DNA of 64,000 nucleotides from an uncultured Thermoplasmata archaeon (GTDB lineage: Archaea > Thermoplasmatota > Thermoplasmata > Lutacidiplasmatales > UBA184), in contig CAVYTM010000001.1 of assembly GCA_963771555.1 (NCBI GenBank), forward strand, positions 633,064 through 697,063. The letters are read 5' to 3'. The first letter of the stretch is position 1. The number at the start of each line of letters is the position of its first letter. The notes under the pieces were generated by a model that made no database searches, had not been told where the DNA came from, and saw only the letters and a list, made by a program, of their open reading frames with translations. Positions 1 through 64,000 of the stretch are shown here, piece after piece. Position numbers and translations under genes: made by a program.

Positions 1-276
1 CGCACCGGATGCGTCGACCCTATGGTACGGAGTGCTCGTGGCCCCCAACGGGACGAATCTGCTCACTTACACGGTTGTCCACGCCTGGGCATCGGTGTCG
101 AACGGACCCTCCAATATCGGGATCGAGAACGACTCGTCGTTCGTCATAGTCTCGTACAAGTCGTTCTCCGGGGCGGGCCTGGGCTTCGTTCTGTTCGGCT
201 ACGCCAACGGTTCGCTGATCCGCGCGACCATCCCCCTCTGACGGGAGGATGGGGGAATCCCGCGAAGAGGTTCCGT

Positions 277-564
277 TCAGGGCTGGACCGAGATCTTGCC
301 GGAGCGCCCCATCGAGACCTGGAGCTTCCCACGGAAGTCCTTGACCCATCCGTCGGTGATCCGAACCTTTTGGCCGACCGTGTAGCGCTTGGTGTCCTCT
401 CCCCAAAGGGTGAGGGTGATCGTTCCGGTTTCGTCCTGGAGGGTCGCATCGGCCACCTGAGAGGCGCCCCGCGAGGTCGTTACGTCGCGGACCGCCGAGA
501 TGGCGGTGATGGTCGCATCGATCGTCGCATTCTGGTTTGCTTGGAGCGAGGCAATGCCGGGCAT
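277..564 (-). CDS. hypothetical small OB-fold-like nucleic-acid-binding protein
   Basis: 95-aa ORF with balanced composition. The segment TLWGEDTKRYTVGQKVRITDGWVKDFRGKLQVS resembles OB-fold (RPA/SSB-like) beta-strand patterns. Overlapping plus-strand ORFs are Arg/Gly-rich and look like frame artefacts. Confidence 0.4.
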   Translation of the reverse strand: MPGIASLQANQNATIDATITAISAVRDVTTSRGASQVADATLQDETGTITLTLWGEDTKRYTVGQKVRITDGWVKDFRGKLQVSMGRSGKISVQP

Positions 565-749
565 GACGTCAAAACCTCACACCGGCGGGCTTAAACCGTC
601 TCCCCTCGGCCGAAACCTCCGCTGAACGCCCCTGGAGGCCCCGGTCTGCGCTCCATGGAGGCTCGATGTCACCTCTCTTCGACGCCTCCGGAGTCCGGGG
701 CCCAATTCGCCCATTCCCGGACCGGAAGGGTTAATTCCGCGCGTTACGC

Positions 750-3700
750 ATGAACGCGCACTTCAGCGGAGGCGACATGCGTACGAGGGAGCGGCCGCAC
801 CATTCGAAGCCCCGGTCCGGCCTCCCGCTCGGCCGACTGGTCCTTGTCGTCGCTATCACCTTCGCGATGATCGTCCTGCCCGCCGGCGGACTGGCCTCCC
901 TCGGATCGTCCCCTTCGCCGCCCGGCCACGCCGCCGCCACCCCTGGGGCGACGCCCTCTTCCCGGATGACGCAACCGTGGGCGAATCCTCCGGTCCATAT
1001 TCACCGGCTTGGAGGGGTCGTTCCGGAATCGGTCAATCCGACCGCGCTCTACTCCACCGAACCCGCGCCGATGGGAATCGCCGATTTCGGCATCGGGCAA
1101 AGTGGCGGTCCGTATACCTACTCCACGTCGGAGTTCCTCGGGAATTTCACCTGGCAGAAGCTCACGCTTTCCGGCTCGGAAGGGACCTCGTTCTCCGACC
1201 AGCTGAACGTGGTGCTCCGGTTCGTGCAGGGGGGGACCACCTTCGCCTACTGGATCCAGGATGTCGCGTTCATGGACAGCGCCACTGGCGACCTTTCCTT
1301 CGAGAACAACATTTGGAACTTCAGCAACACGAACGGGTGTCTTTCGCCCTCGGACGTCAGCGGTAACGGGACGGTATACCCTTACTCGGGTTGTCAAGGG
1401 TACTACGCCGTAGGCTCCACCACTCAGCCCGGGGCTTTCGAAGTGATGCCATCGCCGGGGAACTTTCAGCTCTTGGTCCGCTCCTACCTATCGACCGGTG
1501 ACGTTCCGGAGGTCGCTTTCGAGTATCGCGACGGAGTCACCAGCTGGTACGTTACCTACGACAATGTCGTGTGGCCCTGGGCCGCCCATCCGTCCGCGGA
1601 CGACAACTTCCTCGTGGACGGCACGCAGTACAACCCGATCGGTCTGTTCTACGATGCGGAACTCGGGATTGGCGGGCCGGGAGGCGGTTCGGCCACGGTG
1701 GCCGAGGACGAGACCCACGCGAGCTCTCAACTGTTGTATTGGAACGGCCACAACTTCCAGGCCCCCTTGGCGGCCTGGAACTTTGGCAGCAATACCGCCG
1801 AAGCCGTCAGCAACATCCAATCGATCTGGAGTGCCTCTACGGGGGGGGTTCCGCTGACCATTCAGCTGAACGGGACGACCCGAAACGCGAGCCCCGACCG
1901 AGCGTACGACCAGAGCCGGGTGGGATTCCTGAACGTGTCGGCTCCCGCCGTTTCGGCCGGGACGGTGGCCCTAGGGAGTGTCGACTGGAACTTCGTCGGG
2001 GACGAAGCCAATCTGACCCTCGATCCCGGAACGTACCCGGTCTGGGTGAATTCCTCCGGGAGCTCGGTCAGCCTCGGTGAGTGCACCATCGTCGCCGGGA
2101 GCACGCTCAATGCGGACACCACCACGGGATGCGGTCCCAGCACGACCGTTCCCAAGGCAACGCCGGGCAAGGCGGACGTGGGTCAGTCCGTCACCTTCCG
2201 ATCCACGGTCGAGAACGCGGGGTCCGGCGGAGACACGTTCACCTGGAACGTCGCACCCGGAGGGCTCGGCTGTGCGAGCTCGACGACGACCACTCTCACG
2301 TGCACTCCGGTCGATCCGGGCACGTACCGGATCAACCTTACCATCGAGGATTCTCTCGGGAACACCTCCACGAGCGCTACCCTCTCCTTCGCCGTCTCGT
2401 CGGACCCGAGCGCCGCGACTCCTTCGTCGAGTCGACCGACCGTTGAAACCGGAGGGTCGGTCACCTTCTCCGAATCGGTCACCGGGGGCGATTCCCCGTA
2501 CGCGTACGCTTGGAGCGGCCTCCCCACCCCCTGTACGGGAACCTCCGGTCCTTCCCCCGCCTGCACGCCCAGCGTTCCCACGACCTACACGGTCTCGGTC
2601 ACCGTCACCGACGCGAACGACTATCGCTCCGTGAGCGGGGGCCTGAGTTACACGGTGCGGGCCGGTCCCTCCCCTTCCGTTCCCGCCTCGTCGCCTTCCG
2701 GGGGGGTCGACGTCGGCGAGCTGGTGAACTTCTCGACGATCGTGACCGGAGGTTCGGGCGCGTACAGCTATCGATGGCACGGGTTGCCCACCGGTTGCGT
2801 TTCAGCCAATCAATCGAAAGTGAGTTGCCGGCCCTCCCTGTCGGGGCCGTTCAACATCTCCGTCACCGTGACCGACACCGGGCTCGGCAACACGACGAGC
2901 GGGTCGCTATCGTACTCGGTAGATGCCGACCCGGCGGTCACTCTCGTTGCTCCGACCCGCACCGTCGACGCCGGGCTGTCCGCAGTGTTCCGCGCGGTGG
3001 CCAGCGGAGGTTCGGGGGAGTACCAGTATCTCTGGTCCGGTCTGCCTCTCGGTTGTTCGAGCTCGGGGTCCGCCACGGACTCGTGCGTGCCTTCGGCAGG
3101 GGGCAATTTCTCGGTCACCGTCACGGTCACGGACTCGAACGGTGGGAGTGCGACGAGCGACGTGCTTGAGTACCGCGTGTACAGCGAGCCGACGGTGACG
3201 GCTCCGAACGCCTCGGAGTCCTCCGCGGACCTGGGACAGTCGGTCAATCTCACGACCGCGGCGAGCGGAGGGTCGGGCGGATACACCTACGTTTGGTTCG
3301 GCCTGCCCCTCGGCTGCGCCAGTGCAAACACGAGCTCGGTCTCTTGCCTCGCGACGTCCCCCGGCAACTACTCCGTCCAGGTCAATGTCACGGACACCAA
3401 CGGGGTTACCGTCACGAGCCACGTCCGGTCGTTTCGCGTCTGGGTGGATCCGTCGGTGAGTTCGTTCGTCGCCGCGCCGGGCGGCTTGCTCGAGGGGTCG
3501 GGCGTCACCCTTTCGGTCGCGATCTCCGGCGGTTCCGGTCCGTTCACCTTCAGCTACTCGGGACTTCCTTCGGGATGCGCCCCTGTGAACCGCTCGACGC
3601 TTTCGTGCACGCCCACCGAGACGGGGACCTTCACGGTGAACGTGACGGTCACGGATGCGAACGGTTGGAGAACGACGGCCACCACGGTGGTTACCGTCAA

Positions 3701-3830
3701 CCCCGAGCTGTTCGGATTGCCTCCGAGCGAGGCCTATCTCATTGTGGGAGTCTTGGTGGTTGCCATGGCCGCCGGGCTCCTCGCGATCTTCGTGCCGCGA
3801 CGCCGGAAGACTAAGGGTCGACCGGAATAA
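750..3830 (+). CDS. cell-surface glycoprotein: N-terminal signal/anchor, thermopsin-like (peptidase A5-like) domain, seven tandem PKD-like ~90-aa repeats, C-terminal TM anchor
   Basis: N-terminal hydrophobic segment LVLVVAITFAMIVLPAGG. N-domain motifs (GIADFGIGQSGGPYTYSTSEF, AYWIQDVAFMDSATGDLSFENNIWNFSNTNGC) are reminiscent of the thermopsin family. Seven repeats carry the pattern GGSG-Y-Y-W-GLP-GC-V/T-VTD-G between nt ~2170-3700. Many NxS/T sequons. C-terminal TM LIVGVLVVAMAAGLLAIF followed by RRRKTKGR. Confidence 0.6.
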   Translation: MNAHFSGGDMRTRERPHHSKPRSGLPLGRLVLVVAITFAMIVLPAGGLASLGSSPSPPGHAAATPGATPSSRMTQPWANPPVHIHRLGGVVPESVNPTALYSTEPAPMGIADFGIGQSGGPYTYSTSEFLGNFTWQKLTLSGSEGTSFSDQLNVVLRFVQGGTTFAYWIQDVAFMDSATGDLSFENNIWNFSNTNGCLSPSDVSGNGTVYPYSGCQGYYAVGSTTQPGAFEVMPSPGNFQLLVRSYLSTGDVPEVAFEYRDGVTSWYVTYDNVVWPWAAHPSADDNFLVDGTQYNPIGLFYDAELGIGGPGGGSATVAEDETHASSQLLYWNGHNFQAPLAAWNFGSNTAEAVSNIQSIWSASTGGVPLTIQLNGTTRNASPDRAYDQSRVGFLNVSAPAVSAGTVALGSVDWNFVGDEANLTLDPGTYPVWVNSSGSSVSLGECTIVAGSTLNADTTTGCGPSTTVPKATPGKADVGQSVTFRSTVENAGSGGDTFTWNVAPGGLGCASSTTTTLTCTPVDPGTYRINLTIEDSLGNTSTSATLSFAVSSDPSAATPSSSRPTVETGGSVTFSESVTGGDSPYAYAWSGLPTPCTGTSGPSPACTPSVPTTYTVSVTVTDANDYRSVSGGLSYTVRAGPSPSVPASSPSGGVDVGELVNFSTIVTGGSGAYSYRWHGLPTGCVSANQSKVSCRPSLSGPFNISVTVTDTGLGNTTSGSLSYSVDADPAVTLVAPTRTVDAGLSAVFRAVASGGSGEYQYLWSGLPLGCSSSGSATDSCVPSAGGNFSVTVTVTDSNGGSATSDVLEYRVYSEPTVTAPNASESSADLGQSVNLTTAASGGSGGYTYVWFGLPLGCASANTSSVSCLATSPGNYSVQVNVTDTNGVTVTSHVRSFRVWVDPSVSSFVAAPGGLLEGSGVTLSVAISGGSGPFTFSYSGLPSGCAPVNRSTLSCTPTETGTFTVNVTVTDANGWRTTATTVVTVNPELFGLPPSEAYLIVGVLVVAMAAGLLAIFVPRRRKTKGRPE

Positions 3831-3890
3831 GGTCGAATTTCTCCGAGAATCCCGTCAGGAACCGAGGGTCTCGGGGACCCCTTGAAGTAG

Positions 3891-3909
3891 CGATTCGGGG
3901 ACCGAATCG
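3891..3909 (+). terminator. perfect 8-bp stem / 3-nt loop hairpin (CGATTCGG-GGA-CCGAATCG) 61 nt downstream of the surface-protein stop
   Basis: Inverted repeat read directly from the sequence. No oligo-T tract follows, so a terminator role is speculative. Confidence 0.2.
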
Positions 3910-4205
3910 GAGTCCGGAGGGTGCGACTTCGCAGTCGTTAAACCCGTGCGTTCGATGCCACGATCATGGCGAGCGCGGTCGGGGACGATCTGCTGCTCTT
4001 TGTCGCCGGGGAGCCGGACTCGGGCGCCAACTCGATCCGCTTGGGGGGCGTGGGCCTGCTTCTCCGATGGACGGCGATGATCGTGCCGGGCTCGGGGCGT
4101 CTCGGGCCGGGAGGCGTTCCCACGCCGGGCTCGAGCTTCCAGCAGCCTCCCTTGACCGACGCTCGCCCGTGGCACCTCCCGAGCCAACAGTTGATCTGCG
4201 TCAAC

Positions 4206-4409
4206 ATGGTGCTCGAGGCCGCCGAGCACGCGGGCCGAGCCGTGACGATCGTCGACGTGGACCGTTCCGGGGATCAACAAGACCTGGTCCAACGGTGGTT
4301 CGGACCTCAGGATGTGATCCCCCTGCTCGTTCGCCCGGACGGAACCCGTATCATGGGCGTGGAGAACTTCTCCCCGGGCAAGGTTCGTCGTTTTGTCGAT
4401 CGGCGATAA
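4206..4409 (+). CDS. hypothetical small thioredoxin/glutaredoxin-fold-like protein (no CxxC)
   Basis: C-terminal 67 aa of ORF 3966-4409 (MVLEAAEHAGRAVTIVDVDRSGDQQDLVQRWFGPQDVIPLLVRPDGTRIMGVENF) has a Trx-like beta-alpha-beta pattern with a cis-Pro-like VIPLL. The upstream part of the ORF is Gly/Pro-rich and probably not coding. Confidence 0.25.
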   Translation: MVLEAAEHAGRAVTIVDVDRSGDQQDLVQRWFGPQDVIPLLVRPDGTRIMGVENFSPGKVRRFVDRR

Positions 4410-4477
4410 TCCTCTCGTCCGCAGGAGTCCCTGGGGGGCGGGGAACCTTCTCCCCGACGGAGGCGCGTTGCGTTCCG

Positions 4478-5314
4478 TTACGAGATGCGGGTGGCCCGGA
4501 GTCCGCGCGGGAGGGGCGGGTAGCGCATCCGAAGGGCTTCGAGGGCACTCACGATCCGTTCCGAGACGACCATGTCCCGAAACCATTTCCGGTCGGAGGG
4601 GACGACGTACCAAGGCGCCCACGGGGTGCTCGTTTTCGATAGCGCTTCCTCGTAGGCCCGGGTGTACGCGCTCCACAGCAATCGTTCGCGGACATCCGAT
4701 TCGCGGAACTTCCAGTGCTTCGTGGAGTCGTCGAGCCGTTCCTGGAGCCGACGCTTCTGTTCGCCCCGGCCGATGTGCAGGAAGAACTTCAGAAGGGTCG
4801 TTCCCTCTTGAGTGAGCGTCCGTTCGAACTCGCAGATCTCGTGAAACCGGCGCTCCCAAACCTGTTTGGGGACGAGCCGGTGAACCCGAGGGACGAGGAC
4901 ATCTTCGTAATGACTACGATTGAAGAGGACCATCTCGCCCCGCGCCGGGAGCTGTTCGTGGACCCGCCATAGGAAGTCGTGGTCGAGCTCAGGGACCGTC
5001 GGTGCCTTGAACGATACGACACGAACGCCTTGCGGGTTGACGCCCTCGAAGACGCGCCGGATCGTCCCATCCTTTCCGGCCGAATCCATTCCTTGCAGGA
5101 CGATGAGCACCGAGTGATGGTGGCCGGCGTACAAGAGTTCCTGGAGCTGGGTCAATCGAGAGGTCAGCTTCTCGAGCTTCTTGCGGCTCGCTTCCTTACC
5201 TCCGTCAAAACCGGAGGCGTCGTCCGTCTCCCACCGGCTCAGTCGAAGTCGCGATCCGGGACGCACCATGAACCGGCTCCCCGGCGCCACGGTGTCTCGC
5301 TCTTTCTCGCCCAC
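4478..5314 (-). CDS. ppk2: polyphosphate kinase 2 family (polyphosphate:nucleotide phosphotransferase)
   Basis: Walker-A-like LIVLQGMDSAGKDGTIRRV, then FNRSHYEDVLVPRVH and the KFFLHIGRGEQKRRLQER lid region typical of PPK2. Confidence 0.85.
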   Translation of the reverse strand: MGEKERDTVAPGSRFMVRPGSRLRLSRWETDDASGFDGGKEASRKKLEKLTSRLTQLQELLYAGHHHSVLIVLQGMDSAGKDGTIRRVFEGVNPQGVRVVSFKAPTVPELDHDFLWRVHEQLPARGEMVLFNRSHYEDVLVPRVHRLVPKQVWERRFHEICEFERTLTQEGTTLLKFFLHIGRGEQKRRLQERLDDSTKHWKFRESDVRERLLWSAYTRAYEEALSKTSTPWAPWYVVPSDRKWFRDMVVSERIVSALEALRMRYPPLPRGLRATRIS

Positions 5315-5905
5315 GGCTCGGCGCGGGAAGGCCGGGGACCCGATAGCGCCGTCGCTACCGATCTCGAGAGTTGCCGAGGACCACTGTGCCGCAAGGGACT
5401 GCGCTGAGGCTCACGGGAGGCGAAGCGAGGGTCACGAGGATGCGCGCGGTTGGAGGAGCGTTTTCACACTCAACAGACATCCGGCAGTCCCCGACGCATC
5501 CCCCTTTTCTCCCCCCGCGCGTATCCGGCCGCGATGGCCGATAGTGATCAGTGCGAACTGCACGAGGTCGCGGTCTTCAACGGGCCTCAGGAGGCCGACG
5601 ACCTGTTGCGCCTGGCCCGGAGCCCGATTGGGGATGAATGTCAGATATGCTCCGTCTGCCGATCGGCTCGGGAATTCATCGAGCGTCGTTTGGCCGAGCA
5701 GGCCGGACAGGTCTTCCCGCCGGGGCAGAACGGCGACGCGGCCTGGAAGAAGCTCCAGAATGCGATCGCGACCGCCAAACTCTCCGTCCACAAAGGGACC
5801 TAAAGGACCTGGCGGAACCAGCCGCCATCAAGCCGACTCCGCGGACACCGTCCGCCCTGACCAGTTCCATGGTCCCAGGAATCGGCGCGCGCCGTCCAAA
5901 CGTAT

Positions 5906-7492
5906 TTGACCGCGCGGTCGCTCCGTGACGGTGTGACGTTCCGCGCTGACCGCATCCCCGGGCGGGGCGTGACAGGGGTCGCCCTGGCGGTCGTGCTGCT
6001 CTTCGTCCTGAGCTCGATGGCGTTGGGGACCGCCGGTCGGCCGACCGCTTCGTTGGGCCGGTCCGCGGTGGGCGTCCAAGCCGTGACGAACGCTACCGAT
6101 ACCTTGATCGCGACGATCGACGTGGCCGGTGGCCCCACGAGCCTCTCTGCCATTTTCGATCCGACGAACGGCTATGTCTACTTCGGTTCGAACGGGACCA
6201 ATCTCACCGCCATCAACGGGGCAACGAACTCGGTTTCCGAGCAGATCTTTCTGGGACCGTACGCCAGTCCGGCGACCCCCAACTATGTCGGCGGCACGGT
6301 CAACGACCTCTATGTCCCCGTGATCTCGACCGACCCGCCGCCGGACAACGTCACGGTGATCTCCGGATCCACCAACCTGGTGGTGAAGTACCTGTCCACA
6401 GGGCATCTCTCCTACCCGACGACGGGGGTTTTCGACCCGTCGAACGGCTACCTCTACGTGCCCGCCACGGGGGCCACTCTCGAATCCCATGTCACGGTGA
6501 TCAACACGGCGACCAACACCGTCGTGACAACGATCCCCGTGGGCGCCTTCCCCAATACCCCCGCGTACGACCCTGCGGACGGCGACATCTACGTGCCGAA
6601 CACGTACTCATCGAACAATCTCAGCATTATCGACGCTTCGACCAACAAGGTCGTAGGTTCCATCCCGATCACTTTCCCGGAGAGCAGCACCATCACGCAG
6701 GAAGACCTCCTGACCGAATCTCCGGTCTACGACCCGATCACTCAGGCGGTTTACCAACCCGACACAGGGAACGCGACCCTGACCGAGATCAGGGGCACGA
6801 CGTTCGTCCGGAACTACACCGTGGGCGCCGGCCCGCAAACCCCCGCGGTCGACCCGTTGAACGGGAACCTGTTCGTGCCGATCGCGTTCGTCAGCACCGG
6901 GCTTTTCGGCTCCGCGAACGACTCCGTATCGATCGTGAACGTGACGTCGAACGTCGTGACCAACGTCACGGTGGGCGAAAGCCCCGAAACCCCCGTGTAC
7001 GACCCCGTGAACAATGAGATGTACGTTTCGTGCCAGGTTCCCTCCAGCAGCTACGGGGTCGTCACTGCCCTCAACGCGACCACGGGACAAGTGATCGCCA
7101 CGATCAATGTGGGCGAGACCCCTCTACCTCCGGCGTTCGATAGCGAGAACGACGAGCTGTACGTCCCCAACTTCATCAGCAACAATGTCAGCGTGATCGC
7201 CGCGGGTGTCTATACCGGATCCGGCTCGGGAGGCGGGCCCGGAGGTTCGGGCGGAAGTGCCACTCCGGCCTTCTTGGGTCTACCGGGTGACGATGGTTAC
7301 TTCCTTTTGGGAGGGGTCGCCGCCGCGGTGGTAGTGGTCGCGGCCTCGGTCCTTTACGTACGAGGTCACCGACCTTCGAAGGACTCGGGCGGGGTAACGC
7401 CGTGGGCCTCACCGCCGCCGACCGGAGCTTGGACCCCTCCGCCCCCTCCACCTCCGCCACCTCCTCCGCTCCCGCCGCCCCCTCCTCCGTGA
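5906..7492 (+). CDS. secreted YVTN-family beta-propeller repeat surface protein with C-terminal TM anchor and poly-Pro cytoplasmic tail
   Basis: N-terminal signal/TM. Repeated ~40-aa units with Y-V/F-x-N-x-x-S/T-N-x-V-S-V-I-D motifs (YVYFGSNGTNLTAINGATN, YVPNTYSSNNLSIIDASTN, LYVPNFISNNVSVIAAG). Many N-glycosylation sequons. C-terminal TM GGVAAAVVVVAASVLYV followed by P-rich tail PPPPPPPPPPPLPPPPPP. Confidence 0.65.
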   Translation: MTARSLRDGVTFRADRIPGRGVTGVALAVVLLFVLSSMALGTAGRPTASLGRSAVGVQAVTNATDTLIATIDVAGGPTSLSAIFDPTNGYVYFGSNGTNLTAINGATNSVSEQIFLGPYASPATPNYVGGTVNDLYVPVISTDPPPDNVTVISGSTNLVVKYLSTGHLSYPTTGVFDPSNGYLYVPATGATLESHVTVINTATNTVVTTIPVGAFPNTPAYDPADGDIYVPNTYSSNNLSIIDASTNKVVGSIPITFPESSTITQEDLLTESPVYDPITQAVYQPDTGNATLTEIRGTTFVRNYTVGAGPQTPAVDPLNGNLFVPIAFVSTGLFGSANDSVSIVNVTSNVVTNVTVGESPETPVYDPVNNEMYVSCQVPSSSYGVVTALNATTGQVIATINVGETPLPPAFDSENDELYVPNFISNNVSVIAAGVYTGSGSGGGPGGSGGSATPAFLGLPGDDGYFLLGGVAAAVVVVAASVLYVRGHRPSKDSGGVTPWASPPPTGAWTPPPPPPPPPPPLPPPPPP

Positions 7493-7565
7493 ACCCGGGG
7501 CCAACGAGTTCGCCGAGGAACGGCCCCTAAGAGTGGGGGGGAGTCCGCCCGGGGTATCCTGCTGC

Positions 7566-8686
7566 TCACCCGGCGCTTTGCGGAAGCGACGCCGGGGCGG
7601 CCCCTCGAGGTGGCGCCCTCCACCGTTCCGGCGGCGCGTACGCGGTTCGGAGCCTCAGGAAGAACCAGACCGCGGCGATCACAAGCGGGACGTTGTAGGG
7701 GAGCCCGATGGTGAGGAGGAGCCCGAACGCCGATTGCCAGATGACGAACCCGAAGGCGAGAGTGACCAGAACGTACTCGTTGCGGCTCTGCCCTATCCCT
7801 CGGCGGAGGATCTCGAGGAGGACCACCAAGAAGGCGATCTCGACCGACACCACTGCGACGGCGGGCACTCGGAGATACGCTCCTCCGTACTCGAGGAGGA
7901 AGAGGACCGGGAACACCGCGAACCCCATGGTCCCCGCCGAGAAGGCGGTCAACGTTGGCCCCGGGCGGTACGGCCGTCCGAGTTTCGCCGGGATACGGTA
8001 GGCCAGGGTCACGAGTACGGCGATAGTGATGAGACTCCCGAAGAGGAGCGGGATCCCCATCCAGAACCCGAACGACCCGTACACGATCACGGTCTCGAGC
8101 GAAGTCGAACCGGCGAGGGAGAGAAGCGCTACGACGACCCGCGCCGGCCCACCAAGGAACGTCGCCGGGTGCTGGGAAGGGCGAGTCCGAGCAGCACGAT
8201 CGGCAGCCCGATCGAATAGATCATGTGGAAGGCGAGCACGCCGGTCGCCCAGACCCAATTCACCCCGGCGAAGCGGCCGAACGTTCCGAGGACCCCGTCC
8301 GCACCGTGATTCGAATTGAAGAGCGTGTTGTCGCCGAGACCTTCCTCGGTGATCCCGTAGGCCAGTCCCAGGAGGGCGACCGAGCCCCACCCTTTGTGCC
8401 AGCGCAGGACCGCTTCTCGAATGAGGAGGGCGCCCGCGGTGTACTGGCCGACGTTGATGGCCAACTGTAGGAAGAACCACGCTGGATTCACCGCGAGATT
8501 GAGGATTGGGCTCGATGTGGAGAGATACTCCGGGAGCCCGGGCGTGAGCAGCGCGAGACAGAGGATCGGGTGGGCCCGGAAGAAGGCCATCGCTCGCGCC
8601 CCGACCGAGAGCTGGGGCGGAAGGAAAGGATCACCGCCCGACACTGGTGAGGGGCTGGAAACCGAGACCACGGTCTTCGAGGTCAT
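7566..8686 (-). CDS. polytopic membrane protein of unknown function; apparent -1 frameshift near 8138-8140 joins ORFs 8129-8686 and 7566-8480
   Basis: Both ORFs are strongly hydrophobic with multiple TM helices and overlap by 350 nt in different frames. The N-terminal 117 aa of the downstream ORF is Arg-rich junk. Adding one G to the run CGC-GGG-TCG fuses ...SLVGRRG with VVVALLSLAGSTSLETV... into one protein of ~370 aa. Confidence 0.5.
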
Positions 8687-8792
8687 GGCGTGGTTCGCTA
8701 CATCAAGTAGAGGTTCCGACCGAGAGCCTGCGCCGTGCCATCCCCCGTGCCGCGGAGAGGGTCCCCCTCACGACTCGACCCCTGTCCGCGGG

Positions 8793-8800
8793 TATATACA
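8793..8800 (+). promoter_or_regulatory. TATA-like box (TATATACA) 26-33 nt upstream of the 8826 start codon; implies a leaderless transcript
   Basis: The only AT-rich octamer in a GC-rich intergenic stretch, at the canonical archaeal box-A distance from the ATG. Confidence 0.4.
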
Positions 8801-8825
8801 GCCGTAATCCCGTAGCGTTGTCGAC

Positions 8826-9539
8826 ATGTCCCTGGGACCCTCGGCGGCCCATGGCTTGATCCCCGAGCTGATTCAACGCCCCACGAGCGTTCTCCTCCAC
8901 GGCTCGAGCCGGCCGCTCCTGAACTGGGTGATGTACGCGCTGCTCGACCGATCGCAGCCGAACTTTTGGTGGACGGACGTACGATTGAAGGAGGAGCGTC
9001 TCGACCCCCTCGACCCGCTCGCGCGCCACGTGCTGCCCGAAGACCGGCTCAGCATCATCGAACCAGCAACGTTGCAGCGAAGTCCCGAGCCCGGTGACGC
9101 GTTCTCGACCATGATCCATTCGGACGAGCCCGCCGAGTCGCTGCAACGCGCGATGGAATTCCTTCAGCTCCCCGCCCACACCCAGGAACGGATCTCCCGG
9201 GCCCCGCTCGGGAAACGCCCCGCCCAGTTCGCCCTGTCGAACTGTCATCGACTGGCGGCCATTTTCCCGGCCAACTCCATTCAACCCACCCTCCGGGCCA
9301 TCCTGACCTCGGGAGTCACTCTCGTGATGACGTGGGCGGATGCGCTGCCGGCGGCCGCTCAATTGTTCGATTTGGTCGTCGGGGTCGAGGGCTCCAGCCC
9401 CGCGGTTTGGAAGGATGCCGTGCTGAAGTGCGAACTCGGAAGGTCGGAAGGGTTGGTCCGGGCGGGAAGTCGACTGCGCTTGGGCGACCTCCGCTCCGTC
9501 GCCGACGTCCTCGAACCGATGGGGTTGTCCCGTATCTAG
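8826..9539 (+). CDS. conserved hypothetical protein, paralog family member 1 (unknown function)
   Basis: 237 aa. Clear paralog of ORF 26041-26775 (SVLLHGSSRPLLNWVMYALLDRSQPNFWWTDVRLKEERLDPLDPL versus SVFISGSSRSLLKWFAFASLAPYTSRVYWTDVRLPGEILDPLDPM, with similarity continuing C-terminally). Upstream TATA-like box. Stop codon shares a CTAG tetramer with the convergent GT2 gene. Confidence 0.6.
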   Translation: MSLGPSAAHGLIPELIQRPTSVLLHGSSRPLLNWVMYALLDRSQPNFWWTDVRLKEERLDPLDPLARHVLPEDRLSIIEPATLQRSPEPGDAFSTMIHSDEPAESLQRAMEFLQLPAHTQERISRAPLGKRPAQFALSNCHRLAAIFPANSIQPTLRAILTSGVTLVMTWADALPAAAQLFDLVVGVEGSSPAVWKDAVLKCELGRSEGLVRAGSRLRLGDLRSVADVLEPMGLSRI

Positions 9540-10699
9540 GCTCGGCTCGCTCCCGGAGAGCTTCGGTCCGCGGGGAATTCGATTTCGGCCGGTCGGTCCT
9601 TCGGGATGAAGTCGCCGGAATTCGGGCGGGTGACGAGAGCGTACCACGGAGCGAGGACGTCGACGAGCGCGCCGACCAGACCGTTCGCAAGGAACCGGGG
9701 GATCGAGATGGCGCGCTCGAGGTAGTGAGCGTGGAGTCGATATCCTTCGACGTACGCGAGGATCATGGAGACCCAGATGAATCCCGTGAACACGCTCGTG
9801 ACGACCAAGAGAGGTCCGTAGCGGAGCTCAATGCTCGCGACGAGGATGGCGACCGAGGGGAGCGCGGAGAACCACGATAGCCCCGAGTACGCGACGGTGA
9901 GCCGTCGGCGCCGGGGCAGCTCGTGACAGTGAAGGACCGCGAACATCACCCCGTGCATCCAGCGACGCCGCTGACGAAGTTGGTCGCGCAGCGAGAACGC
10001 GCCCTTCTCGTAGGCGAAGCCCCTGAGGAGCCCGAACACCGAGCCGTAGCGCGCGCGAACGCGGATCTCGAACATGAGATCCTCGGAGGGAGCGTATCCT
10101 CGGGAGTCCCAGCCGACCGAATCCTCGATATCGGCGCGGACCAGGAAATGAGAGCCGTGGAACCCGGCGGTCGGGTTCCCGGGCATCGTCATCGAATCGA
10201 GCACCCTCAGGTCGTCGTACGACCGAGTGAGTTCCTGAACATGGCTCGGTGAGCCCCGCCAGTCGATCGGGTAGAGGATGATGCCGGCGCCGACCAGCGT
10301 CCGTCCGTCGAGCACGAAATCGGAGATCCCTCGGAGCGTGTCCTGGCCGACGCAGGTTTCCTCGTCTTGGTGATAAACCCAGACCTCCGGCACCGAGAGC
10401 CCAAGACAAGCGCGCTCGTCGCTGGCATACTGAAGTGCCCGCGCCTTGCCGGTCGTTCCGAGCGAGGTCCGATAGAGGGCCGGCACGATCAGGAGCCGGG
10501 CGCCGGCCCGTTCGAGACGATCGTAGACTTCGGGGGCACTCCAATATCCCTCCGGTTCCACGACCAACCACAGCAGGTACCGAAAGCCGAGCCTCGGCGT
10601 GTTCCGCATCCAGTACAGCACGGACCGGGCGGTCGCGTCCAGGGCACGGGCGTTCTTTCCGATCGCCGTCACCTGGAAGAGGACGGTGGGCTGCCTCAC
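9536..10699 (-). CDS. family 2 glycosyltransferase (GT2) with C-terminal transmembrane region
   Basis: GT-A-like core (VLFQVTAIGKNARALDATARSV ... WVYHQDEETCVGQD ... DLMFE ... QRRRW) followed by hydrophobic helices. Preferred start is a GTG at 10699 preceded by GGAGGAG. This start overlaps the TGA of the upstream gene (GTGA). Confidence 0.7.
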   Translation of the reverse strand: MRQPTVLFQVTAIGKNARALDATARSVLYWMRNTPRLGFRYLLWLVVEPEGYWSAPEVYDRLERAGARLLIVPALYRTSLGTTGKARALQYASDERACLGLSVPEVWVYHQDEETCVGQDTLRGISDFVLDGRTLVGAGIILYPIDWRGSPSHVQELTRSYDDLRVLDSMTMPGNPTAGFHGSHFLVRADIEDSVGWDSRGYAPSEDLMFEIRVRARYGSVFGLLRGFAYEKGAFSLRDQLRQRRRWMHGVMFAVLHCHELPRRRRLTVAYSGLSWFSALPSVAILVASIELRYGPLLVVTSVFTGFIWVSMILAYVEGYRLHAHYLERAISIPRFLANGLVGALVDVLAPWYALVTRPNSGDFIPKDRPAEIEFPADRSSPGASRA

Positions 10700-11664
10700 G
10701 TCTCCTCCGAGAGCTCGAGCCGGTTCTCTCGGAGAACCCGCTGCGTCCCGCGGAAGGCCGCAACGAAGAACGGAACCGGGACCATCCAGACGAGGGGCAA
10801 GGCGGCGAGCCAGATCGGGGGAACGGGCTCGTGGGCCTGGAGCGTGAGCCACAGGAGACTGGAACTGATGGCGACCGCGGCCGCGACCGTGCCCCAGCCT
10901 AGAGCGAGACGACGATCATGGAGCTTCGAAACCGTACGGTTGTATCGCTCCACGGTGAAGTCTTCGAACGAACCCGTGAGGGGAGGGATCGATGCGTCGG
11001 GCGGGATCACTGCTTTGGAAGCGAGGGGGGCGGGCGGAGGCACGACCGAATGTTCCCCCGACAACGGATGGGGTGTGGGGACCCGCCACGATACGCCTTC
11101 ACCCGCGCCTTCATCCCAAGGGTTCGACTGGATGAAGCCGAGCTCGGTCGAAGCCCGGTCGATCTCGCGGTCCACCAACGCGAGGGCGTGCCGAAGTCCC
11201 GCCAGCTCTTCCCCGACCCCTTGCGATTGGGCCACGAGTTCGCTCATGGCGGTCCGCGCTACGGTGATTCGTTCCTCGAGGTACGGGCTCGGCTCGCCCC
11301 ATTGTGCGGAATGGGTGCCTTCCGGGGCTTCGTTCGGAGCCTCGGGCGGCTCCTCCGTCCGGGGCAGAGGATTGGCCGCTCGGCGCGGTGCCAGTTCGTC
11401 GCGAAGTCGGTCGAGTTCCCGTAGTACATACTCGTCTTCACCGTCCGCGCGCGAGTAGCGCGATAGGGTCGGCGGGGTCGGAGACCCCGAGTCCTGTTCG
11501 TCTTCGGACCCGCCCGGATCTAGGGTGAAATCGGACGTCCGATGACGACCCTCTTCCTCCTCGCGAGTTTCCGGGGGACGACCGGTCTCGTCACCGGACG
11601 TAGCCTCGGCCCGGCGGGAACGATCGGGTCGATTGGGAGGCGACTCGCCGGGCTGTGACAACAT
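10696..11664 (-). CDS. hypothetical membrane protein: acidic disordered N-terminus, coiled-coil, two C-terminal TM helices; translationally coupled to GT2
   Basis: 322-aa ORF. N-terminal 110 aa is E/D/P-rich. Central helical region. C-terminal TMs LALGWGTVAAAVAISSSLLWLTL and IWLAALPLVWMVPVPFFVAAF. Stop overlaps the GT2 start. Confidence 0.55.
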   Translation of the reverse strand: MLSQPGESPPNRPDRSRRAEATSGDETGRPPETREEEEGRHRTSDFTLDPGGSEDEQDSGSPTPPTLSRYSRADGEDEYVLRELDRLRDELAPRRAANPLPRTEEPPEAPNEAPEGTHSAQWGEPSPYLEERITVARTAMSELVAQSQGVGEELAGLRHALALVDREIDRASTELGFIQSNPWDEGAGEGVSWRVPTPHPLSGEHSVVPPPAPLASKAVIPPDASIPPLTGSFEDFTVERYNRTVSKLHDRRLALGWGTVAAAVAISSSLLWLTLQAHEPVPPIWLAALPLVWMVPVPFFVAAFRGTQRVLRENRLELSEET

Positions 11665-11769
11665 GAATCGCTCGCAGTTTTCCCTTTAATGCTATTCCTT
11701 GGACGGGCAAGCCTCGTCACACCCTCCGGAGTTGGGCAGCCGACTCTCCCACCGACCGCCGCGGAGGTA

Positions 11770-13802
11770 ATGAATCCGGCCCGTTTCGAGGGCGCGTTGC
11801 CCGACGCCGAAAGCCCCCCTCCGCGAGTCGCGTCGCTCGGACGGCTCCCGTTTTCTCTATCGGCGGACGAACTGCGCCAGCGCGGCGCCGAGATCCTAGT
11901 GGAGGAGCGCCGTCAACTCGCGGACCTCGCGTCGCGGTCCGGCAGCGCCAGCATCGCGAGCTTCCTCGAGCCTCTCAACCGGATCCTCGTGGCCGCAGCG
12001 GACGTAGGAGCCCACGGGGGTCTCCTCTTCCAAGCCCATCCGAGCCCCGAGATACGGGAGGCCGGGCGGGAGCTCTCCGAGGATTCGGACCGTTTCTTCA
12101 ACGAGTTTCGGCTGAACGAGGCGGTCTATCGCCACCTACGTTCGATCGACCTCTCGGACCAGGACCCAACGACCCGCTGGGGGCTCGAGAGGTTGCTGAA
12201 GGAGATGCGACGTGCGGGCGTGGAGCAACCCGTCCCCCGGCGGAAGGAGATCGTCGGCCTCGCGAACGAACTCGACCAGGTCGAGAACGAGTTCAGCGCG
12301 AACATCTCCTCGGCCGTGCGATCGGTGGTGACAGAAGGCACGGAGCCACTCCGTGGTCTTCCCGTGGATTTCATCGCGGCGCACGCGCCGAGCGCGGACG
12401 GGAAGATACGGATCACGACGAAGTACCCCGACGTCTTCCCGGTCCTGAGCTACGCCGACGACTCCGACCTGCGTCGCCGCCTCTACTACGAATTCATGAA
12501 CGTCGCGGCGCCCGAGAATCTCCGTGTGCTCCACGACCTGCTCGTAGGGCGCCGGAAGTTCGTCCGCCTGCTCGGATACTCCGACTTCGCCCAGTATGCC
12601 GTCGAGAACAAGATGAGCGAGCGCCCCGAGGTCGTCGAGACCTTCCTCGACCGGGTAAGAAACCTTGTCCGGGAGCCCTCCCGCCAAGAGATGGCACGAT
12701 TACTCGCGAGGAAGCGGAAGGACCATCCGGAGGCGACGCGGCTCGAGGATTGGGACGGCCCGCTCGTAGCCGCCGGCTACTATGGCACCAAGATCCGCGA
12801 GGAGGAGTACGGGTCGACGCGCGACGGCTTCGAGCGTACCTGCCGTACACCGCGGTGCGCGACGGGCTCTTCGACCTGTGCCGAGAGCTGTTCGGTCTCG
12901 AGTTTCGGCGTGACCGCACTCCCGAGCTATGGCACCCGACCGTCGAAGCGTACGATGTTGGGCGGAAGGGCGACCCCATGGGCCGGTCCTACTTCGACTT
13001 CGTGCCCCGACCCGGAAAATTCGCTCACGCGGCCCACTTCACCGTGCGCACCGGCGTGATGGGGGGTGGCCTCCCCCAGGGGGCGCTGATCTGCAACTTC
13101 CTCGACGATAAGACCCCCGTCGAGGAAGCGCGCATGGAGTACCGGGACGTCGTGACCTTCTTCCACGAGTTCGGCCACCTGCTCCACCACCTCCTCTCCG
13201 GCCACGGTCGTTGGATCTACAGCGGAATGGGGTCCGTGGAGCGCGATTTCATCGAAGCGCCGTCCCAGCTGTTCGAGGAGTGGGCGCGGGACCCGACGAC
13301 CCTCGAGCGGTTCGCAAGGAATCCCGACACCGGCGAGTCCATCCCGACGGCCCTGGTGGCCCGCTTGAAGGAATCGGAAGCCATGGGACGCGCGTCGTTT
13401 GTCCTCCGTCAATCCGGGCTCGCGAGCGTTTCGTTGGAAGCCCACCTTCGCGACCCGAACGAATTCGTTGCCTCCGAGCTCTACCGAGAGATCTTCTCGA
13501 AGCAGGTGGGCGTTCCGGTCGATCCGGAGTATCACCCCATGGCGAGCTTCGGCCACCTGACCGGCTACTCCGCGTTCTACTACACGTACCTCTGGTCGGC
13601 CGTGATCGCACGGGATCTCCTGACCCCGTTCGAGGCGAAGGGGTCGCTCACCGACCGGGCCCTCGCCGAGCGTTATGCCAACGAGGTGCTCGCGCCGGGC
13701 GGGAGCCGGCCGGCGGCCGAGCTCGTGAGTAACTTCTTGGGCCGGGAATACAACTTCGACGCTTTCAGCCGTTGGGCCCTCGCGGGCACGAAGCCCGCCT
13801 GA
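11770..13802 (+). CDS. M3-family metallopeptidase (thimet oligopeptidase / oligopeptidase A-like); reading frame interrupted at ~12811-12813
   Basis: HEXXH zinc motif FFHEFGHLLHHLLSG and a conserved M3 C-terminal region lie in ORF 12750-13802. The N-terminal two thirds lie in ORF 11689-13059 in another frame. Adding one G after GAG-TAC-GGG (12811-13) yields the M3-typical ...IREEEYGVDARRLRAYLPYTAVRDGLF.... Start proposed at ATG 11770, preceded by GGAGG. Joined length is ~678 aa. Confidence 0.75.
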
Positions 13803-13847
13803 GCTCGGCCCGAGGAGATTCGGAGCCGCGACCCCCGAGGCTCGGGG

Positions 13848-14075
13848 TTACTTCGAGGAAGTCGCCTGCTTGAGCTCGTGGCGCGCGAGATAGCTGCGGC
13901 CCAGGACGAATCCGATCCCGGCACCGATCACGCCGCCGACGATGATCCCGATGATGAGGTACTCGAGCGCCGGCAGCAGGTCGCTCATGTCGAGGTAGGC
14001 GATCTGCTGAAGGAAGATCACGATGACGATACCGAGCACGACCCCGCAGGAGGCGCCGTGGGACGTGGCGCTCAC
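13848..14075 (-). CDS. small two-TM membrane protein
   Basis: 75 aa with two hydrophobic helices (GVVLGIVIVIFL and LIIGIIVGGVIGAGIGFVLG). GTG start overlaps the TGA of the upstream gene (GTGA at 14072-14075). Confidence 0.45.
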   Translation of the reverse strand: MSATSHGASCGVVLGIVIVIFLQQIAYLDMSDLLPALEYLIIGIIVGGVIGAGIGFVLGRSYLARHELKQATSSK

Positions 14076-14809
14076 GAGCTGCCTCCTGGCGGCGGGGTCT
14101 CCGCCGCAGCCGGCTCGGCCGTGGGTGGAGACTCGGTCGGCGGGGTCGATGGCGGTGAAGTCGACGGCGGCGGGGTCGAAGGTGGCGAGCCCGCGAGCTT
14201 GCGGCCCAGCGCGGCGTAGCGACCGGACCGGACGAGCGCGTAGATCTCGTAGATCGCGATGATCAGGAGCACGATCGGAATGGCCGCCACGAAGCCGAAC
14301 AGCGCGTTCGCTCGAACGTAGAAGTTCTCGCTGAACAGCGTCGTTTGGTTCGGGGAGAGGAAGCTCGCGGTGATCTTGTACACGCCTTCGAGGACGTACG
14401 CGATCGAGAGAGGAGTCCAGGTCAGCGGAATGCTCCCGTTCGCGCTCGCGATGGGGTTGTTGACGGTCTGGGTCCGGGTCGTGACGGCGAAGCCGAAATA
14501 GAACATCTGCAGCTGGGCGCTACCCACGGTGACTTTGGCCGAGGAACCCGTGGCCCAGTTGAACAAGACGCTGGCCGAGGTCGTGAAATCGATGCCCAAC
14601 GCGGAGGACGAGGTCGAAGCGGTCTGGACGTCGACGTTGTTCCAGGTTACGGACCATGCGGCCGCGGCAAAGGGTTCGGCCCCGGAGGGCTGGGAGGCGG
14701 GGCTCGCCCTCGCCGGAACCGGCACGCTCACGAGGAGGGCAACGACCGCCATCGCGAGGAACGCGCCCACGAGCCCCGCACGCCCGGCCGCCCGGCGAAG
14801 GAAACGCAT
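14072..14809 (-). CDS. secreted/membrane protein with signal peptide, one TM helix and Pro/Ser/Thr-rich tail
   Basis: Signal peptide GLVGAFLAMAVVALLVSVPVPARA. Beta-rich extracellular region with NxS/T sequons. TM helix FGFVAAIPIVLLIIAIYEIYALV. C-terminal repeats PPSTPPPSTSPPSTPPTESPPT. TATA-like box at the expected upstream distance. Confidence 0.55.
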   Translation of the reverse strand: MRFLRRAAGRAGLVGAFLAMAVVALLVSVPVPARASPASQPSGAEPFAAAAWSVTWNNVDVQTASTSSSALGIDFTTSASVLFNWATGSSAKVTVGSAQLQMFYFGFAVTTRTQTVNNPIASANGSIPLTWTPLSIAYVLEGVYKITASFLSPNQTTLFSENFYVRANALFGFVAAIPIVLLIIAIYEIYALVRSGRYAALGRKLAGSPPSTPPPSTSPPSTPPTESPPTAEPAAAETPPPGGSS

Positions 14810-14830
14810 GTCCTCCGCACGGAGCTCGGG

Positions 14831-14838
14831 TTTATCAA
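14831..14838 (-). promoter_or_regulatory. TATA-like box (TTGATAAA on the minus strand) 22-29 nt upstream of the 14809 start codon
   Basis: AT-rich octamer in a GC-rich intergenic region. GGAGG lies just before the ATG. Confidence 0.3.
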
Positions 14839-14884
14839 CCCATGCTTACGAGGTGTCCGAAGTCCGCTGAACTTCCGCTGGGTC

Positions 14885-17800
14885 CTAGGTCGGGGCAGGC
14901 GCGCCCCCGAAGGTGGCCCGGAATCGTTCGAGGTCCTCGGTCTTCATCAACGACGGGGCGAGGTAGACCCAGATCCGAGCGTCGTTCTCGCGCGCCAATC
15001 GGTCGAATTGCACGAGGCCGTTGAGGACGACATCGGCACCGTGGAGGCGGACCAGATACTCCACCCCTTCGAGGAAGAACGCCGTCACCTGTTCCTCGAG
15101 CAACTTCTTAGTGAGGAAGCTCCACGCACCCTCGAGATCCGAGGGACGAAGTGCCGGCCCCCGTCCGATGTTCGTCAACCAGAACACCTCGACCGGCCGC
15201 GACCCGACCCGGGCCCGGATCCGCTCAGGAGACTCGCGAACGACGCACACGCCGTGGTGGCCCGCGGACGCCGCTTCGAGAAATCCGCTGAGCGACGAGA
15301 CGAGCGAATCGCCGACCATGAGTTCGATCCCCGAGGGGGGAGCCGCGGGTTCCGGTTCGATCGGTTCGGAAAGAATGGTCGGAGGGACGGTGGTCCCCGC
15401 GTCGGTCGACGGCGTCGCGGCTTCCAAGGGCGCCGCCGGAGCGACTTCGCTCGCACCAAGTTCGGTTTCAAGGGGCGGCAACGGTCGGACCATCTCCGGC
15501 GGAGGAACCACCGGGGGACTAACTTCGGATTCCGGAGGGACCGGTGGGGCCGCCTCGATCGGCGAGAGGACCGAGGGAGAATCTCCTTCGAGGGGTTTGT
15601 CGGTCGAGGATTCTTCGGGCGATGGCAGCTCCTCGGGGATAGGCGGGATGGTTTCTCGGACCGGCTCGGGAGGTTCCTCCGGGGGTGGCGTCTCGCCGGG
15701 CGTCGACGGAGTCTCCAGGACGTTCGGAACCGAGGGTGTTTCAGGCGGGCTGAGGTCAGGGGGCGAGTCCCTCTCGGTCGGCTCGTTCATGACCGGTTCC
15801 GGAGAAGCCAGTTCGGGCGGGGGAGTCTCCAGTGTCGCGCGCACGGAGTCGACCGACTCGGGGGGAACCGGCTCGGGGACGACCAGCTCAGTCGGTAACG
15901 GTCCGGGCACAGCCGACTCCACCGGAGCCCGTTCGGGGGTCGCGGGTTCCGGGACGAGGGGTTCGGAATCGGCAGCGACCTGGTCCGAAGGAATGCTAGG
16001 TCCCTCCGTCCCCTCAACCTCCTGAGTGCCTTCGGGGGGCAGTGGGGGGATGGGAGCGGTCTCCTCCTCCGAGGGAGTCTCGAGTTCGGGCATCGGATTC
16101 TCGGGAGGTTCGGCCGGCTCGCTGGCCGGCGAGAGTTCCATTTCTGCGATCGAAGACGCCGGTGGGATGATGTCCGTTGGTCCCGGAGTTTCTTCCATCA
16201 ACGGAGCGGGGGCCGTCGATTCGGCCACCTCGGTCGGGGCCATTGGAACGGGAGCCTCGAGGTCCACCTCCGGGGATGGCATGACCGGTTCTGGAGGTGC
16301 ACTCGCGTCGGGGATCTCCCCCTCCGGAGCTGCGGCAAGGTCAGCTTCCTCGTGGACCTCCGGGCCCGCCACATCCACTGCCGGGGGGGCTGTCTCGATC
16401 GCGAGGTCATCTGCCTTCGGCGATGGGAGAGCGGTGGCACCGATCGGTTGCGCAATCTCGTTTCGAACGGGGGGAGGGACCGGTTCCGAGGAAGGGGGCG
16501 TTTCGGCCATCGCGGGAACGGGACTCTCGATTCGGAGGCCTTCTAGCGCCCCGAAGTCTCGACTCGCTTCCGTCGCGGGCTCGGCCACAGGGCGAGCCCG
16601 GAACTCCGGGGCGGCGGCCCGGATCGCCCTGACCGGCGGTGGGCGGGTCCGTCGGGTCGAAGCCGGCGGGATGATCCCGCCGAGCTTCGAGAACACGGCC
16701 TCGGCGACCGGCCCGCCGAAGCCCGGGAGTTCGGACACCGTCTCGAACGATGCATGGCGCAGGTCGTCGACGCTGTGGATGCCCTGCTCCCACGCACCCG
16801 CGACCTTCGACGGGCCGAGGAGGGGAACGCCGAGAATGTCATCCAGCTCCTGGCCCAGGGCTCGAACCGCCTCCTCGTGGGCCACGAATTTCTCGTCCGA
16901 GTAGTCGAATTCCTCGGGAATCGCTGCGGTCGACGTCGAGACCCGCTCCATCCGGACGCGCGCCCGTGGCCGCTTCTCGTGTCGGGGCGGGAGCGGAAGG
17001 TCGGGAATATGGATCCACCATCGGTCCCCCGTTCGTGTGCGTCCGGTCATCGAGTCCGGTGGGATCGCTCCCTCCGATTTCTCGACGACCCGGAGCTCCC
17101 GAAGTCCCAGGTAGCGGGCGATCGGCTCCGCGGCGGCCCGAAGCTCCGGAGCGAGGGGGTCGTGGGCGGTGACGAGAGCGACGCGCGTCGGCGTACCCGA
17201 AGTCGCGCCCGCCGAGCGGAGCCTCCGCTCGATGCGACGCACGAGCCAGAACGCGTCCCCGGAGAGCGGTGGAGCTCGCGCCCGTGCGAAATCCGCGCCG
17301 GCCGGAAGTTCGAGGTACAGCTCCCCGAGTGAGCACGGCACGGGAACGACCCGATCGGGCAGCGTGTCGGAGAGAGCCACCATGTTCGGGAAGATCCGAC
17401 GCGGCAGCCCATTGATCACGACCGTGAGCTCCTCGTGCCCCGCCGCCGTCTCCCACCGGCGCGGCGCCATCCGCGACAGCAGGTGGACGATCTGCGAAGC
17501 CTGGGAAGGGTAGGCCTTCTGGATCTCCGCCTCGATCGGGCGGATCGTGCGCTGGCGGCCGGTCCAAGGCTCGCGCGGCGACGCGACCTCGAATCGTTGG
17601 ACCCCGGCGAGGCGGGCGAGGGTCTCTTTCTCCGCCCGGAGCTTGTCGCCCACGTCGTCGGCCGAAACGACCAGAACGAGCGACGGTAGGACGGTTGTCC
17701 GAGGCACCGCGAGCGACCGCCGGAATCGATCGACACTGTGCAGCACCTTCCACCAACGGTCCCAGGCGGCGACCAATTCGTCGTTGAGCAGGGCCCGATC

Positions 17801-19930
17801 GAGACCGGCCATCGGTTGCTCGAAGACGCTGGTCCTTTCGGCAGCGAGGGCACGGTGCATCGCTTCCGAAGTGAACGGGAGGATGGGTGCGAGGACCTCC
17901 GAGAGGCCCCGTAGGAGATGGGCGAGCGTCCGGAGGGCCGCCCGCTTGGTGGTCGGGGTCCCCGCCAACGCGAGACGCGGGGCGACGAGCGCCCGGTACT
18001 CCACGAGGTCGTTATCGAGGAATCGGAACGCACGGCGGTGCACGAGCGCCGGCGCCCAGTGGTCGTAGTGAGCGAGCGCGAGGGTCCGGGTGCGTTCCCA
18101 TCGCGCGAGGATCGCGCGATCCTCTACCTCGAGGTCCCCGAGGAACCCTCCGATCGGCCGCGCGAACGCCGCCAGTATCGAGGGGTCGCACATCCCGAGC
18201 ACCTCCTGGGAGAGCACCCACCAGCGCCGGATCCGGTCGGATTCCTGACGACACCGCTCCGCGAAACTTCCCCGAGGGCAATCCGAGAGTCCGGTGCGGA
18301 TGAACGCCGCGCGAACGGCATCCGCGCCGAAGCTGACCACGAGCTCGGGAGCGTCGTTCGCCGCGACCGTCGGGATGACGGTCAGGTTCACCTCGCCGAC
18401 GAAGCCCTGCACTCCCGAGAGTGCGGCCAGGTGATTGACGAGCGAGGGGACGCGTCGGCGTTGCCCTACGTACAGATGGACCGAGTCCCCGTCGGGAAAG
18501 GGGTCAAAACGGGCCCAAGCCGAGAAGGCTCCGCCGCTCGAGGGAAGGAGTCGCCGCTGGATGATCGTCCGTTGACCGCCGCACGGGCAGGCCACGGGGC
18601 CGTCCGGCGCTGCGAGTCGATCGCATCGTGCGCATTCGAGCAGAGCCACTGCGGTGGGGTCCTCGCTGGTGAGCGCTTCGCTGACGGGCCACGGAGCGAC
18701 CTCCGCGAGGTCCGGGAGCGTCTCCTCGGGCAGAAGGCGAGAGAAGAGTTCTCGACGTTCGGGAGGAAGATGGGAAGGTTCGAGGCACCAGGCGCGACCG
18801 GGGGCCCACAGGAGCGACGTACCGCATATCGCGCACCGGGGAACTCCCCGCTTCACGCGCAATCGCGCGAGCAAGGCACCCGCTTCCGAAAGGTCGCGCA
18901 GGACGAATTCGTTGGCGCTCTCGAGGTCGAGGCCCGCGTACTTGTGGAGGAGCGTGAAGTCGAGCGTTCCCTTCGGGGTGACGAGGGGCCAACCGGTGAC
19001 ACCGGTCCGGGCCGCGATCCGGCCATCGGTAGGCCCGTGGCCGGGCACGAGGGGAACGATGCCGGTGCCGGTGTCGGTCACATCGGACGCCCCGAGGATG
19101 GTGCCGCCCGGGGCGGCCAGGTCTCCGCCGATCGGAAACTCATGGCGTAGGGGATAGGAATAGGCCGTTCCCTGGAACGCGCGCCCGGGATGCTCCTCGA
19201 CGATCTCGAGCGAAGCTTCCGGGATCCAGGTACGGAGACGGTCCAGGGACGATTTCGAGGTGAGGACCAACTCTCGGTCGTCCCGCCGTCGATAGCCCGC
19301 GATCACGTACGTGAGGTCCGGGTTCACGAGGAGCGCGCTCGTGCCGAGGAGCTTCCACGGGACATCGACCCAAACGAGGACGTTGACGGTCAGGTCCTTG
19401 AGCCGCACCGGAAAGCGTACGAGGAACGTGTCGCCCTCTCGTTCCTCGTAGATGATGCGTTCGGGACTTCGCGGCGACCCGCACGAGGGGCACATGCGGA
19501 AAGCACCGTCGCGGGTGACCAGAATCCCCTTCGCCGCGAGTCGGCCGACGATCGCCTGGACACCGGCGTGTCGGTCCTCCGAATCCCACGGAGTTGCGCC
19601 GTCTCCTCCGGTCCAGACGCCCAGCGCGGTCAGAAGCGCGGGTACGGCCGAGGTCGCCGTCGGTCCCGCTCCCGTGCCCTGGCGCAGGGTCGCCACCGCG
19701 CGCCGGCCGACGAGCTCGAGGTATCGGGCGTCGACGTCGGCGACCACCGCTCGGTGAGCTACCAGGGAAGGGAAGTCGCCCTGGGTCCACGCTCCGACAT
19801 ACTGCCGGACCGCGGGTCCGCTCGGGGGGCCGAGCACCCCACCCGCCGGGGGCAGCCGCCGTCCCCTCCAGAGGGTGAGGACGTCCCCTTCGACCGAATG
19901 TGCGTTGTAATCGGGAGGGACCGTGTCCAT
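14885..19930 (-). CDS. giant 1681-aa protein: degenerate isoleucyl-tRNA-synthetase-like core (~aa 1-960), HhH motif, ~430-aa Pro/Glu-rich acidic linker, C-terminal ~150-aa domain of unknown function
   Basis: Class-Ia aaRS-like segments: an N-terminal region aligning to the HIGH region but reading GDFPSLVAHRAVVADVDARY (HIGH lost); editing-domain-like LVPGHGPTDGRIAARTG; Zn-knuckle-like RCAICGTSLLWAPGRAWC and CARCD...CPCGG; a KMSKS-equivalent position reading LTVIPTVAANDAPELVVSFGADAVRAAF (KMSKS lost, the FGADAxR motif retained); anticodon-binding-like LDNDLVEYRALVAPRL...LSEVLAPILPFTSEAMHRAL. Then HhH (LLGPSKVAGAWEQGIHSVDDLRHASFETVSELPGFGGPVAEAV). PE-rich low-complexity region over nt ~16510-15220. 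C-terminal globular region FFLEGVEYLVRLHGADVVLNGLVQFDRLARENDARIWVYLAPSL. Confidence 0.7.
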   Translation of the reverse strand: MDTVPPDYNAHSVEGDVLTLWRGRRLPPAGGVLGPPSGPAVRQYVGAWTQGDFPSLVAHRAVVADVDARYLELVGRRAVATLRQGTGAGPTATSAVPALLTALGVWTGGDGATPWDSEDRHAGVQAIVGRLAAKGILVTRDGAFRMCPSCGSPRSPERIIYEEREGDTFLVRFPVRLKDLTVNVLVWVDVPWKLLGTSALLVNPDLTYVIAGYRRRDDRELVLTSKSSLDRLRTWIPEASLEIVEEHPGRAFQGTAYSYPLRHEFPIGGDLAAPGGTILGASDVTDTGTGIVPLVPGHGPTDGRIAARTGVTGWPLVTPKGTLDFTLLHKYAGLDLESANEFVLRDLSEAGALLARLRVKRGVPRCAICGTSLLWAPGRAWCLEPSHLPPERRELFSRLLPEETLPDLAEVAPWPVSEALTSEDPTAVALLECARCDRLAAPDGPVACPCGGQRTIIQRRLLPSSGGAFSAWARFDPFPDGDSVHLYVGQRRRVPSLVNHLAALSGVQGFVGEVNLTVIPTVAANDAPELVVSFGADAVRAAFIRTGLSDCPRGSFAERCRQESDRIRRWWVLSQEVLGMCDPSILAAFARPIGGFLGDLEVEDRAILARWERTRTLALAHYDHWAPALVHRRAFRFLDNDLVEYRALVAPRLALAGTPTTKRAALRTLAHLLRGLSEVLAPILPFTSEAMHRALAAERTSVFEQPMAGLDRALLNDELVAAWDRWWKVLHSVDRFRRSLAVPRTTVLPSLVLVVSADDVGDKLRAEKETLARLAGVQRFEVASPREPWTGRQRTIRPIEAEIQKAYPSQASQIVHLLSRMAPRRWETAAGHEELTVVINGLPRRIFPNMVALSDTLPDRVVPVPCSLGELYLELPAGADFARARAPPLSGDAFWLVRRIERRLRSAGATSGTPTRVALVTAHDPLAPELRAAAEPIARYLGLRELRVVEKSEGAIPPDSMTGRTRTGDRWWIHIPDLPLPPRHEKRPRARVRMERVSTSTAAIPEEFDYSDEKFVAHEEAVRALGQELDDILGVPLLGPSKVAGAWEQGIHSVDDLRHASFETVSELPGFGGPVAEAVFSKLGGIIPPASTRRTRPPPVRAIRAAAPEFRARPVAEPATEASRDFGALEGLRIESPVPAMAETPPSSEPVPPPVRNEIAQPIGATALPSPKADDLAIETAPPAVDVAGPEVHEEADLAAAPEGEIPDASAPPEPVMPSPEVDLEAPVPMAPTEVAESTAPAPLMEETPGPTDIIPPASSIAEMELSPASEPAEPPENPMPELETPSEEETAPIPPLPPEGTQEVEGTEGPSIPSDQVAADSEPLVPEPATPERAPVESAVPGPLPTELVVPEPVPPESVDSVRATLETPPPELASPEPVMNEPTERDSPPDLSPPETPSVPNVLETPSTPGETPPPEEPPEPVRETIPPIPEELPSPEESSTDKPLEGDSPSVLSPIEAAPPVPPESEVSPPVVPPPEMVRPLPPLETELGASEVAPAAPLEAATPSTDAGTTVPPTILSEPIEPEPAAPPSGIELMVGDSLVSSLSGFLEAASAGHHGVCVVRESPERIRARVGSRPVEVFWLTNIGRGPALRPSDLEGAWSFLTKKLLEEQVTAFFLEGVEYLVRLHGADVVLNGLVQFDRLARENDARIWVYLAPSLMKTEDLERFRATFGGAPAPT

Positions 19931-19956
19931 ATCGATAGATCGTTCCCTATCGATAG
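19930..19956 (-). promoter_or_regulatory. two direct copies of the palindrome-containing 9-mer TATCGATAG (19930-19938 and 19948-19956) in the divergent promoter region; the upstream copy sits where a TATA box would lie for the giant gene
   Basis: Read directly from the sequence. This is the lowest-GC segment between the giant gene start (ATG at 19930-19928) and aIF-5A. Each copy contains ATCGAT. Confidence 0.3.
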
Positions 19957-20070
19957 GATACCGGTTCGCGGGATTAAACCCTCGTCGGGGAAACCGGTGG
20001 CCGAGAAGCCCCCCGACCGGGGGAACTCTTATCCTCCCGCAAATCTGCCCGCCACCCGAGGAACGACCCG

Positions 20071-20457
20071 ATGGCCTGGAGCACGCAGGAAGTCCGTGAG
20101 CTCAAAGAGGGCCGTTACATGCTCATCGACGAGGAGCCCTGTCGAATTCTGAGCATCCAGACCTCCAAGCCAGGGAAACACGGCGAGGCGAAAGCGCGGA
20201 TCGACGCAGTCGGACTCTTCGATGGCTCCAAGCGCAGTGTCGTCTACCCCGTGAAGCACAAGGTCCAAGTGCCGTTGATCGGGAAGCGGCAGGCCCAGGT
20301 CCTCTCCATGACCGACGCCGAGGTCCAATTGATGGACCTCGAGTCCTACGAGACATTCAGCCTCCCGCTCGACGCCGAGACCAAGACGCAGGTCGCTCCG
20401 GGCGCCGAGGTCCAGTACCTCGACGCGATGGGAAAACGGCGGATTACCCGCACCTAG
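20071..20457 (+). CDS. eif5a: translation initiation factor 5A (aIF-5A)
   Basis: Hypusination-loop motif [13 protein letters not shown]; OB/SH3-like KOW N-domain; 128 aa. Confidence 0.9.
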
Positions 20458-20504
20458 ACCCATCCTCCGGGAGTCGCCGAGGAGAACGGCGCCCACCTCG
20501 CTTC

Positions 20505-20512
20505 ATTAATAA
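20505..20512 (+). promoter_or_regulatory. AT-rich box (ATTAATAA) followed by AGGAGG, between aIF-5A and the downstream giant helical-repeat gene
   Basis: The only AT-rich element in the 150-nt intergenic region. Could be box A for the downstream gene (TTG start at 20609). Confidence 0.3.
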
Positions 20513-20608
20513 GGAGGACCGGGCATGAAACCGGTGTCCGAAGCGTGCGAAAGCCGCGGTCGGGTCGGCTCAGTTTAGGGGGGTGGTCGCACGACAGGTC
20601 CGGGCGGA

Positions 20609-23600
20609 TTGGGGTCCGTATCGTCGTCCCGCCTCACCCGCATCCTCCAAGAAAAGGCCGAAGCGCTGAAGAAACAGCGGCAAACGGCCGAAGCGACGCT
20701 GAAGGATATCGACGATCAGATCGCGATGCTGGACCAGCTCGGCATCGCTCCGCCGGAAGCGCACGAACGCCAAGTGGCCCTGCGCGAGCTCGCCCGCCGC
20801 GCCGACTGGAACGGCGTGGAGAGTCAGTCCAAGGCCATGACCGATTACCTCTCGAAGACCGTTCCCACGACCATCCAGGAACGTCGAACCCGGACGGCCG
20901 AATCGGTGCGCCGGTTCTCCGGCCTCGGGCTCGTGGTCCCGGCGGAGGTCAACACGGAGCTCGCCGCGCTCGCCCATCCTCCTGAGGGCGAAGCGTGGTC
21001 GGCGACCGTGGCGCGGCTCGCTCACGTGGAAGAGGCGCTCCACACGTCGGAGATGGCCCACGTCAATGAGGTCCGGGAGCGAGCCCTCGCGGTCGCCACC
21101 TGGGCGGGCCTGACCGGGGCCCGTCGGAGCGAGTTCGAAAAGCGTCTCGACGACGCGCTGCTCCCCGTCAAGGAGGACCGTCTCGCCGAAGCGTTCGAGG
21201 GGGTGGACCGACTGCTCCGGACCGGCCTCCCCGAATCCGCCGGCCGCCGCCAGAAGGTCCAGGACGAGGGCACGCGGCTCGTCGCGGCGGCCAAGGAGTT
21301 CGGCGCCCCGACCTCGCATCTGGAAGCGGCGCTCACGGCGGGGGCCGACGCGGCTCCGGACCGGTGGCCCGACGTCGTCCCCACGGCCGAAGTCGCGATC
21401 CGGGAGGTGGGCGAAGCGCTCCGCGAGCGCTGCGTCCAGATCCTCGAGGCGCTGCGCACCTCCCTCGATTCGACCCGGGAGTACGGGTGGACCCCTCCTC
21501 CGCTCGCCTCGCCGTCGACGACGCCTTGTCCCGCATTCGAACTTCACCCGCACTCGAGATCGGTCCGATCTTCCTCGAGGCCCGTCGGGCCGCCGAGGAG
21601 CCGATCGTCACCGTCGTCGCCGGACTTCTCGACGAGGCCCGGCCCCGGATCGCGGACGCCCGTCGATTGGGCCGCGACCCCAGCGAAGTGTTCGCCGCGA
21701 TGAACCGGGCGCGCGAGGCGCTTCGCCTCAAGATCTACTCGGAGGCCTTCGCCGCGAGCCAAGAGGCCCTCGACAAGGTCAGCCGGCTCACGGACGAGCT
21801 CGACACCGCGCGCGACGAGCTCCAATCGCTCGAGGAGATGGCCGCTCGATTCCGAAAGACCGGCTTCTCGGTCGAACCGTTCGACCCCTCGCTCATCCGC
21901 ATCCGAGCTTCGCTCGACCGGGCCGAAGTGACGCAGGCCCGAGAACTGCTGAAGGACACGGTCGTCCACCTCGGGCGCGAAGCCCTCCAGTTCTTCGCCC
22001 AGCGCTGGGCGGGCCTCGACAAGGCCCGAGATTACGCGAGGGAACGCCAATTCCTCTCCCCCGACGCCGACCGGGACATGAACGAAGCACGCGAGCTTCT
22101 CGACAAGGGCGAGCTCGCGGAGAGCGCCGAGCGGATCTCCCGCGCCGAGACGGAGCTCCGCCGGGCGGCGACACCGTATGTGGCGCGCCGCGTGGAAGAG
22201 ATGGAGCAGGGACTTTCCGATATTCCGGACGAGGCGTTGGTCGCCCCGGTCCGCCGACTCCTCGCGGACGCGGACGTGACCCTACGGGTCAAGCAGGACC
22301 TGATGGGCTCGATCGAAAGCCTGCGCCGGGCCGAACGTGAGTTCGGCGCAGTCGTCGCGGCGCACGCCTCCGCGCTGGTCGAGATCCTCGAGGCCGAGCG
22401 CGAGGTGCTCGAGACGATGGGCGGGCCGAGCGACGAGATCCAGCGGCAGATCGACGAGGTCCAGCAGATCTTCAACATGGGGGACTTCGTCAAGGCGTCG
22501 CGGGCCTCGCAGGAGATCCGCACCCGCGCCCAGCAGCAGCAGCTCCTGAGGAGCGAGGAGTCGGTCTCGCACGCCAAGCTCTCGCTCGTCGAGCTCGAGA
22601 CGATGGGGTTCGACCTCACGAAGTTCCGTGGGCAGCTCGACGAAGCGCAGAGCGCGGCACGCGCGGCCCGATTCGCGGACGCCTACCGACTCGCGACGCG
22701 ACTCGAAGAGTCCGCGCTGCGGGCCCGAGCCGCCGGACAAGCGATCCTCGAGGGGATCGCGCGCACGCAGGAAACCCTTGGACGCCTTCGCGAAGGCGGG
22801 GTCGACCCGAATCCGTTCTACGAGCCCCTGCGCAACGTTCGCCTCGCGTTCCAGAGCCTGGACTTCGACCGGGCCCACGCGACGCTCGAAGAGGTCGAGC
22901 ACAAGCTCGGGGACGAGGCCGCGCGAGGCGAAACGACCCGGCTCCTCGGGGACGTGGAACACCTGATCGAGGACGGCCGCCGGCTCTCCTCCCCGATGGA
23001 ACCGTTCCAGGCCCGCCTGGAGCAGCTTCGCACCGAAGCCGCGACCGCTCCTCCCGAGGCGACCCGGACCGGCGCCCGGCTCCTCCACGAGGAGCTCAAC
23101 GCGATCATCCGGCCGATCCTGGACGAGAACCTTCGGGCCCTCGAACGCGACTTGGACATTGCGCGCTCCGCCGGGGTCGACCTCGACAAGATCCTCTTAC
23201 CGCTCGGTGAAGCGCGCCGAAGGATCGCCCTTCCGGTGCCGATCGGCGCGGCGGCGCTGCTCGATGCTGCGCGCGCGGAATTCGTGTCGACGAGGGGCTT
23301 CGTCGAACACGCCGAACGGGTGGCCAAGCGGGCCCGCGAAGCCCTGGCCGAAGCGGACCTTCTCCACGTCCACACTCCCTCGCTGCGAGAACAGATGGAA
23401 CGGATCGACAAGCTGCTCGCGGAGCGCCAGTACGCCCGCGTGGTCGAGCTCGGTGGTCCCCTCGAGCGGGAGCTGATCCAAGCGACCTACCAACACGTAT
23501 CGAAGACCTTGGCGGGGTTCCAGGCGACCGTGACCCGGCTGCGCAAGGAAGGCATCGACACTTCGCTCGCCGAGAATCTCCTCCATCGGGCCCGCATGGC

Positions 23601-25086
23601 GCTCGACGAAGGACGCCCCGTCGAGGCCCTTCAGCTCGCGGGACAGAGCGAAGGCGAGCTCGAACGAGCGGACCTCCAGCGGCGCATCGCGGAAGGCTCG
23701 CTCGCGGCCGCCGAGGCATCCATCGGACGGGCCACCGTGGACGGCATATTGTCTCCCGTCGCCACCGAAGAGCTCGCCGCTGCGAAGCTGGCGTTCCAGG
23801 GCCACGAGTACCCCCCGGTCCTCGAGCACTCCCTCCTCGCCTCCGACGCGCTTGGTATCGCGCGCGAGGGTCACCGCCGAGCTCGGGACGCCCTTGCGGC
23901 GGCGGAACGACAGATTCGCGAGGCGTCCGACGTGGGCGCCGACACCGAGCCCGCGAGCCTGCGAGCCGGCGAAGCTCGCCAGCAGATCGACGCAGGGCTC
24001 TATCCCGACGCGACCCGAGTTGCTCGGGAAGCCACCGAGGAGGCTCGCTGGGCGATCGAGAGGCTCTTCGCGGGCCCGATCGGTGAGCTGCGCCGGAAAC
24101 TCGATTCGGCCCGGCACGAGGGTCTCGGTGCCGAGGTCGACCCGATCGAGGCGATCCTCGGTGAGGCCGAGACCGCCCTCCGCGCCCGGGATTGGGGCCG
24201 CGTCAAGGAGGCCATCGCTCGGGGCGAGGCCGCTTGTGTCCGGATCATCGACGAGATCGTCGACGGCCGGTGGCGCGAAGTCGAGGCGGAGTATGTGCGC
24301 ACTTCCGACGGCCCGCCGGCCGAGGTCGACCGGAGGTCGGAGGTCCGAGTCCAGCTGACGGCGCTCCGCGACCACCACGACTACGGTGCCGCGCTCGTCC
24401 TCGTACGCTCCGAACTCGAGCTCGCCCGCCAACGCCGCCGCGAGGACATCGAGCGACAGATGGCCGAGTTCAAAGATCGCCTCTGGGTCGGTGAGCGACT
24501 CGCCCTCGACACGACCCCGGTCATGCAAACCTTCAGCGAAGCCCGGGTGGCCCTCGATGCCGGCCGTCCGGACGAGGCCGAGGCACTACTGGCCCGGGCG
24601 ACGAGCGCCCTCGAGCCGACGGTCCGCGAGCCGTACACCCGTCGGTGGCGCGAGCTTCAGACGGAGATCAATTTTGCCCAGGAGGGCCTGCACGTCAAGG
24701 TCGGGCCGATCCGGGAACGACTGCAGCAGGTCGAGGAGCTCGACCGTTCGGGCCAACTGCTCGACGCGGCCCGCCTCTTGCTCAAGACCGAGGAGGAGCT
24801 CAACCTGCGAAAGTCGCTCCATCGGGAGCTGATGAATCTCCACTACCTCATCGACGCCGCGCTCACGAAGGCCCACGAACTTCGGGTCGATACGTCCGAG
24901 GCACGGGCGCTGCTCGCGGAGTCCCTGAGGCTGCGAGAGACCGACTATTCCGCCGCGCTCGAGAAGGCGCGCGAGGCCCTACGCAAGTTGCAGAGCGCGG
25001 GTGTCGGAATGGTCGAGGGTGTCGTACCGCCGTCGCCGGCGGCGAACCCGTTCTGGCCTTTCCGACGGCCTCCGTCCGAGCCGTAA
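20609..25086 (+). CDS. very large (~1490 aa if joined) alpha-helical repeat protein of unknown function; frame interrupted at ~21485-21487
   Basis: ORFs 20609-21703 and 21364-25086 overlap by 340 nt in different frames. Adding one G after GAG-TAC-GGG (21485-87) gives the continuous ...LDSTREYGVDPSSARLAVDDALSRI.... The body has at least 13 ~80-aa helical modules anchored by A-L-x-x-G-[DR]-[YFW]-x-x-A (e.g. LRARDWGRVKEAIARGEAA, LDAGRPDEAEALLARATSA, LRETDYSAALEKAREAL). TTG start. Confidence 0.6.
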
Positions 25087-25090
25087 TCGC

Positions 25091-25549
25091 CTACGCGGAC
25101 GACAAGTAGCTGGTGCCGACGGGCGTCGGCGGAAGCCCCGCCGGCCCCCGCGGGGGTCCGAGAGGAAGGCGGTCGTACTCCACCGTGTGCTTGATACCTC
25201 TCCGACGGAGAAGGGTCGATACCTGCTCCGTGATCTGCACGACCTCCTGGCATCGGGCGGGCTTCGCAAAGTAGAACTCGGCGCGTCGTTCGTCCGCGAT
25301 CGGGAAGATGAGGCGAAGGCCAAACGCATCCTGGCGGTTGTATCCCACCGGCTTTCGGTTGCCCTTGAGGTCCCTCAGGTTCTCGTCGAGGAGAACCTCC
25401 GGGAGGAGAGGGTCCGACTCCTTGACGAACGGACGGTTCATTTCGACGACCCGTTTGTGGATCTCGGGGTAGACGCGGACGAGGTCGCGGTACGACCGTT
25501 TCGGGTCCAAGAGGATGTGCCCGCTGCGCGCCTTGACCGGGGGAGTCAC
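25091..25549 (-). CDS. hypothetical protein (152 aa)
   Basis: Protein-like composition (DLVRVYPEIHKRVVEMNRPFVKESDPLLPEVLLDENLRDLKGNRKPVGYNRQDAFGLRLIFPIADERRAEFYFAKPARCQEVVQITEQ). The antisense ORF 25001-25576 and the overlapping Arg-rich ORF 24945-25679 were judged less likely. Function not recognised. Confidence 0.35.
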   Translation of the reverse strand: MTPPVKARSGHILLDPKRSYRDLVRVYPEIHKRVVEMNRPFVKESDPLLPEVLLDENLRDLKGNRKPVGYNRQDAFGLRLIFPIADERRAEFYFAKPARCQEVVQITEQVSTLLRRRGIKHTVEYDRLPLGPPRGPAGLPPTPVGTSYLSSA

Positions 25550-25790
25550 GACCAGGAATCGAACCCGGGGTCTTAGGGGCTTCGGGGTCCTCCCGCGACG
25601 CCCCGAACCACGGAAGTGGGGTCGATTTGGCGGTCCCCCTTCGGTACGTGACGTTCTCGGACCTGCGGATGAAATCCACCGCTCGGATGGCGTTTGGTCA
25701 CTACTTTGGGGATGGGAGAGACGTGGGATCGCTAGTGGTTGGTCCCGGCGTCGAAAGGCTCAAAGAGGCTGCCCGCTACCGACTCCGGGC

Positions 25791-25892
25791 GCTCCCGTAG
25801 TCTAGTGGTCAAGGATAGAGGCCTCTCGAGCCTCTGACGCGGGTTCAAAACCGGCCGGCAACGACCGGCTGGGGAAACTCCCGCCGGGAGCA
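25791..25892 (+). tRNA. tRNA-Glu (anticodon CUC) with a ~29-nt non-canonical intron in the T-loop/T-stem junction
   Basis: Acceptor GCTCCCG/CGGGAGC plus discriminator A (archaeal tRNA-Glu-like GCTCC...GGAGCA). D-arm GTCT-AGTGGTCAA-GGAT. Anticodon arm GAGGC-CTCTCGA-GCCTC (U33, CUC, R37). T-stem GCGGG, loop TTCAAAA. The 3' T-stem CCCGC is contiguous with the 3' acceptor only after skipping ~25851-25879 (intron contains the hairpin GCCGG-CAACGA-CCGGC). No intron-less fold satisfies the acceptor pairing. Confidence 0.65.
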
Positions 25893-26040
25893 CCTCGCCC
25901 GCCCTTCCGCGCTGACCGAGAACCCGCCCGAGGGCGGTCACTCTCGAAGACACGGGGTTCCCGGCGCCCCAATCCGTGCAATCGCCCCGACCTTCCCCAA
26001 GGGTGAGGTCCTTATCTGTGGGTCGCCGTTCGAACTATCC

Positions 26041-26775
26041 GTGGTAAACGATCCTCCCGCCGAGGAGCTCTTTCCGGGAGGCTTCGGCAAACCCTCCTCG
26101 GTCTTCATCTCGGGGAGCAGCCGCTCGTTGCTGAAGTGGTTCGCGTTCGCCTCGCTCGCACCGTACACCTCTCGGGTCTACTGGACCGACGTTCGCCTGC
26201 CGGGAGAGATTCTCGACCCTCTCGACCCGATGTCCATCCATGCCATTCCGGAAGAATCGGTGTACGTTCTCCTGCCCCGGGACCTTTCGCCGGACGACCA
26301 AGGAGCCCATCAGGCCGAAGTGGCCGCGGCCACCATGCTCCGGTCCGATGCCAGCGCGAACTCGATTGAGGGTCTCGTGGAGTTCCTCCGCATGCCGAGC
26401 CACGCCCAGAAGCTGATCTCGGCCACGGGCCGTCCGGGCGCACCCTCGATTCTTGTTACGGCCAATGCCCAGCGCCTCGCCTCGGCGTATCCGCAAGATC
26501 GCATTGCTCCGCTGATGCGCACTATGTTAGAATCCGGAACTTGCCAGGTCGCCCTTTGGGCCGAAGCCCCCACGACATTCACATCGATCTTCGATATCAT
26601 TCTCCACGTGGAAGGAAACGGTTCGGCGGACTGGCGCAACGCGACCGTGCGATGCGAGAAGGGAATCTCCGCCGGACCGCTCGCGTCCGGACGGACCACC
26701 CGCCTCTCCGAGATAGGGTCGATCTCCGCGATACTCGAGAAGTCGGTCCCGACCCCCCCGAGGGGCCCGGGGTAA
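26041..26775 (+). CDS. conserved hypothetical protein, paralog family member 2 (unknown function)
   Basis: 244 aa; paralog of 8826-9539 (shared motifs GSSRxLLxW, YWTDVRLxxExLDPLDP, and EFLxxPxHxQ further along). GTG start. Confidence 0.6.
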   Translation: MVNDPPAEELFPGGFGKPSSVFISGSSRSLLKWFAFASLAPYTSRVYWTDVRLPGEILDPLDPMSIHAIPEESVYVLLPRDLSPDDQGAHQAEVAAATMLRSDASANSIEGLVEFLRMPSHAQKLISATGRPGAPSILVTANAQRLASAYPQDRIAPLMRTMLESGTCQVALWAEAPTTFTSIFDIILHVEGNGSADWRNATVRCEKGISAGPLASGRTTRLSEIGSISAILEKSVPTPPRGPG

Positions 26776-27029
26776 CTTCCTCCGTCGCAACCCCGTACCA
26801 GCGTCGGTCCGACCCACGTCCCGCGCGATCTCACTCGCATCCCGATCTCGTACGGCTTCCACGGATAGGCCGCCATCGTCCGACCTTCGGGAGCGGGATT
26901 ACGTTCGCTGAGGTTCGTGGAAACGAGTCCGCGGCTCACTCGCGGACCGATGACATTCTCGAGAAGCGAATCGAGATTCCGGGCCGCCGCCTAAAATACT
27001 CCCGTCCGTACGCAATCCGCACGCAAGCT

Positions 27030-27603
27030 TTGTACTGCCCCCACTGCGGTGCCCCGACCAGCGCCGACGCGCAATTCTGCCCGTTCTGCGGTACCACCAT
27101 CCCGAGTGCCGCCCCCCCGCTCGCGTCGGCGGGTGGTGGAGGGCTGCCACCTCCCCTCTTCTCCGGCCCCGCGGCGGTCAACCCCCAACCAGCTCCGCTT
27201 CCTCGTCGCCGCCGTCGGCGTTTGGTCATCGCGGTCATCGTGGTCGTGGTGGTCCTGATCGTCGCCGTGGTCGCCGTCGATTTCTTCGAGATGCCACCGG
27301 TACAGGTCGCCTACGTCTTTGTTCTGGGCGCCCGACAATGTCTGCGGCTTGAACACGAACGCGATCGAGTTCCCCGGATACAACGGTTCGACCGGGGCCA
27401 GCCAGACGCTCGACTTCCTGATGCCGAACTACAATGACACGACCTGCACCGTCGTTTCGGCGACGACGAATTCGTCCGGATTCTCGCTTTCCGAAATTCA
27501 GGTGCCGCTCTCCATACCCGCTGGCGGCACCGTGTCGATGAACATCACGATCACTTCTCCCTCGTCGGATTTCTCGGGGAACATGAACCTCGTTCTCGGT
27601 TAG
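27030..27603 (+). CDS. membrane protein: N-terminal C4 zinc ribbon (CPHCG...CPFCG), Pro-rich spacer, one TM helix, glycosylated extracellular domain; apparent +1 frame break near 27318-27320
   Basis: In the 26541-27437 frame: YCPHCGAPTSADAQFCPFCGT, RRRRRR, then TM LVIAVIVVVVVLIVAVVAV. The extracellular Ig-like domain with NxS/T sequons (NGSTG, NDTT, NSSG, NITI) continues in ORF 27319-27603. Removing one T from the TTT run at 27318-20 yields ...VQVAYVLFWAPDNVCGL.... TTG start proposed at 27030. Confidence 0.45.
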
Positions 27604-27665
27604 TTTCGGGCGAATCGAGTCCGCCAACGTTCTCCAACGCGACCCCGAGGGCCGGTTCCCCGCTC

Positions 27666-27881
27666 TTACCCGGAGGGGATCCGGGGTCGGATGCCTTCCG
27701 GGGTTTCGACGGTCCATTGATTCCTCGAGCAATGCTCGAGAATTCGATTGAGGCCCGCCAGCGAGATGCGGTGGCCCCGAGTCTCCAATTCGGCCAGGAT
27801 CTTTCGTCGACGCATCGGTCCCGGAGTAGAACGAAGAAGGGAGAGCACTGCCTCGACGGACCCCGGAGGAATTCCCGCCAT
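27666..27881 (-). CDS. hypothetical small HTH/winged-helix-like protein
   Basis: 71 aa. RRRKILAELETRGHRISLAGLNRILEHCS resembles a helix-turn-helix. Low-complexity flanks, so weak support. Confidence 0.25.
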   Translation of the reverse strand: MAGIPPGSVEAVLSLLRSTPGPMRRRKILAELETRGHRISLAGLNRILEHCSRNQWTVETPEGIRPRIPSG

Positions 27882-27977
27882 GCCGCGCTCAGGCCGCGCA
27901 GAGAATAGCCTCTCCGAGGCAGAAGGTGCGGACGACCGGCTGATTCCCGCGCACCGCGATCGTCACTAATCCGACGA

Positions 27978-29006
27978 TCACCCTTGCGAGGATCGGCCCA
28001 GCGCTCTCCAACGGTCGATCCCGTCGCACACCAGACCGATGGCGAGGCCGAACACGAGGATCGCCATCAACGGGAAGACGTACATCCACCAGTACGAGAG
28101 CTGCCCGGGGAATCCTGCCCCGAAACAGGTGCCGACACCGAGCAGATACCCCCACTCGGGGAACACCACGGACGGAAGTGGCGAGAGGGCCGGGAGGCCG
28201 GGGACCGCATACCCGCTCTGGAGGGCCGGCGACGGGCCGGCGCAGTTGCAGTACCACGGGAACGCCGCGAGAACGAAGAAGATGGGAGCCACGTCCAACG
28301 GCAGTTGCGCGAGCATCGGGCCGAGCGAGTTCGGTAGGATGTGCCGAAGGAGGATGTGCCCCCGGGTCGCCCCCGACGCACGCGAGGCTTCAACGTACGG
28401 CTCGTGGGAAACCGCACGAGCGCGCTCGCGGACGGTGCGGGACATCGTGGGCCAGAGGACGAAACCGAAGACCCCGACGAAGGCCGGGAGACCGAGGTTC
28501 GGCGGGAGGACGATCGCGAGGCCCGCGAACGCGATGATGACGAGGATGAAGGAGGGAATCGCCCCGAGCGAGTCCCCCATGAACGTCACGACCCCGTCGA
28601 GAACCCCGCCCTCACGGGCTCCGGCGATCGCACCGAGGAAGAATCCGAGGAACACATCGATCGCGAGGATGCTCCCGACGATGGCCAGGTCCCAGGGAGT
28701 GGCCTGCCAGATCGCCCGGAACAGGTCGGTACCGAAACCTGGCAGGATGCCGAACGGGTGGGCCCAGGACGGTGCGATCGGAGCGTACGCGGGGATCCAG
28801 TCACGGTTGGTGGAGAGATGGTTGAGCGAACCCTGGAACTCCACGAGCGCCGATAGTCCCGCAATGACGTAGGCGAGCAGCAAGCCGACCCCGACCAGGA
28901 GACCGAGGCCGGGGGCCGGCGCCCCCATCGTTCCCGCAACGTGGGTTGGCGGAGGACCATCTGCGTCGCCGGAGCCGGATCGTCGGTCATCGAGCCAGCG
29001 CCCCAC
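27978..29006 (-). CDS. ABC transporter permease, DppC/OppC-like (peptide/nickel family)
   Basis: Six TM helices and the binding-protein-dependent transport EAA-like loop (SRTVRERARAVSHEPYVEASRASGATRGHILLRHILPNSLGPMLAQ). Confidence 0.75.
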   Translation of the reverse strand: MGRWLDDRRSGSGDADGPPPTHVAGTMGAPAPGLGLLVGVGLLLAYVIAGLSALVEFQGSLNHLSTNRDWIPAYAPIAPSWAHPFGILPGFGTDLFRAIWQATPWDLAIVGSILAIDVFLGFFLGAIAGAREGGVLDGVVTFMGDSLGAIPSFILVIIAFAGLAIVLPPNLGLPAFVGVFGFVLWPTMSRTVRERARAVSHEPYVEASRASGATRGHILLRHILPNSLGPMLAQLPLDVAPIFFVLAAFPWYCNCAGPSPALQSGYAVPGLPALSPLPSVVFPEWGYLLGVGTCFGAGFPGQLSYWWMYVFPLMAILVFGLAIGLVCDGIDRWRALGRSSQG

Positions 29007-30210
29007 GCGGGTCGAGCCGGACCGCGATGATGTCGACGAGGAAGGTCCACGTGAGGACCACGATGGCGAGCAGGAACGCGAGCGCGTCGAGGGGGGTGAG
29101 GCCCTCGACCGCGTTCAGGGCGGACCCGCCCGGGGATAACAGCGCGAACACGAGATTTCCGAAACCGGCGTAATCCGCGAAAGCCGCCTCGACGGCGAAC
29201 TGAACGCCGAGGTATTCGGGGATCGTGAGCGCGAAGACCAAGAGGAACGAGGGGGTCACCTGCTTCGCAGCATGGCGCCAGAGGAGGGTTCGTTCGGAGA
29301 TCCCGCGGGAGCGGCCTCCGACGATGTACGGCTCCTCGCTGGCCGAGCGGACGATCGACCGAGCGTGACGGAAGAAGATGGCCACGTACGCGATCGCGAC
29401 GACCGCCGCCTGGAGAAGGGTCTTCGTGAGCGAGATGAAGGCCACGTCCCACGCGTGATGGACGAGTGCATCGATCAGTGGGAATCCCGTCGGCCGGGTC
29501 ACGGAATCATAGATGACCCAGGAAGGGTAGCCTCCCCGGTCGAGGAACCATGACGTCGACGGGATCAGACCCTGGTTCGGAAGGTCGTTGAGCCATCCGA
29601 GGTAACTGAAGAAGACGGCATTCACGACCAGCGTTCCGACCACGAAAACCGGGAGCAAAGCACCCGTGAGGGTGATGAAACGAGCCGGAACGTCCAGCCC
29701 GGGACGTCGGCTCCAACCCACGAGAAGGCTCACGGGGTAGGCCAGCGCCGCGGCGATCGGGAGGGAAAACAGCGCGAGTTGAATCGACGTCGGGATGTAG
29801 TATGCGTAGACCTGGAGCCATGGGATGTGAAAGCTCAGGAAGTCCGCTTGTCCCCAGTTTCCTGTAAAGTCGTTGACCAGTACCTGATAGAACCCTTGGA
29901 AGAAACCGCCGAACCCCACCGTGGTGCCCTGGGCCACCGTGAGCGGGATGGTGATGGCCGCATAGAGGACCAAGAGCACGAAGACGAGCTGGGCCGGGAT
30001 CAGAGCCAGACGTCGCAGAACATACCGGTGGAACCCCGAGAGGCGTCGACGCCCCAGTTCGCCGGGCACGGACGGGTGGGGACTCCCCGGAAGACGCCGA
30101 GGGAATCCCGCGCCAGGAAGGGAAGCTTCTCGACGAGCTGCATCGGTAGGGATCCAACCCGGGGGGAGCGTCATGCCCGAAGCGTGTCTCTCTCCTTCGC
30201 TCGATGGCAT
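28987..30210 (-). CDS. ABC transporter permease, DppB/OppB-like
   Basis: Polytopic. Conserved permease region EEPYIVGGRSRGISERTLLWRHAAKQVTPSFLLVFALTIPEYLGVQFAVEAAF. Overlaps the downstream permease by 20 nt (operon). Confidence 0.75.
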   Translation of the reverse strand: MPSSEGERHASGMTLPPGWIPTDAARREASLPGAGFPRRLPGSPHPSVPGELGRRRLSGFHRYVLRRLALIPAQLVFVLLVLYAAITIPLTVAQGTTVGFGGFFQGFYQVLVNDFTGNWGQADFLSFHIPWLQVYAYYIPTSIQLALFSLPIAAALAYPVSLLVGWSRRPGLDVPARFITLTGALLPVFVVGTLVVNAVFFSYLGWLNDLPNQGLIPSTSWFLDRGGYPSWVIYDSVTRPTGFPLIDALVHHAWDVAFISLTKTLLQAAVVAIAYVAIFFRHARSIVRSASEEPYIVGGRSRGISERTLLWRHAAKQVTPSFLLVFALTIPEYLGVQFAVEAAFADYAGFGNLVFALLSPGGSALNAVEGLTPLDALAFLLAIVVLTWTFLVDIIAVRLDPRGALAR

Positions 30211-30499
30211 CGGTTCTTCCGAACGGTCCGATTCTCGCCGATGGGGAGATCGAGGCGGATGGACGAGTCACCCTTCCTCGGTCGCGGTACTTCGGGTCGA
30301 TACCCGGGTTCCCTGCCCTCGCGCGGGATGTCCGCCACTTGTCTTATAGTCGGTGGCGAGCGACGCTGGGCGGCGGGCACGAGGCCCGACGCACGCCTCG
30401 GACCTTCCCCGCGGGGAACCGGCGACTGACCGTCCCGCGGTGCGTGCGGAACTCCTCGGGGGGGCACGGTATTGTGCCTGCCGAGCTTGGGCTGTTCTG

Positions 30500-31366
30500 G
30501 TGGCGGCCGAAGTCGTCGTTATCGTGTCCGACGCCGACCCCGTGGCTCGAGGCGTTGCGGCCGAGTGGGGAACCCTGCCCTCCTCGGGAGACCACCTCGA
30601 GGGCGCGCCGTTACGTTACCTCACGGAGAAGGTGCTCGTGGTTCGTCGGCCGGGGCCGCATATCCATGACGAGGGCGTAGACCTCCTCCTGCCCTTGGCG
30701 GTTCGCCAAGCCCGACCTACCCTCGTCTTTCCGTCCATCCACCGGAGCGAGCGGAACGTTCCGTGCCTGACGGTGCACCCGCTCGGCAACCCGGGACCTC
30801 GCGCCGAGGTCGGTGGACGCCCTCGGACGCTGGTCCCGGCGGACCCGCGACGGATGGCCAGTGCGTTGCGCCTCCTCGACGAGGGCGCAACTCCCTTAGG
30901 ATGGAGCGCGACCTACGAGGCGACCCACCACGGACCAGAAGTCGGCCTTCCCGCGTTCTTCATCGAGATCGGATACGGCGAGCTCACCGAGCCACCACCG
31001 ACGGCCATTCGTGTCCTGGCCGACGTCATCGCCCGGATCGCCGTCGATCCCACGGATCGGGTCGCCCTCGGGATCGGGGGCGGCCACTACGTTCCGCACT
31101 TCACCGAGATCGCCCTGCGCCGATCCTGGGCCTTCGGACATCTCCTCTCGCGTCACGCCCTCGAAGAGCTCGACCGTGCGACGGCCCAGGAGGCATATTC
31201 GAAGACCGGAAAGGCCGAGGGGGTGGTGTACGCTCGCGCCGAGGACGCTCGCCACCCGGTGCTCGAGGGAGTCGGCCCTCGCCTGCGCGAACAGGATGCC
31301 CCGAATCGGCCTCGGGGCGCCGACCGAATTCCTACGGGCGGCGTTCGTTCGGCTTCTGGAACATGA
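30500..31366 (+). CDS. dtdA: D-aminoacyl-tRNA deacylase, archaeal type (DtdA)
   Basis: Strong motif matches to DtdA: YEATHHGP, FFIEIGYGE, ALGIGGGHYVP, AFGHLLSRHA. The first ~49 codons of ORF 30353-31366 are Arg-rich; start proposed at GTG 30500 (VAAEVVVIVSDAD). Confidence 0.8.
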   Translation: MAAEVVVIVSDADPVARGVAAEWGTLPSSGDHLEGAPLRYLTEKVLVVRRPGPHIHDEGVDLLLPLAVRQARPTLVFPSIHRSERNVPCLTVHPLGNPGPRAEVGGRPRTLVPADPRRMASALRLLDEGATPLGWSATYEATHHGPEVGLPAFFIEIGYGELTEPPPTAIRVLADVIARIAVDPTDRVALGIGGGHYVPHFTEIALRRSWAFGHLLSRHALEELDRATAQEAYSKTGKAEGVVYARAEDARHPVLEGVGPRLREQDAPNRPRGADRIPTGGVRSASGT

Positions 31367-31589
31367 TAGCGCCCGACCGGTAGACCGCCTTACCGAGGCG
31401 CAAGGATTGGGTGGAGGCCACGCTCGGCGACCTCTCGGCCAGCATCAGGCTCTCGACGATCTGCCGGAAGAGCGCGCTCTGGTTGATCTCGGGATGGCGG
31501 TTGAGGAACTCGCTCTCTTCCGGAGTGATCGTGATGTTCTTTCGGGTCATTCCCTGAGGCATTGATTCCATCTTCGGTCGCGGCGCCAT
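31332..31589 (-). CDS. ribbon-helix-helix (CopG/Arc-like) DNA-binding protein
   Basis: RKNITITPEESEFLNRHPEINQSALFRQIVESLM fits the RHH beta-alpha-alpha pattern. The true start is probably an internal Met (31571 or 31550). Confidence 0.45.
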   Translation of the reverse strand: MAPRPKMESMPQGMTRKNITITPEESEFLNRHPEINQSALFRQIVESLMLAERSPSVASTQSLRLGKAVYRSGAIMFQKPNERRP

Positions 31590-31734
31590 GATGGCCGAAA
31601 CCGATTACACGTATAAGTGCGTATTGGTGGTGGGGTGGGGGCCCTCCCGCCCTCGCCCCGGAGCGGCGCTGAGTCGCTGACGTTCTACGGAGAAAAAGGG
31701 CCGGTCCGGTCCCGAACTTGCCGATGGGTGGGCG

Positions 31735-33006
31735 CTACGGGCTCCCTACCGGACCGGCGAGGACCGTGACGGCGCGGCGTCGGTCCATCGCCCGATCCGC
31801 GGCCGCCCTCAGCTCTCGAGTCGTCACCGACCGAAGCATGGTGGGCCAGCGCGAAAGGTAGTCTCCGGGAAGGCGCTGGTAGGCCACCTCGACCGCCAGC
31901 TCGTGCGCGTCGGACGTCGACTCGAGGGCGAGAGGCAACTCTCCGATCGTGCTCTCGCGGATCTCTCGCAGCTCTGCGGAAGAGACCTCCTGGGTTTCGA
32001 TGCGCTCGAGCTCCCTCGTCAACATCGGGACGACCTTCCTCCATCGCTCCGCCCCGGTTCCCGCCCCGACCATCCAGTGTCCTCCGAAGCGCATAGCGTC
32101 GAGCTCGCTCGAAGCGTGATAGACGAGTCCTCCCTGTTCGCGGACCCGTTGGAAGAGCCGGCTCAACTGCGCCCGCCCACCGAGGATCTCGTTCGCGAGG
32201 AACGCGGCAGGGTACTCCGGGTCCGAGCGCGCGATCGAATCTCCGCCGAGACGGATCTCGACTTGCGAACGCCCACGCAGCTCCACATGGATGGTCCGGG
32301 GAGGTCGCGGCCGGACTTGCGGCAAGCGAAGCGGTGGGGGGTGTTCTTCCGCGAATCCCGAGAAGAGCGTGCGCGCCGCAGCCTCGACGGCGGCGAGTCG
32401 CGCCGGTGCCGTGACGACGAGCAAGCCGTCGCCGCTGGTGTAATGGCGTCGATGGAATTGGCGCAACTTGGCCCGGGTGAGCCGCGCCACCGAGCGGGTA
32501 TCTCCGAGGCCGCTCAATCGATACGGGTGCCCTTCCGGGTAGGTGGCTCGAAAGAGCTCCCGGTCTGCGCGGCTACCCGGTTGGGAGAGCTCGCGTAGTT
32601 GGAGCTCGGAGAGCTGTCGGCGCACTCGGACGAGGTCGTCCGCCTCGAATCGAGGTCGCAGGACCACGTCGGCGAGCACGCCGAGGAGCTTCTGCCAGTC
32701 CTCCGCCGGCCCCCAGAGGGTGACCTCGGCCGATTCGGGGGCGCATTCCGTGGAGAGCGTGGCGCCGGCGCCGTCGAGGAGCCGTGCCAGGGCAACGCGA
32801 TCAAACCGTCCCGCTCCGCTCGAGAGGAGTTTATTGACCACCCTTGCCGTGCCGCTCTCTCCCCTGGGGTCGAATCCCCAGCCCGCGGGGCCGACATAGG
32901 ACGCCGAGAAGCTGGCCGCTCCAGCCGGGGCAGGTTGTCGAACGACGGTCAATCCGTCGATCTCCTTCCCATACTCGACCCGCAATGGGTCGCGGTTCTC
33001 ACTCAT
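31735..33006 (-). CDS. M16-family (pitrilysin/insulinase-like) peptidase, non-catalytic beta-type subunit
   Basis: M16 fold-like length (423 aa) with no HxxEH motif. Stop/start overlap with the upstream catalytic M16 gene. Confidence 0.7.
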   Translation of the reverse strand: MSENRDPLRVEYGKEIDGLTVVRQPAPAGAASFSASYVGPAGWGFDPRGESGTARVVNKLLSSGAGRFDRVALARLLDGAGATLSTECAPESAEVTLWGPAEDWQKLLGVLADVVLRPRFEADDLVRVRRQLSELQLRELSQPGSRADRELFRATYPEGHPYRLSGLGDTRSVARLTRAKLRQFHRRHYTSGDGLLVVTAPARLAAVEAAARTLFSGFAEEHPPPLRLPQVRPRPPRTIHVELRGRSQVEIRLGGDSIARSDPEYPAAFLANEILGGRAQLSRLFQRVREQGGLVYHASSELDAMRFGGHWMVGAGTGAERWRKVVPMLTRELERIETQEVSSAELREIRESTIGELPLALESTSDAHELAVEVAYQRLPGDYLSRWPTMLRSVTTRELRAAADRAMDRRRAVTVLAGPVGSP

Positions 33007-34318
33007 TGTTCACCCCTCCCGTTGGTACGTATCTCACGACGATCCGTGCTTCCTTCCGGAACAAGGCGCGGGCCCGATCCCGGATCACCTTTGCGGAAAC
33101 GCGAAGGAGATCTCGGTAGAACTCGTCCTCCAGGCTCAACGAGCGCAGCGTCGCGAAGTAACCGATTCGGAATCCGGTGCTCGTAGCTCCTTCGTAGGCC
33201 AGGGCGGCCCCGCGGCGGACGCGCGTCCTCACGTCCGACATCTCCTTGACCGACGGCCCGTCTCGGGCGAGACGGTCGACCACCGCTTCGAGGGCGGTCT
33301 CGACTTGGTCGAGGGAGACACCCTTCGCGGCCTGGGCCTGTACCGTGAATAGGCTGGGATAGACGTGGGGAGTCCAGCCGCTGGTCGCACGGACGGCGAG
33401 CCCCGTGTCCACCAGGGCCCTATAGAGCCGGGCGGTCGGATGCTCCCGGCGGCCCCGCCAGCCCATGCCGGCCGAGAAGACGCGACTCTCCCCGCCGAGG
33501 ATCGTATCCAGAACGAGGGTGGCGGGGGTCGCCGGGTCCGCAAGTCCCGGAGAGCGCCAACCGACCTGAATGTACGGAGTGGTGCCCGGCCCCGAAAGTG
33601 TCGAGCGTCGCTCGCCGACCTGCGGCGGTTCGACGTCCCCGACCACCACGCTCTCTCCCCAGGCGGGAAGCTTCGAGAATCGCCGGCGGACCTCGGCCTC
33701 GGTTCGGCGTACGTCGAATCCTCCCGCGACCACCAGGACGGCGTTCTTCGGGCCGTAGAATCGTCGGTAGTACTGGCGCAACTGCTCCGCGGTCATCTCT
33801 TCGATGTCGCGGCGACGCCCGAGAGCGTCCCACCGGTAGGGATGGACTCGGAACGCCAACTGGAGAAGCTCCTCCTCGACTCGGAATTCCGGCCAGTTCT
33901 CGTTCCCTTCGCGCTCGGAATGAATGACCGTCCGTTCCCGCGCCACCTCCTCGTCGGTGATCGCCGCTCGCGTCATCCGGTCGGCCTCGATGTCCAGTGG
34001 CACCGAGAGGTGGTCGCGCGGAACCGTCGTGAAGTAGGCCGTGAAGTCCGTGTCCGTGAAGGCGTTCAGTTCTCCCCCGACCCGGAGAACCGCGCGGTCG
34101 ATCTCGCCCTTCGCATAGCGCGGAGAGCCCTCGAACAGCATATGCTCGACCCAGTGGGATGCCCCGGTAATTCCCGGCACCTCGTTCTTGGAGCCGACCC
34201 GGTACCACACCCAAACGCTCGCGGTCGGACTCGACGCGTCCGGAGCGAGAAGCACTCGCAGGCCGTTCGCGAGCGTCAGCGAGCGGATCCTCGGGCGCCG
34301 GACACTCGAGCGTGGCAT
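32999..34318 (-). CDS. M16-family zinc peptidase, catalytic subunit (HxxEH)
   Basis: Inverted zinc motif HWVEHMLFEGS; 439 aa. TATA-like CTTATAAC box at 34341-34348, 23-30 nt upstream of the start. Confidence 0.8.
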   Translation of the reverse strand: MPRSSVRRPRIRSLTLANGLRVLLAPDASSPTASVWVWYRVGSKNEVPGITGASHWVEHMLFEGSPRYAKGEIDRAVLRVGGELNAFTDTDFTAYFTTVPRDHLSVPLDIEADRMTRAAITDEEVARERTVIHSEREGNENWPEFRVEEELLQLAFRVHPYRWDALGRRRDIEEMTAEQLRQYYRRFYGPKNAVLVVAGGFDVRRTEAEVRRRFSKLPAWGESVVVGDVEPPQVGERRSTLSGPGTTPYIQVGWRSPGLADPATPATLVLDTILGGESRVFSAGMGWRGRREHPTARLYRALVDTGLAVRATSGWTPHVYPSLFTVQAQAAKGVSLDQVETALEAVVDRLARDGPSVKEMSDVRTRVRRGAALAYEGATSTGFRIGYFATLRSLSLEDEFYRDLLRVSAKVIRDRARALFRKEARIVVRYVPTGGVNNE

Positions 34319-34434
34319 TGACCGTGCGCCAGCGTTGGCGGCTTATAACGCGCGTCCGAGGGTCACTCCAACCTCGGGGAGCCGCCTCCCCCTCCGGCAC
34401 AACCGTTAAGCGAACGGGCCGACCATCGGGCCCC

Positions 34435-35283
34435 GTGCATCCGGCGCTCCGTTTGGTGCGCGCGGGCAACCTCGGCGTTTCGTTCGTCGGAACGATCGTG
34501 GGCGGGCTCGTCGCACAGGGTGCGGGCGTCTCCGTCCCGGTCGCGCTCTGGTGGGCGCTCCTCCTCGCGGGACTCTCGACCGCCTTCGTCACCGCCGGCG
34601 GAAACGTCCTCAACGACCTTCTCGACCTCGAGGGGGACCGGACCAACCACCCGGACCGACCTCTCGTCACCGGTGAAGTGTCGGTCCGGGCGGCCCGCGG
34701 GCTTGCGACGACCCTCTTCGCCCTCGGAATCTTGGTGGCGGTGCCGGTCGCGATCGAGCAGCCCCTCGTGGGGGTCATTCTCGCGGTCGCAGTTGCCCTC
34801 CTGCTCGGCTACGAATTCCGTTTCAAGAAGGCGGGGTTCGTAGGGAACCTCGTGGTCGCCTTCCTCACCGGAGTCGTCTTCCTCTATGGGGGGGCGGCGG
34901 CGGGCGACGCGCTGCTTCTCCTTCCCTTCGCCGCCATGGCGTTCCTCGCGACCTTGAGTCGCGAGGTGGTCAAGGACATGGAGGACCTCGCCGGGGATGT
35001 CGGAAGGACCACCCTCCCCAAGCTATACGGTCTTGCGACGGCGGCGGCCACGGCGCGAGGAGCGGTGGCGGGCGGCATCGTGCTCAGTCTCGTTCCGTTG
35101 GCATGGTTCGTTGTTGGGACTTCGGGGGTCGGGATTATCTACGTTGTTCTGGTCGGGGCGGCTGACGCGATCTTCGTGGTGTCGATCTGGCACCTCCCCG
35201 ACCGGCTGCACTACGAACAAACGTTGAGCAAGGTAGCGATGACGGTGGCTTTGTTCGCATTCCTGGCGGTGGCGTTCCGGTGA
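34435..35283 (+). CDS. digeranylgeranylglyceryl phosphate synthase (UbiA prenyltransferase family)
   Basis: Polytopic. UbiA Asp-rich motif NVLNDLLDLEGDRTNHPDRPLVTG and a second D-rich region EVVKDMEDLAGD. The first 41 codons of ORF 34312-35283 are Arg-rich; start proposed at GTG 34435. Confidence 0.8.
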   Translation: MHPALRLVRAGNLGVSFVGTIVGGLVAQGAGVSVPVALWWALLLAGLSTAFVTAGGNVLNDLLDLEGDRTNHPDRPLVTGEVSVRAARGLATTLFALGILVAVPVAIEQPLVGVILAVAVALLLGYEFRFKKAGFVGNLVVAFLTGVVFLYGGAAAGDALLLLPFAAMAFLATLSREVVKDMEDLAGDVGRTTLPKLYGLATAAATARGAVAGGIVLSLVPLAWFVVGTSGVGIIYVVLVGAADAIFVVSIWHLPDRLHYEQTLSKVAMTVALFAFLAVAFR

Positions 35284-36047
35284 CGCCCCCTCCCACGACC
35301 GCCCGTGTCGAAGCCTACCTCCGAGAACAACTGGCCGGCGGCCCCCTCCACTTTACGCTCATCGACCCGGACAAGTCGCGCGGACCCCGGGCTGCCGCCT
35401 TGGCCCGCGGCGCTGTGGCCCTTGGCAGTCATGCGATCTTGCTCGGTGGTTCGACCGGCATCTCGCGCGAAGTGATGAGCGAGGCGGCCCGCGCGATCAA
35501 GGAGTCGGTGAAGATCCCGGCGATCATCTTCCCCGAAGGTCCCGGTTCCCTGACGCCGGACGCGGACGCGGTCCTCTTCATGAGCCTCCTCAATTCGCGC
35601 AACCTCGACCTGGTCATTCGAACGCACGCCCGCTCGTCGTCGCTCGTCCGGCATATGCAACTCGAGGCCATCCCCATGGGTTACCTGGTCGTGGCGCCCG
35701 GGATGCGAGTCGGCGAGGTAGGCGCGGTCGATCCCGTGCCGCGCGATGACCTTTCGGGAGCGGCCGGCTACGCACTCGCGGCGGAGCTCCTCGGGATGAG
35801 GTTCGTTTACCTCGAAGCCGGCTCCGGCGCCCCCGCCCCCGTGCCGAGCGAGATGGTACGAGCCGTCCGCGATGTCCTCGGGATCCCGCTGATCGTGGGG
35901 GGAGGGATCCGGTCGGGAGCGGAGGCTCGGTCCCTGCTCCAAGCGGGGGCCAACATCCTGGTCACCGGGACCATCACGGAAGAGGAGGGCCTGGGCGACG
36001 CGTTCCGAGGGATCCTCGAGGAGGTGCGTCACGCCCGTGGCCGCTGA
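35280..36047 (+). CDS. geranylgeranylglyceryl phosphate synthase (PcrB/GGGPS family)
   Basis: ILLGGSTGI, IPAIIFPEG, LFMSLLNSRN, YLEAGSGAPAPVP, IPLIVGGGIRS are typical PcrB/GGGPS TIM-barrel motifs. GTG start overlaps the DGGGPS stop. Confidence 0.85.
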   Translation: MTPPPTTARVEAYLREQLAGGPLHFTLIDPDKSRGPRAAALARGAVALGSHAILLGGSTGISREVMSEAARAIKESVKIPAIIFPEGPGSLTPDADAVLFMSLLNSRNLDLVIRTHARSSSLVRHMQLEAIPMGYLVVAPGMRVGEVGAVDPVPRDDLSGAAGYALAAELLGMRFVYLEAGSGAPAPVPSEMVRAVRDVLGIPLIVGGGIRSGAEARSLLQAGANILVTGTITEEEGLGDAFRGILEEVRHARGR

Positions 36048-37851
36048 ACCGACCGCCGAGACGGGCGCCGGCTACCGTCAGGTCCGCCGGGGCCACGTGC
36101 TCTTTCGCGCCCCCTCCCCACCGGTGACGTACGCGTTGATCCTCCTCGCCAGTGCGGCGCTGGCCGCCCTTCTCTGGCTCCCGGACGTCCCTCGCTTTCT
36201 CGAGGGGTTTCTCCTCGCCGGCGTCCTCCCCGCGTTCATCGCGTCGGCGCTCACGACGCCGCTCTGCGGGGCCTTGGGAGGGAAGATCGAGTTCCATCGA
36301 AGCGTCTTCCTCGCCCTCACGGTCGTCCTCGTCCTCGTCCCATTGGCCGCCCTATGGCGCCTCGCCATCGTCATCGACCCTTCGGTCGTTCCGGGTCTCA
36401 CCTACCTCGGGGTGTTCCTGGCCGGTCCCGCCCTCTGGTTCCGGCACGCGAGCCTTTACGGGGTCTCCCGACCGAGCCACGCTCTGATGCTCGTGCCCTC
36501 GCTCCTGCAACCCCTGCTCTATCTGGCCGGTTTCTTCCTGATCGTGCCGCCCACCCCGACCCTCGTCGGAGAAGCGGCCGCGTTCCTCGTGCTCGCGTTC
36601 GTTCTCGCGGTCGTCCTCGTTCGAGCTTCCGACCGACCCATTCGACGCGAGTTCGGGAACTCGGGGGTCTCCCTCATCCGCCCTCTTCTCGACCACGTCG
36701 GTCGACGCGACCCAGAGGCGACCCGGGCGCTCGAGGCCTTCTTCCTGAAAGGTGCGATTCCCGGGGACGTCACCGCCCGACTCCTTGCGTTCTCGCGCGG
36801 CGGGTCCGTGAAGGCCACCATCGCCATGCCGACCGTACACCCCGGCCCGTTCGCCGCCCTCGGGTCGAGCGACCTCCCTCACAAGCTCTCCGAGAAGCTG
36901 GCACCGTCGGCCGGAACGGTCTTCGTGCCGCATACCCCGTGCGACCACGACCTCGACCTCCCCTCGGACGAGGAGGTCGACCGGGTGGCGGCGGCGACCC
37001 GCGAGCTGCTCGCGTCCCTTCCCCCGCCGGGGCCGGCCCGAGGGAGCCCGCTCGTTTCCCCCTACCCCGGAAGCCTGGCCCGCGCCCAACTCCTCGGGGA
37101 TGTGGTCCTCGTGATCGTGACCCAGGCTCCGAAGCCGACCGACGACATTGCGTTCAGCGTCGCGGACCGGATCGTTCGGGAGATCGCCCAGGAGGGGGGA
37201 CCTCGCGTCGCCCTACTCGATGCCCACAACTCCTACATCGAGGGGCAGGGGGACATCCTCTACGGAACCCCCATCGCGGAGCAGCTGGTGACCGACACCA
37301 AGGCGGCCGTGCGGGCCGCCGTGGCGGCGGCGCGCGACGGCGGGATCGAGGTGGGGGTCGCCGTCCGCAAGGGGTACTCGATCGGGGGCGACGGGATCGG
37401 GCCCGAGGGCATGCGAGCGCTGGTCGTCCGGGCCGGCGGCAAGACGACCGGTTACGTCCTGATCGACGGCAACAATCTCATCATCGGCAGCCGGGACCCG
37501 ATCGTCCGGTCGCTCCTCGAAAAGGTCGATGCGGCCGAGGTCCTGACCGCCGACAACCACGTCGTCCACGAGGTCGATGGTGGGATCAATCCTCTGGGGG
37601 AACGGTACCCGCTCCCGGCGATGACCCGCGACGCGCGGGCGATCCTGGACGAGGCCTATCGGGACCTCGAGCCGGTCACGGTCGGCTTCGCGGAGAAGAA
37701 GGTCTCCGGCGTCAAGATCCTGGGACCCGGCTACACCGCACGCCTTTTGACCTCCCTCGGAGACACCCTGTCGATGTTCATGTTCATGTTCGCCTCGACG
37801 CTCCTCCTCCTCGTGACGAGCTCCCTCGTCATCCTGCTCGCTCTGCGCTGA
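36037..37851 (+). CDS. large polytopic membrane protein with C-terminal soluble domain and terminal TM (DUF2070-like, tentative); unknown function, embedded in the lipid-gene operon
   Basis: 604 aa. ~8 N-terminal TM helices, a ~330-aa soluble region (HTPCDHDLDLPSDEE ... GGDGIGPEGMRALVVRAGG) and a final TM helix. 11-nt overlap with the GGGPS stop and 7-nt gap to the next gene. Confidence 0.5.
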   Translation: MAAEPTAETGAGYRQVRRGHVLFRAPSPPVTYALILLASAALAALLWLPDVPRFLEGFLLAGVLPAFIASALTTPLCGALGGKIEFHRSVFLALTVVLVLVPLAALWRLAIVIDPSVVPGLTYLGVFLAGPALWFRHASLYGVSRPSHALMLVPSLLQPLLYLAGFFLIVPPTPTLVGEAAAFLVLAFVLAVVLVRASDRPIRREFGNSGVSLIRPLLDHVGRRDPEATRALEAFFLKGAIPGDVTARLLAFSRGGSVKATIAMPTVHPGPFAALGSSDLPHKLSEKLAPSAGTVFVPHTPCDHDLDLPSDEEVDRVAAATRELLASLPPPGPARGSPLVSPYPGSLARAQLLGDVVLVIVTQAPKPTDDIAFSVADRIVREIAQEGGPRVALLDAHNSYIEGQGDILYGTPIAEQLVTDTKAAVRAAVAAARDGGIEVGVAVRKGYSIGGDGIGPEGMRALVVRAGGKTTGYVLIDGNNLIIGSRDPIVRSLLEKVDAAEVLTADNHVVHEVDGGINPLGERYPLPAMTRDARAILDEAYRDLEPVTVGFAEKKVSGVKILGPGYTARLLTSLGDTLSMFMFMFASTLLLLVTSSLVILLALR

Positions 37852-37858
37852 GGGTCGC

Positions 37859-39490
37859 GTGTCGCCGGAGTCCGCCGGGTCGAGTCCGCCCGCCGCCAGC
37901 GTGGCCATCGGCGGCGAGGAAAACCTACGTCTGCTGACCCAGCTCGTCTCGGCCGCTCCCACCAATCTCGAGGACATCGGTCACGGTCGCTGGGAAAAGC
38001 CGAACTACCTGCGCACCGCCGACGCGATCGTCCGCGCCGCGCGCGCCGCGGGGCTTTCGACCCGGATCTACGACCCTACGGTGGTGGGCGACGTGAAGGG
38101 AGACTGGCACGGCGCTCCCCGACCGAACGTCATCGCCGAGCTCAACGTCGGGGCCGCCGAGACCGTCCTCATCCTCGCTCACTACGACGTCGTTCCGGTG
38201 CCCGCGGAGCAGCTCGCGCGCTGGAAGAGCCCCCCGCACACGCTGACCCACCGGGCGGACGGCCGACTTTACGGCCGCGGGTCGAACGACGACCTGGGTA
38301 GCGGGGTCGTCGCGTCGATCGCAGCGCTCCGCAAGCTCTCCGAGAACACCGACCTGCGACGGAACGTCCGGTTGATCGCGTGCTGTGATGAAGAGACGGG
38401 GGGCGAAGGAGGCGTCGAGGCGATCAAGGCCCACGACGCGCTACTTTCCCCCGAGGACCCGGAGCGGATCCTGCGCGGCCACATCGCTCTCATCCCCGAC
38501 GGCAGCCCCGAAGCGACCGCGGGGTCGAGCGGGGTCGCGTTCCTCGAGGGTTCGTTCTCGGGCCCAACGGCCCTCACCGAGACGCTCGCCTACGCCCAGG
38601 CGCTCGTCGACCTGCACGAGGTCGCTCGCCGGTGGCGTTCCATCTACGTTTCGCCCGACTGGCCCGAGCGACATGCCCCCGAGCCGGTGATCACCGGCCG
38701 GGCGAGCGTTACGCGCTTCGATGTGACGGAGGTTGGACCTCCGGAACACGGCGTGCGGCTCGTCGGCGCCCACGCGGAGACCGATGCCGCCAACCAATCG
38801 GCGGCCGCGGTCACTCTCCTCTTCCAGGGAGAGCTCGCGCCGCTCCGCAACCTCCCCGACCGTCTCGCACCGCTCGTGGTCGCTCCGTTCCGACTCGAGC
38901 CCGCCGGTGCCACCGCGCTTACGGTTGCGCCCGGAACCCTCGCGTTGCAATTGATCGGCGAGGCCACCCACGGGGGGTACCCGCATCGGGGTCACAATCC
39001 GGTTCCTCCGACGATTCGGATGCTTCGAGCAGCGGTGGAACGGGACCTCCTCGATGGGAAGGCCCTCGGCCGCGCCTCGTTCACGGTCGACCTTCGTCTT
39101 ATCCCGGAGATGGAGCTCGCCGACGGCGTCGAGGCCGCACTGCGATACGTGCGCGCGTACGCTGAAAACCACTCACCGACCGCCCGGATCGTGGCGCCCC
39201 CCGAGCGATGCCGTGCCGGCTACTGCCTTCCGGTCGACCATCCGGCACTGCTGCGTCTCGAGCGGATCCTCCGAGAGACCATGGGCGCGAGCGGTGTGCG
39301 GGGCGAGTATGGAGGCACCGACGCGAGCGCACTCCGCGACCTGATGACCCCCTCCGGCGAGCCGCTACCGGCCCTCGTGTTCGGAAGCATGGACCCGGAG
39401 GCCCACATTCACGACGCCGAGGAGAGCGCGGACCCGAAGAAGATCGCCGAGGTCGCCACCACCATCGCCCGGTTCGTGCGGGAACCGTAG
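37859..39490 (+). CDS. M20-family metallohydrolase (ArgE/DapE/CPG2-like peptidase/deacylase)
   Basis: VILAHYDVVPV, GRGSNDDLGSGVVASIAAL, CDEETGGEGG, PDGSPEA match M20 metal-binding and catalytic regions. Confidence 0.7.
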   Translation: MSPESAGSSPPAASVAIGGEENLRLLTQLVSAAPTNLEDIGHGRWEKPNYLRTADAIVRAARAAGLSTRIYDPTVVGDVKGDWHGAPRPNVIAELNVGAAETVLILAHYDVVPVPAEQLARWKSPPHTLTHRADGRLYGRGSNDDLGSGVVASIAALRKLSENTDLRRNVRLIACCDEETGGEGGVEAIKAHDALLSPEDPERILRGHIALIPDGSPEATAGSSGVAFLEGSFSGPTALTETLAYAQALVDLHEVARRWRSIYVSPDWPERHAPEPVITGRASVTRFDVTEVGPPEHGVRLVGAHAETDAANQSAAAVTLLFQGELAPLRNLPDRLAPLVVAPFRLEPAGATALTVAPGTLALQLIGEATHGGYPHRGHNPVPPTIRMLRAAVERDLLDGKALGRASFTVDLRLIPEMELADGVEAALRYVRAYAENHSPTARIVAPPERCRAGYCLPVDHPALLRLERILRETMGASGVRGEYGGTDASALRDLMTPSGEPLPALVFGSMDPEAHIHDAEESADPKKIAEVATTIARFVREP

Positions 39491-39505
39491 CCCGAGGAGA
39501 CGCCC

Positions 39506-40084
39506 GTGGTGGACGCTTGGCTTTCCTCCCTGATGGGGGTTCTCTGGGTCCTCACTCCCTGCTACATCGCGAGCGCCCTCGCCACCCTCCCTCGAGGACG
39601 GGGTCCCGCGATGGACTTCGGCCGGATCTGGAGGGCCGACGGACGTCGCGCCTTGGGTCCCTCGAAGACCTGGTCGGGATTCCTCTTCGGGGGATTCGTG
39701 GCCATGCCGTTCGGATTGCTCGAGGCCGGACTCATCCTGGCGGCGCCCCCGAATCTGCAGCTCGTCCCCCAGTTCGCGTCGACGCTCCTCGGGGCGATAC
39801 CGGTTGTGGCCTTGCTCACTTTCGGCGCGATGTCGGGGGACGCGCTCGGGTCGTTCATCAAGCGCCGCCTGGGGCGCGAGAGCGGCTCTCGGACGATACT
39901 CCTCGACCAGCTCCCCTTCGTTCTCCTGCCCATCGGGCTCGGGTTCGCGCTCTATCCGAGCTTGTTCCTCGGCACGTTTCTCAATCTCTGGGCGCTCTTC
40001 TGGCTGCTCTTCTTCACGCTCGGGCTGCACACGCTTTTCAACTGGATTGGGTACAAGGCCGGTCTGAAGAAGGTGCCCTGGTGA
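39506..40084 (+). CDS. carS: CDP-archaeol synthase (CarS, CdsA-like DUF46 family)
   Basis: 192-aa five-TM protein. GRRALGPSKTWSGFLFGG and C-terminal GYKAGLKK resemble the CarS/CdsA-type cytidylyltransferase signature. Operon context with GGGPS and DGGGPS. Confidence 0.65.
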   Translation: MVDAWLSSLMGVLWVLTPCYIASALATLPRGRGPAMDFGRIWRADGRRALGPSKTWSGFLFGGFVAMPFGLLEAGLILAAPPNLQLVPQFASTLLGAIPVVALLTFGAMSGDALGSFIKRRLGRESGSRTILLDQLPFVLLPIGLGFALYPSLFLGTFLNLWALFWLLFFTLGLHTLFNWIGYKAGLKKVPW

Positions 40085-40635
40085 ACCCTTCGGTCGGGGA
40101 CCCCGAACCGTCCCACACGGAGATCGTACGCGTCCTTCTGGACGCCGGAGCCGTCCGCTTCGGCGACTTCACCCTCGCCTCGGGAGAGAAGAGCGACGTC
40201 TACATCGACGTGAAGCGCGCGTGGACGGACCCGAAGCGGCTCGACCTCCTGGCCCGAGCGCTCGCGCATCGGGTCGGCTCGACCGACCGGCTTGCGGGCA
40301 TGGAGCTCGGAGCCGTCCCGCTCGTCGTCGCGACCGCGCTCCGGACGGGTCACTCGTACGTCGTGCTTCGAAAGGCAACCAAGGAGCACGGGACCCGTCA
40401 GGCGTTCGAGGGCGACATCTCGCCCGGACTCCACGTCCTCCTGATCGAGGACGTGACCACGACCGGCGGTAGCACGCTCCGGTCGGTCGAGATCGTGCGA
40501 GGGGCCGGGGGCGTCGTCGACCGCGTCCTCGTCGTGGTCGACCGGGAAAGCGGCGCCGCCGCGCATCTCGCGGCGGTGGGGATCCGGATCGAACCGCTCG
40601 TCACGCTTTCCGAGCTCCGCGGGGCTCGTCCGTGA
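40081..40635 (+). CDS. pyrE: orotate phosphoribosyltransferase
   Basis: PRPP-binding motif VLLIEDVTTTGGS; type I PRTase fold length. GTG start overlaps the carS stop (GTGA). Confidence 0.85.
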   Translation: MNPSVGDPEPSHTEIVRVLLDAGAVRFGDFTLASGEKSDVYIDVKRAWTDPKRLDLLARALAHRVGSTDRLAGMELGAVPLVVATALRTGHSYVVLRKATKEHGTRQAFEGDISPGLHVLLIEDVTTTGGSTLRSVEIVRGAGGVVDRVLVVVDRESGAAAHLAAVGIRIEPLVTLSELRGARP

Positions 40636-41696
40636 GCGGGGCGCTCCAGGCAGACGGAACGGTTCGGTTCGACGAACCGTCCGAAGCCGGCCAGGTCTAC
40701 GGAAAGGGGTTCTTCGGAACGCTCACGTCGAGCGGCGGACTCTCGCTCGACCGTTACGAGGCGGTCTACCTCTCCGAGATGGGTCGGGTCGACCTTCGGG
40801 GAACGGCCGGTCGAGCCGTCGCCTGGCCGACGGTGTTCCGCCGCGCGGTACGGGCCGACCCCGGCTTCGCGGTTCGATACCTCGTCTACCGGGACCTCCG
40901 GCAGCGAGGATACGTCGTGCGCGCGAGTCCCCCACCGGTCGCGTTCACCGTCCTTCCGCGGGGAGGGGTTCTGCACAAGACCCCATCCCGGTACTGGGTG
41001 GAGGCGATCAGCGAACGGGTCCCCTTCGACCTCGCCCGGCTCTTCGACCTCGCCGAACGGGCCCAGAGCGCGAAGAAGCTGCTTCTGCTCGGCCTCGTGG
41101 ACGAGGAGTCCGACCTCACGTACTACCGGGTCCGCCGGCCCACACCGACCGGCGCGCTCCCCTCGAGGAAGCTCGCGCAACCGGCCGAGGGGTGGCTTTC
41201 CGAGGACCGGGTGACGGTGCACGGCTCCGGGTTGGCCACCGAGCTCGGCAAGGAGCTCGCGTACGGGAGCCGGATCGGCGACCGTCTCGAGCTCAGCCTC
41301 CTCGAGGCCGCGTACCTTTGTTCCGAGGGCCAGCTCACCCTGCGGGATTCGAAGAGCGGTCGCGCGGTCTCGCTCGAACGATTGGAGCGACGCGCGCGCC
41401 GGATGGTTCCGCTCTTCTTCGAGCGGCTGGCCGCGTACCGGGAGTTGCGAGGGCGTTCCCTGGTCGTCAAGACGGGGTTCAAGTACGGCGCCCATTTTCG
41501 GGCGTACCCGCGCAGCCCCGAACACTCGCACGCGCGCTATCTCGTCCAGGCCGCCCCGTCCACGCACGTCGCGTCGTGGCCGGAAGTGGCCGGCGGCGTC
41601 CGGGTGGCCCAGGGGGTCCGCAAAGAGTTCCTGGTCGCCGGAGTGCGCCCGGACGCCCAGGTCAAGTTCCTCTCGCTCGAGAGAGTTCGACCGTAG
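40632..41696 (+). CDS. endA: tRNA-splicing endonuclease, two-domain (duplicated) form
   Basis: Catalytic domain VVKTGFKYGAHFRAYPRSPEHSHARYLV, plus a degenerate N-terminal repeat (YLVYRDLRQRGYVV). 354 aa. GTG start overlaps the pyrE stop. Confidence 0.85.
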   Translation: MSGALQADGTVRFDEPSEAGQVYGKGFFGTLTSSGGLSLDRYEAVYLSEMGRVDLRGTAGRAVAWPTVFRRAVRADPGFAVRYLVYRDLRQRGYVVRASPPPVAFTVLPRGGVLHKTPSRYWVEAISERVPFDLARLFDLAERAQSAKKLLLLGLVDEESDLTYYRVRRPTPTGALPSRKLAQPAEGWLSEDRVTVHGSGLATELGKELAYGSRIGDRLELSLLEAAYLCSEGQLTLRDSKSGRAVSLERLERRARRMVPLFFERLAAYRELRGRSLVVKTGFKYGAHFRAYPRSPEHSHARYLVQAAPSTHVASWPEVAGGVRVAQGVRKEFLVAGVRPDAQVKFLSLERVRP

Positions 41697-42501
41697 TCAG
41701 ACCCGGTCCGTTCGTGGCCCGTGCGCGGGCGGATCCGATGGCGCGGACCCAGCTCCGGAGGTGGTCGGCCGACGGCCTTCGCTCGAGCAGCTCTTCGAGC
41801 GCGGTCCCCACGACCACGCCATCGGCCCCCGTCGCGAGAGCCCGTGAGGCCGACGCACGGTCACGTACCCCGAAGCCGACCAAGACCGGGAGACGGGGGG
41901 CCGCGCGGTGGGCGGTCCGAACGATCGGACGAAGGTCGACCGACGGGTCGCGCACCGCTGTGCCGGTTGTTCCGTAGCGCGAGACGAGATAGAGAAAGCC
42001 CCGACTCGCCCGAGCGACGGCGGCGGTGCGTTCGGGGGGACTCCCCGGAGCGGAAAGGAGAACGAGCGCGAGTCCGGCCGCACGGGCCTCCGTTCGCCAG
42101 GGGCGGGACTCCTCGAGCGAGAGGTCCGGCACGATGAGCCCGGTGGCTCCCGCGCGAGCGAGCTGCCGCATTCCGGCCTTGAGCCCCTCCTGCCAGACCG
42201 GATTCGCGTAGGTCATGACGGCGGTCGGGAGCACCGAGCTCGCGACCCGGCACGCACGAATCAGGTCGCTCCATCCGGTGCCCCGGGCGAGAGCGCGACC
42301 GGCGGCCGCCTCGAGGACGGGGCCGTCCGCGATCGGGTCCGAGAACGGGAATCCGAGCTCGAGCGCGCAGGCTCCGCCGTCGCGCAACGCCCCGACGGTG
42401 CGACGAAGGCTCGAGGACCGGGCCCGGTCGACCATCAGGTACGGAACCACGAGCGGTCGTCCCGAAGTTCTCGCGGTGCGCAGCGCGTCAGCGAGCGGCA
42501 T
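41662..42501 (-). CDS. trpA: tryptophan synthase alpha subunit
   Basis: [20 protein letters not shown] signature; 279 aa. Confidence 0.85.
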
Positions 42502-43645
42502 GCAACACCACGTCGAGGTCCTTATCGCCCCGTCCCGACAACGTCACGACGATCTTCTGGCCCCTCGGACGTCGTCGAGCCTCGCGCACGGCCGCGTAGA
42601 TCGCGTGAGAGGGTTCGAGGGCGGGGAGGATCCCTTCGTCCTGCGCGAGCCAGTGGAACGCTCGAAGCGCTCCGTCGTCGGAAACGCTGATGTAGCGCAC
42701 CCGACCTGAATCCCGCAGATAGGAGTGCTCGGGCCCCACGCCCGCGTAGTCGAGTCCCGCGGAGACGCTCTCGGTCGTGGCGACCTGCCCCTCGCGGTCC
42801 TGGAGGAGGTAGGAGAAAGAGCCATGGAGGATCCCGGGTCGGCCCCGCGTCAACGAGGCGGCGCCCTTCGACCCCGGCCGACCGCCCGCTTCGACGCCGA
42901 GCAGCTCGACCGGAGTGCGGAGGAGAGGACGGAACGTCCCGATCGCGTTCGACCCTCCTCCGACGCAGGCGACGGCGAGGTCGGGTAGGCGGCCGAACAC
43001 CCGACGCGATTGCGTCCGGATCTCGCGACCGATCACGCTCTGGAAGTCCGCGACGATCGAAGGGAACGGATGCGGTCCGACCGCGGAGCCGAGGAGGTAG
43101 TGCGTCGTGCGGACGTTCGCGATCCAGTCACGGAGCGCGGCGTTGATGGCGTCCTTGAGGGTCCGACTGCCGGACCGGACGGCGACCACGTTCGCGCCGA
43201 GCAGGCGCATCCGGTCGACGTTCGGACGCTGGCGTTCCATGTCGACCGCCCCCATATAGACGGTCGTGTCGAGACCCAAGGCCGCGCCGACCATCGCCGT
43301 TGCGACGCCGTGCTGACCCGCTCCGGTCTCGGCGATCAGGCGGGGCTTTCCCATCCGGACCGCGAGCAGGCCTTGGCCGAGCGTATTGTTGAACTTGTGT
43401 GCGCCGCCGTGAACGAGGTCCTCCCGCTTGAGCCAGATCTCGGCGCCTCCGGCGCGGCGGCTCAGATGCCGTGCGAAGTAGAGCGGAGTGGGACGCCCGG
43501 CGAGGGTCTCCGACAGCCGAGCGAGCTCCGCCCGGAACGCAGGGTCGCGCCGGGCGGACCGCCACGTGCTCTCGAGCTCTTCGAGGGCGGGGACCAATGT
43601 TTCGGGGACGTAAGCCCCGCCGTACGCGCCGAACCGTCTAGGCAT
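42488..43645 (-). CDS. trpB: tryptophan synthase beta subunit
   Basis: [13 protein letters not shown] and [13 protein letters not shown]-enzyme motifs. Confidence 0.9.
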
Positions 43646-44285
43646 GCCCCGATTCGAACGCCTCCACGGCCCGGAGGAAAGCCTGCATCCTTACCGGGTC
43701 CTTGACACCGGGAGCGCTCTCGATGCCCGAAGAGACGTCCACACCCCACGGCTGGACGGAACCGAGGGCATCGGCGACGTTCTCGGGGGAAAGACCGCCC
43801 GCGAGCACGAATTTGCGACCCGGGTGAGAATCCACGATGCGCGCGCAGACCTCCCAATCGGGACGCGTTCCGCTGCCGCCCGGGAGCGGTTGGCCCGCCG
43901 CATCGAGGTGGATCCGTGGGTAATCCTCCGCCGGAGGGATCTTCGGGTCCTCGGCCCCCGCGCCGGTCGCGGAAATCGGGACCGAGGGGACCAGATGGTG
44001 GACTTCGAGGAACTCGAGGCCGGGCGGCACCTTACCGTACACTTGGATCCGGTCGACGCCGACCTCGTCGAACAGCTGGTGGACCAGTTCGGCCGTCGGG
44101 TCGACCACCACGGCCCAGGCTTCCGCCTCGGTCGGCACGTGCCCCACGAGGTCGAGCGCCGTCTCGAGCGAGATGTTCCGGGGAGAGGCGGGCACCCCGA
44201 TGACGAAGCCCGCGGCGCCGCCGGACGGCACCTCCTTCACGGTAGCGGGGTCCCGCAACCCACAGAACTTCACGAACGTCCTCAC
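43638..44285 (-). CDS. trpF: phosphoribosylanthranilate isomerase
   Basis: [11 protein letters not shown]-terminus and a TIM-barrel of 215 aa in trp operon context. Confidence 0.8.
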
Positions 44286-45094
44286 GGTGATCCTCCCCGA
44301 GCGGGACGCCGGAGGGTTGAGAGGAACCCTCCGGGGTCGGGAGCACGCGCGACCGCGCTACCCACGAGGATCCCGTCGACGTCCTCCTCCCAGAACCCGC
44401 GGGCGTCGTCGGCGTCCGCGACGCCGCTCAACCCGAGCAGGGGTCGGAGGGCCAACGAGCGAGCTTCGCGGAGGGTCTCCATGGCCGTCGGGCGGTCGAT
44501 CGTGAGGGTGTCGAGATTACGCGTATTGATGCCGTACACGTCCGCCGCCACGTTCGCGGCACGACTTAATTCTGACCGTGAGTGGAATTCGAGCAGAACC
44601 TCGAGTCCTTCGCGGTGCGCGGCGTTCGCGAGGGACGCGAGAGATTCAGCGACACCTCGCTCTCCTTCCAGGCGGGCGATGAGGAGAACCGCGCTCGCGC
44701 CCGTGCGTGCAGCGACCCCGATCTGACGGCGGTCGATGACGAAATCCTTGAACAGGACCGGTCGGGGGGTCGACCGAACCAGCTCGGCCACATCGGTCGG
44801 CGAACCGTCGAAACGCGGCATCGTGGCGAGACAGGAGTAGGCCGACGGCTGGGCCCGGTTGGTGGACTCGAGGAACTGGGAGATCGACCGGGACGGGAGG
44901 ATGGGTTCGGGGTGGCCGGGCGAGACCCGTTTGTATTCCACCACGAGGGCCCCGCGATCGCGGTCGCGTTCCACCGCCGCACGAAACGAGGGCCGAGCTC
45001 CTGGCGTTCGCTCGGGCAGGCCCTCACCGTAGGACGGGGCGGCGATCGATCGGTGGGTCTCCCGAACGATCTCTTCGAGGAATCCCATGCTCAC
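44282..45094 (-). CDS. trpC: indole-3-glycerol-phosphate synthase
   Basis: VVEYKRVSPGHPEPIL, LLIARL, GINTRNLDT motifs. Confidence 0.85.
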   Translation of the reverse strand: MSMGFLEEIVRETHRSIAAPSYGEGLPERTPGARPSFRAAVERDRDRGALVVEYKRVSPGHPEPILPSRSISQFLESTNRAQPSAYSCLATMPRFDGSPTDVAELVRSTPRPVLFKDFVIDRRQIGVAARTGASAVLLIARLEGERGVAESLASLANAAHREGLEVLLEFHSRSELSRAANVAADVYGINTRNLDTLTIDRPTAMETLREARSLALRPLLGLSGVADADDARGFWEEDVDGILVGSAVARAPDPGGFLSTLRRPARGGSP

Positions 45095-46125
45095 CTCGGC
45101 TCCGGGGAGCGGTACGGCGTCGCGAGCTCGGTCATCCGAGTGAGGAGCTGCTCCGCCCGCCCCGAATCGAGTGCCTGCCGGGCCGTTTCGACCCCCTGGG
45201 AAAGGGTGCGGACCGTTCCCGCTACCTCCAGAGCCGCCCCTGCCGTGAGGAGGACCGAACCGCGTCGCGCCCCACCCCCGCCGGCCAAGATGCGGCGGGT
45301 CTCTTCCGCGGCCTCGCGGGGGGGAAGAGCGCCCCAGCTCCCACGTCGGTCCTCCGATGGGAGAAGCTCACCGGCTCTCACCCTTGCCCGGAGGAGCCGG
45401 CGTCCGTTCCAGAGTATCGCGTCCGTATCGCGTTTCGGCGAGAACTCGTCACAGCCCTCGACCGATGTCACCGCCATCGCCCGGCGGCGTCCGAGCTTCG
45501 CCATCGCTTCGGCGGCGCGCACCGCCGTGGGCAGGTCCGCCACACCAACCAACTGGAACGGGATGTTCGCAGGGTTCGAGAGGGGGCCGAGTTGATTGAA
45601 CAAGGTCGGAATGCCCACGGCTCGACGCGCCTCGGCAACGGCCCTCGTTGCCGGGTGGAAGAGCGGGGCGTGGAGGAACGCGAGGCGAAGTTTCCGATAC
45701 GACGCGCGCGCGAACGGGATGCTGTCGACCACCGGCAAACCGAGCGCTTCGAGGAGGTCGCTCGACCCGCAGACTCCGCGGGCGCTCCGGTTTCCGTGCT
45801 TCACGACGGGCACACCCGATGCCGCCACCACGAACGCGCTCACCGTCGAGACGTTGAACGAAGGGGTTCGGGCTCCTCCCGACCCGCAGAGGTCGATCGG
45901 TCGGTCGCGGGGCGGCAACGGGAAGCGCACCGCACGCCGTTGCATCTCGAGAGCGAATTGCGCGAGCTCCCTACCGGTGATCGTTCGGGCCGCGAGGGCG
46001 ACCAGGAGGGCTACCCGCTCGGCGTCGCTCGTCCGGGCCGACAGCAGAGTATCGAAGATCTCGTGCGCATCGTGAGGCGAGAGCGAGGGGGGCCGTAGCA
46101 CGCGGCCCAGCTGCCGCGCGATCAT
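45091..46125 (-). CDS. trpD: anthranilate phosphoribosyltransferase
   Basis: DLCGSGGARTPSFNVSTVSAFVVAASGVPVVKHGNRSARG. Confidence 0.85.
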   Translation of the reverse strand: MIARQLGRVLRPPSLSPHDAHEIFDTLLSARTSDAERVALLVALAARTITGRELAQFALEMQRRAVRFPLPPRDRPIDLCGSGGARTPSFNVSTVSAFVVAASGVPVVKHGNRSARGVCGSSDLLEALGLPVVDSIPFARASYRKLRLAFLHAPLFHPATRAVAEARRAVGIPTLFNQLGPLSNPANIPFQLVGVADLPTAVRAAEAMAKLGRRRAMAVTSVEGCDEFSPKRDTDAILWNGRRLLRARVRAGELLPSEDRRGSWGALPPREAAEETRRILAGGGGARRGSVLLTAGAALEVAGTVRTLSQGVETARQALDSGRAEQLLTRMTELATPYRSPEPR

Positions 46126-46703
46126 CGACGCGCCTCCCGGAGGAAATTACGAAGCAGGGCGGGGCCGCTGCGGGTCAGGTACGACTCGGGATGGAACTGG
46201 ACCGAACTGACCGGACGGGCGCGGTGGCGCAGGGCCATCACGATGCCGTCCTCGCCGCGGGCCGATACTTCGAGTGACGCCGGGACGGAAGCGGGCCGGA
46301 CCATCAGCGAGTGATAGCGCGCCACCATGGTCGGCGACGGCACCCCCCGGAACAGCCCGCGTCCGTCGTGCGTGATGCGGGTCACGTCGCCGTGGACCGG
46401 CTCGGGAGCATGAACGACCGTCCCTCCGTAATGCTCCGCGATGAGCTGGTGGCCGAGACAGACGCCGAGGAACGGTCGCTCTTCGTCCCAACGGCGCAGC
46501 AACGTACGGGAAAGCCCCGTCAGTCGTCGGTCCCCCGGGTGCCCCGGGCCGGGCGAGAGGACCACCGCATCGGGGTCGACGCGAAGCGCCTCGCGAAGCG
46601 GGACCGTCGAGCGAAGGCAACGGACGGTGGCGCCCTCGCTCGAGAGTCCCTGCTCGATGTTGTGAACAAAGGAGTCCTCGTGGTCGATAAGAAGGACCTT
46701 CAT
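46122..46703 (-). CDS. trpG: anthranilate synthase component II (glutamine amidotransferase)
   Basis: MKVLLIDHEDSFVHN, CLGHQ catalytic Cys, FHPES. ATG at 46703 overlaps the trpE stop (ATGA); the first 71 codons of ORF 46122-46916 are Arg-rich. Confidence 0.85.
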   Translation of the reverse strand: MKVLLIDHEDSFVHNIEQGLSSEGATVRCLRSTVPLREALRVDPDAVVLSPGPGHPGDRRLTGLSRTLLRRWDEERPFLGVCLGHQLIAEHYGGTVVHAPEPVHGDVTRITHDGRGLFRGVPSPTMVARYHSLMVRPASVPASLEVSARGEDGIVMALRHRARPVSSVQFHPESYLTRSGPALLRNFLREARR

Positions 46704-47887
46704 CGAGCCCCCCCGACCAGCGTCGCTTCCACCTGGCCCAGCTTTGAGAGGGTCTCTTCGAACTCGCGGGCCGGTCGCGACCGATGCACGATCCCAGCGC
46801 CCGCGGCCGTGTAGAGTCGGGACCCGGAGGCGAATCCGGAACGAATGGCGAGCGCGAAATCGGCCTCGCGATGGGGCCGCAGAAGGGCTACCGTCCCCGC
46901 GTACGGCCCTCTCCACGTCCCTTCTTCCCGGCGCAACAGCTCGGTCGCTCGGATCTTGGGGGCTCCGCTTACGGTTCCCGCGGGGAAGGCCGCCGCCAAC
47001 GCATTCCAGGGACCGACCCCGGGTTTGAGGTGTCCTGCGACCCGGCTCACGAGATGTTCCAGCCGTGCGTACTGTTGACGACGCTCTTCCCAGACCAGCC
47101 GCACGGACCCGGGCCGCGAGACCGAGCCGAGGTCGTTGCGGGCGAGGTCGACCAGCATGCGATGTTCGGCGAGTTCCTTGGGGTCGTCCGCCAGCGGCAG
47201 CCGTCCCTTACGCATCGGCCCCGCGGGGAGGGTCCCGGCGATGGGGTTCACGAACGCGCGGTCGCCGCGGACCTCGACCACCGACTCGGGCGTGGCTCCG
47301 ACGATCTCCCGATCCCCGAACTTGAGGTAGTAGAAGAAGGCGAACCGCTCCGTAGCCCGCAGCCGGCCCGCACGGTGCAAGAGGTCGTCCGGACGCGGCC
47401 ACTCCCGGCGGTGGGCCAGGACGACCTGGAACGCTTCGCCGTCTCGGATCGCCGCCACCAGGTTCCGGACGCCTCGAGAGAACGGGCCGGAAGGCAGAGT
47501 GTCGCGAACGGGCCGGGCGGGCCGAGTTCCCCGAAGAGCCTGGCGCGGAGGAAGCACTGGCCGAGAGACCCGCGGATTCCGAACGAAGGCGAGCTCACCG
47601 AGCGGAAACGGAGAGGCGGGAGGAAATCGAGCGAGGGCCGGCTCGAAAAGTCCGACCGAGTCGAACCCGACGTATCCGATGACCGCCGACCTCGGGGTGG
47701 ACAGAAACCGCTCCGTCCTCCGGGAGAGGTCCGGAAGGTTGCTCCTTTTCGACAGGGTCACGATATCGTCGACCCGGTCGAACGACACCGCTAGGCCCGT
47801 TCGCCCGGGGCCGGCCGCCGCGCGCTCGAAGTACCCGGTGACCTCACGGTTGGGGGCACTCGCCGCAAACTCCTCCCAGGGCGTCAC
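46700..47887 (-). CDS. trpE: anthranilate synthase component I (chorismate-binding)
   Basis: Chorismate-binding C-terminal region MLVDLARNDLGSVSRPGSV, GTVSGAPKIRA, GPYAGTVALL. Confidence 0.85.
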   Translation of the reverse strand: MTPWEEFAASAPNREVTGYFERAAAGPGRTGLAVSFDRVDDIVTLSKRSNLPDLSRRTERFLSTPRSAVIGYVGFDSVGLFEPALARFPPASPFPLGELAFVRNPRVSRPVLPPRQALRGTRPARPVRDTLPSGPFSRGVRNLVAAIRDGEAFQVVLAHRREWPRPDDLLHRAGRLRATERFAFFYYLKFGDREIVGATPESVVEVRGDRAFVNPIAGTLPAGPMRKGRLPLADDPKELAEHRMLVDLARNDLGSVSRPGSVRLVWEERRQQYARLEHLVSRVAGHLKPGVGPWNALAAAFPAGTVSGAPKIRATELLRREEGTWRGPYAGTVALLRPHREADFALAIRSGFASGSRLYTAAGAGIVHRSRPAREFEETLSKLGQVEATLVGGAR

Positions 47888-49206
47888 CGGCCCTCGGCAT
47901 CGTGCACGAGCGCCCGATGGAGTTCCCGAAGGACCTCCGGTCCCCGACCTTCGGGGACGGCGAGCGAGAGGGCACGGGGAGTGGCGCTGAATCCTTCGGC
48001 ACCGGCGAGCGTCGCGGATGGGATGCGGGAGACGTCGTCGAGGACGCCGTCCCCGATCACGGTGACGAGCGCCACGCGGTACGGTCCATCGACCATCGCC
48101 GCGGCCTCTCGGGTCACGGGAGCCAGCGCACGGATGGCGGTGAGCACCTGATTCGGCTCGAGCACGAGGCAGAGCAGCGCGGACGAAGTGTAGAGCTGAA
48201 CCAGGTTGACGCCGGCCGCCGAAAGTCGCTGGGATACCTCGGCCACGATCCCCGGCCGTTGTCGGCCGCCCGGGACCCTCAAGCGAAGGAGTCGGAGATG
48301 TCGCAGCATCGTGAGCGCGCGGTTGTGTCGACCGACGCGCGCGGGCGCGATCGTGGTGACCACGCTCGGGTCGTCGAGCGAGCGCACCTTGAGTACCATC
48401 CCTTCGGCGCGGGCCGGTTCGATCGTGAGCGGATGCAACACCCTCGCACCGAACTGGGCGAGCTCCTCGGCCTCCTCGTAGGAAAGCTCGGGGATCGGCC
48501 GGGCGTTCGGCACCTCGCGCGGGTCGGCCGAGAGGACCGCGACATGACGCTTCACCAGTTCCACACGGGAGGCCCCGAGGAGCGCCCCGATCGCCGAGGC
48601 CGCGTAGTCCGAACCTCCCCGACCCAGCGTCGCCACGCGCCCTTCGAGGCTGCGGCCGAAATATCCGGTCACGACGGGGATTTCTCCTCGGGCGAGGAGC
48701 CGTCCGAGCCCACGGCGCACGGCGACGCGAGAGCGGTCGAACAGGATGCAGGAAGCGCCGTACGTGTTGTCCGTGATGAGGCCGAGATGGTCGGCCTCGA
48801 CCGCGACCGCGGGCACGCCGGCATCGCGGAGTCGGGAGACCAGCCAGTGGACCGCGAGCCGCTCCCCCTGGCTAAGGACACGGTCCGAGAGCGCCGGTTC
48901 GGGGTCGGGAGTCGCTTCCACGAGGAGGAAGAGGCGGGCGAGTCGGTCGAGCTGACGGCGGCCGGCCACCGGGAGCCCTGGATGCGCGCGCCGGACCTCC
49001 TCGAGGATCTCCCGATGTCGGTCCTTCGACCTCGGGTGGGCGAGGGCCTCCGAGAGGAGGTCGGTGACGCCCTCACGTGCGGAGGCGACGACGACCAGGC
49101 GAACCCCCTCCGCACGAAGAGCGCGGACGTCGGAAAGGACTCCGGCGGGGTCGGCGAGGGATGCTCCGCCGAATTTCAGGACGACCGGGGGCATCCGTCG
49201 GGTCAC
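47884..49206 (-). CDS. aspartate kinase (aspartokinase) with C-terminal ACT domains
   Basis: VVLKFGGASLAD; TLGRGGSDYAASAIGALLGA...DPREVPNARPIPELSYEEAEELAQFGARVLHP amino-acid-kinase signature. Confidence 0.85.
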   Translation of the reverse strand: MTRRMPPVVLKFGGASLADPAGVLSDVRALRAEGVRLVVVASAREGVTDLLSEALAHPRSKDRHREILEEVRRAHPGLPVAGRRQLDRLARLFLLVEATPDPEPALSDRVLSQGERLAVHWLVSRLRDAGVPAVAVEADHLGLITDNTYGASCILFDRSRVAVRRGLGRLLARGEIPVVTGYFGRSLEGRVATLGRGGSDYAASAIGALLGASRVELVKRHVAVLSADPREVPNARPIPELSYEEAEELAQFGARVLHPLTIEPARAEGMVLKVRSLDDPSVVTTIAPARVGRHNRALTMLRHLRLLRLRVPGGRQRPGIVAEVSQRLSAAGVNLVQLYTSSALLCLVLEPNQVLTAIRALAPVTREAAAMVDGPYRVALVTVIGDGVLDDVSRIPSATLAGAEGFSATPRALSLAVPEGRGPEVLRELHRALVHDAEGR

Positions 49207-50285
49207 CGAGATACCTCCCGAGCCGGACGTAGGAAACCTTTCGCGAAGGCGAGCTCAGCGTTGAGGACGGAAGCGCCCGCGCCCCCTCGCACCGCGTTGT
49301 GCGTGAGGACGAAGAATCGGAGAAACGGAGGCTCCCAACGGATCCTTCCCACGACCGCGGCCATCCCGCGAGCACGCACGGGGTGCCCCGCCCACCGGTC
49401 CCGCAACGGCTGCGGACGGTCGGCCTGGGGTCGAAGCTCGATCGGCGGAGTCGGTGCGGTGGGCAGGTTCAGGTCGCGCAAGGGGTCGAACGACCTCCAC
49501 GCGCTTTCGATCTCCGCAAGGCGGGGTCGTCGTGTCGATTCCACCGTGACCGCTTCGAGGTGTCCTTCGCGGGTAGCGACCCGGACGCAGTGGGCGAGTA
49601 CCGGTACGGGCGAGGGCACGACGGTGCGAGCCTTCCAGTGGCCCAAGATCCGCGCCGACTCGCGTTGGATCTTCTCCTCCTCTTCCCGGATGAACGGCAC
49701 GACATTGTCCGCGATAGAGAGAGAGGGCACCCCCGGATAGCCCGCCCCGGAAAGAGCCTGATACGTGGCGACATGAACCGCCCGAGGTCCGACCAAATGC
49801 TGGATCGGCGCGAGCGCGAGCACAAGTCCGGTGGTCGAGCAGTTGGGGTTGGTGACGAGGATCCCCGAGCGCGAGGGTCGCTTCGACAGCAGGTCGAGGT
49901 GGTCCGCGTTCACTTCGGGAACCAAGAGGGGAACACGGGGGTCCATCCGGTGGTCCGCCGCGTTAGAGAAGACCGACACTCCGCGTCGGACGAGCTCGGA
50001 CTCGAGCGGGCCGGCAGTTCCCGAGGGCAGCGCCGAAAACGCTACCTGGATCCCGTCCCGCGCGAGCATCGCCGCGGACCGGGCGACGAGCCGTTGCTCC
50101 TCGAGCGAGCCGGGAGGTGCTTCCGCGAGTTGCCAGACGTCGCCCAGCGTTCGACCTTCGGAGCGTTCGGTCGCCACGAGGAGCGGCGAGTCGAACGTGG
50201 GATGCTCGGCGAGCAGCCGCGCAAAGTGCTGTCCGATGTACCCGCTCGCACCCAGGATGGCGCAGGGGATCCGCGGCCCGGTCAC
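49203..50285 (-). CDS. asd: aspartate-semialdehyde dehydrogenase
   Basis: AILGASGYIGQ NAD-binding motif, LSGAGYPG, active-site region. GTG start at 50285 overlaps the aroC TGA (GTGA). Confidence 0.85.
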   Translation of the reverse strand: MTGPRIPCAILGASGYIGQHFARLLAEHPTFDSPLLVATERSEGRTLGDVWQLAEAPPGSLEEQRLVARSAAMLARDGIQVAFSALPSGTAGPLESELVRRGVSVFSNAADHRMDPRVPLLVPEVNADHLDLLSKRPSRSGILVTNPNCSTTGLVLALAPIQHLVGPRAVHVATYQALSGAGYPGVPSLSIADNVVPFIREEEEKIQRESARILGHWKARTVVPSPVPVLAHCVRVATREGHLEAVTVESTRRPRLAEIESAWRSFDPLRDLNLPTAPTPPIELRPQADRPQPLRDRWAGHPVRARGMAAVVGRIRWEPPFLRFFVLTHNAVRGGAGASVLNAELAFAKGFLRPAREVSR

Positions 50286-51367
50286 GGTAGAAAGCCTCCG
50301 CGGAGCCCGAGGTCCGCGAGCGCGATCCCGGCGACCGATTCGAGAACCACCACCGCGCGAGGAACGATGCACGGGTCGTGTCGGCCCGTCACGCCCAGCG
50401 TAGCCGAGGTGCCGTCACCGAGGTTCACCGTACGCTGGCTCCGCGCGATCGACGACGTGGGCTTCACGGCCACCCGGAAGACGAGCGGCATACCCGAGGA
50501 CAGGCCCCCGAGGATCCCTCCCGCATGGTTGGTCTCGGTCCGGACCTTTCCGTTCACCCAGACGAACGGGTCGTTGTGCTCGCTGCCCCGCATCGCCGCC
50601 GCGCGAAAACCGGCGCCGAACTCGATGGCCTTCACCGCGGGTACCGCGAAAGCGATGTGAGCGACCGAACTCTCGATGGAATCAAAAAAGGGTTCTCCGA
50701 GACCGACGGGAATCCCGTCCGCGCGGACCTCCACGACCCCACCGAGGCTGTCGCCGTCCCGCCGGGCGTCCGCGATCGCTTCCTCCATTCGGCGCGCGGC
50801 GTCCGTGTCGGGGCACCCCACCTCGTTCGTTCTCGAGCGCGAGCGCAGATCCTCGAAGTCGTGATCCTCGGACAGGTTCGCATCGATCCCTCCGATCGAG
50901 CGCGTGTACGCGACGACTTCGATCCCGTGGGCCGAGAGAAGCGATTTCGCGATCGACCCGGCGATGACGAGGCCGACGGTCATCCGGCCGGAGAAGATGC
51001 CGCCCCCCGACAGGTCCGCGTCCGGCCCGTAGCGCACCCGCGCCGGATAGTCAGCGTGTCCGGGCCGAGGCGTGTCCTTCATCCGGTCGTACGGAGCCCG
51101 TCGGATGTCCTCGTTCGCGACGTGCGCGCGGAGGACGGAACCGTCGGACCTTCCGTTCGCGAGCCCAGCGTCGATCTGGAGTCGGTCCTCCTCTTGCCGC
51201 CGAGTGGCCAACCGACGACCGACCGGGCGCCGCCGGTCGAGGTCTTCCTGAATCCGGACCGAGTCGACGAGGGTGCCCGCAGGGATTCCCTCGACCTCGA
51301 CGCCGACTTCCGGTCCGTGGCTCGTGCCGAAGAGGGTCACTCGGAACCTCTCGCCGAATCGCATCAT
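50282..51367 (-). CDS. aroC: chorismate synthase
   Basis: FGTSHGPEVG, GRSSARET-like and GGISGG motifs; 361 aa. Confidence 0.85.
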   Translation of the reverse strand: MMRFGERFRVTLFGTSHGPEVGVEVEGIPAGTLVDSVRIQEDLDRRRPVGRRLATRRQEEDRLQIDAGLANGRSDGSVLRAHVANEDIRRAPYDRMKDTPRPGHADYPARVRYGPDADLSGGGIFSGRMTVGLVIAGSIAKSLLSAHGIEVVAYTRSIGGIDANLSEDHDFEDLRSRSRTNEVGCPDTDAARRMEEAIADARRDGDSLGGVVEVRADGIPVGLGEPFFDSIESSVAHIAFAVPAVKAIEFGAGFRAAAMRGSEHNDPFVWVNGKVRTETNHAGGILGGLSSGMPLVFRVAVKPTSSIARSQRTVNLGDGTSATLGVTGRHDPCIVPRAVVVLESVAGIALADLGLRGGFLP

Positions 51368-52638
51368 TTTCCCGACGCTCCTTCCGAAAGACTTCCGAGG
51401 GCGCTCCAGAACGCCGGAAATGACTTCCGAACGCTCTCGCGATCGCCGATGGATGAATTCTTTCGAGCCGCGAGCGCCCCCACGGCCGCGCTCATCACGA
51501 GCCGGTGATCCGAAAGATGGTCCATGTGAAGCGCACGGGGCCGGGGCGTGCCGTGAATGAGGAGGCCCGCCGATGTGATCTCCGCCGTGGCCCCCAGACG
51601 GCGCACGAGGCCGGCGGTGGCGGCGCGACGGTCGGATTCCTTGAGCACGACGTGCTCAGCTCCGCCGAGTCGGCTTGCTCCCGGGATGGTGGCCGCGAGG
51701 ACCCCCGCCAGAGGGTACAGGTCCGGAGCATCCGTTAGGTCAACCCGGAATGGCTTCGGAGCCCCCCCGCTGACGGTTGCGCCGTCGTGGTGCCGGGAAA
51801 CGGTCGCTCCGGCGGCACGCAGGAGGTCGAGCACCGCGAGGTCTGCTTGCGGCCATATTCCCGAGATTCCGGTCACGCGCACCTTTCCCCCGCTGACCGC
51901 GGCCGCGGTCCAGAGGTACGCGGCGGATGAGGCGTCCCCTGGAACCGTGAAGCTCGACCCCTGGGGACGCTGCCGGCCGGGGATGTGGAACCGCCGGCCC
52001 CGCCGCCCGATGTTGATCCCGTGATGTTCCAACAGCCGGAGCGTGGCGTCGAGGTACGGTCGGGAAACGATCGTTCCGGTGAGCTCGAGGACGGAGTCCT
52101 CCTTGAGAGTGGGGAGCGCCAGGAGCAGCGCGGAAGCGAACTGGGATGTCTTCGAAGCGTCCAACGAGACCCGTCCGCCTCGTATGGGACCGCGGATGGT
52201 GACGGGCAGTCCGTGACCGCGCAGGTGCCGCACGTCCGCGCCCAAGATTCGCAACGCGCCGAGAAGCTCCTCGATCGGGCGCTGGGGCAATCGACCCGCA
52301 CCGTCGATCTGGACCGATCGGTCCGTGAGACCGGCGAGCGCGCACACGAAACGCAAGGTCGTTCCGGATTCACCGCACTGCACGCGGATGGCGTTCCGTG
52401 CCGGCCGGCGTAATGGAGCCGCGAGTTGCCAGAGGTTCTTCCGCCGACGGACCGCCGTTCCCAGACGTCCGAGGGCCGACGCGGTGGCGCGCGTGTCGTT
52501 CGAATCGAGAGGTTCCCGGACCCGGAACGTCCGACCGGACAGGTGGCCGACGACGAGGGCTCGATGCGTGTAGCTCTTCGAGGGCGGGGCACGGATCGTC
52601 CCGACGAGGGGTCCCGGTCGAACTACGATCGCGGTCAC
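51364..52638 (-). CDS. aroA: 3-phosphoshikimate 1-carboxyvinyltransferase (EPSP synthase)
   Basis: PPSKSYTHRALVVGHLS, LDSNDTRATASAL, RPIEEL, DHRLVMSAAV. Confidence 0.85.
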   Translation of the reverse strand: MTAIVVRPGPLVGTIRAPPSKSYTHRALVVGHLSGRTFRVREPLDSNDTRATASALGRLGTAVRRRKNLWQLAAPLRRPARNAIRVQCGESGTTLRFVCALAGLTDRSVQIDGAGRLPQRPIEELLGALRILGADVRHLRGHGLPVTIRGPIRGGRVSLDASKTSQFASALLLALPTLKEDSVLELTGTIVSRPYLDATLRLLEHHGINIGRRGRRFHIPGRQRPQGSSFTVPGDASSAAYLWTAAAVSGGKVRVTGISGIWPQADLAVLDLLRAAGATVSRHHDGATVSGGAPKPFRVDLTDAPDLYPLAGVLAATIPGASRLGGAEHVVLKESDRRAATAGLVRRLGATAEITSAGLLIHGTPRPRALHMDHLSDHRLVMSAAVGALAARKNSSIGDRESVRKSFPAFWSALGSLSEGASGK

Positions 52639-53510
52639 GTTTCGTGGGCCTCCATCGAGGACATGCGGGTGAAGGGAACAACGACCTTTCGGGCGTCGTC
52701 GGACGGTAGGACGCGAATCAGGTCGGCGAGCCGGTCCGAAGGTGCGATCGCTGCCAGCGTCGGGCCGAGCCCGCTCACGCCGCTCGCGAGAGCCCCGTGG
52801 CTGCGAAGTCGGTCCCGTATTCCTTCGTACGAGTACCCCATGGCCCGCTCGACGAGCTGCGTGTTGAGCCGCATCGCGGTGAGCCAGTCGCCTTCGGTCG
52901 CGGCGCGCGATACAAGCTCGCCCGCCGCGCGTTCTTCCGAAAAGGCCGACCGCAGGTTCGGGGAAGGAGGATGCGCGTGCGCCGGAACGTAGAGCACGAC
53001 TCCCCAGGTGGGCTCGACCTCCGCCCGGCGGCGAACCTCGCCTCGTGCATTGTCCGTGAGTACGAATCCTGGTTCTAGGCCCGCGAGAGCGTCGTCCAAC
53101 GCTCCCGTCGCACTGACTCCGGCCCGCTTTCCCGCCTCGGCGGAGAGGAGACCGATCTCGAGCGCCGTCGGATCACGCCCGGCCGCCCTCGCGCAGGCGA
53201 GCAAGATCGCCGTGCTCACCGCGCTCGAGCTCTTGAGACCCCGAGCGACCGGGATCTCGGAGCTTAGCGAGAGTTGCACCGAGATGCCGGACTCCGGGAG
53301 GTACTTCTTCAGTCCCGATCGTAAGGATTCCTCCACCACCGAGGTCCGTGCCTCGGGAGGTATGTCCAGGATGGGTGGTCCGTTCGAAGCTGCCCGATTC
53401 ACGGTCACCTGTGCTGCCGCCCGGAGCTCGATTCCGACCGCGCATCCCATCCCGGTGGGCAATGCGTTGACGATCGTTATCGCCCCCGTCGTCCGCGCGC
53501 TCCCGTTCAC
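52635..53510 (-). CDS. shikimate kinase, archaeal GHMP-kinase type
   Basis: GHMP motif IVNALPTGMGCAVG and GHMP C-terminal domain. GTG start at 53510 overlaps the upstream TGA (GTGA). Confidence 0.8.
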   Translation of the reverse strand: MNGSARTTGAITIVNALPTGMGCAVGIELRAAAQVTVNRAASNGPPILDIPPEARTSVVEESLRSGLKKYLPESGISVQLSLSSEIPVARGLKSSSAVSTAILLACARAAGRDPTALEIGLLSAEAGKRAGVSATGALDDALAGLEPGFVLTDNARGEVRRRAEVEPTWGVVLYVPAHAHPPSPNLRSAFSEERAAGELVSRAATEGDWLTAMRLNTQLVERAMGYSYEGIRDRLRSHGALASGVSGLGPTLAAIAPSDRLADLIRVLPSDDARKVVVPFTRMSSMEAHET

Positions 53511-55009
53511 AGCGCCGCTCCTAGTTCGGCAGAAATCTGCTCGGGGGTGGGTTCGTTCCCCCACCAGATCCCGTAGCTCGCCGCTGCTTGATAGAGGAGG
53601 AGCCGTGCGCCGTCCTCGTAGGTCGCCCCGACCCCCTTCGCCGTGTCGCGGACAACGGGGCTCTCGGCGTCATAGACCCAGTCCACCACGTGGACGCCGG
53701 CGCGGATCCATTTCCGGATTTCCGGGACCGGACCGAATCCGAACGCGTCTCGGCCGAGCGTCGTGGCTTGGATGACGAGCGGGGGACCGTGTTCTTCCAT
53801 GCTGACGACCGATTCCGCGCCGAATTCCCGTGCGAGAAGCTCCGCGGTTTCCGGGCGCCGAGCCCAGATCTTGGCGGGCACCCCGAGGGAACGAGCCGCG
53901 GCAAGGGTGGCCCGGGCGGCACCTCCGGCTCCGATGACTCCGAGCGAGGTCCCGTCCCATCTTCCCGAGTCCCGAAGCTCCTCGAGGCGTCGCAGGATCG
54001 CGACGAGGTCCGTGTTCTCTGCTTCTACCCCGTCCGGAACGAGAGAAAGCGTGTTGGCGACGCCGCACGCGGTGGCGCCCGGTCCGACCCGGTCGGCGAG
54101 TTCCAGAGCGACCTCCTTGAACGGGTGCGTCACGTTGAATCCCCGTAAGCCCTCGTCGAAGAGCGGAGGGATCGACTCGACGAACTCTCGGTCGGATTCG
54201 AACTCGAGGGCCACATAGAGTCCCACCTCGTGGCGCTCGCGCATCCAATGGGCGTGGATCGCCGGGCTTCGCGAGTAGGAGACCGGGCGCCCAACCAGAG
54301 CGAAGATGGGCGGCCTCCCTTCGGCGTCCAGGAAGTCACGGAGCCGATCGGCGGGGATCTGGCTGGGCTCGAGCGCGGGAGGCGGGCTCGCCGGGCTCCC
54401 TTCCGGAAGCGAGGCATATACGATCGGGAAGCCGAACCTTCGGGACCACGCTCGAAGCAGGGGACCCGAGGACCCGGTGGTGAGCGCGACGAGCGGTGAC
54501 TCTCCCGCGGGGGGCAACGCGGGCAGGAACTCTCGAAGGAGCTGTCCGACGGACGCCGAGGCCACGACCTTCCGGATCGAACCTGGGGGGACCTTCGTTC
54601 GCACGAGGCGGCTCCATTCTTCCACCGTGACCGGACTACGGCAATGGCTCGAGACGATCAGCCCCAGCTGTCCGGGTCGGGCGAGGGACTCGGCGAGCCG
54701 CAGGTCGCGCGCGAGCTCGATATCCACCCATCGAAACGGATGGCGCGAGAACTCGAAGAGGAGTCGGGCACGGCTCTCCGGGTCATCGGGTCCCTCTCCT
54801 CCTTCGGCACGGGAGCGCAGCGTGGCGACAAGCGGGACCCTCGAGGGGAATAATTCCGGGACCCGAACGACCTCGGTCTCGGGAAACCGGTCGAACCGGA
54901 TCTCGAAGAGGTCTACCTCCGTCCCGGCCGCTCCTTCCATCTGGGCCCGAGCTTCCGCGACGCCGCGAGCCGGAAGAGTGACGATGATCGAGGGAGGACC
55001 GGAATTCAT
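53507..55009 (-). CDS. bifunctional 3-dehydroquinate dehydratase (type I) / shikimate dehydrogenase fusion
   Basis: N-terminal DHQase-I-like IIVTLPARGVAEARAQMEGAAGTEVDLFEIRFDRF. C-terminal AroE SPAIHAHWMRERHEVGLYVA...GFNVTHPFK and Rossmann GVIGAGGAARA; 500 aa. Confidence 0.75.
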   Translation of the reverse strand: MNSGPPSIIVTLPARGVAEARAQMEGAAGTEVDLFEIRFDRFPETEVVRVPELFPSRVPLVATLRSRAEGGEGPDDPESRARLLFEFSRHPFRWVDIELARDLRLAESLARPGQLGLIVSSHCRSPVTVEEWSRLVRTKVPPGSIRKVVASASVGQLLREFLPALPPAGESPLVALTTGSSGPLLRAWSRRFGFPIVYASLPEGSPASPPPALEPSQIPADRLRDFLDAEGRPPIFALVGRPVSYSRSPAIHAHWMRERHEVGLYVALEFESDREFVESIPPLFDEGLRGFNVTHPFKEVALELADRVGPGATACGVANTLSLVPDGVEAENTDLVAILRRLEELRDSGRWDGTSLGVIGAGGAARATLAAARSLGVPAKIWARRPETAELLAREFGAESVVSMEEHGPPLVIQATTLGRDAFGFGPVPEIRKWIRAGVHVVDWVYDAESPVVRDTAKGVGATYEDGARLLLYQAAASYGIWWGNEPTPEQISAELGAAL

Positions 55010-56037
55010 CGCTCGATGATCGTCTCCTCGACGGACTGTCCCAGGTGGCGAGCCGGCGACATCGTCACCCCGTGGACCCGGGTCCCCGCGGCCAGTTGCG
55101 TGGTCGGCACCCGCGCCGACTCGGTGGAGAGCCGGACGGTCTCGGCTTCCTGCAGGAAGACGGTACGGTTCGATCCCTCGACCAGCGCGGAGACGACCAC
55201 GAGCGGGCGTCGCTCGATCTTGATCCGTCCTACCCTAACCGCTCGGCTCGGGCCCCCCGGGCGGCTCATGAGGACCGCATCCCCCGGCTCCAGTTCCGAA
55301 AGGTACCGGGTCGATCCATCGCTCATCAGAACATAGGAATGCGCGGAGCCCGCGTTCACCCGGAACGCGCGGGGACGGCTGAACTGGGAACCCACCGCTT
55401 CGCTCGCGACATGGAAGAGGAAGCCCGCCGCGCTGCCGACCAGAAGCCCCTCGGCGGGGTCGAGCAGCGACGTGGTGTCGACGAGAACCCGGTCGCCGAG
55501 CCCCATTGGCCGAACGGCGGAGACGGGTACAAGCGTCCAGTCGAGGCGCACTGGGAGCGGACCGTCCAGAAGGGCTTCGAGCTCATCCACTTCCTGCGGT
55601 GAGCGGACCTCGACGATAACCCGGTGAGCTCCGTGCTCGAGGGCACCGAGAGCTCCGGGAACCTCGCGAGGACCACGGGCGATTACCCAGAGATCGAAAC
55701 GACGACCCGCCGCGGCGATGGCGTTCTCGAGCGGGATGACGCGATCGCCGGTCCACTCGATGGCTAGGATCCCTCCGAGCGGAGTGGAGCGAACGGCGGA
55801 ATCGAGGGCCACCGAGTCGCCGACCGACACCACGGGGATGACGTAGGGCTCCTTCCCCCGAACGGTGAGGCGACCCTTCCCTCGTACGAGGACTTCCTCT
55901 CCCGAGACCGCTTCGATCGGGTCGCCCTCGTCGAGGGCGTACCGGGTGAATCCTCTCCGGCGAGCGCGCTCGAGGATCGCCGCCCGCTCCCCGCGAGAGG
56001 CGGCGGTGGGGGCGACCGTTACCCGCTCGCGCGTCAC
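55006..56037 (-). CDS. 3-dehydroquinate synthase II (archaeal type)
   Basis: ~343-aa archaeal DHQS-II-like protein following the ADH synthase gene. Start proposed at GTG 56037, preceded by TAGGAGAT. The upstream ~120 codons of ORF 55006-56406 are Arg-rich and overlap the upstream gene. Confidence 0.7.
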   Translation of the reverse strand: MTRERVTVAPTAASRGERAAILERARRRGFTRYALDEGDPIEAVSGEEVLVRGKGRLTVRGKEPYVIPVVSVGDSVALDSAVRSTPLGGILAIEWTGDRVIPLENAIAAAGRRFDLWVIARGPREVPGALGALEHGAHRVIVEVRSPQEVDELEALLDGPLPVRLDWTLVPVSAVRPMGLGDRVLVDTTSLLDPAEGLLVGSAAGFLFHVASEAVGSQFSRPRAFRVNAGSAHSYVLMSDGSTRYLSELEPGDAVLMSRPGGPSRAVRVGRIKIERRPLVVVSALVEGSNRTVFLQEAETVRLSTESARVPTTQLAAGTRVHGVTMSPARHLGQSVEETIIER

Positions 56038-56048
56038 GGACCGATCTC

Positions 56049-56801
56049 CTACTCCGGACCGTGCAGGAGGGCCGAGATGCGGAGGGCGAGGGGGCCTACG
56101 GGCTTCCGCTGGAACAGGTTGCGACCGATGCAGATCCCGCCACCTCCCGCGTCGATGCTCGCCTTCACGATCCCTAGGAATTCCTTTTCGTTGTCCAAAC
56201 GGACCCCGCCGCCGATGAGGACAGGAACCGGGGTCGTGCGGCAGAGCTTCGCGAACTCGCGGGCCGACCCGGGATAGCTCGTCTTCACGATGTCCGCGCC
56301 CGTGTCCGCGGCGGCCCGCGCGGCATGTCGCAGTTCGTCGGGGGTTCCGCCGGTGGTCTTCTTGACGTAGGCCATGCAGAGGAGCGGCAGGCCGAGTCGA
56401 CGGCACTGGTCCGCCGCGATGCCGAGGTCGCGGAGCATGTCGGGTTCCTCGGGAATGCCGAAGTTCACCTGCACGCTGAGGAGGTCGGCCCCGAGGCTGA
56501 CCGCTTCCTCCGCCGTGCCGACGAGGACCTTCTGATTCGAGGTCGTCCCGAGGCTCGTGGAGGCCGACACATGGACCCCCAGTAGTGTCGTCGGGGCGAG
56601 TACGGGGGCGAGGGTGCGCACCGCACCTTTCGTGACGATCAATAGGTCCGCACCCGCGTCCTGGAGCTCCTCCGCGAGCGGGGCGAGCTCCTCGAGACCA
56701 TCGATCGGTCCCATCGACACGGGATGGTCGAGGGGCACGGAGAAGAGCTTGCGCTGGGGGTTCGGGAACAGTCGCCGCATCCGTATCGTTCTGCCTTCCA
56801 T
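56049..56801 (-). CDS. 2-amino-3,7-dideoxy-D-threo-hept-6-ulosonate (ADH) synthase, class I aldolase family
   Basis: DhnA-type class I aldolase motifs (SVPLDHPVSMGP, catalytic region IVKTSYPG). Start at internal Met MEGRTIRMRRLF by homology to archaeal ADH synthases. AT-rich patch 56813-56832 lies just upstream. Confidence 0.7.
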   Translation of the reverse strand: MEGRTIRMRRLFPNPQRKLFSVPLDHPVSMGPIDGLEELAPLAEELQDAGADLLIVTKGAVRTLAPVLAPTTLLGVHVSASTSLGTTSNQKVLVGTAEEAVSLGADLLSVQVNFGIPEEPDMLRDLGIAADQCRRLGLPLLCMAYVKKTTGGTPDELRHAARAAADTGADIVKTSYPGSAREFAKLCRTTPVPVLIGGGVRLDNEKEFLGIVKASIDAGGGGICIGRNLFQRKPVGPLALRISALLHGPE

Positions 56802-56812
56802 GGGTCCTACCT

Positions 56813-56832
56813 TCGGTTTGCTTTGCTTTGAG
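56813..56832 (-). promoter_or_regulatory. AT-rich element (minus strand CAAAGCAAAGCAAAC) 12-31 nt upstream of the proposed ADH synthase start; candidate promoter of the aro-trp mega-operon
   Basis: Lowest-GC stretch in the region; contains the direct repeat AAAGC x2. Confidence 0.3.
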
Positions 56833-56999
56833 TGAGGAGCCGAGAAATCGCGATCCGAGAACGTGCGGGGCACGTTGGGACGGCGCCCTCCCGGCGCCTC
56901 CCGGTCACCAGAGCCAGGTCACGGCGACCCGAACCACGTGCGGCCCCGGAAGGGCTTCGAGGGATCGGGCTGCCATCGACCTTGACCACCGGTCCAGTT

Positions 57000-57740
57000 C
57001 TATTTAGCGTTCGACGGAGCCGACCCGCCGTTCGCCGCGGCGAGCACACCGTCGACCAGCAGGGCGTGAATGGAGAACCCCCGCAGCATCTGTTCCCACA
57101 TCAGCTTGCGGACCTCGGGGGACGATGCGAACCCCGCGACGATCTGGCCGATCCATTCGCTGTGTTCGACGTCGGCCGTCACATGCAGTGAGTAGTACTC
57201 GAGGTGCGACTCGTCCACCTGGTAGTGCTTACGGAAGGCCGGAAGGAGCCGAGCGCACAGCTCCACATTCGGCGGTTCCGACGATCCGGCGGCGGAGACG
57301 TAGAAGGTGTTCACTCGATTCGTGTAAAGGAAGTCGTCGATGGCCACCATCGTGCTCGGAAGCAGAGGCGCATCCAGAACGTCCTTTCGGGACACGCCCA
57401 TGCCCTCGCAGAACCGAAGCCAGAGCTCCGGGTGGCCGGGGGCTTTGCCCTTGGGGTCGCCCGCCTCTTCGACCAGCTGGTCGAGGATCATCCGTCGGTA
57501 CGGGTCGTTGGAAGCTTCGTACGAGCAGTTCGCGAACCTCTCCGCCATCGCGATCGGAACGGAGGCGAGCCACGGGTAGAACTGTTTGACCCACGCCTGG
57601 ACCAACGCTCGCGGCACCTCCCCTCGTTCGAGGCGGGCGAAGAACGGGTGCGTCTTGAACGGGTGGTTGGCCATCTTGTGCTTCGTGAGCTCGTCTCGGA
57701 ACTTCGCGCCCTCGAAACGGACCCAAGGAGCTTCGGTCAT
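57000..57740 (-). CDS. TenA/PqqC/CADD-superfamily (heme-oxygenase-like fold) protein
   Basis: 246 aa, all-helical. PqqC/TenA-like conserved E/H/Y positions (HPFFARLERGE, YSLHVTADVEHSE). Family assignment tentative. Confidence 0.5.
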   Translation of the reverse strand: MTEAPWVRFEGAKFRDELTKHKMANHPFKTHPFFARLERGEVPRALVQAWVKQFYPWLASVPIAMAERFANCSYEASNDPYRRMILDQLVEEAGDPKGKAPGHPELWLRFCEGMGVSRKDVLDAPLLPSTMVAIDDFLYTNRVNTFYVSAAGSSEPPNVELCARLLPAFRKHYQVDESHLEYYSLHVTADVEHSEWIGQIVAGFASSPEVRKLMWEQMLRGFSIHALLVDGVLAAANGGSAPSNAK

Positions 57741-57827
57741 CGCCGGTCGCAGACGGGGGGCCGTATTTGGTCGCCGAGGTTCCGTTCTGAACCTCCCGAG
57801 TTATCGCGCCAGGGTCCGCTCGGGCAA

Positions 57828-59142
57828 TGTGTCTCCCTCACCGGGTCGCGCTCCGCTGGTTCCGCCGTTCGGTCCTCTCGAGGGGATCCGGGTCCTCGAA
57901 TCCGCGAGGTTCGTGGCGGGTCCGTGGGCGGCCACCTATCTCGGCGAGTTCGGGGCGCGAGTGATCCACGTCGAAGGCCCGCCGTTCGAACCACCGTACG
58001 CGGACCCCACTCGGACGACACGCCCGCTCCTCGAAGGGAGCGTTCCCGGGGACGCCATCTCGGAATCCTGGGTCCAATACTCCCGCAACAAGCTCTCGGT
58101 CGGGCTCGACGTACGCCGTCCGGAGGGTCGTGCGGTGTTCCTGAAGCTCATCGAACAATCGGACCTCTGGATCGAATCCTCCCGGCCCGGAACCTACGAC
58201 CGGTTCGGTCTCTCGGACGAAGAGGTCTGGCGGACCAACCCCCGGGTCACGATCGTCCACGTCTCGGGCTACGGTCGCACCGGCCAGTCCGACCGTCTGG
58301 GGGCTCCGTCCTACGACCTCACGGCCCAGGCCTTTAGCGGATACCTCTCGCTGCAAGGGAACCCAGACCCGGACCCCCCGATGCGGTCGGGAACCGCCCT
58401 CAACGACACGGTTACCGGACTCGCGGCGGCCACGGCCGGTCTCATGGGCTACATCCATGCACAGAAGACCGGACACGGCCAATCGGTCGACGTCGCGCAG
58501 TACGAGATGTTCTTCATCCTTCTCGAGAATCTTGCGCTCGACTATTTTGTTCGGGGAGTGACGCGCGGTCGTTACGGGTCGGGCCACGCCCGGCTCCATC
58601 CCTACGACGTCCACCGGGCCAAGGACGGATGGGTCGTCGTCGCGGCTCCCACTCCCGAAGCCTGGGCACAACTCAAGACGGTGATCGGGTTCGACGACGC
58701 CGCCTACGATGACCGGGACTATCGGCTGGAGCATCGTGAGAAGGTCGACCGCGCGATCGCGGATTTCTGCCAGACCCGGACCCGCGAAGAGCTCGAGAAG
58801 GTCGGTCGCGCACACGACGTCGCGATCACCCGGGTTTTTGACATCGCCGACGCCGCACGGGACCCTCACTTCCGAGACCGCGGGATGTTCGTCGAATGGG
58901 ACGATCCGGTCGCGGGCCGTATGAAGGGCGCCGGGGTCGCTCCCAAGTTCTCGACCACCCCGGGGGGAGTCTGGCGCGGGGCTCCTTGGTTGGGCCAGGA
59001 CAACACCCGCGTCTTCGAGGAGCTCCTCGGCCTCCCGAGGAGTGAGGTCGAGTCCCTGCGCACCGCGGGCGTCATTGGGGAGCGACCGCCTGCCGGCCCC
59101 CCGAACTCGAAACCCCCTTTCTTCGTGAAGGAGGGACTGTAA
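57828..59142 (+). CDS. family III CoA-transferase (CaiB/BaiF-like)
   Basis: GIRVLESARFVAGPWAATYLGEFGARVIHVE and conserved Asp region. Start proposed at GTG 57828 because the annotated ORF start would overlap the divergent TenA-like gene. Confidence 0.75.
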
Positions 59143-60294
59143 TTGTCGATCCTTCCGCCGTCCCCGGACGACCCGTTGGTCCGCGAGGTCACCGAGTTCG
59201 TCGCTCGGCACAACCTGGCCGTTCGCTATCGGGAGCTCGACCGCGACCCTTCGTTCCCGCGGGCCGAGTACCGTGCCATGGGCCAAGCCGGTCTGCTGGG
59301 CCTACGAACTCCAAGCACCTCCGGCGGGAGAGGGCTTCCGCTTCCCCGAGTGGGACTCGCGTTGTTCCACCTGGCCCACCGGTCCGGCACCGCGTTCGCG
59401 AAACTGAGCCTGCAGCCCGAGTTCTCTTCGGTCCTCGCGGACCACGGTTCCCCCGCTCTCGTCGACGAGTGGTTCCGGCCGATGGTTCGAGGCGACCGTG
59501 TGATCGGGAACCAGATCACGGAACCCACCGCGGGTTCCGATGCCCAGGCGATGACGCTCTCCGCAACGCGCGACGGTGGAGACTACGTTCTCTCCGGGGA
59601 GAAGAGTGAGGTGGCCCTCTGCCTTGACGCCGACGCGGCCATCGTCTACGGGCGAGTCCCGGGAGCCGACCCGCGGGCCGGGATCACGGCGTTCCTGGTA
59701 CCCCAGGACCTTCCGGGCATTGCCCGACGAAGGACGTCCGGGGACCTCGGCGAGCGCTGGCAACGGCGCGGCTCGGTCACCTACGACCATGTCCGCCTGC
59801 CCGAACGATTCCTCATCGGTGAGGAGGGGAGGGGGTTCGAGTACCTTCGAGCCGAACTCACCCAGGAACGAGCTCTCCTTGCCGCCATCTATCTCGGAGC
59901 CGCGTTCGCGTCGTGGGAGGCGACGGTCCAGTACGTCGAGGAGCGGAGTGCCTTCGGTAAGCCGCTTTCCCGCCAAGAAGGCATTGCGTTCCCGTTGGCC
60001 CAGGATGGGGGCCGGCTTTCGGCGGACTGGCTCTACACGATCGACACGCTCACGCAACTCGATCACGGAGGCGAGGCCGCCCCGGAAGCCGCTCTCGCGA
60101 AATGGATGGCCGTGGAGGACGGGCTTCGAGCGATCGACCACGCGATCCAATTCCACGGGGGTCGTGGCTACTCCCAGGACCTCCCCCACGAGCAGCGTTG
60201 GCGCGACGTTCGTAGCGGAGGCCTGGCGCACGGGTCGTCGGAAGTGATGCTGATGGTCGCGGCGCACCAGTGGCGCCGCCGGCCGCGCGAATGA
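59143..60294 (+). CDS. acyl-CoA dehydrogenase
   Basis: ITEPTAGSDAQAMTLSATRDGGDYVLSGEKSEVAL and C-terminal QFHGGRGYSQDLPHEQRWRDVR; TTG start. Confidence 0.8.
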   Translation: MSILPPSPDDPLVREVTEFVARHNLAVRYRELDRDPSFPRAEYRAMGQAGLLGLRTPSTSGGRGLPLPRVGLALFHLAHRSGTAFAKLSLQPEFSSVLADHGSPALVDEWFRPMVRGDRVIGNQITEPTAGSDAQAMTLSATRDGGDYVLSGEKSEVALCLDADAAIVYGRVPGADPRAGITAFLVPQDLPGIARRRTSGDLGERWQRRGSVTYDHVRLPERFLIGEEGRGFEYLRAELTQERALLAAIYLGAAFASWEATVQYVEERSAFGKPLSRQEGIAFPLAQDGGRLSADWLYTIDTLTQLDHGGEAAPEAALAKWMAVEDGLRAIDHAIQFHGGRGYSQDLPHEQRWRDVRSGGLAHGSSEVMLMVAAHQWRRRPRE

Positions 60295-60299
60295 CTCGG

Positions 60300-61631
60300 T
60301 CAGCCGGCTTTCGAGGAGGCCGAAGCGCGGTCCCGCGCACGGCTCGGCTTCTTCGGGGTCGCTTTCTCCGGCACGAACTGCTCCGACTCCGTCGACCCCT
60401 CCATGGCGAGCGTCGAGGTCAGCCCGCCCGATAGGATCTGAGCCACCTCGTCAAAGTAACCGGCCCCGACGAACGATTGGTGCTTCACCGCGGCGTAGCC
60501 TTCCTCCTCCGCGCGGAACTCCTCCTCTTGGAGCTCCGTGTACGCCGCCATGCCGGTTTGGGCGTACCCCTTCGCGAGTCGGAACATCGATAGGTTGAGC
60601 GCGTGGAACCCGGCCAGGGTCACGAACTGGAACTTGTAGCCCATTTCCCCGATGGTCGACTGGAACTCGGCGATCACGTCCGGTCCGAGCTTCTTGCGCC
60701 AATTGAACGACGGGGAGCAGTTGTACGCGAGGAGCTCCCCCGGGTACTCGCGGTGGACCTCGCGCGCGAATCGCGCGGCTTCCTCGAGGTCCGGCCCGGC
60801 GGTCTCGAACCACATGAGGTCCGAGTACGGTGCGTAGGCGAGCCCTCGCGCGATCGCCATATCGAGTCCCCCGGTGATCTCGAAGAACCCTTCCGGAGTC
60901 CGTTTTCCCGTCAGGAACGGCGCGTCCCGGGGGTCTACGTCGCTCGTGAGGAGCTTCGCGGAGAGGGCGTCCGTCCGGGCAATGACCACCGTGGGCACGG
61001 CAGCGATGTCGGCGGCGAGCCGGGCGGCCCAGAGCTTTTGATTGAACTCCCGCGCAGGAACGAGGACCTTCCCGCCCATATGCCCGCATTTCTTGACGGA
61101 GGCCAGCTGGTCCTCGAGGTGGAGGCCGGACGTTCCGGCATCGATCAGCGACTTCGTCAGCTCAAAGACGTTCAGATTCCCGCCGAACCCCGCCTCGCCA
61201 TCGGCGACGATCGGAGCGTACCAGTAGACCTCGTCCTTGCCGAGGGCGTGTTGCTTTTCGTCCTCCCGGCGAAGGGCGTTGTTGATCCGTCGGACCAGGT
61301 TGGGCATCGAGTCGGCGGGGTAGAGGCTCTGGTCGGGGTACGTTTGGTCCGCATCGTTCGCGTCGGCCGCGACTTGCCAACCGCTCGCGTAGATCGCCGG
61401 AAGGCCCGCGGCGACCATCTGCACCGCCTGCGTGCCGGTCATGGCCCCGAGCGTGGGGAGGTACGACTCGGAGTGAAGCAGCCGCCAGAGACGCTGGGAT
61501 CCCACGGAGGCGAGCGTGTGAGCGATGGGAATGGAACCTCTCAAGCGTTCGACGTCGGCGGCCCGATACGGTCGAACGATCCCCTTCCAGCGCGGGTTCT
61601 CCTTCCATTCGGATTCCACGACTCCCGTCAT
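60300..61631 (-). CDS. aceA: isocitrate lyase
   Basis: Signature KKCGHMGGK; 443 aa; strong ICL-like N- and C-terminal regions. Confidence 0.9.
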
Positions 61632-63358
61632 GCCCCCTCGCCCCCTTGCGGGTCACCCAGTTCAGGGTACGCGCGCTCGGTGATAAACCCGACGAGAACG
61701 GGGGATGCAACGACCTCCTCGAGGATGGCGGCCGCGCGTTCGAGAGCTCGCGACGACGCCGGTCGTTCGGGGTCCGAGAGGAACTTCGCCCGTTCTTCAC
61801 GGAACGCCTCGCGGACCATCGGTAGGTCGACCGGCTGACCGTCGTCCCGGACCGCGTGGTGATGCACCCACTGCCAAAGCTGGCTCCGAGCGATCTCGGC
61901 GGTCGCGGCATCCTCCATCAGGTGGTCGATCGGGACACAGCCGTTCCCTCGAAGCCAGGATTCGAGGTAGCGGAGGGAGGCGCGCGCGTTTCGCCGGACG
62001 CCCCCCTGCGTGATGGGACCGGTGGGCGCCTCGAGAAGCTCCTGCGGACCGATGCGAACACCGGTCAGCGGTCGAGCGATCTGGTTCGGAGCCGCCATGC
62101 CCCGGTCGAAGACCTCCATCGCGACACGCACGAGGCCCGGATGGGCGACCCAGGTTCCGTCGTGTCCCGCCGTTACCTCCCGCTCCTTGTCCGCAACGAC
62201 CTGGGCGATTGCCTTTGCGTTCGCCTCCGGGTCGTCCTTGATCGGGATCTGGGCGGCCATGCCGCCCATAGCGTGCGCACCGCGTCGGTGACAGGTCTCG
62301 ATCAAGAGGTGCGAATACGCCGTCAGGAACGGCGTGCCCATCGTCAGACGGGATCGATCGGGGAACCGGGCATCGGCGACGTTCTCGAACTGCTTGATGA
62401 AGCTGAAGAGATAGTCCCAACGCCCACAGTTGAGCCCGACCGAGTGCTCTCGAAGTTCCCACAGGATCTCGTCCATCTGGAACGCCGCGGGCAGCGTCTC
62501 GATCAGCACGGTGGCCCGGATCGTGCCCCGGGGAAGTGCGAGCGAGTCCTCGGTGCTTCGGAAGACGTCGTTCCAGAGACGGGCCTCGAGGTAATGCTCC
62601 AACTTGGGAAGATACAGGTACGGCCCCGTACCGCGACGGCGAAGCTCGTGCGCGTTGTGGAAGAGGAAGAGGCCGAAGTCGAACAGGCTTGCCGAGATCG
62701 GTTGTCCGTCGACCTCGAGGTGTCGCTCGGTTAGGTGCCATCCTCGAGGCCGAACCATCAACGTCGCCGTCGTCTCGTTCAATCGGTATTCCTTCCCCTC
62801 GGGGGAGCGGTACCGGATGCGACGGCGGACGGCGTCCGACACGTTCACCTGCCCCATCACGGTGCCGGTCCATGTCGGCGAGTGGGCGTCCTCGAAATCG
62901 GCCATGAACACTCGGGCCCCGGAGTTGAGGGCGTTGATGATCATCTTCCGGTCGACAGGGCCGGTGATCTCAACGCGCCGATCGAGAAGGTCGTGGGGAG
63001 GCGCCGGAACGCTCCAGCGATCGTTTCGTAGCAGCTCCGTCTCCCGAGGAAAATCCGGACGAGCTCCTGCCGATAGAATCTGCCGGAACCCCCCCCGTGC
63101 GTCCAGGAGGTTTCGGCGCCGTCCCTCGAATTTTCGGTGGATCGAAACGAGGAAATCGATGGCGGATCGATCGAGGACCTCCTCGCCGCGGTCGGGGAGG
63201 TGACCGTGGACTCGAACCGACGATCCTGCGGACTCACCCCGGCGCGTCCCCGGCGATGGCTCGTGCTCGATACGGTCCGTCAATGGACGCGCTCCTTGGG
63301 GTGATGTCGAGCGAATCGCTCCTTCGCCAAATAGATTGGTGAGAGCGCGTTCGTCCAA
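61628..63358 (-). CDS. aceB: malate synthase A
   Basis: [67 protein letters not shown]. The true start is probably ~40 codons inside the annotated ORF. 4-nt overlap with aceA. Confidence 0.9.
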
Positions 63359-63524
63359 GGATTTCTCGGGACGAGGCAGAAGGCCCCAACCCTCAAGCTC
63401 CCGAGTGACTTCGACCCATGTCGGGGAAGCGTCGAATGCCGCGGTCGAACGACGAGCTCTCGGGATTTACCTTGTCTCCGGCGGGTCCGGCGAACCCGAG
63501 AGGTCCCGTTCCGAGGTGGGACCG

Positions 63525-63917
63525 ATGACGCCTACGGTGGTGGTGGCGGTCGACTGGTCACCGGTATCCAAACGAGCCGCCGGGCTCGGCGCGGAGATCG
63601 CCCGCGCGATGAAGGCACGGATCGTCCTGGTCCATGTCCGGACGGAGTCGGAGTCCGACCCCGCTTCCGCGCAAGAGCTCGAGGCGGTGGTCGGTTCGTG
63701 GGCATCCCAAGTACGAAATTCCGGCCCGACCGACGTCACGACCATTCTGCTGGACGGACCGCCCGTGGATTCTCTGTTGAACTATGTCGAGACCCACCCC
63801 ACCGACCTCATGGTCTTCGGGCGGCGCGGTCATTCGCTCGGGGCCCGAATGCTCCTCGGCGGCATCACCTCCTCCGTCCTGCAGCGCGCCCGCTGCCCCG
63901 TGCTGGTCGTCCCTTAG
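63525..63917 (+). CDS. universal stress protein (UspA family)
   Basis: VVVAVDWSP...RIVLVHV and C-terminal GHSLGARMLLGGITSSVLQRARCPVLVV. Start at internal Met 63525. Confidence 0.75.
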   Translation: MTPTVVVAVDWSPVSKRAAGLGAEIARAMKARIVLVHVRTESESDPASAQELEAVVGSWASQVRNSGPTDVTTILLDGPPVDSLLNYVETHPTDLMVFGRRGHSLGARMLLGGITSSVLQRARCPVLVVP

Positions 63918-64000
63918 TTTCCGATGGCGCGGATGCGTCCAAAGGAGACCAGGGCGGGACCGAGGGTACGCCACGCCTCTCGCGGCACAAACGCGATGTC

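What the first reader, a model, noticed from the sequence alone, without database searches (positions are those of the whole stretch)
25791..25892. tRNA-Glu(CUC) requiring a ~29-nt intron at a non-canonical T-arm position
The 5' acceptor, D-arm, anticodon arm and 5' T-stem plus T-loop (GCGGG-TTCAAAA) are contiguous and canonical. The matching 3' T-stem (CCCGC), 3' acceptor (CGGGAGC) and discriminator A lie ~29 nt further on. The intervening sequence (about 25851-25879) forms its own hairpin, GCCGG-CAACGA-CCGGC. Introns at position 59/60-type T-loop sites are known only from a few archaeal lineages, and their presence is informative about the lineage and its splicing endonuclease (the two-domain endA is encoded at 40632-41696).
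Basis: partly seen in the sequence, partly recalled or inferred. Interest (0 to 1): 0.6.

Follow-up and report, generated by a model that had tools for sequence, protein, structure and literature searches.

The report
T-loop intron in archaeal tRNA-Glu gene
The window's only tRNA gene, tRNA-Glu(CUC) of a soil Thermoplasmata archaeon, is interrupted in its T-loop by a 29-base protein-spliced intron that more than 100 related species keep at the same site; this is a known kind of intron in a lineage and enzyme setting where reviews say it does not occur.

Summary
Window 25791-25892 (+) is a tRNA-Glu(CUC) gene split between tRNA positions 59 and 60 by a 29-nt intron, 25850-25878. ARAGORN and Rfam call an 'uninterrupted' tRNA by reading into the intron, and this is an artefact: 44.5 bits with five non-standard pairs. 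The in-silico spliced 73-mer is base-for-base identical to uninterrupted genes in outgroup genomes, which score 68.2 bits with none.

The junctions form a bulge-helix-bulge (BHB) motif. The T stem is followed by a 3-nt bulge, a central helix (U54-A, U55-A, C56-G, A57.G), a second 3-nt bulge and an 8-bp intron hairpin.

Among 116 complete orthologous genes from Thermoplasmata MAGs, 108 carry a 26-32-nt insert at exactly this site, with 107 distinct sequences. All eight hairpin pairs covary. The bases opposite U54, U55 and C56 are always compatible with pairing. Intron presence separates cleanly from absence at a syntenic locus.

A two-repeat (alpha'2-type) EndA with an intact catalytic repeat lies at 40632-41696. 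It has no insert at the crenarchaeal-loop (CSL) site.

Position 59/60 introns are already known, so this is a new member of a known kind. Splicing itself is inferred, because no RNA data were available.

The parts
25753..25767 (+). Conserved upstream element GAAAGGCTCAAAGAG, at -38 to -24 from the tRNA start. Probably a BRE/TATA-like promoter of the tRNA gene.
   Evidence: At least 70% conserved at its core positions across 114 orthologous loci. It is the only match in the window, even with 3 mismatches allowed. Promoter function is inferred.
25791..25849 (+). 5' exon, tRNA positions 1-59: acceptor 5' strand, D arm, anticodon arm (CUC), 4-nt variable loop, T-stem 5' strand and T-loop bases U54-A59.
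   Evidence: The sequence is identical in 92 of 116 orthologues. Some variants carry a compensatory change in the anticodon stem.
25850..25878 (+). 29-nt BHB intron between positions 59 and 60, read as A-CCGGCCGG-CAACGA-CCGGCUGG-GGAA-AC.
   Evidence: Removing it gives a 73-mer identical to the uninterrupted genes in L014, L026 and L092. 108 of 116 orthologues have a 26-32-nt insert at this site, with 107 distinct sequences.
25844..25847 (+). Exon strand of the central BHB helix (U54 U55 C56 A57). It pairs with 25873-25876.
   Evidence: Across 101 distinct sequences, U54 faces A or G in 101, U55 faces A or G in 101, and C56 faces G in 101. A57 faces U in 21 and another base, mostly G, in 80 (base counts).
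25848..25850 (+). 5' three-base bulge (A58 A59 | A). The predicted 5' cleavage is after 25849.
   Evidence: Geometry. The cleavage position follows from the BHB rule (my recollection of the published motif) and agrees with the intron-less orthologues.
25851..25872 (+). Intron hairpin, the outer helix h' of the BHB: 8 bp (25851-25858 with 25865-25872) and loop CAACGA.
   Evidence: All 8 pairs show changes on both sides and 87% of cells are paired. The covariation score is 0.240 against 0.090 in shuffles (0 of 500 reach it), and slid registers give 32-60% paired. RNAalifold predicts the helix independently.
25873..25876 (+). Intron strand of the central helix (GGAA).
   Evidence: This is the only strongly conserved stretch of the intron. 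Across 108 sequences the four positions read G82/U23/A2/C1, G108, A98/G10 and A95/G13.
25877..25879 (+). 3' three-base bulge (A C | U60). The predicted 3' cleavage is after 25878.
   Evidence: 86 of 108 sequences have 'AC' followed by the invariant T.
25879..25892 (+). 3' exon, positions 60-73: U60, T-stem 3' strand CCCGC, acceptor 3' strand CGGGAGC and discriminator A. CCA is not encoded.
   Evidence: The trailer begins CCT in the window, and only 19 of 116 loci encode CCA.
40632..41696 (+). endA: a 354-aa tRNA-splicing endonuclease made of two tandem repeats (alpha'2 type). It is the presumed enzyme that removes the intron.
   Evidence: Pfam PF01974 and PF02778 each match twice. PDB matches include 5x89, 1r0v and 1a79. 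The C-terminal repeat aligns 2-169 to 4-171 of M. jannaschii EndA with only a 2-residue gap, and the motifs FRAY, HSHARY and VRK align with that enzyme's FRLY, EHSVY and VRK. There is no insert at the CSL site.

Best explanation
This is a functional tRNA-Glu(CUC) gene carrying a 29-nt archaeal bulge-helix-bulge (BHB) intron between T-loop positions 59 and 60.

**Structure of the precursor.**
- The acceptor and T stems form across the intron.
- T-loop bases U54-A57 pair with the intron's GGAA. In the window this gives three Watson-Crick pairs plus an A.G.
- That helix is flanked by two 3-nt bulges: A58 A59 | A on the 5' side and A C | U60 on the 3' side.
- The rest of the intron folds into an 8-bp hairpin.

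**Proposed processing.**
- The dimeric two-repeat EndA encoded 15 kb downstream recognises this pseudo-symmetric motif.
- It cuts after the second base of each bulge, that is after 25849 and after 25878.
- An RtcB-type ligase joins the exons and probably circularises the intron.
- This gives a 73-nt tRNA with the canonical T-loop UUCAAAU, to which CCA is then added.
- The T-loop is sequestered in the precursor, so T-loop/D-loop tertiary folding can only follow splicing.

**Evolution.** The intron was most likely gained once in the ancestor of a large clade of soil and peat Thermoplasmata. Since then it has drifted freely in sequence under a structural constraint only.

**Shown and inferred.**
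- Shown: gene anatomy, BHB geometry, covariation, identity of the spliced product to uninterrupted orthologues, and presence of EndA.
- Inferred: cleavage, ligation, circularisation and the order of maturation steps.
For: - **Stems closed across the insert.** Perfect 7-bp acceptor and 5-bp T stems form only across it. RNAalifold on 55 orthologues predicts the same two stems and the intron hairpin independently.
- **Spliced product.** It is called tRNA-Glu(ctc) and is identical to the uninterrupted genes in L014, L026 and L092. Those score 68.2 bits on RF00005 with no non-standard pair. The unspliced reading scores 44.5 bits with five.
- **Conservation of the site.** 108 of 116 genome-derived orthologues and 59 metagenome contigs carry an insert at exactly this site. 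Exons are invariant or change compensatorily. Intron interiors are about 56% identical.
- **Covariation.** All 8 hairpin pairs have double changes, and no shuffle reaches the observed score. Partners of U54 and U55 are only A or G, and the partner of C56 is always G.
- **Orthologous locus.** A 152-aa neighbouring gene is at least 70.9% identical to the window's in every intron-bearing locus. It is at most 66.1% identical in the five syntenic intron-less loci.
- **EndA.** It is present with the Y/H/K motifs aligned.
- **Precedent.** 59/60 is an established non-canonical intron position (PMC4090602; ARMAN-2 tRNA-Cys in PMC5829648).
Against: - **No RNA evidence.** Splicing is inferred.
- **Imperfect central helix.** In the window and about 76% of orthologues it is closed by an A57.G mismatch rather than a fourth standard pair. 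The motif is therefore not a textbook strict hBHBh'.
- **Thermodynamics.** Folding leaves the central helix open: -23.1 kcal/mol for the BHB against -26.0 for the minimum-free-energy fold.
- **Enzyme type.** The alpha'2 enzyme of A. fulgidus 'hardly cleaved' a BHB intron placed in a D-loop unless the crenarchaeal loop was grafted in (PMC3241643). Reviews state that Euryarchaeota with alpha4 or alpha'2 enzymes have introns only at 37/38 (PMC4090602). This EndA has no such loop.
- **Ligase.** No RtcB gene was looked for.
Confidence: 0.88

Rival explanations
1. The gene is an uninterrupted tRNA-Glu ending at about 25863-25866, as ARAGORN and Rfam report. On this reading the downstream complement is a coincidence.
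For: ARAGORN calls 25790-25866. Rfam RF00005 calls 25791-25863 at 44.5 bits, above its gathering score of 29.
Against: - That reading has five non-standard pairs in the T and acceptor stems.
- Its 3' half lies in sequence that differs in 107 of 108 orthologues.
- The real 3' half is invariant downstream.
- The spliced form scores 68.2 bits.
Confidence: 0.01
2. The insert is never removed. The mature tRNA keeps an extra hairpin protruding from the T-loop between positions 59 and 60, as a structural expansion.
For: - Positions 59 and 60 point outward from the tRNA elbow (my own knowledge of tRNA structure), so an insertion there is sterically conceivable.
- The hairpin is conserved in structure.
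- No RNA data exclude this reading.
Against: - The only sequence-conserved part of the insert is the strand complementary to U54-C56. It sits exactly 2 nt before the exon, giving two 3-nt bulges 4 positions apart.
- That geometry is what EndA needs. It would also destroy the T-loop/D-loop contacts of a mature tRNA.
- Outgroup species use the identical tRNA without the insert.
Confidence: 0.05
3. The gene is a decaying pseudogene, disrupted by an insertion. GAG codons would then be read by another tRNA.
For: A tRNA-Glu(UUC) could in principle read GAG by wobble. Only 64 kb of the genome is visible.
Against: - Exons are invariant in 92 of 116 species-level genomes, and the changes that do occur include compensatory ones.
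- The upstream element is conserved.
- The genome is about 67% G+C. I expect that to favour GAG codons, but I did not measure codon use.
- The insert keeps BHB geometry in over 160 independent sequences.
Confidence: 0.02
4. The intron is real but sits at 60/61 (25851-25879). The T-loop would then be UUCAAAA.
For: A 73-nt product with those boundaries is also called tRNA-Glu by ARAGORN.
Against: - Uninterrupted orthologues read UUCAAAU.
- The first intron base varies freely: T 45, G 32, A 30, C 1. A 60/61 junction would therefore give different T-loops in different species.
- The symmetric 3-nt bulges place the cuts at 59/60.
Confidence: 0.03

Closest known systems
[quoted passage not shown]
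   Same: - Same insertion point in the T-loop and same protein-dependent splicing logic, with the exon-intron junctions in bulges.
- Metagenome contigs from other archaea (L143 and L151 at GC 0.42, L181 at GC 0.52) carry 59/60 introns with the same ...GGGGAAAC|U design.
   Different: - The ARMAN-2 example is a relaxed hBH motif cut by an epsilon2 enzyme with a specificity loop (PMC5829648).
- The crenarchaeal and thaumarchaeal cases go with (alpha-beta)2 enzymes and usually with many other introns.
- Here the motif is nearly strict, the enzyme is alpha'2 type without any such loop, and the host is a Thermoplasmata (euryarchaeal) clade.
Canonical 37/38 hBHBh' tRNA introns of Euryarchaeota, for example Haloferax tRNA-Trp and Methanocaldococcus tRNAs
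   Same: - Two 3-nt bulges separated by a 4-position helix.
- An outer helix made of exon-exon pairing.
- Cleavage after the second bulge base.
- Strict-type EndA.
   Different: - The outer exon helix is the T stem stacked on the acceptor stem, not the anticodon stem.
- The central helix uses T-loop bases 54-57 instead of anticodon-loop bases.
- In most members it is closed by A.G.
alpha'2 homodimeric EndA (A. fulgidus 1R0V/2GJW, T. acidophilum 2OHC, Ferroplasma)
   Same: - A single polypeptide with two repeats.
- A degenerate N-terminal repeat and a catalytic C-terminal repeat with the Tyr/His/Lys motifs.
- No CSL, ASL or L3-type insert.
   Different: - It is 354 aa against 289-313 aa for the solved enzymes.
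- It forms its own 50%-identity cluster, at most 49% identical to any other representative.
- The A. fulgidus enzyme handled a D-loop BHB intron poorly in vitro (PMC3241643), whereas this one must handle a T-loop intron in vivo if the model is right.

Membership tests
Archaeal BHB (bulge-helix-bulge) tRNA intron | Two 3-nt bulges on opposite strands, separated by a 4-bp helix. | tested here: met
   - The bulges are 25848-25850 and 25877-25879, separated by four positions.
- Three of those positions are always standard pairs.
- The fourth (A57) is A-U in 21 of 101 distinct sequences and mostly A.G in the rest, including the window.
- The feature is met in geometry, with one non-standard pair in the window itself.
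Archaeal BHB (bulge-helix-bulge) tRNA intron | Flanking helices h and h' on both sides of the motif. | tested here: met
   h is the invariant 5-bp T stem, continued by the 7-bp acceptor stem. h' is the 8-bp hairpin, in which all 8 pairs covary.
Archaeal BHB (bulge-helix-bulge) tRNA intron | Excision at the bulges restores a canonical cloverleaf tRNA. | tested here: met
   The 73-mer is identical to the uninterrupted orthologues. It scores 68.2 bits on RF00005 with no non-standard pair.
Archaeal BHB (bulge-helix-bulge) tRNA intron | The genome encodes a tRNA-splicing endonuclease. | tested here: met
   The ORF at 40632-41696.
Archaeal BHB (bulge-helix-bulge) tRNA intron | The intron is actually excised and the exons are ligated in vivo (RtcB). 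| not testable with these tools
   No RNA data were available. RtcB was not searched for.
59/60 class of non-canonical intron positions | The junction lies between T-loop nucleotides 59 and 60. | tested here: met
   - The 5' exon is 59 nt long.
- Uninterrupted orthologues read UUCAAA-U.
- The first intron base is variable, which excludes 60/61.
alpha'2-type EndA | Two tandem EndA repeats in one polypeptide, with only the C-terminal one carrying the catalytic Tyr/His/Lys. | tested here: met
   - Both Pfam domains match twice.
- The C-terminal FRAY, HSHARY and VRK motifs align to the M. jannaschii triad region.
- The N-terminal repeat has no KYG...FRxY motif in the alignment to 5x89.
alpha'2-type EndA | The protein functions as a homodimer. 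| not testable with these tools
   The oligomeric state was not predicted. A second endA-like gene elsewhere in the genome cannot be excluded from 64 kb.
Broad-specificity EndA ((alpha-beta)2 or epsilon2 with CSL, ASL or L3 loops) | A specific loop inserted in the catalytic unit. The CSL lies at the site equivalent to A. fulgidus residues 174-178. | tested here: not met
   - The window reads YGSRIGDRLELSL, the same length as A. fulgidus YGSEKGDLVTLSL.
- None of 120 clade homologues has an insert there.
- Basic residues at this site are common across the whole family.
Uninterrupted tRNA (the ARAGORN and Rfam call) | A contiguous cloverleaf with paired T and acceptor stems. | tested here: not met
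   The contiguous reading has five non-standard pairs, and its 3' half is not conserved.

The most novel reading that the evidence does not exclude
A whole order-level clade of soil Thermoplasmata has kept a T-loop (59/60) intron in its tRNA-Glu(CUC) gene throughout its diversification. It relies on an alpha'2 EndA that lacks every known specificity loop.

If confirmed, this would show that strict-type endonucleases do process non-canonical positions in vivo, and that they accept an A.G-closed central helix.

It would also raise the possibility that the intron is kept by selection. One option is that it breaks the T-arm attachment site used by integrating elements. Another is that it forces splicing to precede T-loop folding and modification. 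The alternative is plain inertia.
Probability: 0.2. Interest if true: 0.55.

Novelty: new member of a known kind. Interest (0 to 1): 0.42.

Why it matters
- **Exception to a textbook rule.** Reviews say that Euryarchaeota with alpha4 or alpha'2 endonucleases carry tRNA introns only at 37/38 (PMC4090602). This clade gives more than 160 natural substrate variants with which to test what an alpha'2 enzyme really requires.
- **Annotation.** ARAGORN and the Rfam tRNA model both return a plausible-looking but wrong 3' end for this gene in over 100 species. Counts and boundaries of tRNA-Glu in Thermoplasmata MAGs may therefore be wrong wherever a BHB-aware step is not used.
- **Clade marker.** Presence or absence of the intron at a syntenic locus cleanly marks a clade that includes Lutacidiplasmatales.

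Tried and rejected
- **Anti-integration idea.** I searched IMG/VR for the uninterrupted T-arm plus 3' end as a possible viral attachment site and found 0 hits. A search for the intron end plus exon 2 gave one hit, which is a chance match inside a coding region with no tRNA. No integrase or other mobile-element gene lies next to the tRNA. The idea has neither support nor refutation.
- **Same intron in other tRNAs.** A metagenome scan for the same intron design next to a different T stem (position 63 not C) gave 0 hits. The positive control with C gave 65. Three of those are multi-intron tRNAs of other, lower-GC archaea, and three are chance matches. The pattern was very specific, so the null result is weak.
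- **Other tRNAs near the orthologues.** ARAGORN with intron search on all loci gave only spurious long-intron calls in this GC-rich DNA. Nothing can be said about other tRNAs of these genomes.
- **EndA adaptation at the CSL site.** R214 and R218 are conserved within the clade. Basic residues at this site are common in the whole alpha'2 family, and there is no insert. They are not diagnostic.
- **Thermodynamic folding.** It does not predict the central helix. The evidence for that helix is comparative only.
- **Bacterial-type scan.** It found no promoter or terminator, as expected for an archaeon.
- **Literature.** Searches found no description of a T-loop intron in Thermoplasmata. The library is incomplete, and GtRNAdb could not be consulted.

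Full report
**1. The observation**

Window 25791-25892 (+) reads GCTCCCG-TA-GTCT-AGTGGTCAA-GGAT-A-GAGGC-CTCTCGA-GCCTC-TGAC-GCGGG-TTCAAA, then 29 nt, then T-CCCGC-CGGGAGC-A.

- ARAGORN reports a tRNA-Glu(ctc) at 25790-25866. Rfam RF00005 reports a tRNA at 25791-25863 at 44.5 bits. Both take their 3' half from inside the insert.
- The Rfam alignment marks five non-standard pairs in the T and acceptor stems.
- The whole 102-nt stretch folds with the 7-bp acceptor stem and the 5-bp T stem closed across the insert, plus an 8-bp hairpin inside it (-51.1 kcal/mol).
- This is the only tRNA gene in the window.

**2. Exact boundaries and the splicing motif**

Read as a bulge-helix-bulge motif, the T stem (25839-25843 with 25880-25884) is the outer exon helix. 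The remaining elements are:

| Element | Coordinates |
|---|---|
| Central helix | U25844-A25876, U25845-A25875, C25846-G25874, A25847.G25873 |
| 5' bulge | A25848 A25849 A25850 |
| 3' bulge | A25877 C25878 U25879 |
| Intron hairpin | 25851-25858 with 25865-25872 |

- The published BHB rule, recalled from memory, puts cleavage after the second base of each bulge. That gives an intron of 25850-25878 (29 nt) between tRNA positions 59 and 60, and a mature T-loop UUCAAAU.
- The spliced 73-mer is called tRNA-Glu(ctc) by ARAGORN.

**3. Comparative evidence**

All but two are titled Thermoplasmata or Lutacidiplasmatales MAGs, mostly from soil and peat. They include Candidatus Lutacidiplasma silvani; the other two are titled 'Methanobacteriota archaeon' (L010) and 'bacterium' (L092).

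- Of 116 complete genes, 108 carry an insert of 26-32 nt at exactly the same point, with 107 different sequences. Eight are uninterrupted and read TTCAAAT-CCCGC.
- Three uninterrupted genes (L014, L026, L092) are identical over all 73 nt to the window's in-silico spliced product. They score 68.2 bits on RF00005 with no non-standard pair. Removing the intron therefore raises the score by 23.7 bits. tRNAscan-SE uses the same criterion to accept a non-canonical intron (PMC8450103).
- Exons are identical in 92 of 116 genes. The variants include the double changes A-U to G-C in the anticodon stem and C6-G67 to U-A in the acceptor stem, and single changes to G.U wobble pairs.
- Intron interiors are only about 56% identical between sequences of equal length.

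**4. Covariation**

I anchored the alignment at both junctions (A1) and counted pairs.

- All eight hairpin pairs show changes on both sides, and 87% of cells are paired.
- The covariation score is 0.240 against 0.090 in shuffles, and 0 of 500 shuffles reach it.
- Sliding the 3' partners by 1-3 columns drops pairing for the whole structure from 89% to 32-60%.
- In the central helix the exon strand cannot vary, so the intron strand is the informative one:
  - Opposite U54 it is A or G only.
  - Opposite U55 it is A or G only.
  - Opposite C56 it is always G.
  - Opposite A57 it is U in 21 of 101 distinct sequences, and otherwise mostly G.
- RNAalifold, run on a plain MAFFT alignment of 55 full-length genes, independently predicts the acceptor and T stems across the insert and the hairpin.
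- Thermodynamic folding alone leaves the A/U-rich central helix open: -23.1 kcal/mol for the explicit BHB against -26.0 for the minimum-free-energy fold. The evidence for that helix is therefore comparative.
- A few 32-nt introns fail the ungapped register, but by my hand inspection of the sequences they fold with a one-base bulge in the hairpin.

**5. An orthologous locus, and probably one gain**

- A conserved 152-aa ORF (window 25091-25549, minus strand, no Pfam hit) lies just upstream of the tRNA in 109 loci.
- In every intron-bearing locus with a hit it is at least 70.9% identical to the window's copy. In the five syntenic intron-less loci it is 58.9-66.1% identical.
- Intron-bearing loci share an upstream element GAAAGGCTCAAAGAG at -38 to -24 (window 25753-25767). 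Several intron-less loci have TTAAATA-type boxes instead.
- The simplest reading is one gain in the ancestor of the intron-bearing clade. A loss in the outgroup is not excluded.
- The closest species representative to the window is L039, at 82% nucleotide identity over 5.6 kb.
- A metagenome contig, L170, carries the identical intron.

**6. The enzyme**

- The ORF at 40632-41696 encodes a 354-aa protein with two copies each of the EndA N-terminal and catalytic domains.
- Its best solved relatives are the M. kandleri fusion construct 5x89 and the A. fulgidus alpha'2 enzyme.
- The C-terminal repeat aligns 2-169 to 4-171 of the M. jannaschii enzyme with only a 2-residue gap. FRAY, HSHARY and VRK align with that enzyme's FRLY, EHSVY and VRK, which contain the catalytic Tyr/His/Lys by my knowledge of that structure.
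- The site where the crenarchaeal specificity loop sits is A. fulgidus 174-178 (PMC3241643). Here it reads SRIGDR, the same length as the A. fulgidus sequence.
- None of 120 close homologues has an insert there. Basic residues at this site are common across the whole family.
- The clade's EndA is a single 50%-identity cluster, at most 49% identical to any other representative.
- endA is flanked by a phosphoribosyltransferase-domain ORF and trpA.

**7. Mechanism**

- Shown: the gene anatomy, the BHB geometry, its conservation and covariation, the identity of the predicted product to uninterrupted orthologues, and the presence of an EndA with a catalytic repeat.
- Inferred from established knowledge of archaeal tRNA splicing:
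  - The EndA dimer binds the pseudo-symmetric motif and cuts after A25849 and C25878.
  - An RtcB-type ligase joins the exons and circularises the intron.
  - CCA is added, since it is not encoded.
- Further inference:
  - U54-A57 are paired with the intron in the precursor, so the T-loop/D-loop interaction can form only after splicing.
  - The outer helix of the motif is the T stem stacked on the acceptor stem, a long regular helix. That resembles the anticodon-stem context of canonical introns. It may explain why a strict-type enzyme can use this site even though A. fulgidus EndA handled a D-loop BHB intron poorly (PMC3241643).

**8. Comparison with what is known**

- Position 59/60 is on the published list of non-canonical intron sites (PMC4090602). 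It is documented for ARMAN-2 tRNA-Cys, where the motif is a relaxed hBH cut by an epsilon2 enzyme (PMC5829648).
- My metagenome scan also picked up multi-intron tRNAs from lower-GC archaea with a 59/60 intron of the same ...GGGGAAAC|U design (L143, L151, L181).
- What differs here is the host and the enzyme. The host is a euryarchaeal Thermoplasmata clade, and its alpha'2 EndA has no specificity loop. The same review says this setting has introns only at the canonical position.
- I found no paper describing this intron. The Lutacidiplasmatales genome paper used tRNAscan-SE 2.0.5 but never mentions introns.
- The library is incomplete and GtRNAdb was not available, so prior annotation cannot be excluded.

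**9. Verdict**

This is a real and well-supported non-canonical BHB intron. It is a new member of a known kind, with moderate interest for three reasons:
- It is an exception to the rule linking enzyme type and intron position.
- It is an annotation trap.
- It is a clade marker.

Its maintenance by selection is untested. The viral attachment-site searches found nothing.

Noticed in passing
window 25753-25767 (+), and near 25776-25779: The element GAAAGGCTCAAAGAG lies 24-38 nt upstream of the tRNA, with a CTAC motif near -15. Both are conserved in nearly all intron-bearing orthologous loci, and the element is unique in the 64-kb window. It is probably a BRE/TATA-like promoter of unusual, G+C-rich form. 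Several intron-less outgroup loci have classic TTAAATA boxes instead.
   Followed up: partly
window 25091-25549 (-) and 21364-25086 (+): A 152-aa ORF with no Pfam family sits next to the tRNA in 109 related loci. A 1240-aa Ala/Arg/Glu-rich ORF is also syntenic, and its only Pfam hit (YfdX) is below the curated cutoff. Both are conserved genes of unknown function.
   Followed up: partly
L143 about 2970-3230 (+), L151 (-) strand, L181 (-) strand: These metagenome contigs of lower G+C (0.42 and 0.52) carry tRNA genes with several inserts. One of them is a 59/60 T-loop intron ending GGGGAAAC|U, like the one studied here. They probably come from Thaumarchaeota-like or other TACK archaea. I did not dissect the tRNAs.
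   Followed up: no
L092 (JAKBKR010000348.1): The contig is titled 'MAG: bacterium' but carries an archaeal tRNA-Glu(CUC). Its upstream sequence is the same as in the Thermoplasmata locus L026. The contig is probably mis-binned.
   Followed up: no
window 40632-41696 (+): All 120 listed close homologues of this EndA are at least 74% identical to it, and all but three are exactly 354 aa long. They collapse into one 50%-identity cluster, whose nearest other representatives are at most 49% identical. This is a distinct EndA subfamily, about 40-65 aa longer than the solved alpha'2 enzymes. By my arithmetic on the alignment ranges, most of the extra length is in the N-terminal repeat and linker.
   Followed up: partly
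all fetched loci and the window: With intron search switched on, ARAGORN reports many spurious tRNAs with introns of hundreds to thousands of bases in this DNA of 63-75% G+C. Two of them fall in the window, at 20792-21777 and 25542-26576.
   Followed up: yes
L170 (Ga0187860_1126704), 1033-1073: This JGI metagenome contig has an intron identical to the window's. It probably comes from the same or a very close organism, so its sample would be the place to look for RNA evidence.
   Followed up: no

Follow-up and report, generated by a model that had tools for sequence, protein, structure and literature searches.

The window analysed here is a 64,000-nucleotide stretch of a UBA184-like Thermoplasmata MAG, that is, of an uncultured soil archaeon. 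Fifteen genes lie on its minus strand between 41662 and 56801, and the order given for them in the preliminary description of this DNA is borne out, with all fifteen ORFs located: ADH synthase, DHQ synthase II (DHQS-II), AroD-AroE, GHMP shikimate kinase, AroA, AroC, Asd, aspartate kinase (Ask) and TrpEGDCFBA. Families were tested by HMM against Pfam and NCBIfam profiles, and every earlier family assignment survived.

56049–56801, minus strand: ADH synthase (2-amino-3,7-dideoxy-D-threo-hept-6-ulosonate synthase), 250 aa; PF01791 (DeoC), 127 bits
55006–56037, minus strand: 3-dehydroquinate synthase II, 343 aa; PF01959, 244 bits
53507–55009, minus strand: AroD-AroE fusion (DHquinase_I and shikimate dehydrogenase), one protein of 500 aa; Pfam and NCBIfam
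52635–53510, minus strand: archaeal GHMP-type shikimate kinase, start GTG 53510 or GTG 53564; TIGR01920, 179 bits (cut-off 127)
51364–52638, minus strand: AroA, EPSP synthase; TIGR01356, 336 bits (cut-off 287)
50282–51367, minus strand: AroC, chorismate synthase; NF003793, 387 bits (cut-off 321)
49203–50285, minus strand: Asd, aspartate-semialdehyde dehydrogenase, archaeal/eukaryal type; asd_EA TIGR00978, 349 bits (cut-off 301)
47884–49206, minus strand: aspartate kinase, 440 aa; TIGR00657, 229 bits (cut-off 209); PF00696
46700–47887, minus strand: TrpE, anthranilate synthase component I, 395 aa with a short N-terminal region; PF00425, 223 bits
46122–46703, minus strand: TrpG, glutamine amidotransferase; Pfam and NCBIfam
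45091–46125, minus strand: TrpD; TIGR01245, 261 bits (cut-off 199)
44282–45094, minus strand: TrpC, start GTG 45094 or ATG 45088; PF00218, 135 bits
43638–44285, minus strand: TrpF; PF00697, 96 bits
42488–43645, minus strand: TrpB; TIGR00263, 557 bits (cut-off 392)
41662–42501, minus strand: TrpA, last gene; TIGR00262, 166 bits (cut-off 102)

The best NCBIfam match of ADH synthase (NF005556, 233 bits) falls below its cut-off of 241. The protein is nearest to M. jannaschii MJ0400 (E 5e-49; LsrF 2e-22, class I FBP aldolase 5e-20) and retains the DIVKTSY lysine motif. DHQS-II, at 220 bits under the curated cut-off of its NCBIfam model, keeps 17/17 columns that are invariant across 98 diverse family members. 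The AroD-AroE fusion is also present in Thermoplasmata and Methanomassiliicoccales loci. Aspartate kinase shows a weak ACT-domain match (ACT_7); Thermoplasmata MAGs and metagenomes contain over 120 orthologues of it, each at least 77% identical. TrpE, whose best NCBIfam match (TrpE-arch, 248 bits) is below the cut-off of 512, is assigned partly from context. A T6 run is located inside aroC. At the far end of the array, the 3′ end of TrpA overlaps the convergent tRNA-splicing endonuclease gene endA (40632–41696, plus strand; Pfam) by 35 nt.

The 5′ boundary earlier drawn at 56873 reflects the longest ORF only and is off by 72 nt. Profile alignments, the gene calls of the source contig and relatives all point to ATG 56801 as the start codon of ADH synthase; profile position 4 aligns at residue 26, and GTG 56873 falls within a conserved leader RNA hairpin. 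As described before, 13 of the 14 junctions can overlap, but two of these hinge on start-codon choice, with the gene caller's starts giving a 58-nt overlap at aroK and a 2-nt gap at trpC. Under overlap-favouring starts the sole gap is the 11 nt between ADH synthase and DHQS-II; eleven junctions carry 4-nt [AG]TGA overlaps, and trpF/trpB and trpB/trpA overlap by 8 and 14 nt. Other same-strand neighbours in the window also overlap briefly (31735–33006/32999–34318 and 34312–35283/35280–36047/36037–37851). Hence, the overlaps are a mark of genome compactness rather than a peculiarity of the operon. The feature beyond chance is the whole gene order, kept in about 20 species-level genomes as well as in metagenome contigs.

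The operon is best read as one tightly overlapping biosynthetic unit of fifteen enzymes leading from aspartate to tryptophan. Ask and Asd would form aspartate semialdehyde (ASA), which ADH synthase and DHQS-II would condense with a keto-sugar phosphate made elsewhere and cyclise to 3-dehydroquinate (DHQ); AroD-E, the GHMP shikimate kinase, AroA and AroC would then lead to chorismate, and TrpEGDCFBA to tryptophan. The idea that asd and ask act as an ASA supply line gains independent support from recurrence of the linkage: at least five archaeal lineages, each with its own gene order, have asd, often together with ask, linked to ADH synthase/DHQS-II. Caldarchaeales, Jordarchaeia and a Thermoproteota MAG have the order ask-asd-ADHS-DHQS2, and Methanomassiliicoccales have aroC, CM-TyrA, asd and HcyBio near ADHS/DHQS-II. 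The scan of window ORFs found neither chorismate mutase nor prephenate enzymes, nor any gene for DKFP formation, and the operon contains neither DAHP synthase nor type-I DHQ synthase.

The preliminary description missed the 200-nt spacer upstream of the operon (56802–57006), which includes a putative regulatory leader with the following features.

57000–57006, minus strand: TATA-like box TAAATAG, predicted promoter, overlapping the end of the upstream gene
56905–56976, minus strand: leader ORF of 23 codons plus TGA, MAARSLEALPGPHVVRVAVTWLW, predicted start of a leaderless mRNA
56908–56916, minus strand: putative regulatory codons TGG-CTC-TGG (Trp21-Leu22-Trp23), with TGA directly after at 56905–56907
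56877–56902, minus strand: putative local hairpin P1 (seg1/seg2), near-invariant GGGAGGCGCC-GGGAG-GGCGCCGTCCC, beginning 2 nt past the leader stop
56834–56900, minus strand: long alternative hairpin B, from MFE fold and covariation
56860–56876, minus strand: small variable hairpin P2, AACGTGC-CCC-GCACGTT, enclosed by B
56805–56813, minus strand: Shine-Dalgarno-like GAAGGTAGG upstream of the ADH synthase ATG

The TAAATAG box covers the final Lys codon and TAG stop of an upstream CADD/PqqC-like gene, and TAAATA occurs once in the 64-kb window, counting both strands. Two loci (L019 and L020) keep the box as TAAATA/TTAATA though no CADD-like gene lies upstream. The distance from the start of the TATA-like hexamer to the leader ATG is 29–30 nt in 79/88 distinct leaders (28–31 nt in 86/88). 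When the ATG is placed by this spacing alone, it is in frame with the stop in 89/89 distinct leaders; none of them has an in-frame stop, whereas the other two frames are interrupted in 24 and 3 sequences. Leader length is 23 codons in 71/87 distinct peptides, and the variants (19–25) all differ by whole codons. Across the 89 distinct versions the body of the peptide is variable and the W-x-W-TGA end constant; the same end is invariant in 18/18 loci found independently, via DHQS-II. The middle codon encodes Leu, Pro or Ser in 70, 10 and 7 of 87 peptides, and Trp is rare elsewhere in the leaders (5/1736 residues).

A Rfam search of the leader element returned no matching family. Our covariance model finds one copy per locus, always 95–110 nt upstream of ADH synthase, with no second copy in the window and none in 62 other DHQS-II loci; in metagenome contigs with downstream sequence the element precedes ADH synthase in 84/84. 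Wherever sequence extends past ask, leader-bearing loci run on into trpE (trpE-G-D after ask). In five loci (L018, L023, L024, L026 and L027) trpE does not follow, and the leader is absent. The closest relative without the asd-to-trpA block, L018 (DHQS-II identity 76%), is one of these: its aroC is directly followed by endA, and its upstream spacer is only 61 nt. A Trp-x-Trp-stop ORF thus heads the operon only where trp genes are in it, which supports the earlier proposal that the unit is dedicated to tryptophan. If these are the sole copies, a Trp-only leader over the common aro genes and ask/asd would be physiologically awkward.

Two mutually alternative folds are predicted after the ORF. 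The putative P1 stem pairs in 98% of cells of the alignment (86 distinct leaders) and is too invariant to reveal covariation. In B, a distal strand rich in pyrimidines is the partner of both the purine-rich seg1 and the loop of P1, and seg3 that of seg2. B (–40.6 kcal/mol, z –2.0) is the MFE fold in 75/84 distinct leaders. Its pairing holds in 83% of cells versus 47–60% in slid controls, a value inflated by fitting the alignment to the model structure, and double-change cells number 143 versus 44 ± 6.6 in shuffles (0/500 reach the observed value). Positions –14 to –4 have a predicted unpaired probability of 0.60 in fold B, 0.36 when P1 is forced and 0.41–0.46 when a ribosome occupies W23 or the stop; this is a modest predicted effect of folding on Shine-Dalgarno accessibility. 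At –8.1 kcal/mol, the anti-SD:SD duplex does not outdo composition-matched shuffles (–7.0 kcal/mol, z –0.5). No oligo-U tract lies 3′ of the hairpin, and classical intrinsic termination is therefore unlikely.

We suggest, with a probability of roughly 0.6, that the whole operon is controlled by a leader-peptide switch with Trp codons, carried on an mRNA that is probably leaderless. The single TATA box at 57000–57006 would drive the entire unit, with the mRNA 5′ end probably at, or a few nucleotides from, the leader ATG. Seg1, the purine-rich strand of a very stable GC-rich stem, could choose between its local partner (P1) and the distal pyrimidine-rich strand (B). A ribosome awaiting Trp-tRNA at the first Trp codon would end just short of seg1, so that B could stand; predicted access to the ribosome-binding site of ADH synthase is greatest in this fold. 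Once on Trp23 or the leader stop, the ribosome would have to unwind and cover seg1, freeing the pyrimidine strand and lowering downstream expression. The opposite polarity can also be argued from co-transcriptional folding. The output step may be translation initiation, factor-dependent termination or mRNA stability.

It is unlikely that the fifteen genes instead form several regulatory units, with internal promoters driving sub-operons such as asd-ask and trpE-A, and with ask/asd serving general aspartate-family amino-acid synthesis and placed here by history. The 3′ part is indeed modular in relatives: L018 has aro genes only, L026 and L027 have aro, asd and ask, L023 and L024 add trpF, and others add the entire trp block. 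In Methanomassiliicoccales, asd also lies next to genes for homocysteine synthesis, which likewise consumes ASA, and the T6 run in aroC fits such a division. Archaeal operons are known to contain internal promoters (Koide et al. 2009, as cited in PMC4162585). However, no TAAATA-like box occurs within the operon's 15 kb, the junctions leave no intergenic space, the asd/ask-ADHS/DHQS-II linkage recurs in several phyla in differing orders, and L018 has lost the leader and the trp block together.

Somewhat less probable still is that the upstream element is a protein or ligand site in RNA or DNA, with the operon as annotated and the W-x-W ORF incidental; such a site might be a riboswitch-like fold or, at the GGCGCC-N5-GGCGCC repeat, the operator of a repressor. 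The 26-nt GGGAGGCGCCGGGAGGGCGCCGTCCC is more invariant than pairing alone demands, a small hairpin (P0) can form around the Trp codons, so that RNA structure could account for their conservation, and known archaeal trp regulation, a precedent for such a site, relies on the DNA-binding proteins TrpY and Tar (PMC6737238). This reading leaves unaccounted the fixed, always in-frame ATG, the whole-codon indels, the stops confined to the other frames, and the exchange of Leu, Pro and Ser at the middle codon while both TGG and TGA persist; moreover, the covariation favours an RNA helix over a DNA operator.

We also doubt that the leader is a TnaC-like arrest peptide, in which free tryptophan, bound within the exit tunnel, would prevent release at UGA, park the ribosome on seg1 and turn the operon off when Trp is abundant. 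The Trp residues do sit at the extreme C-terminus beside an invariant UGA, length is nearly constant (23 residues), positions –8 (Arg), –6 (Ala/Val) and –4 (Thr/Ala) show some conservation, and a ribosome at the stop would cover seg1 and lower the predicted SD accessibility, the polarity expected. Yet the body of the peptide is highly variable, conservation at –6 and –4 coincides with P0 stem nucleotides, and two Trp codons are more simply explained by sensing of hungry codons. Finally, it is very improbable that the first two genes encode, in place of ADH synthase and DHQS-II, a BagB/BagC pair of the GriI/GriH type making 3-amino-4-hydroxybenzoate from ASA and DHAP: their products score under the curated ADHS and DHQS-II cut-offs and also match BagB/FevI (179 bits) and BagC/FevH (118 bits) models, but the ADHS and DHQS-II models outscore these (233 and 220 bits), the Bag cut-offs (500 and 750) are far above the scores obtained, MJ0400 leads the solved homologues by a wide margin, the next five genes require DHQ as substrate, and the operon is devoid of DAHP synthase and type-I DHQ synthase.

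The leader also bears no likeness to TnaC's conserved Trp/Asp/Pro pattern, a further point against the arrest-peptide reading. Together, the leader and hairpin look like a bacterial-style tryptophan attenuator, of which no archaeal example has yet been documented.

Family profiles from Pfam and NCBIfam, run over the ORFs of 41662-56873, bear out the preliminary description of fifteen consecutive minus-strand genes and assign all fifteen to the families and the order that it proposed:

First operon gene, minus strand: DeoC-family aldolase, with ADH synthase (ADHS) as the best model (Pfam, NCBIfam)
Second operon gene, minus strand: DHQ synthase II (DHQS-II) (Pfam, NCBIfam)
Third operon gene, minus strand: type-I dehydroquinase/shikimate dehydrogenase fusion (aroDE), 500 aa (Pfam, NCBIfam)
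Fourth operon gene, minus strand: archaeal GHMP shikimate kinase (aroK) (Pfam, NCBIfam)
Operon genes 5-8, minus strand: AroA, AroC, archaeal-type Asd and aspartate kinase (ask) (Pfam, NCBIfam)
Operon genes 9-15, minus strand: TrpE, G, D, C, F, B, A (Pfam, NCBIfam)

The junctions are likewise as claimed. Thirteen of the 14 show start/stop overlap (eleven of 4 nt, [AG]TGA, and two longer ones of 8 and 14 nt); the single 11-nt gap sits between ADHS and DHQS-II, and DHQS-II overlaps the downstream aroD-aroE fusion by 4 nt. The start codons used here match the points at which the family profiles begin aligning, and aroK and trpC have more than one possible start codon. Short overlaps are frequent among other same-strand neighbours in the window. 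Hence, they are a sign of a compact genome and not a peculiarity of this operon. Of the proposed extent, the gene array stands and the ADHS start probably does not: the GTG at 56873 falls within a small leader hairpin, and the ATG at 56801 is the most likely start. Longest-ORF calls can swallow regulatory leaders in this way, the 5' 72 nt of the longest 'ADH synthase' ORF being leader RNA. Chorismate mutase and prephenate enzymes are missing from the window ORFs scanned, as had been stated for the array, and neither pheA/tyrA nor DKFP-forming genes nor a source of the sugar co-substrate was found among them.

TrpE (46700-47887, minus strand) is short, with 395 aa; its C-terminal 250 residues alone align to TrpE/PabB profiles, and its score is far under every equivalog cut-off. 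The N-terminal part is poorly conserved and may still have a Trp feedback site. The longest T-run noted in the operon is a T6 on the coding strand within aroC (50680-50690, minus strand, CTTTTTTGATT), in a context of 69% G+C. Oligo-T tracts are archaeal termination signals, and partial internal termination at this T6 is conceivable. A scan of 41-58 kb with sigma-70 promoter and hairpin/U-tract terminator models, which are uninformative for an archaeon, returned shuffle-level counts and was set aside.

Profile and alignment evidence supports the first two genes as the putative entry pair of the pathway. ADHS matches NF005556 best (233.3 bits, cut-off 241) and TIGR01949 with 214.6 bits (cut-off 299.45), and other families score lower (BagB 179 bits, archaeal FBP aldolase 128 bits). 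Its closest solved relative is MJ0400 of M. jannaschii (2qjg_A, E 5e-49 over residues 3-247), against 2e-22 for LsrF and 5e-20 for class I FBP aldolase. The DIVKTSY motif, whose lysine presumably forms the Schiff base, aligns identically with MJ0400. The transaldol-type activity on aspartate semialdehyde (ASA) and DKFP was not demonstrable even in Halobacterium (PMC4162585). DHQS-II reaches 244 bits against PF01959 (gathering score 22.2) and carries 17 of the 17 columns that are invariant across a 98-member alignment taken from a search of 1.8 billion cluster representatives; its score against the NCBIfam equivalog is 220 bits, with a cut-off of 392. Since both enzymes lie under the NCBIfam curated cut-offs, they appear to be divergent members of their families. 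An identity of the two genes as GriI/GriH (3,4-AHBA) was rejected, as the scores are lower and such enzymes would be senseless upstream of five DHQ-dependent steps.

We scanned one genome per species with a 30-sequence DHQS-II alignment and mapped the window proteins onto 80 loci, in most of which ADHS and DHQS-II are adjacent. The full order CADD-like-ADHS-DHQS2-aroDE-aroK-aroA-aroC-asd-ask-trpE-G-D (the CADD-like gene being the operon's upstream neighbour, DHQS2 being DHQS-II) is found in ~20 Thermoplasmata species, at DHQS-II identities down to 50%. The aspartate kinase sequence recurs identically on a 92-kb contig of the Thermoplasmata MAG GCA_049585555.1 and in other assemblies, and more than 120 orthologues with at least 77% identity come from Thermoplasmata MAGs and soil/peat metagenomes. 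Across the 80 loci, asd, often together with ask, also adjoins ADHS/DHQS-II in other lineages, in differing orders. Caldarchaeales, Jordarchaeia and a Thermoproteota MAG show ask-asd-ADHS-DHQS2 or asd-ADHS-DHQS2. In Methanomassiliicoccales, a fusion of chorismate mutase and TyrA comes after aroC; next are asd and the genes for ASA-dependent homocysteine synthesis (PF01837; a NIL/ferredoxin protein), with ask further on. Neither asd nor ask was found near ADHS/DHQS-II in the Methanobacterium, Methanobrevibacter, Methanoperedens and Haloferax loci surveyed; the Haloferax loci L077 and L080 have the trpCBA-ADHS arrangement known from PMC4162585. Recurrent linkage in rearranged order is classical evidence of functional coupling, and its occurrence in several archaeal phyla supports the earlier proposal that ask and asd form an ASA supply line for the entry route. 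It is also independent neighbourhood evidence for White's ASA-precursor proposal. The searched literature holds no precedent for ask/asd embedded in aro clusters, although absence there is not proof. The operon brings together ask and asd as precursor supply, the two non-canonical entry enzymes, the steps of the common pathway and the complete trp branch, making it the fullest genomic account to date of the ASA-dependent route to aromatics.

The survey yielded further observations on the surroundings of DHQS-II. In the Methanomassiliicoccales loci L028, L032, L034, L039, L064 and L083 (~9000-20000), ADHS-DHQS2-aroDE-aroK-aroA-aroC is followed by a chorismate mutase/prephenate dehydrogenase fusion and asd. 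The next genes were scanned in L028 and L064 and start with HcyBio (PF01837), beyond which L064 has a NIL/4Fe-4S protein and then ask; asd is placed between two ASA consumers, aromatic entry and homocysteine synthesis. DHQS-II, sometimes with ADHS, was also met on contigs labelled as bacterial (L049, L051, L062, L063, L072, L082 and similar; Syntrophobacteraceae, Leptospirales, Armatimonadota, 'Aquifex'), so either the ASA entry route is seemingly not confined to archaea or these bins are mislabelled. In a second assembly of the window organism (L001; ENA ERZ25039509 contig_99947), DHQS-II is split into ORFs of 267 and 87 aa, shikimate kinase is truncated, the trpA call is absent and endA is extended; these breaks are probably indel errors of assembly, not biology.

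Other genes of the window touch on the biology of its host. Isocitrate lyase and malate synthase of the glyoxylate shunt (60300-63358, minus strand; 57586-60294, plus strand) adjoin a family III CoA-transferase and an acyl-CoA dehydrogenase, which suggests that this Thermoplasmata lineage grows on acetate or fatty acids. Positions 750-3830 (plus strand) encode a thermopsin-family protease of 1026 aa that has PKD repeats. Thermopsin-type acid proteases are characteristic of acidophilic archaea, and its presence would fit the peat/soil origin of related contigs. A peptidase M3 gene (oligoendopeptidase F-like; 11689-13802, plus strand) appears broken into a pair of ORFs, 11689-13059 and 12750-13802, which overlap and cover successive stretches of the Pfam profile; this points to a frameshift, either in a pseudogene or by assembly error. 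Downstream of the operon lie a UbiA-family prenyltransferase, GGGP synthase (PcrB) and CDP-archaeol synthase (CarS) (34312-36047 and 39506-40084, plus strand). The endA-PRTase-CarS-peptidase neighbourhood is common to the window and to L018, a locus of Thermoplasmata archaeon UBA61.

Directly upstream of the operon, at 57000-57740 (minus strand), is the CADD-like gene, which codes for a 246-aa haem-oxygenase-like protein (PF14518/TENA). With 67-87% identity, it holds this position in most related Thermoplasmata genome loci and in 78 of 84 metagenome contigs with ADHS downstream. Its match to TIGR04305 'CADD folate-related' is weak (76 bits, cut-off 200), and among solved proteins it is closest to '4-aminobenzoate synthase' (9pj4, E 4e-11; 8va9), PqqC and Chlamydia CT610. 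Possibly it is a pABA synthase of the self-sacrificing kind, encoded next to the genes for chorismate synthesis.

The spacer between the stop of this CADD/PqqC-like gene (57000) and the ADHS ATG (56801) is ~200 nt long, a length that is conserved, and contains the following elements:

57006-57000, minus strand: TAAATAG, with the sole TAAATA in the 64-kb window
ATG at 56976, minus strand, 30 nt past the start of TAAATAG: leader ORF, MAARSLEALPGPHVVRVAVTWLW and stop
From 2 nt past the leader TGA, minus strand: GGGAGGCGCC-GGGAG-GGCGCCGTCCC, conserved spacer sequence
After GGCGCCGTCCC, minus strand, in this order: small hairpin, pyrimidine-rich stretch, A-rich spacer, Shine-Dalgarno (SD) of ADHS

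We found the W-x-W-TGA ending of the leader ORF in 18 of 18 loci that had been recovered through DHQS-II, independently of the leader, while the peptide body is unconserved. A metagenome pattern scan added 88 further contigs, giving a total of 89 distinct leaders. A TATA-like hexamer starts 29-30 nt upstream of the ATG in 79 of 88 leaders. When the ATG is set by TATA spacing alone, the distance from ATG to TGA is a multiple of three in 89/89, with no in-frame stops, versus stops in 24 and 3 sequences in the other two frames. The peptide has 23 residues in 71 of 87 distinct cases, and all 16 length variants differ by whole codons. The codon between both TGGs specifies Leu (70), Pro (10) or Ser (7) in the 87 peptides, and Trp makes up 5 of 1736 residues elsewhere. 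The TATA centre lies ~27 nt before the ATG, a distance in keeping with the usual spacing from TATA to start in archaea; given this promoter architecture, the ORF is predicted to open a leaderless mRNA as its first cistron. Judged by sequence, the leader ORF qualifies as a real, Trp-specific feature, a short ORF with end-product codons. Trp-rich short ORFs upstream of aro, trp or ask genes in other lineages were out-of-frame ORFs inside coding regions alone.

The leader co-occurs with the trp genes. In a covariance-model search each of the 18 loci has exactly one copy of the leader, with no second copy elsewhere in the window and none in the remaining 62 loci. Where metagenome contigs include downstream sequence, the leader lies 95-110 nt upstream of ADHS in all 84. 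Leader-bearing loci that reach past ask run into trpE-G-D without exception. Among related leader-less loci, L026 and L027 end at ask, and in L023 (18208-18867) and L024 (~17947) asd-ask is followed by a lone trpF-like (PRA-isomerase-like) gene, with no other trp genes within the remaining 2-3 kb. L018, the closest relative by DHQS-II identity (76%), runs at 8443-21029 from the CADD-like gene through ADHS to aroC and then straight into endA-CarS-M20 peptidase, the genes that follow trpA in the window. Its CADD-ADHS spacer is 61 nt, and both the Trp leader and the asd-ask-trpEGDCFBA block are missing. The leader and the asd-to-trpA block are thus absent together, and L018 is a natural deletion or insertion variant.

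In single-sequence folds, the purine-rich strand after the stop (seg1 with the loop of the local hairpin P1) has two pairing options. It can pair locally with GGCGCCGTCCC to form P1 (seg1/seg2), or with the distal pyrimidine-rich strand (seg4) to form a long hairpin, B, whose interrupted stem of 24 bp surrounds a small variable hairpin as well as seg2:seg3. Of 84 distinct leaders, 75 have B as their minimum-energy fold. In a covariance-model alignment of 86 distinct sequences, B pairs in 83% of cells, versus 47-60% with slid partners, and both-side changes occur in 143 cells versus 44 +/- 6.6 in shuffles (0/500). The covarying pairs are located in the long stem and in the small hairpin, and the covariation is also seen on an unfitted alignment. 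P1 fits 98% of cells yet does not vary, hence the covariation test is uninformative for it and neither backs nor contradicts P1. RNAalifold on plain MAFFT alignments gave P0 (a small hairpin at the Trp codons), P1 and a short 4-bp seg3-seg4 helix, and hardly any covariation, since these alignments place the distal strand badly; the long hairpin was recovered solely via per-sequence folds and model-based alignment. Rfam 15 has no match to the spacer, the two hits (E 5.9 and 9.1) being chance-level and on the opposite strand. Mean energies are -53.8 kcal/mol for B, -47.1 with P1 forced and -42.5 with a ribosome on the stop, and in these models the leader RNA is plausibly bistable.

From the first base of W21, the first leader Trp codon, it is 14 nt to the stem's first paired base; from that of W23, the second, it is 8 nt, and from that of the stop 5 nt. 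Reasoning from bacterial ribosome dimensions, a ribosome with W21 in the A site would end just short of the stem, and one with W23 or the stop in the A site would unwind it and cover 5-8 nt of seg1. Under shortage of Trp-tRNA, ribosomes would be parked at the first Trp codon, B would persist and the operon would be expressed; with ample Trp, they would enter seg1, the pyrimidine strand would be freed and downstream expression would drop. As the simplest model we thus propose a Trp-tRNA-responsive switch. The predicted unpaired probability of the SD is 0.60 in B, 0.41-0.46 with seg1 covered and 0.36 with P1 forced. In 96% of leaders B gives a higher value than forced P1, and the pattern across states holds in 82-96%. 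However, the anti-SD:SD duplex is weak against composition-matched shuffles (z -0.5), so SD sequestration is proposed tentatively.

Overall, we suggest, with a probability of roughly 0.55, that this is the first archaeal case of ribosome-mediated leader-peptide amino-acid sensing, in which the translation status of a leaderless 23-codon W-x-W-stop ORF reprograms a bistable RNA and so sets how strongly the 15-gene aspartate-to-tryptophan operon is expressed. No oligo-U follows the leader helices, as an intrinsic terminator would have; if the leader is an attenuator, it would therefore be of the translational or factor-dependent type, and its output might instead be factor-dependent termination or mRNA stability. 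On kinetic arguments, the polarity of the switch could also invert. A TnaC-like arrest by free Trp at the UGA would give the same polarity as the simplest model, but TnaC has a conserved Trp/Asp/Pro pattern before its stop, and here the C-terminal W-x-W alone is invariant in an otherwise variable body, with no conserved Asp or Pro at the tabulated C-terminal positions of the leader peptides.

If Trp-tRNA-responsive sensing by the leader is true, an attenuation logic considered characteristic of Bacteria also arose, or persisted, with the archaeal machinery for transcription and translation. The leader bears on whether coupled transcription and translation in archaea is used for amino-acid sensing, and on leaderless mRNAs with regulatory first cistrons; its Trp codons and covarying helix make a concrete, mutable test case with ~90 natural variants. 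If ask/asd and the aro genes here are the sole genomic copies, a Trp-only leader would also gate precursors of Thr, Met, Lys, Phe and Tyr, which would speak for a modest dynamic range or extra promoters.

As a gene array, the operon recalls the B. subtilis aromatic supraoperon (aroF-aroB-aroH-trpEDCFBA-hisC-tyrA-aroE), which likewise combines aro genes and the complete trp pathway in a single long run of co-directional genes. There, Trp control by TRAP is confined to the internal trpE leader, and tyrA and hisC are part of the array; here, a Trp-specific leader heads the array, entry is ASA-dependent, ask and asd are present and Phe/Tyr genes are absent. In M. jannaschii the genes of the ASA/DKFP route are scattered, whereas here the entry genes are joined into a supply-to-product operon, whose sugar co-substrate may be DKFP or fructose-1,6-bisphosphate. 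Both putative entry enzymes are shared with that route, as MJ0400 and MJ1249 (White 2004, as cited in PMC4162585 and PMC9012536). The haloarchaeal trpCBA-OE1472F operon also combines ADHS with trp genes in an archaeal host, where they are co-transcribed, with induction in the absence of aromatic amino acids (Gulko et al. 2014, PMC4162585), but it has four genes, with DHQS-II separate, ask/asd absent and no leader ORF described.

As to regulation, the archaeal Trp regulators TrpY (Methanothermobacter) and Tar/TK0271 (Thermococcus) are DNA-binding proteins at promoters, and little is known beyond TrpY (PMC6737238). Trp-responsive control of an archaeal trp operon is proposed here too, by way of a leader, predicted to be transcribed, that contains an ORF as well as a covarying RNA helix. 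Full-text literature searches returned no description of archaeal leader-peptide attenuation, absence there not being proof. By analogy, the leader resembles bacterial leader-peptide attenuators. Like E. coli trpL and the actinobacterial trp leaders, it has a short ORF that lies upstream of Trp-biosynthesis genes and has Trp codons close to its 3' end, predicted mutually exclusive pairings that start where the ribosome stops, and end-product specificity. Unlike them, it has an archaeal host and a predicted leaderless mRNA. In E. coli trpL a tandem WW lies inside the ORF; here W-x-W directly precedes the stop, and the regulated unit is not trpE-first but starts with the aro entry enzymes and includes ask/asd. 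Moreover, it lacks the hairpin-plus-oligo-U terminator of trpL and thus fails the classical definition. On this comparison its nearest analogue is the mycobacterial leaderless poly-Cys short-ORF attenuator, a cysteine-sensing and experimentally tested system that acts on the following gene's ribosome-binding site, where a stalled ribosome blocks the sequestering structure (Canestrari et al., bioRxiv 10.1101/834739). Both have a leaderless short ORF, here a predicted one, as the opening cistron of a biosynthetic operon, but the present case is archaeal, Trp-specific and a sequence-based prediction, and its predicted open state needs a ribosome that stops short of the hairpin.
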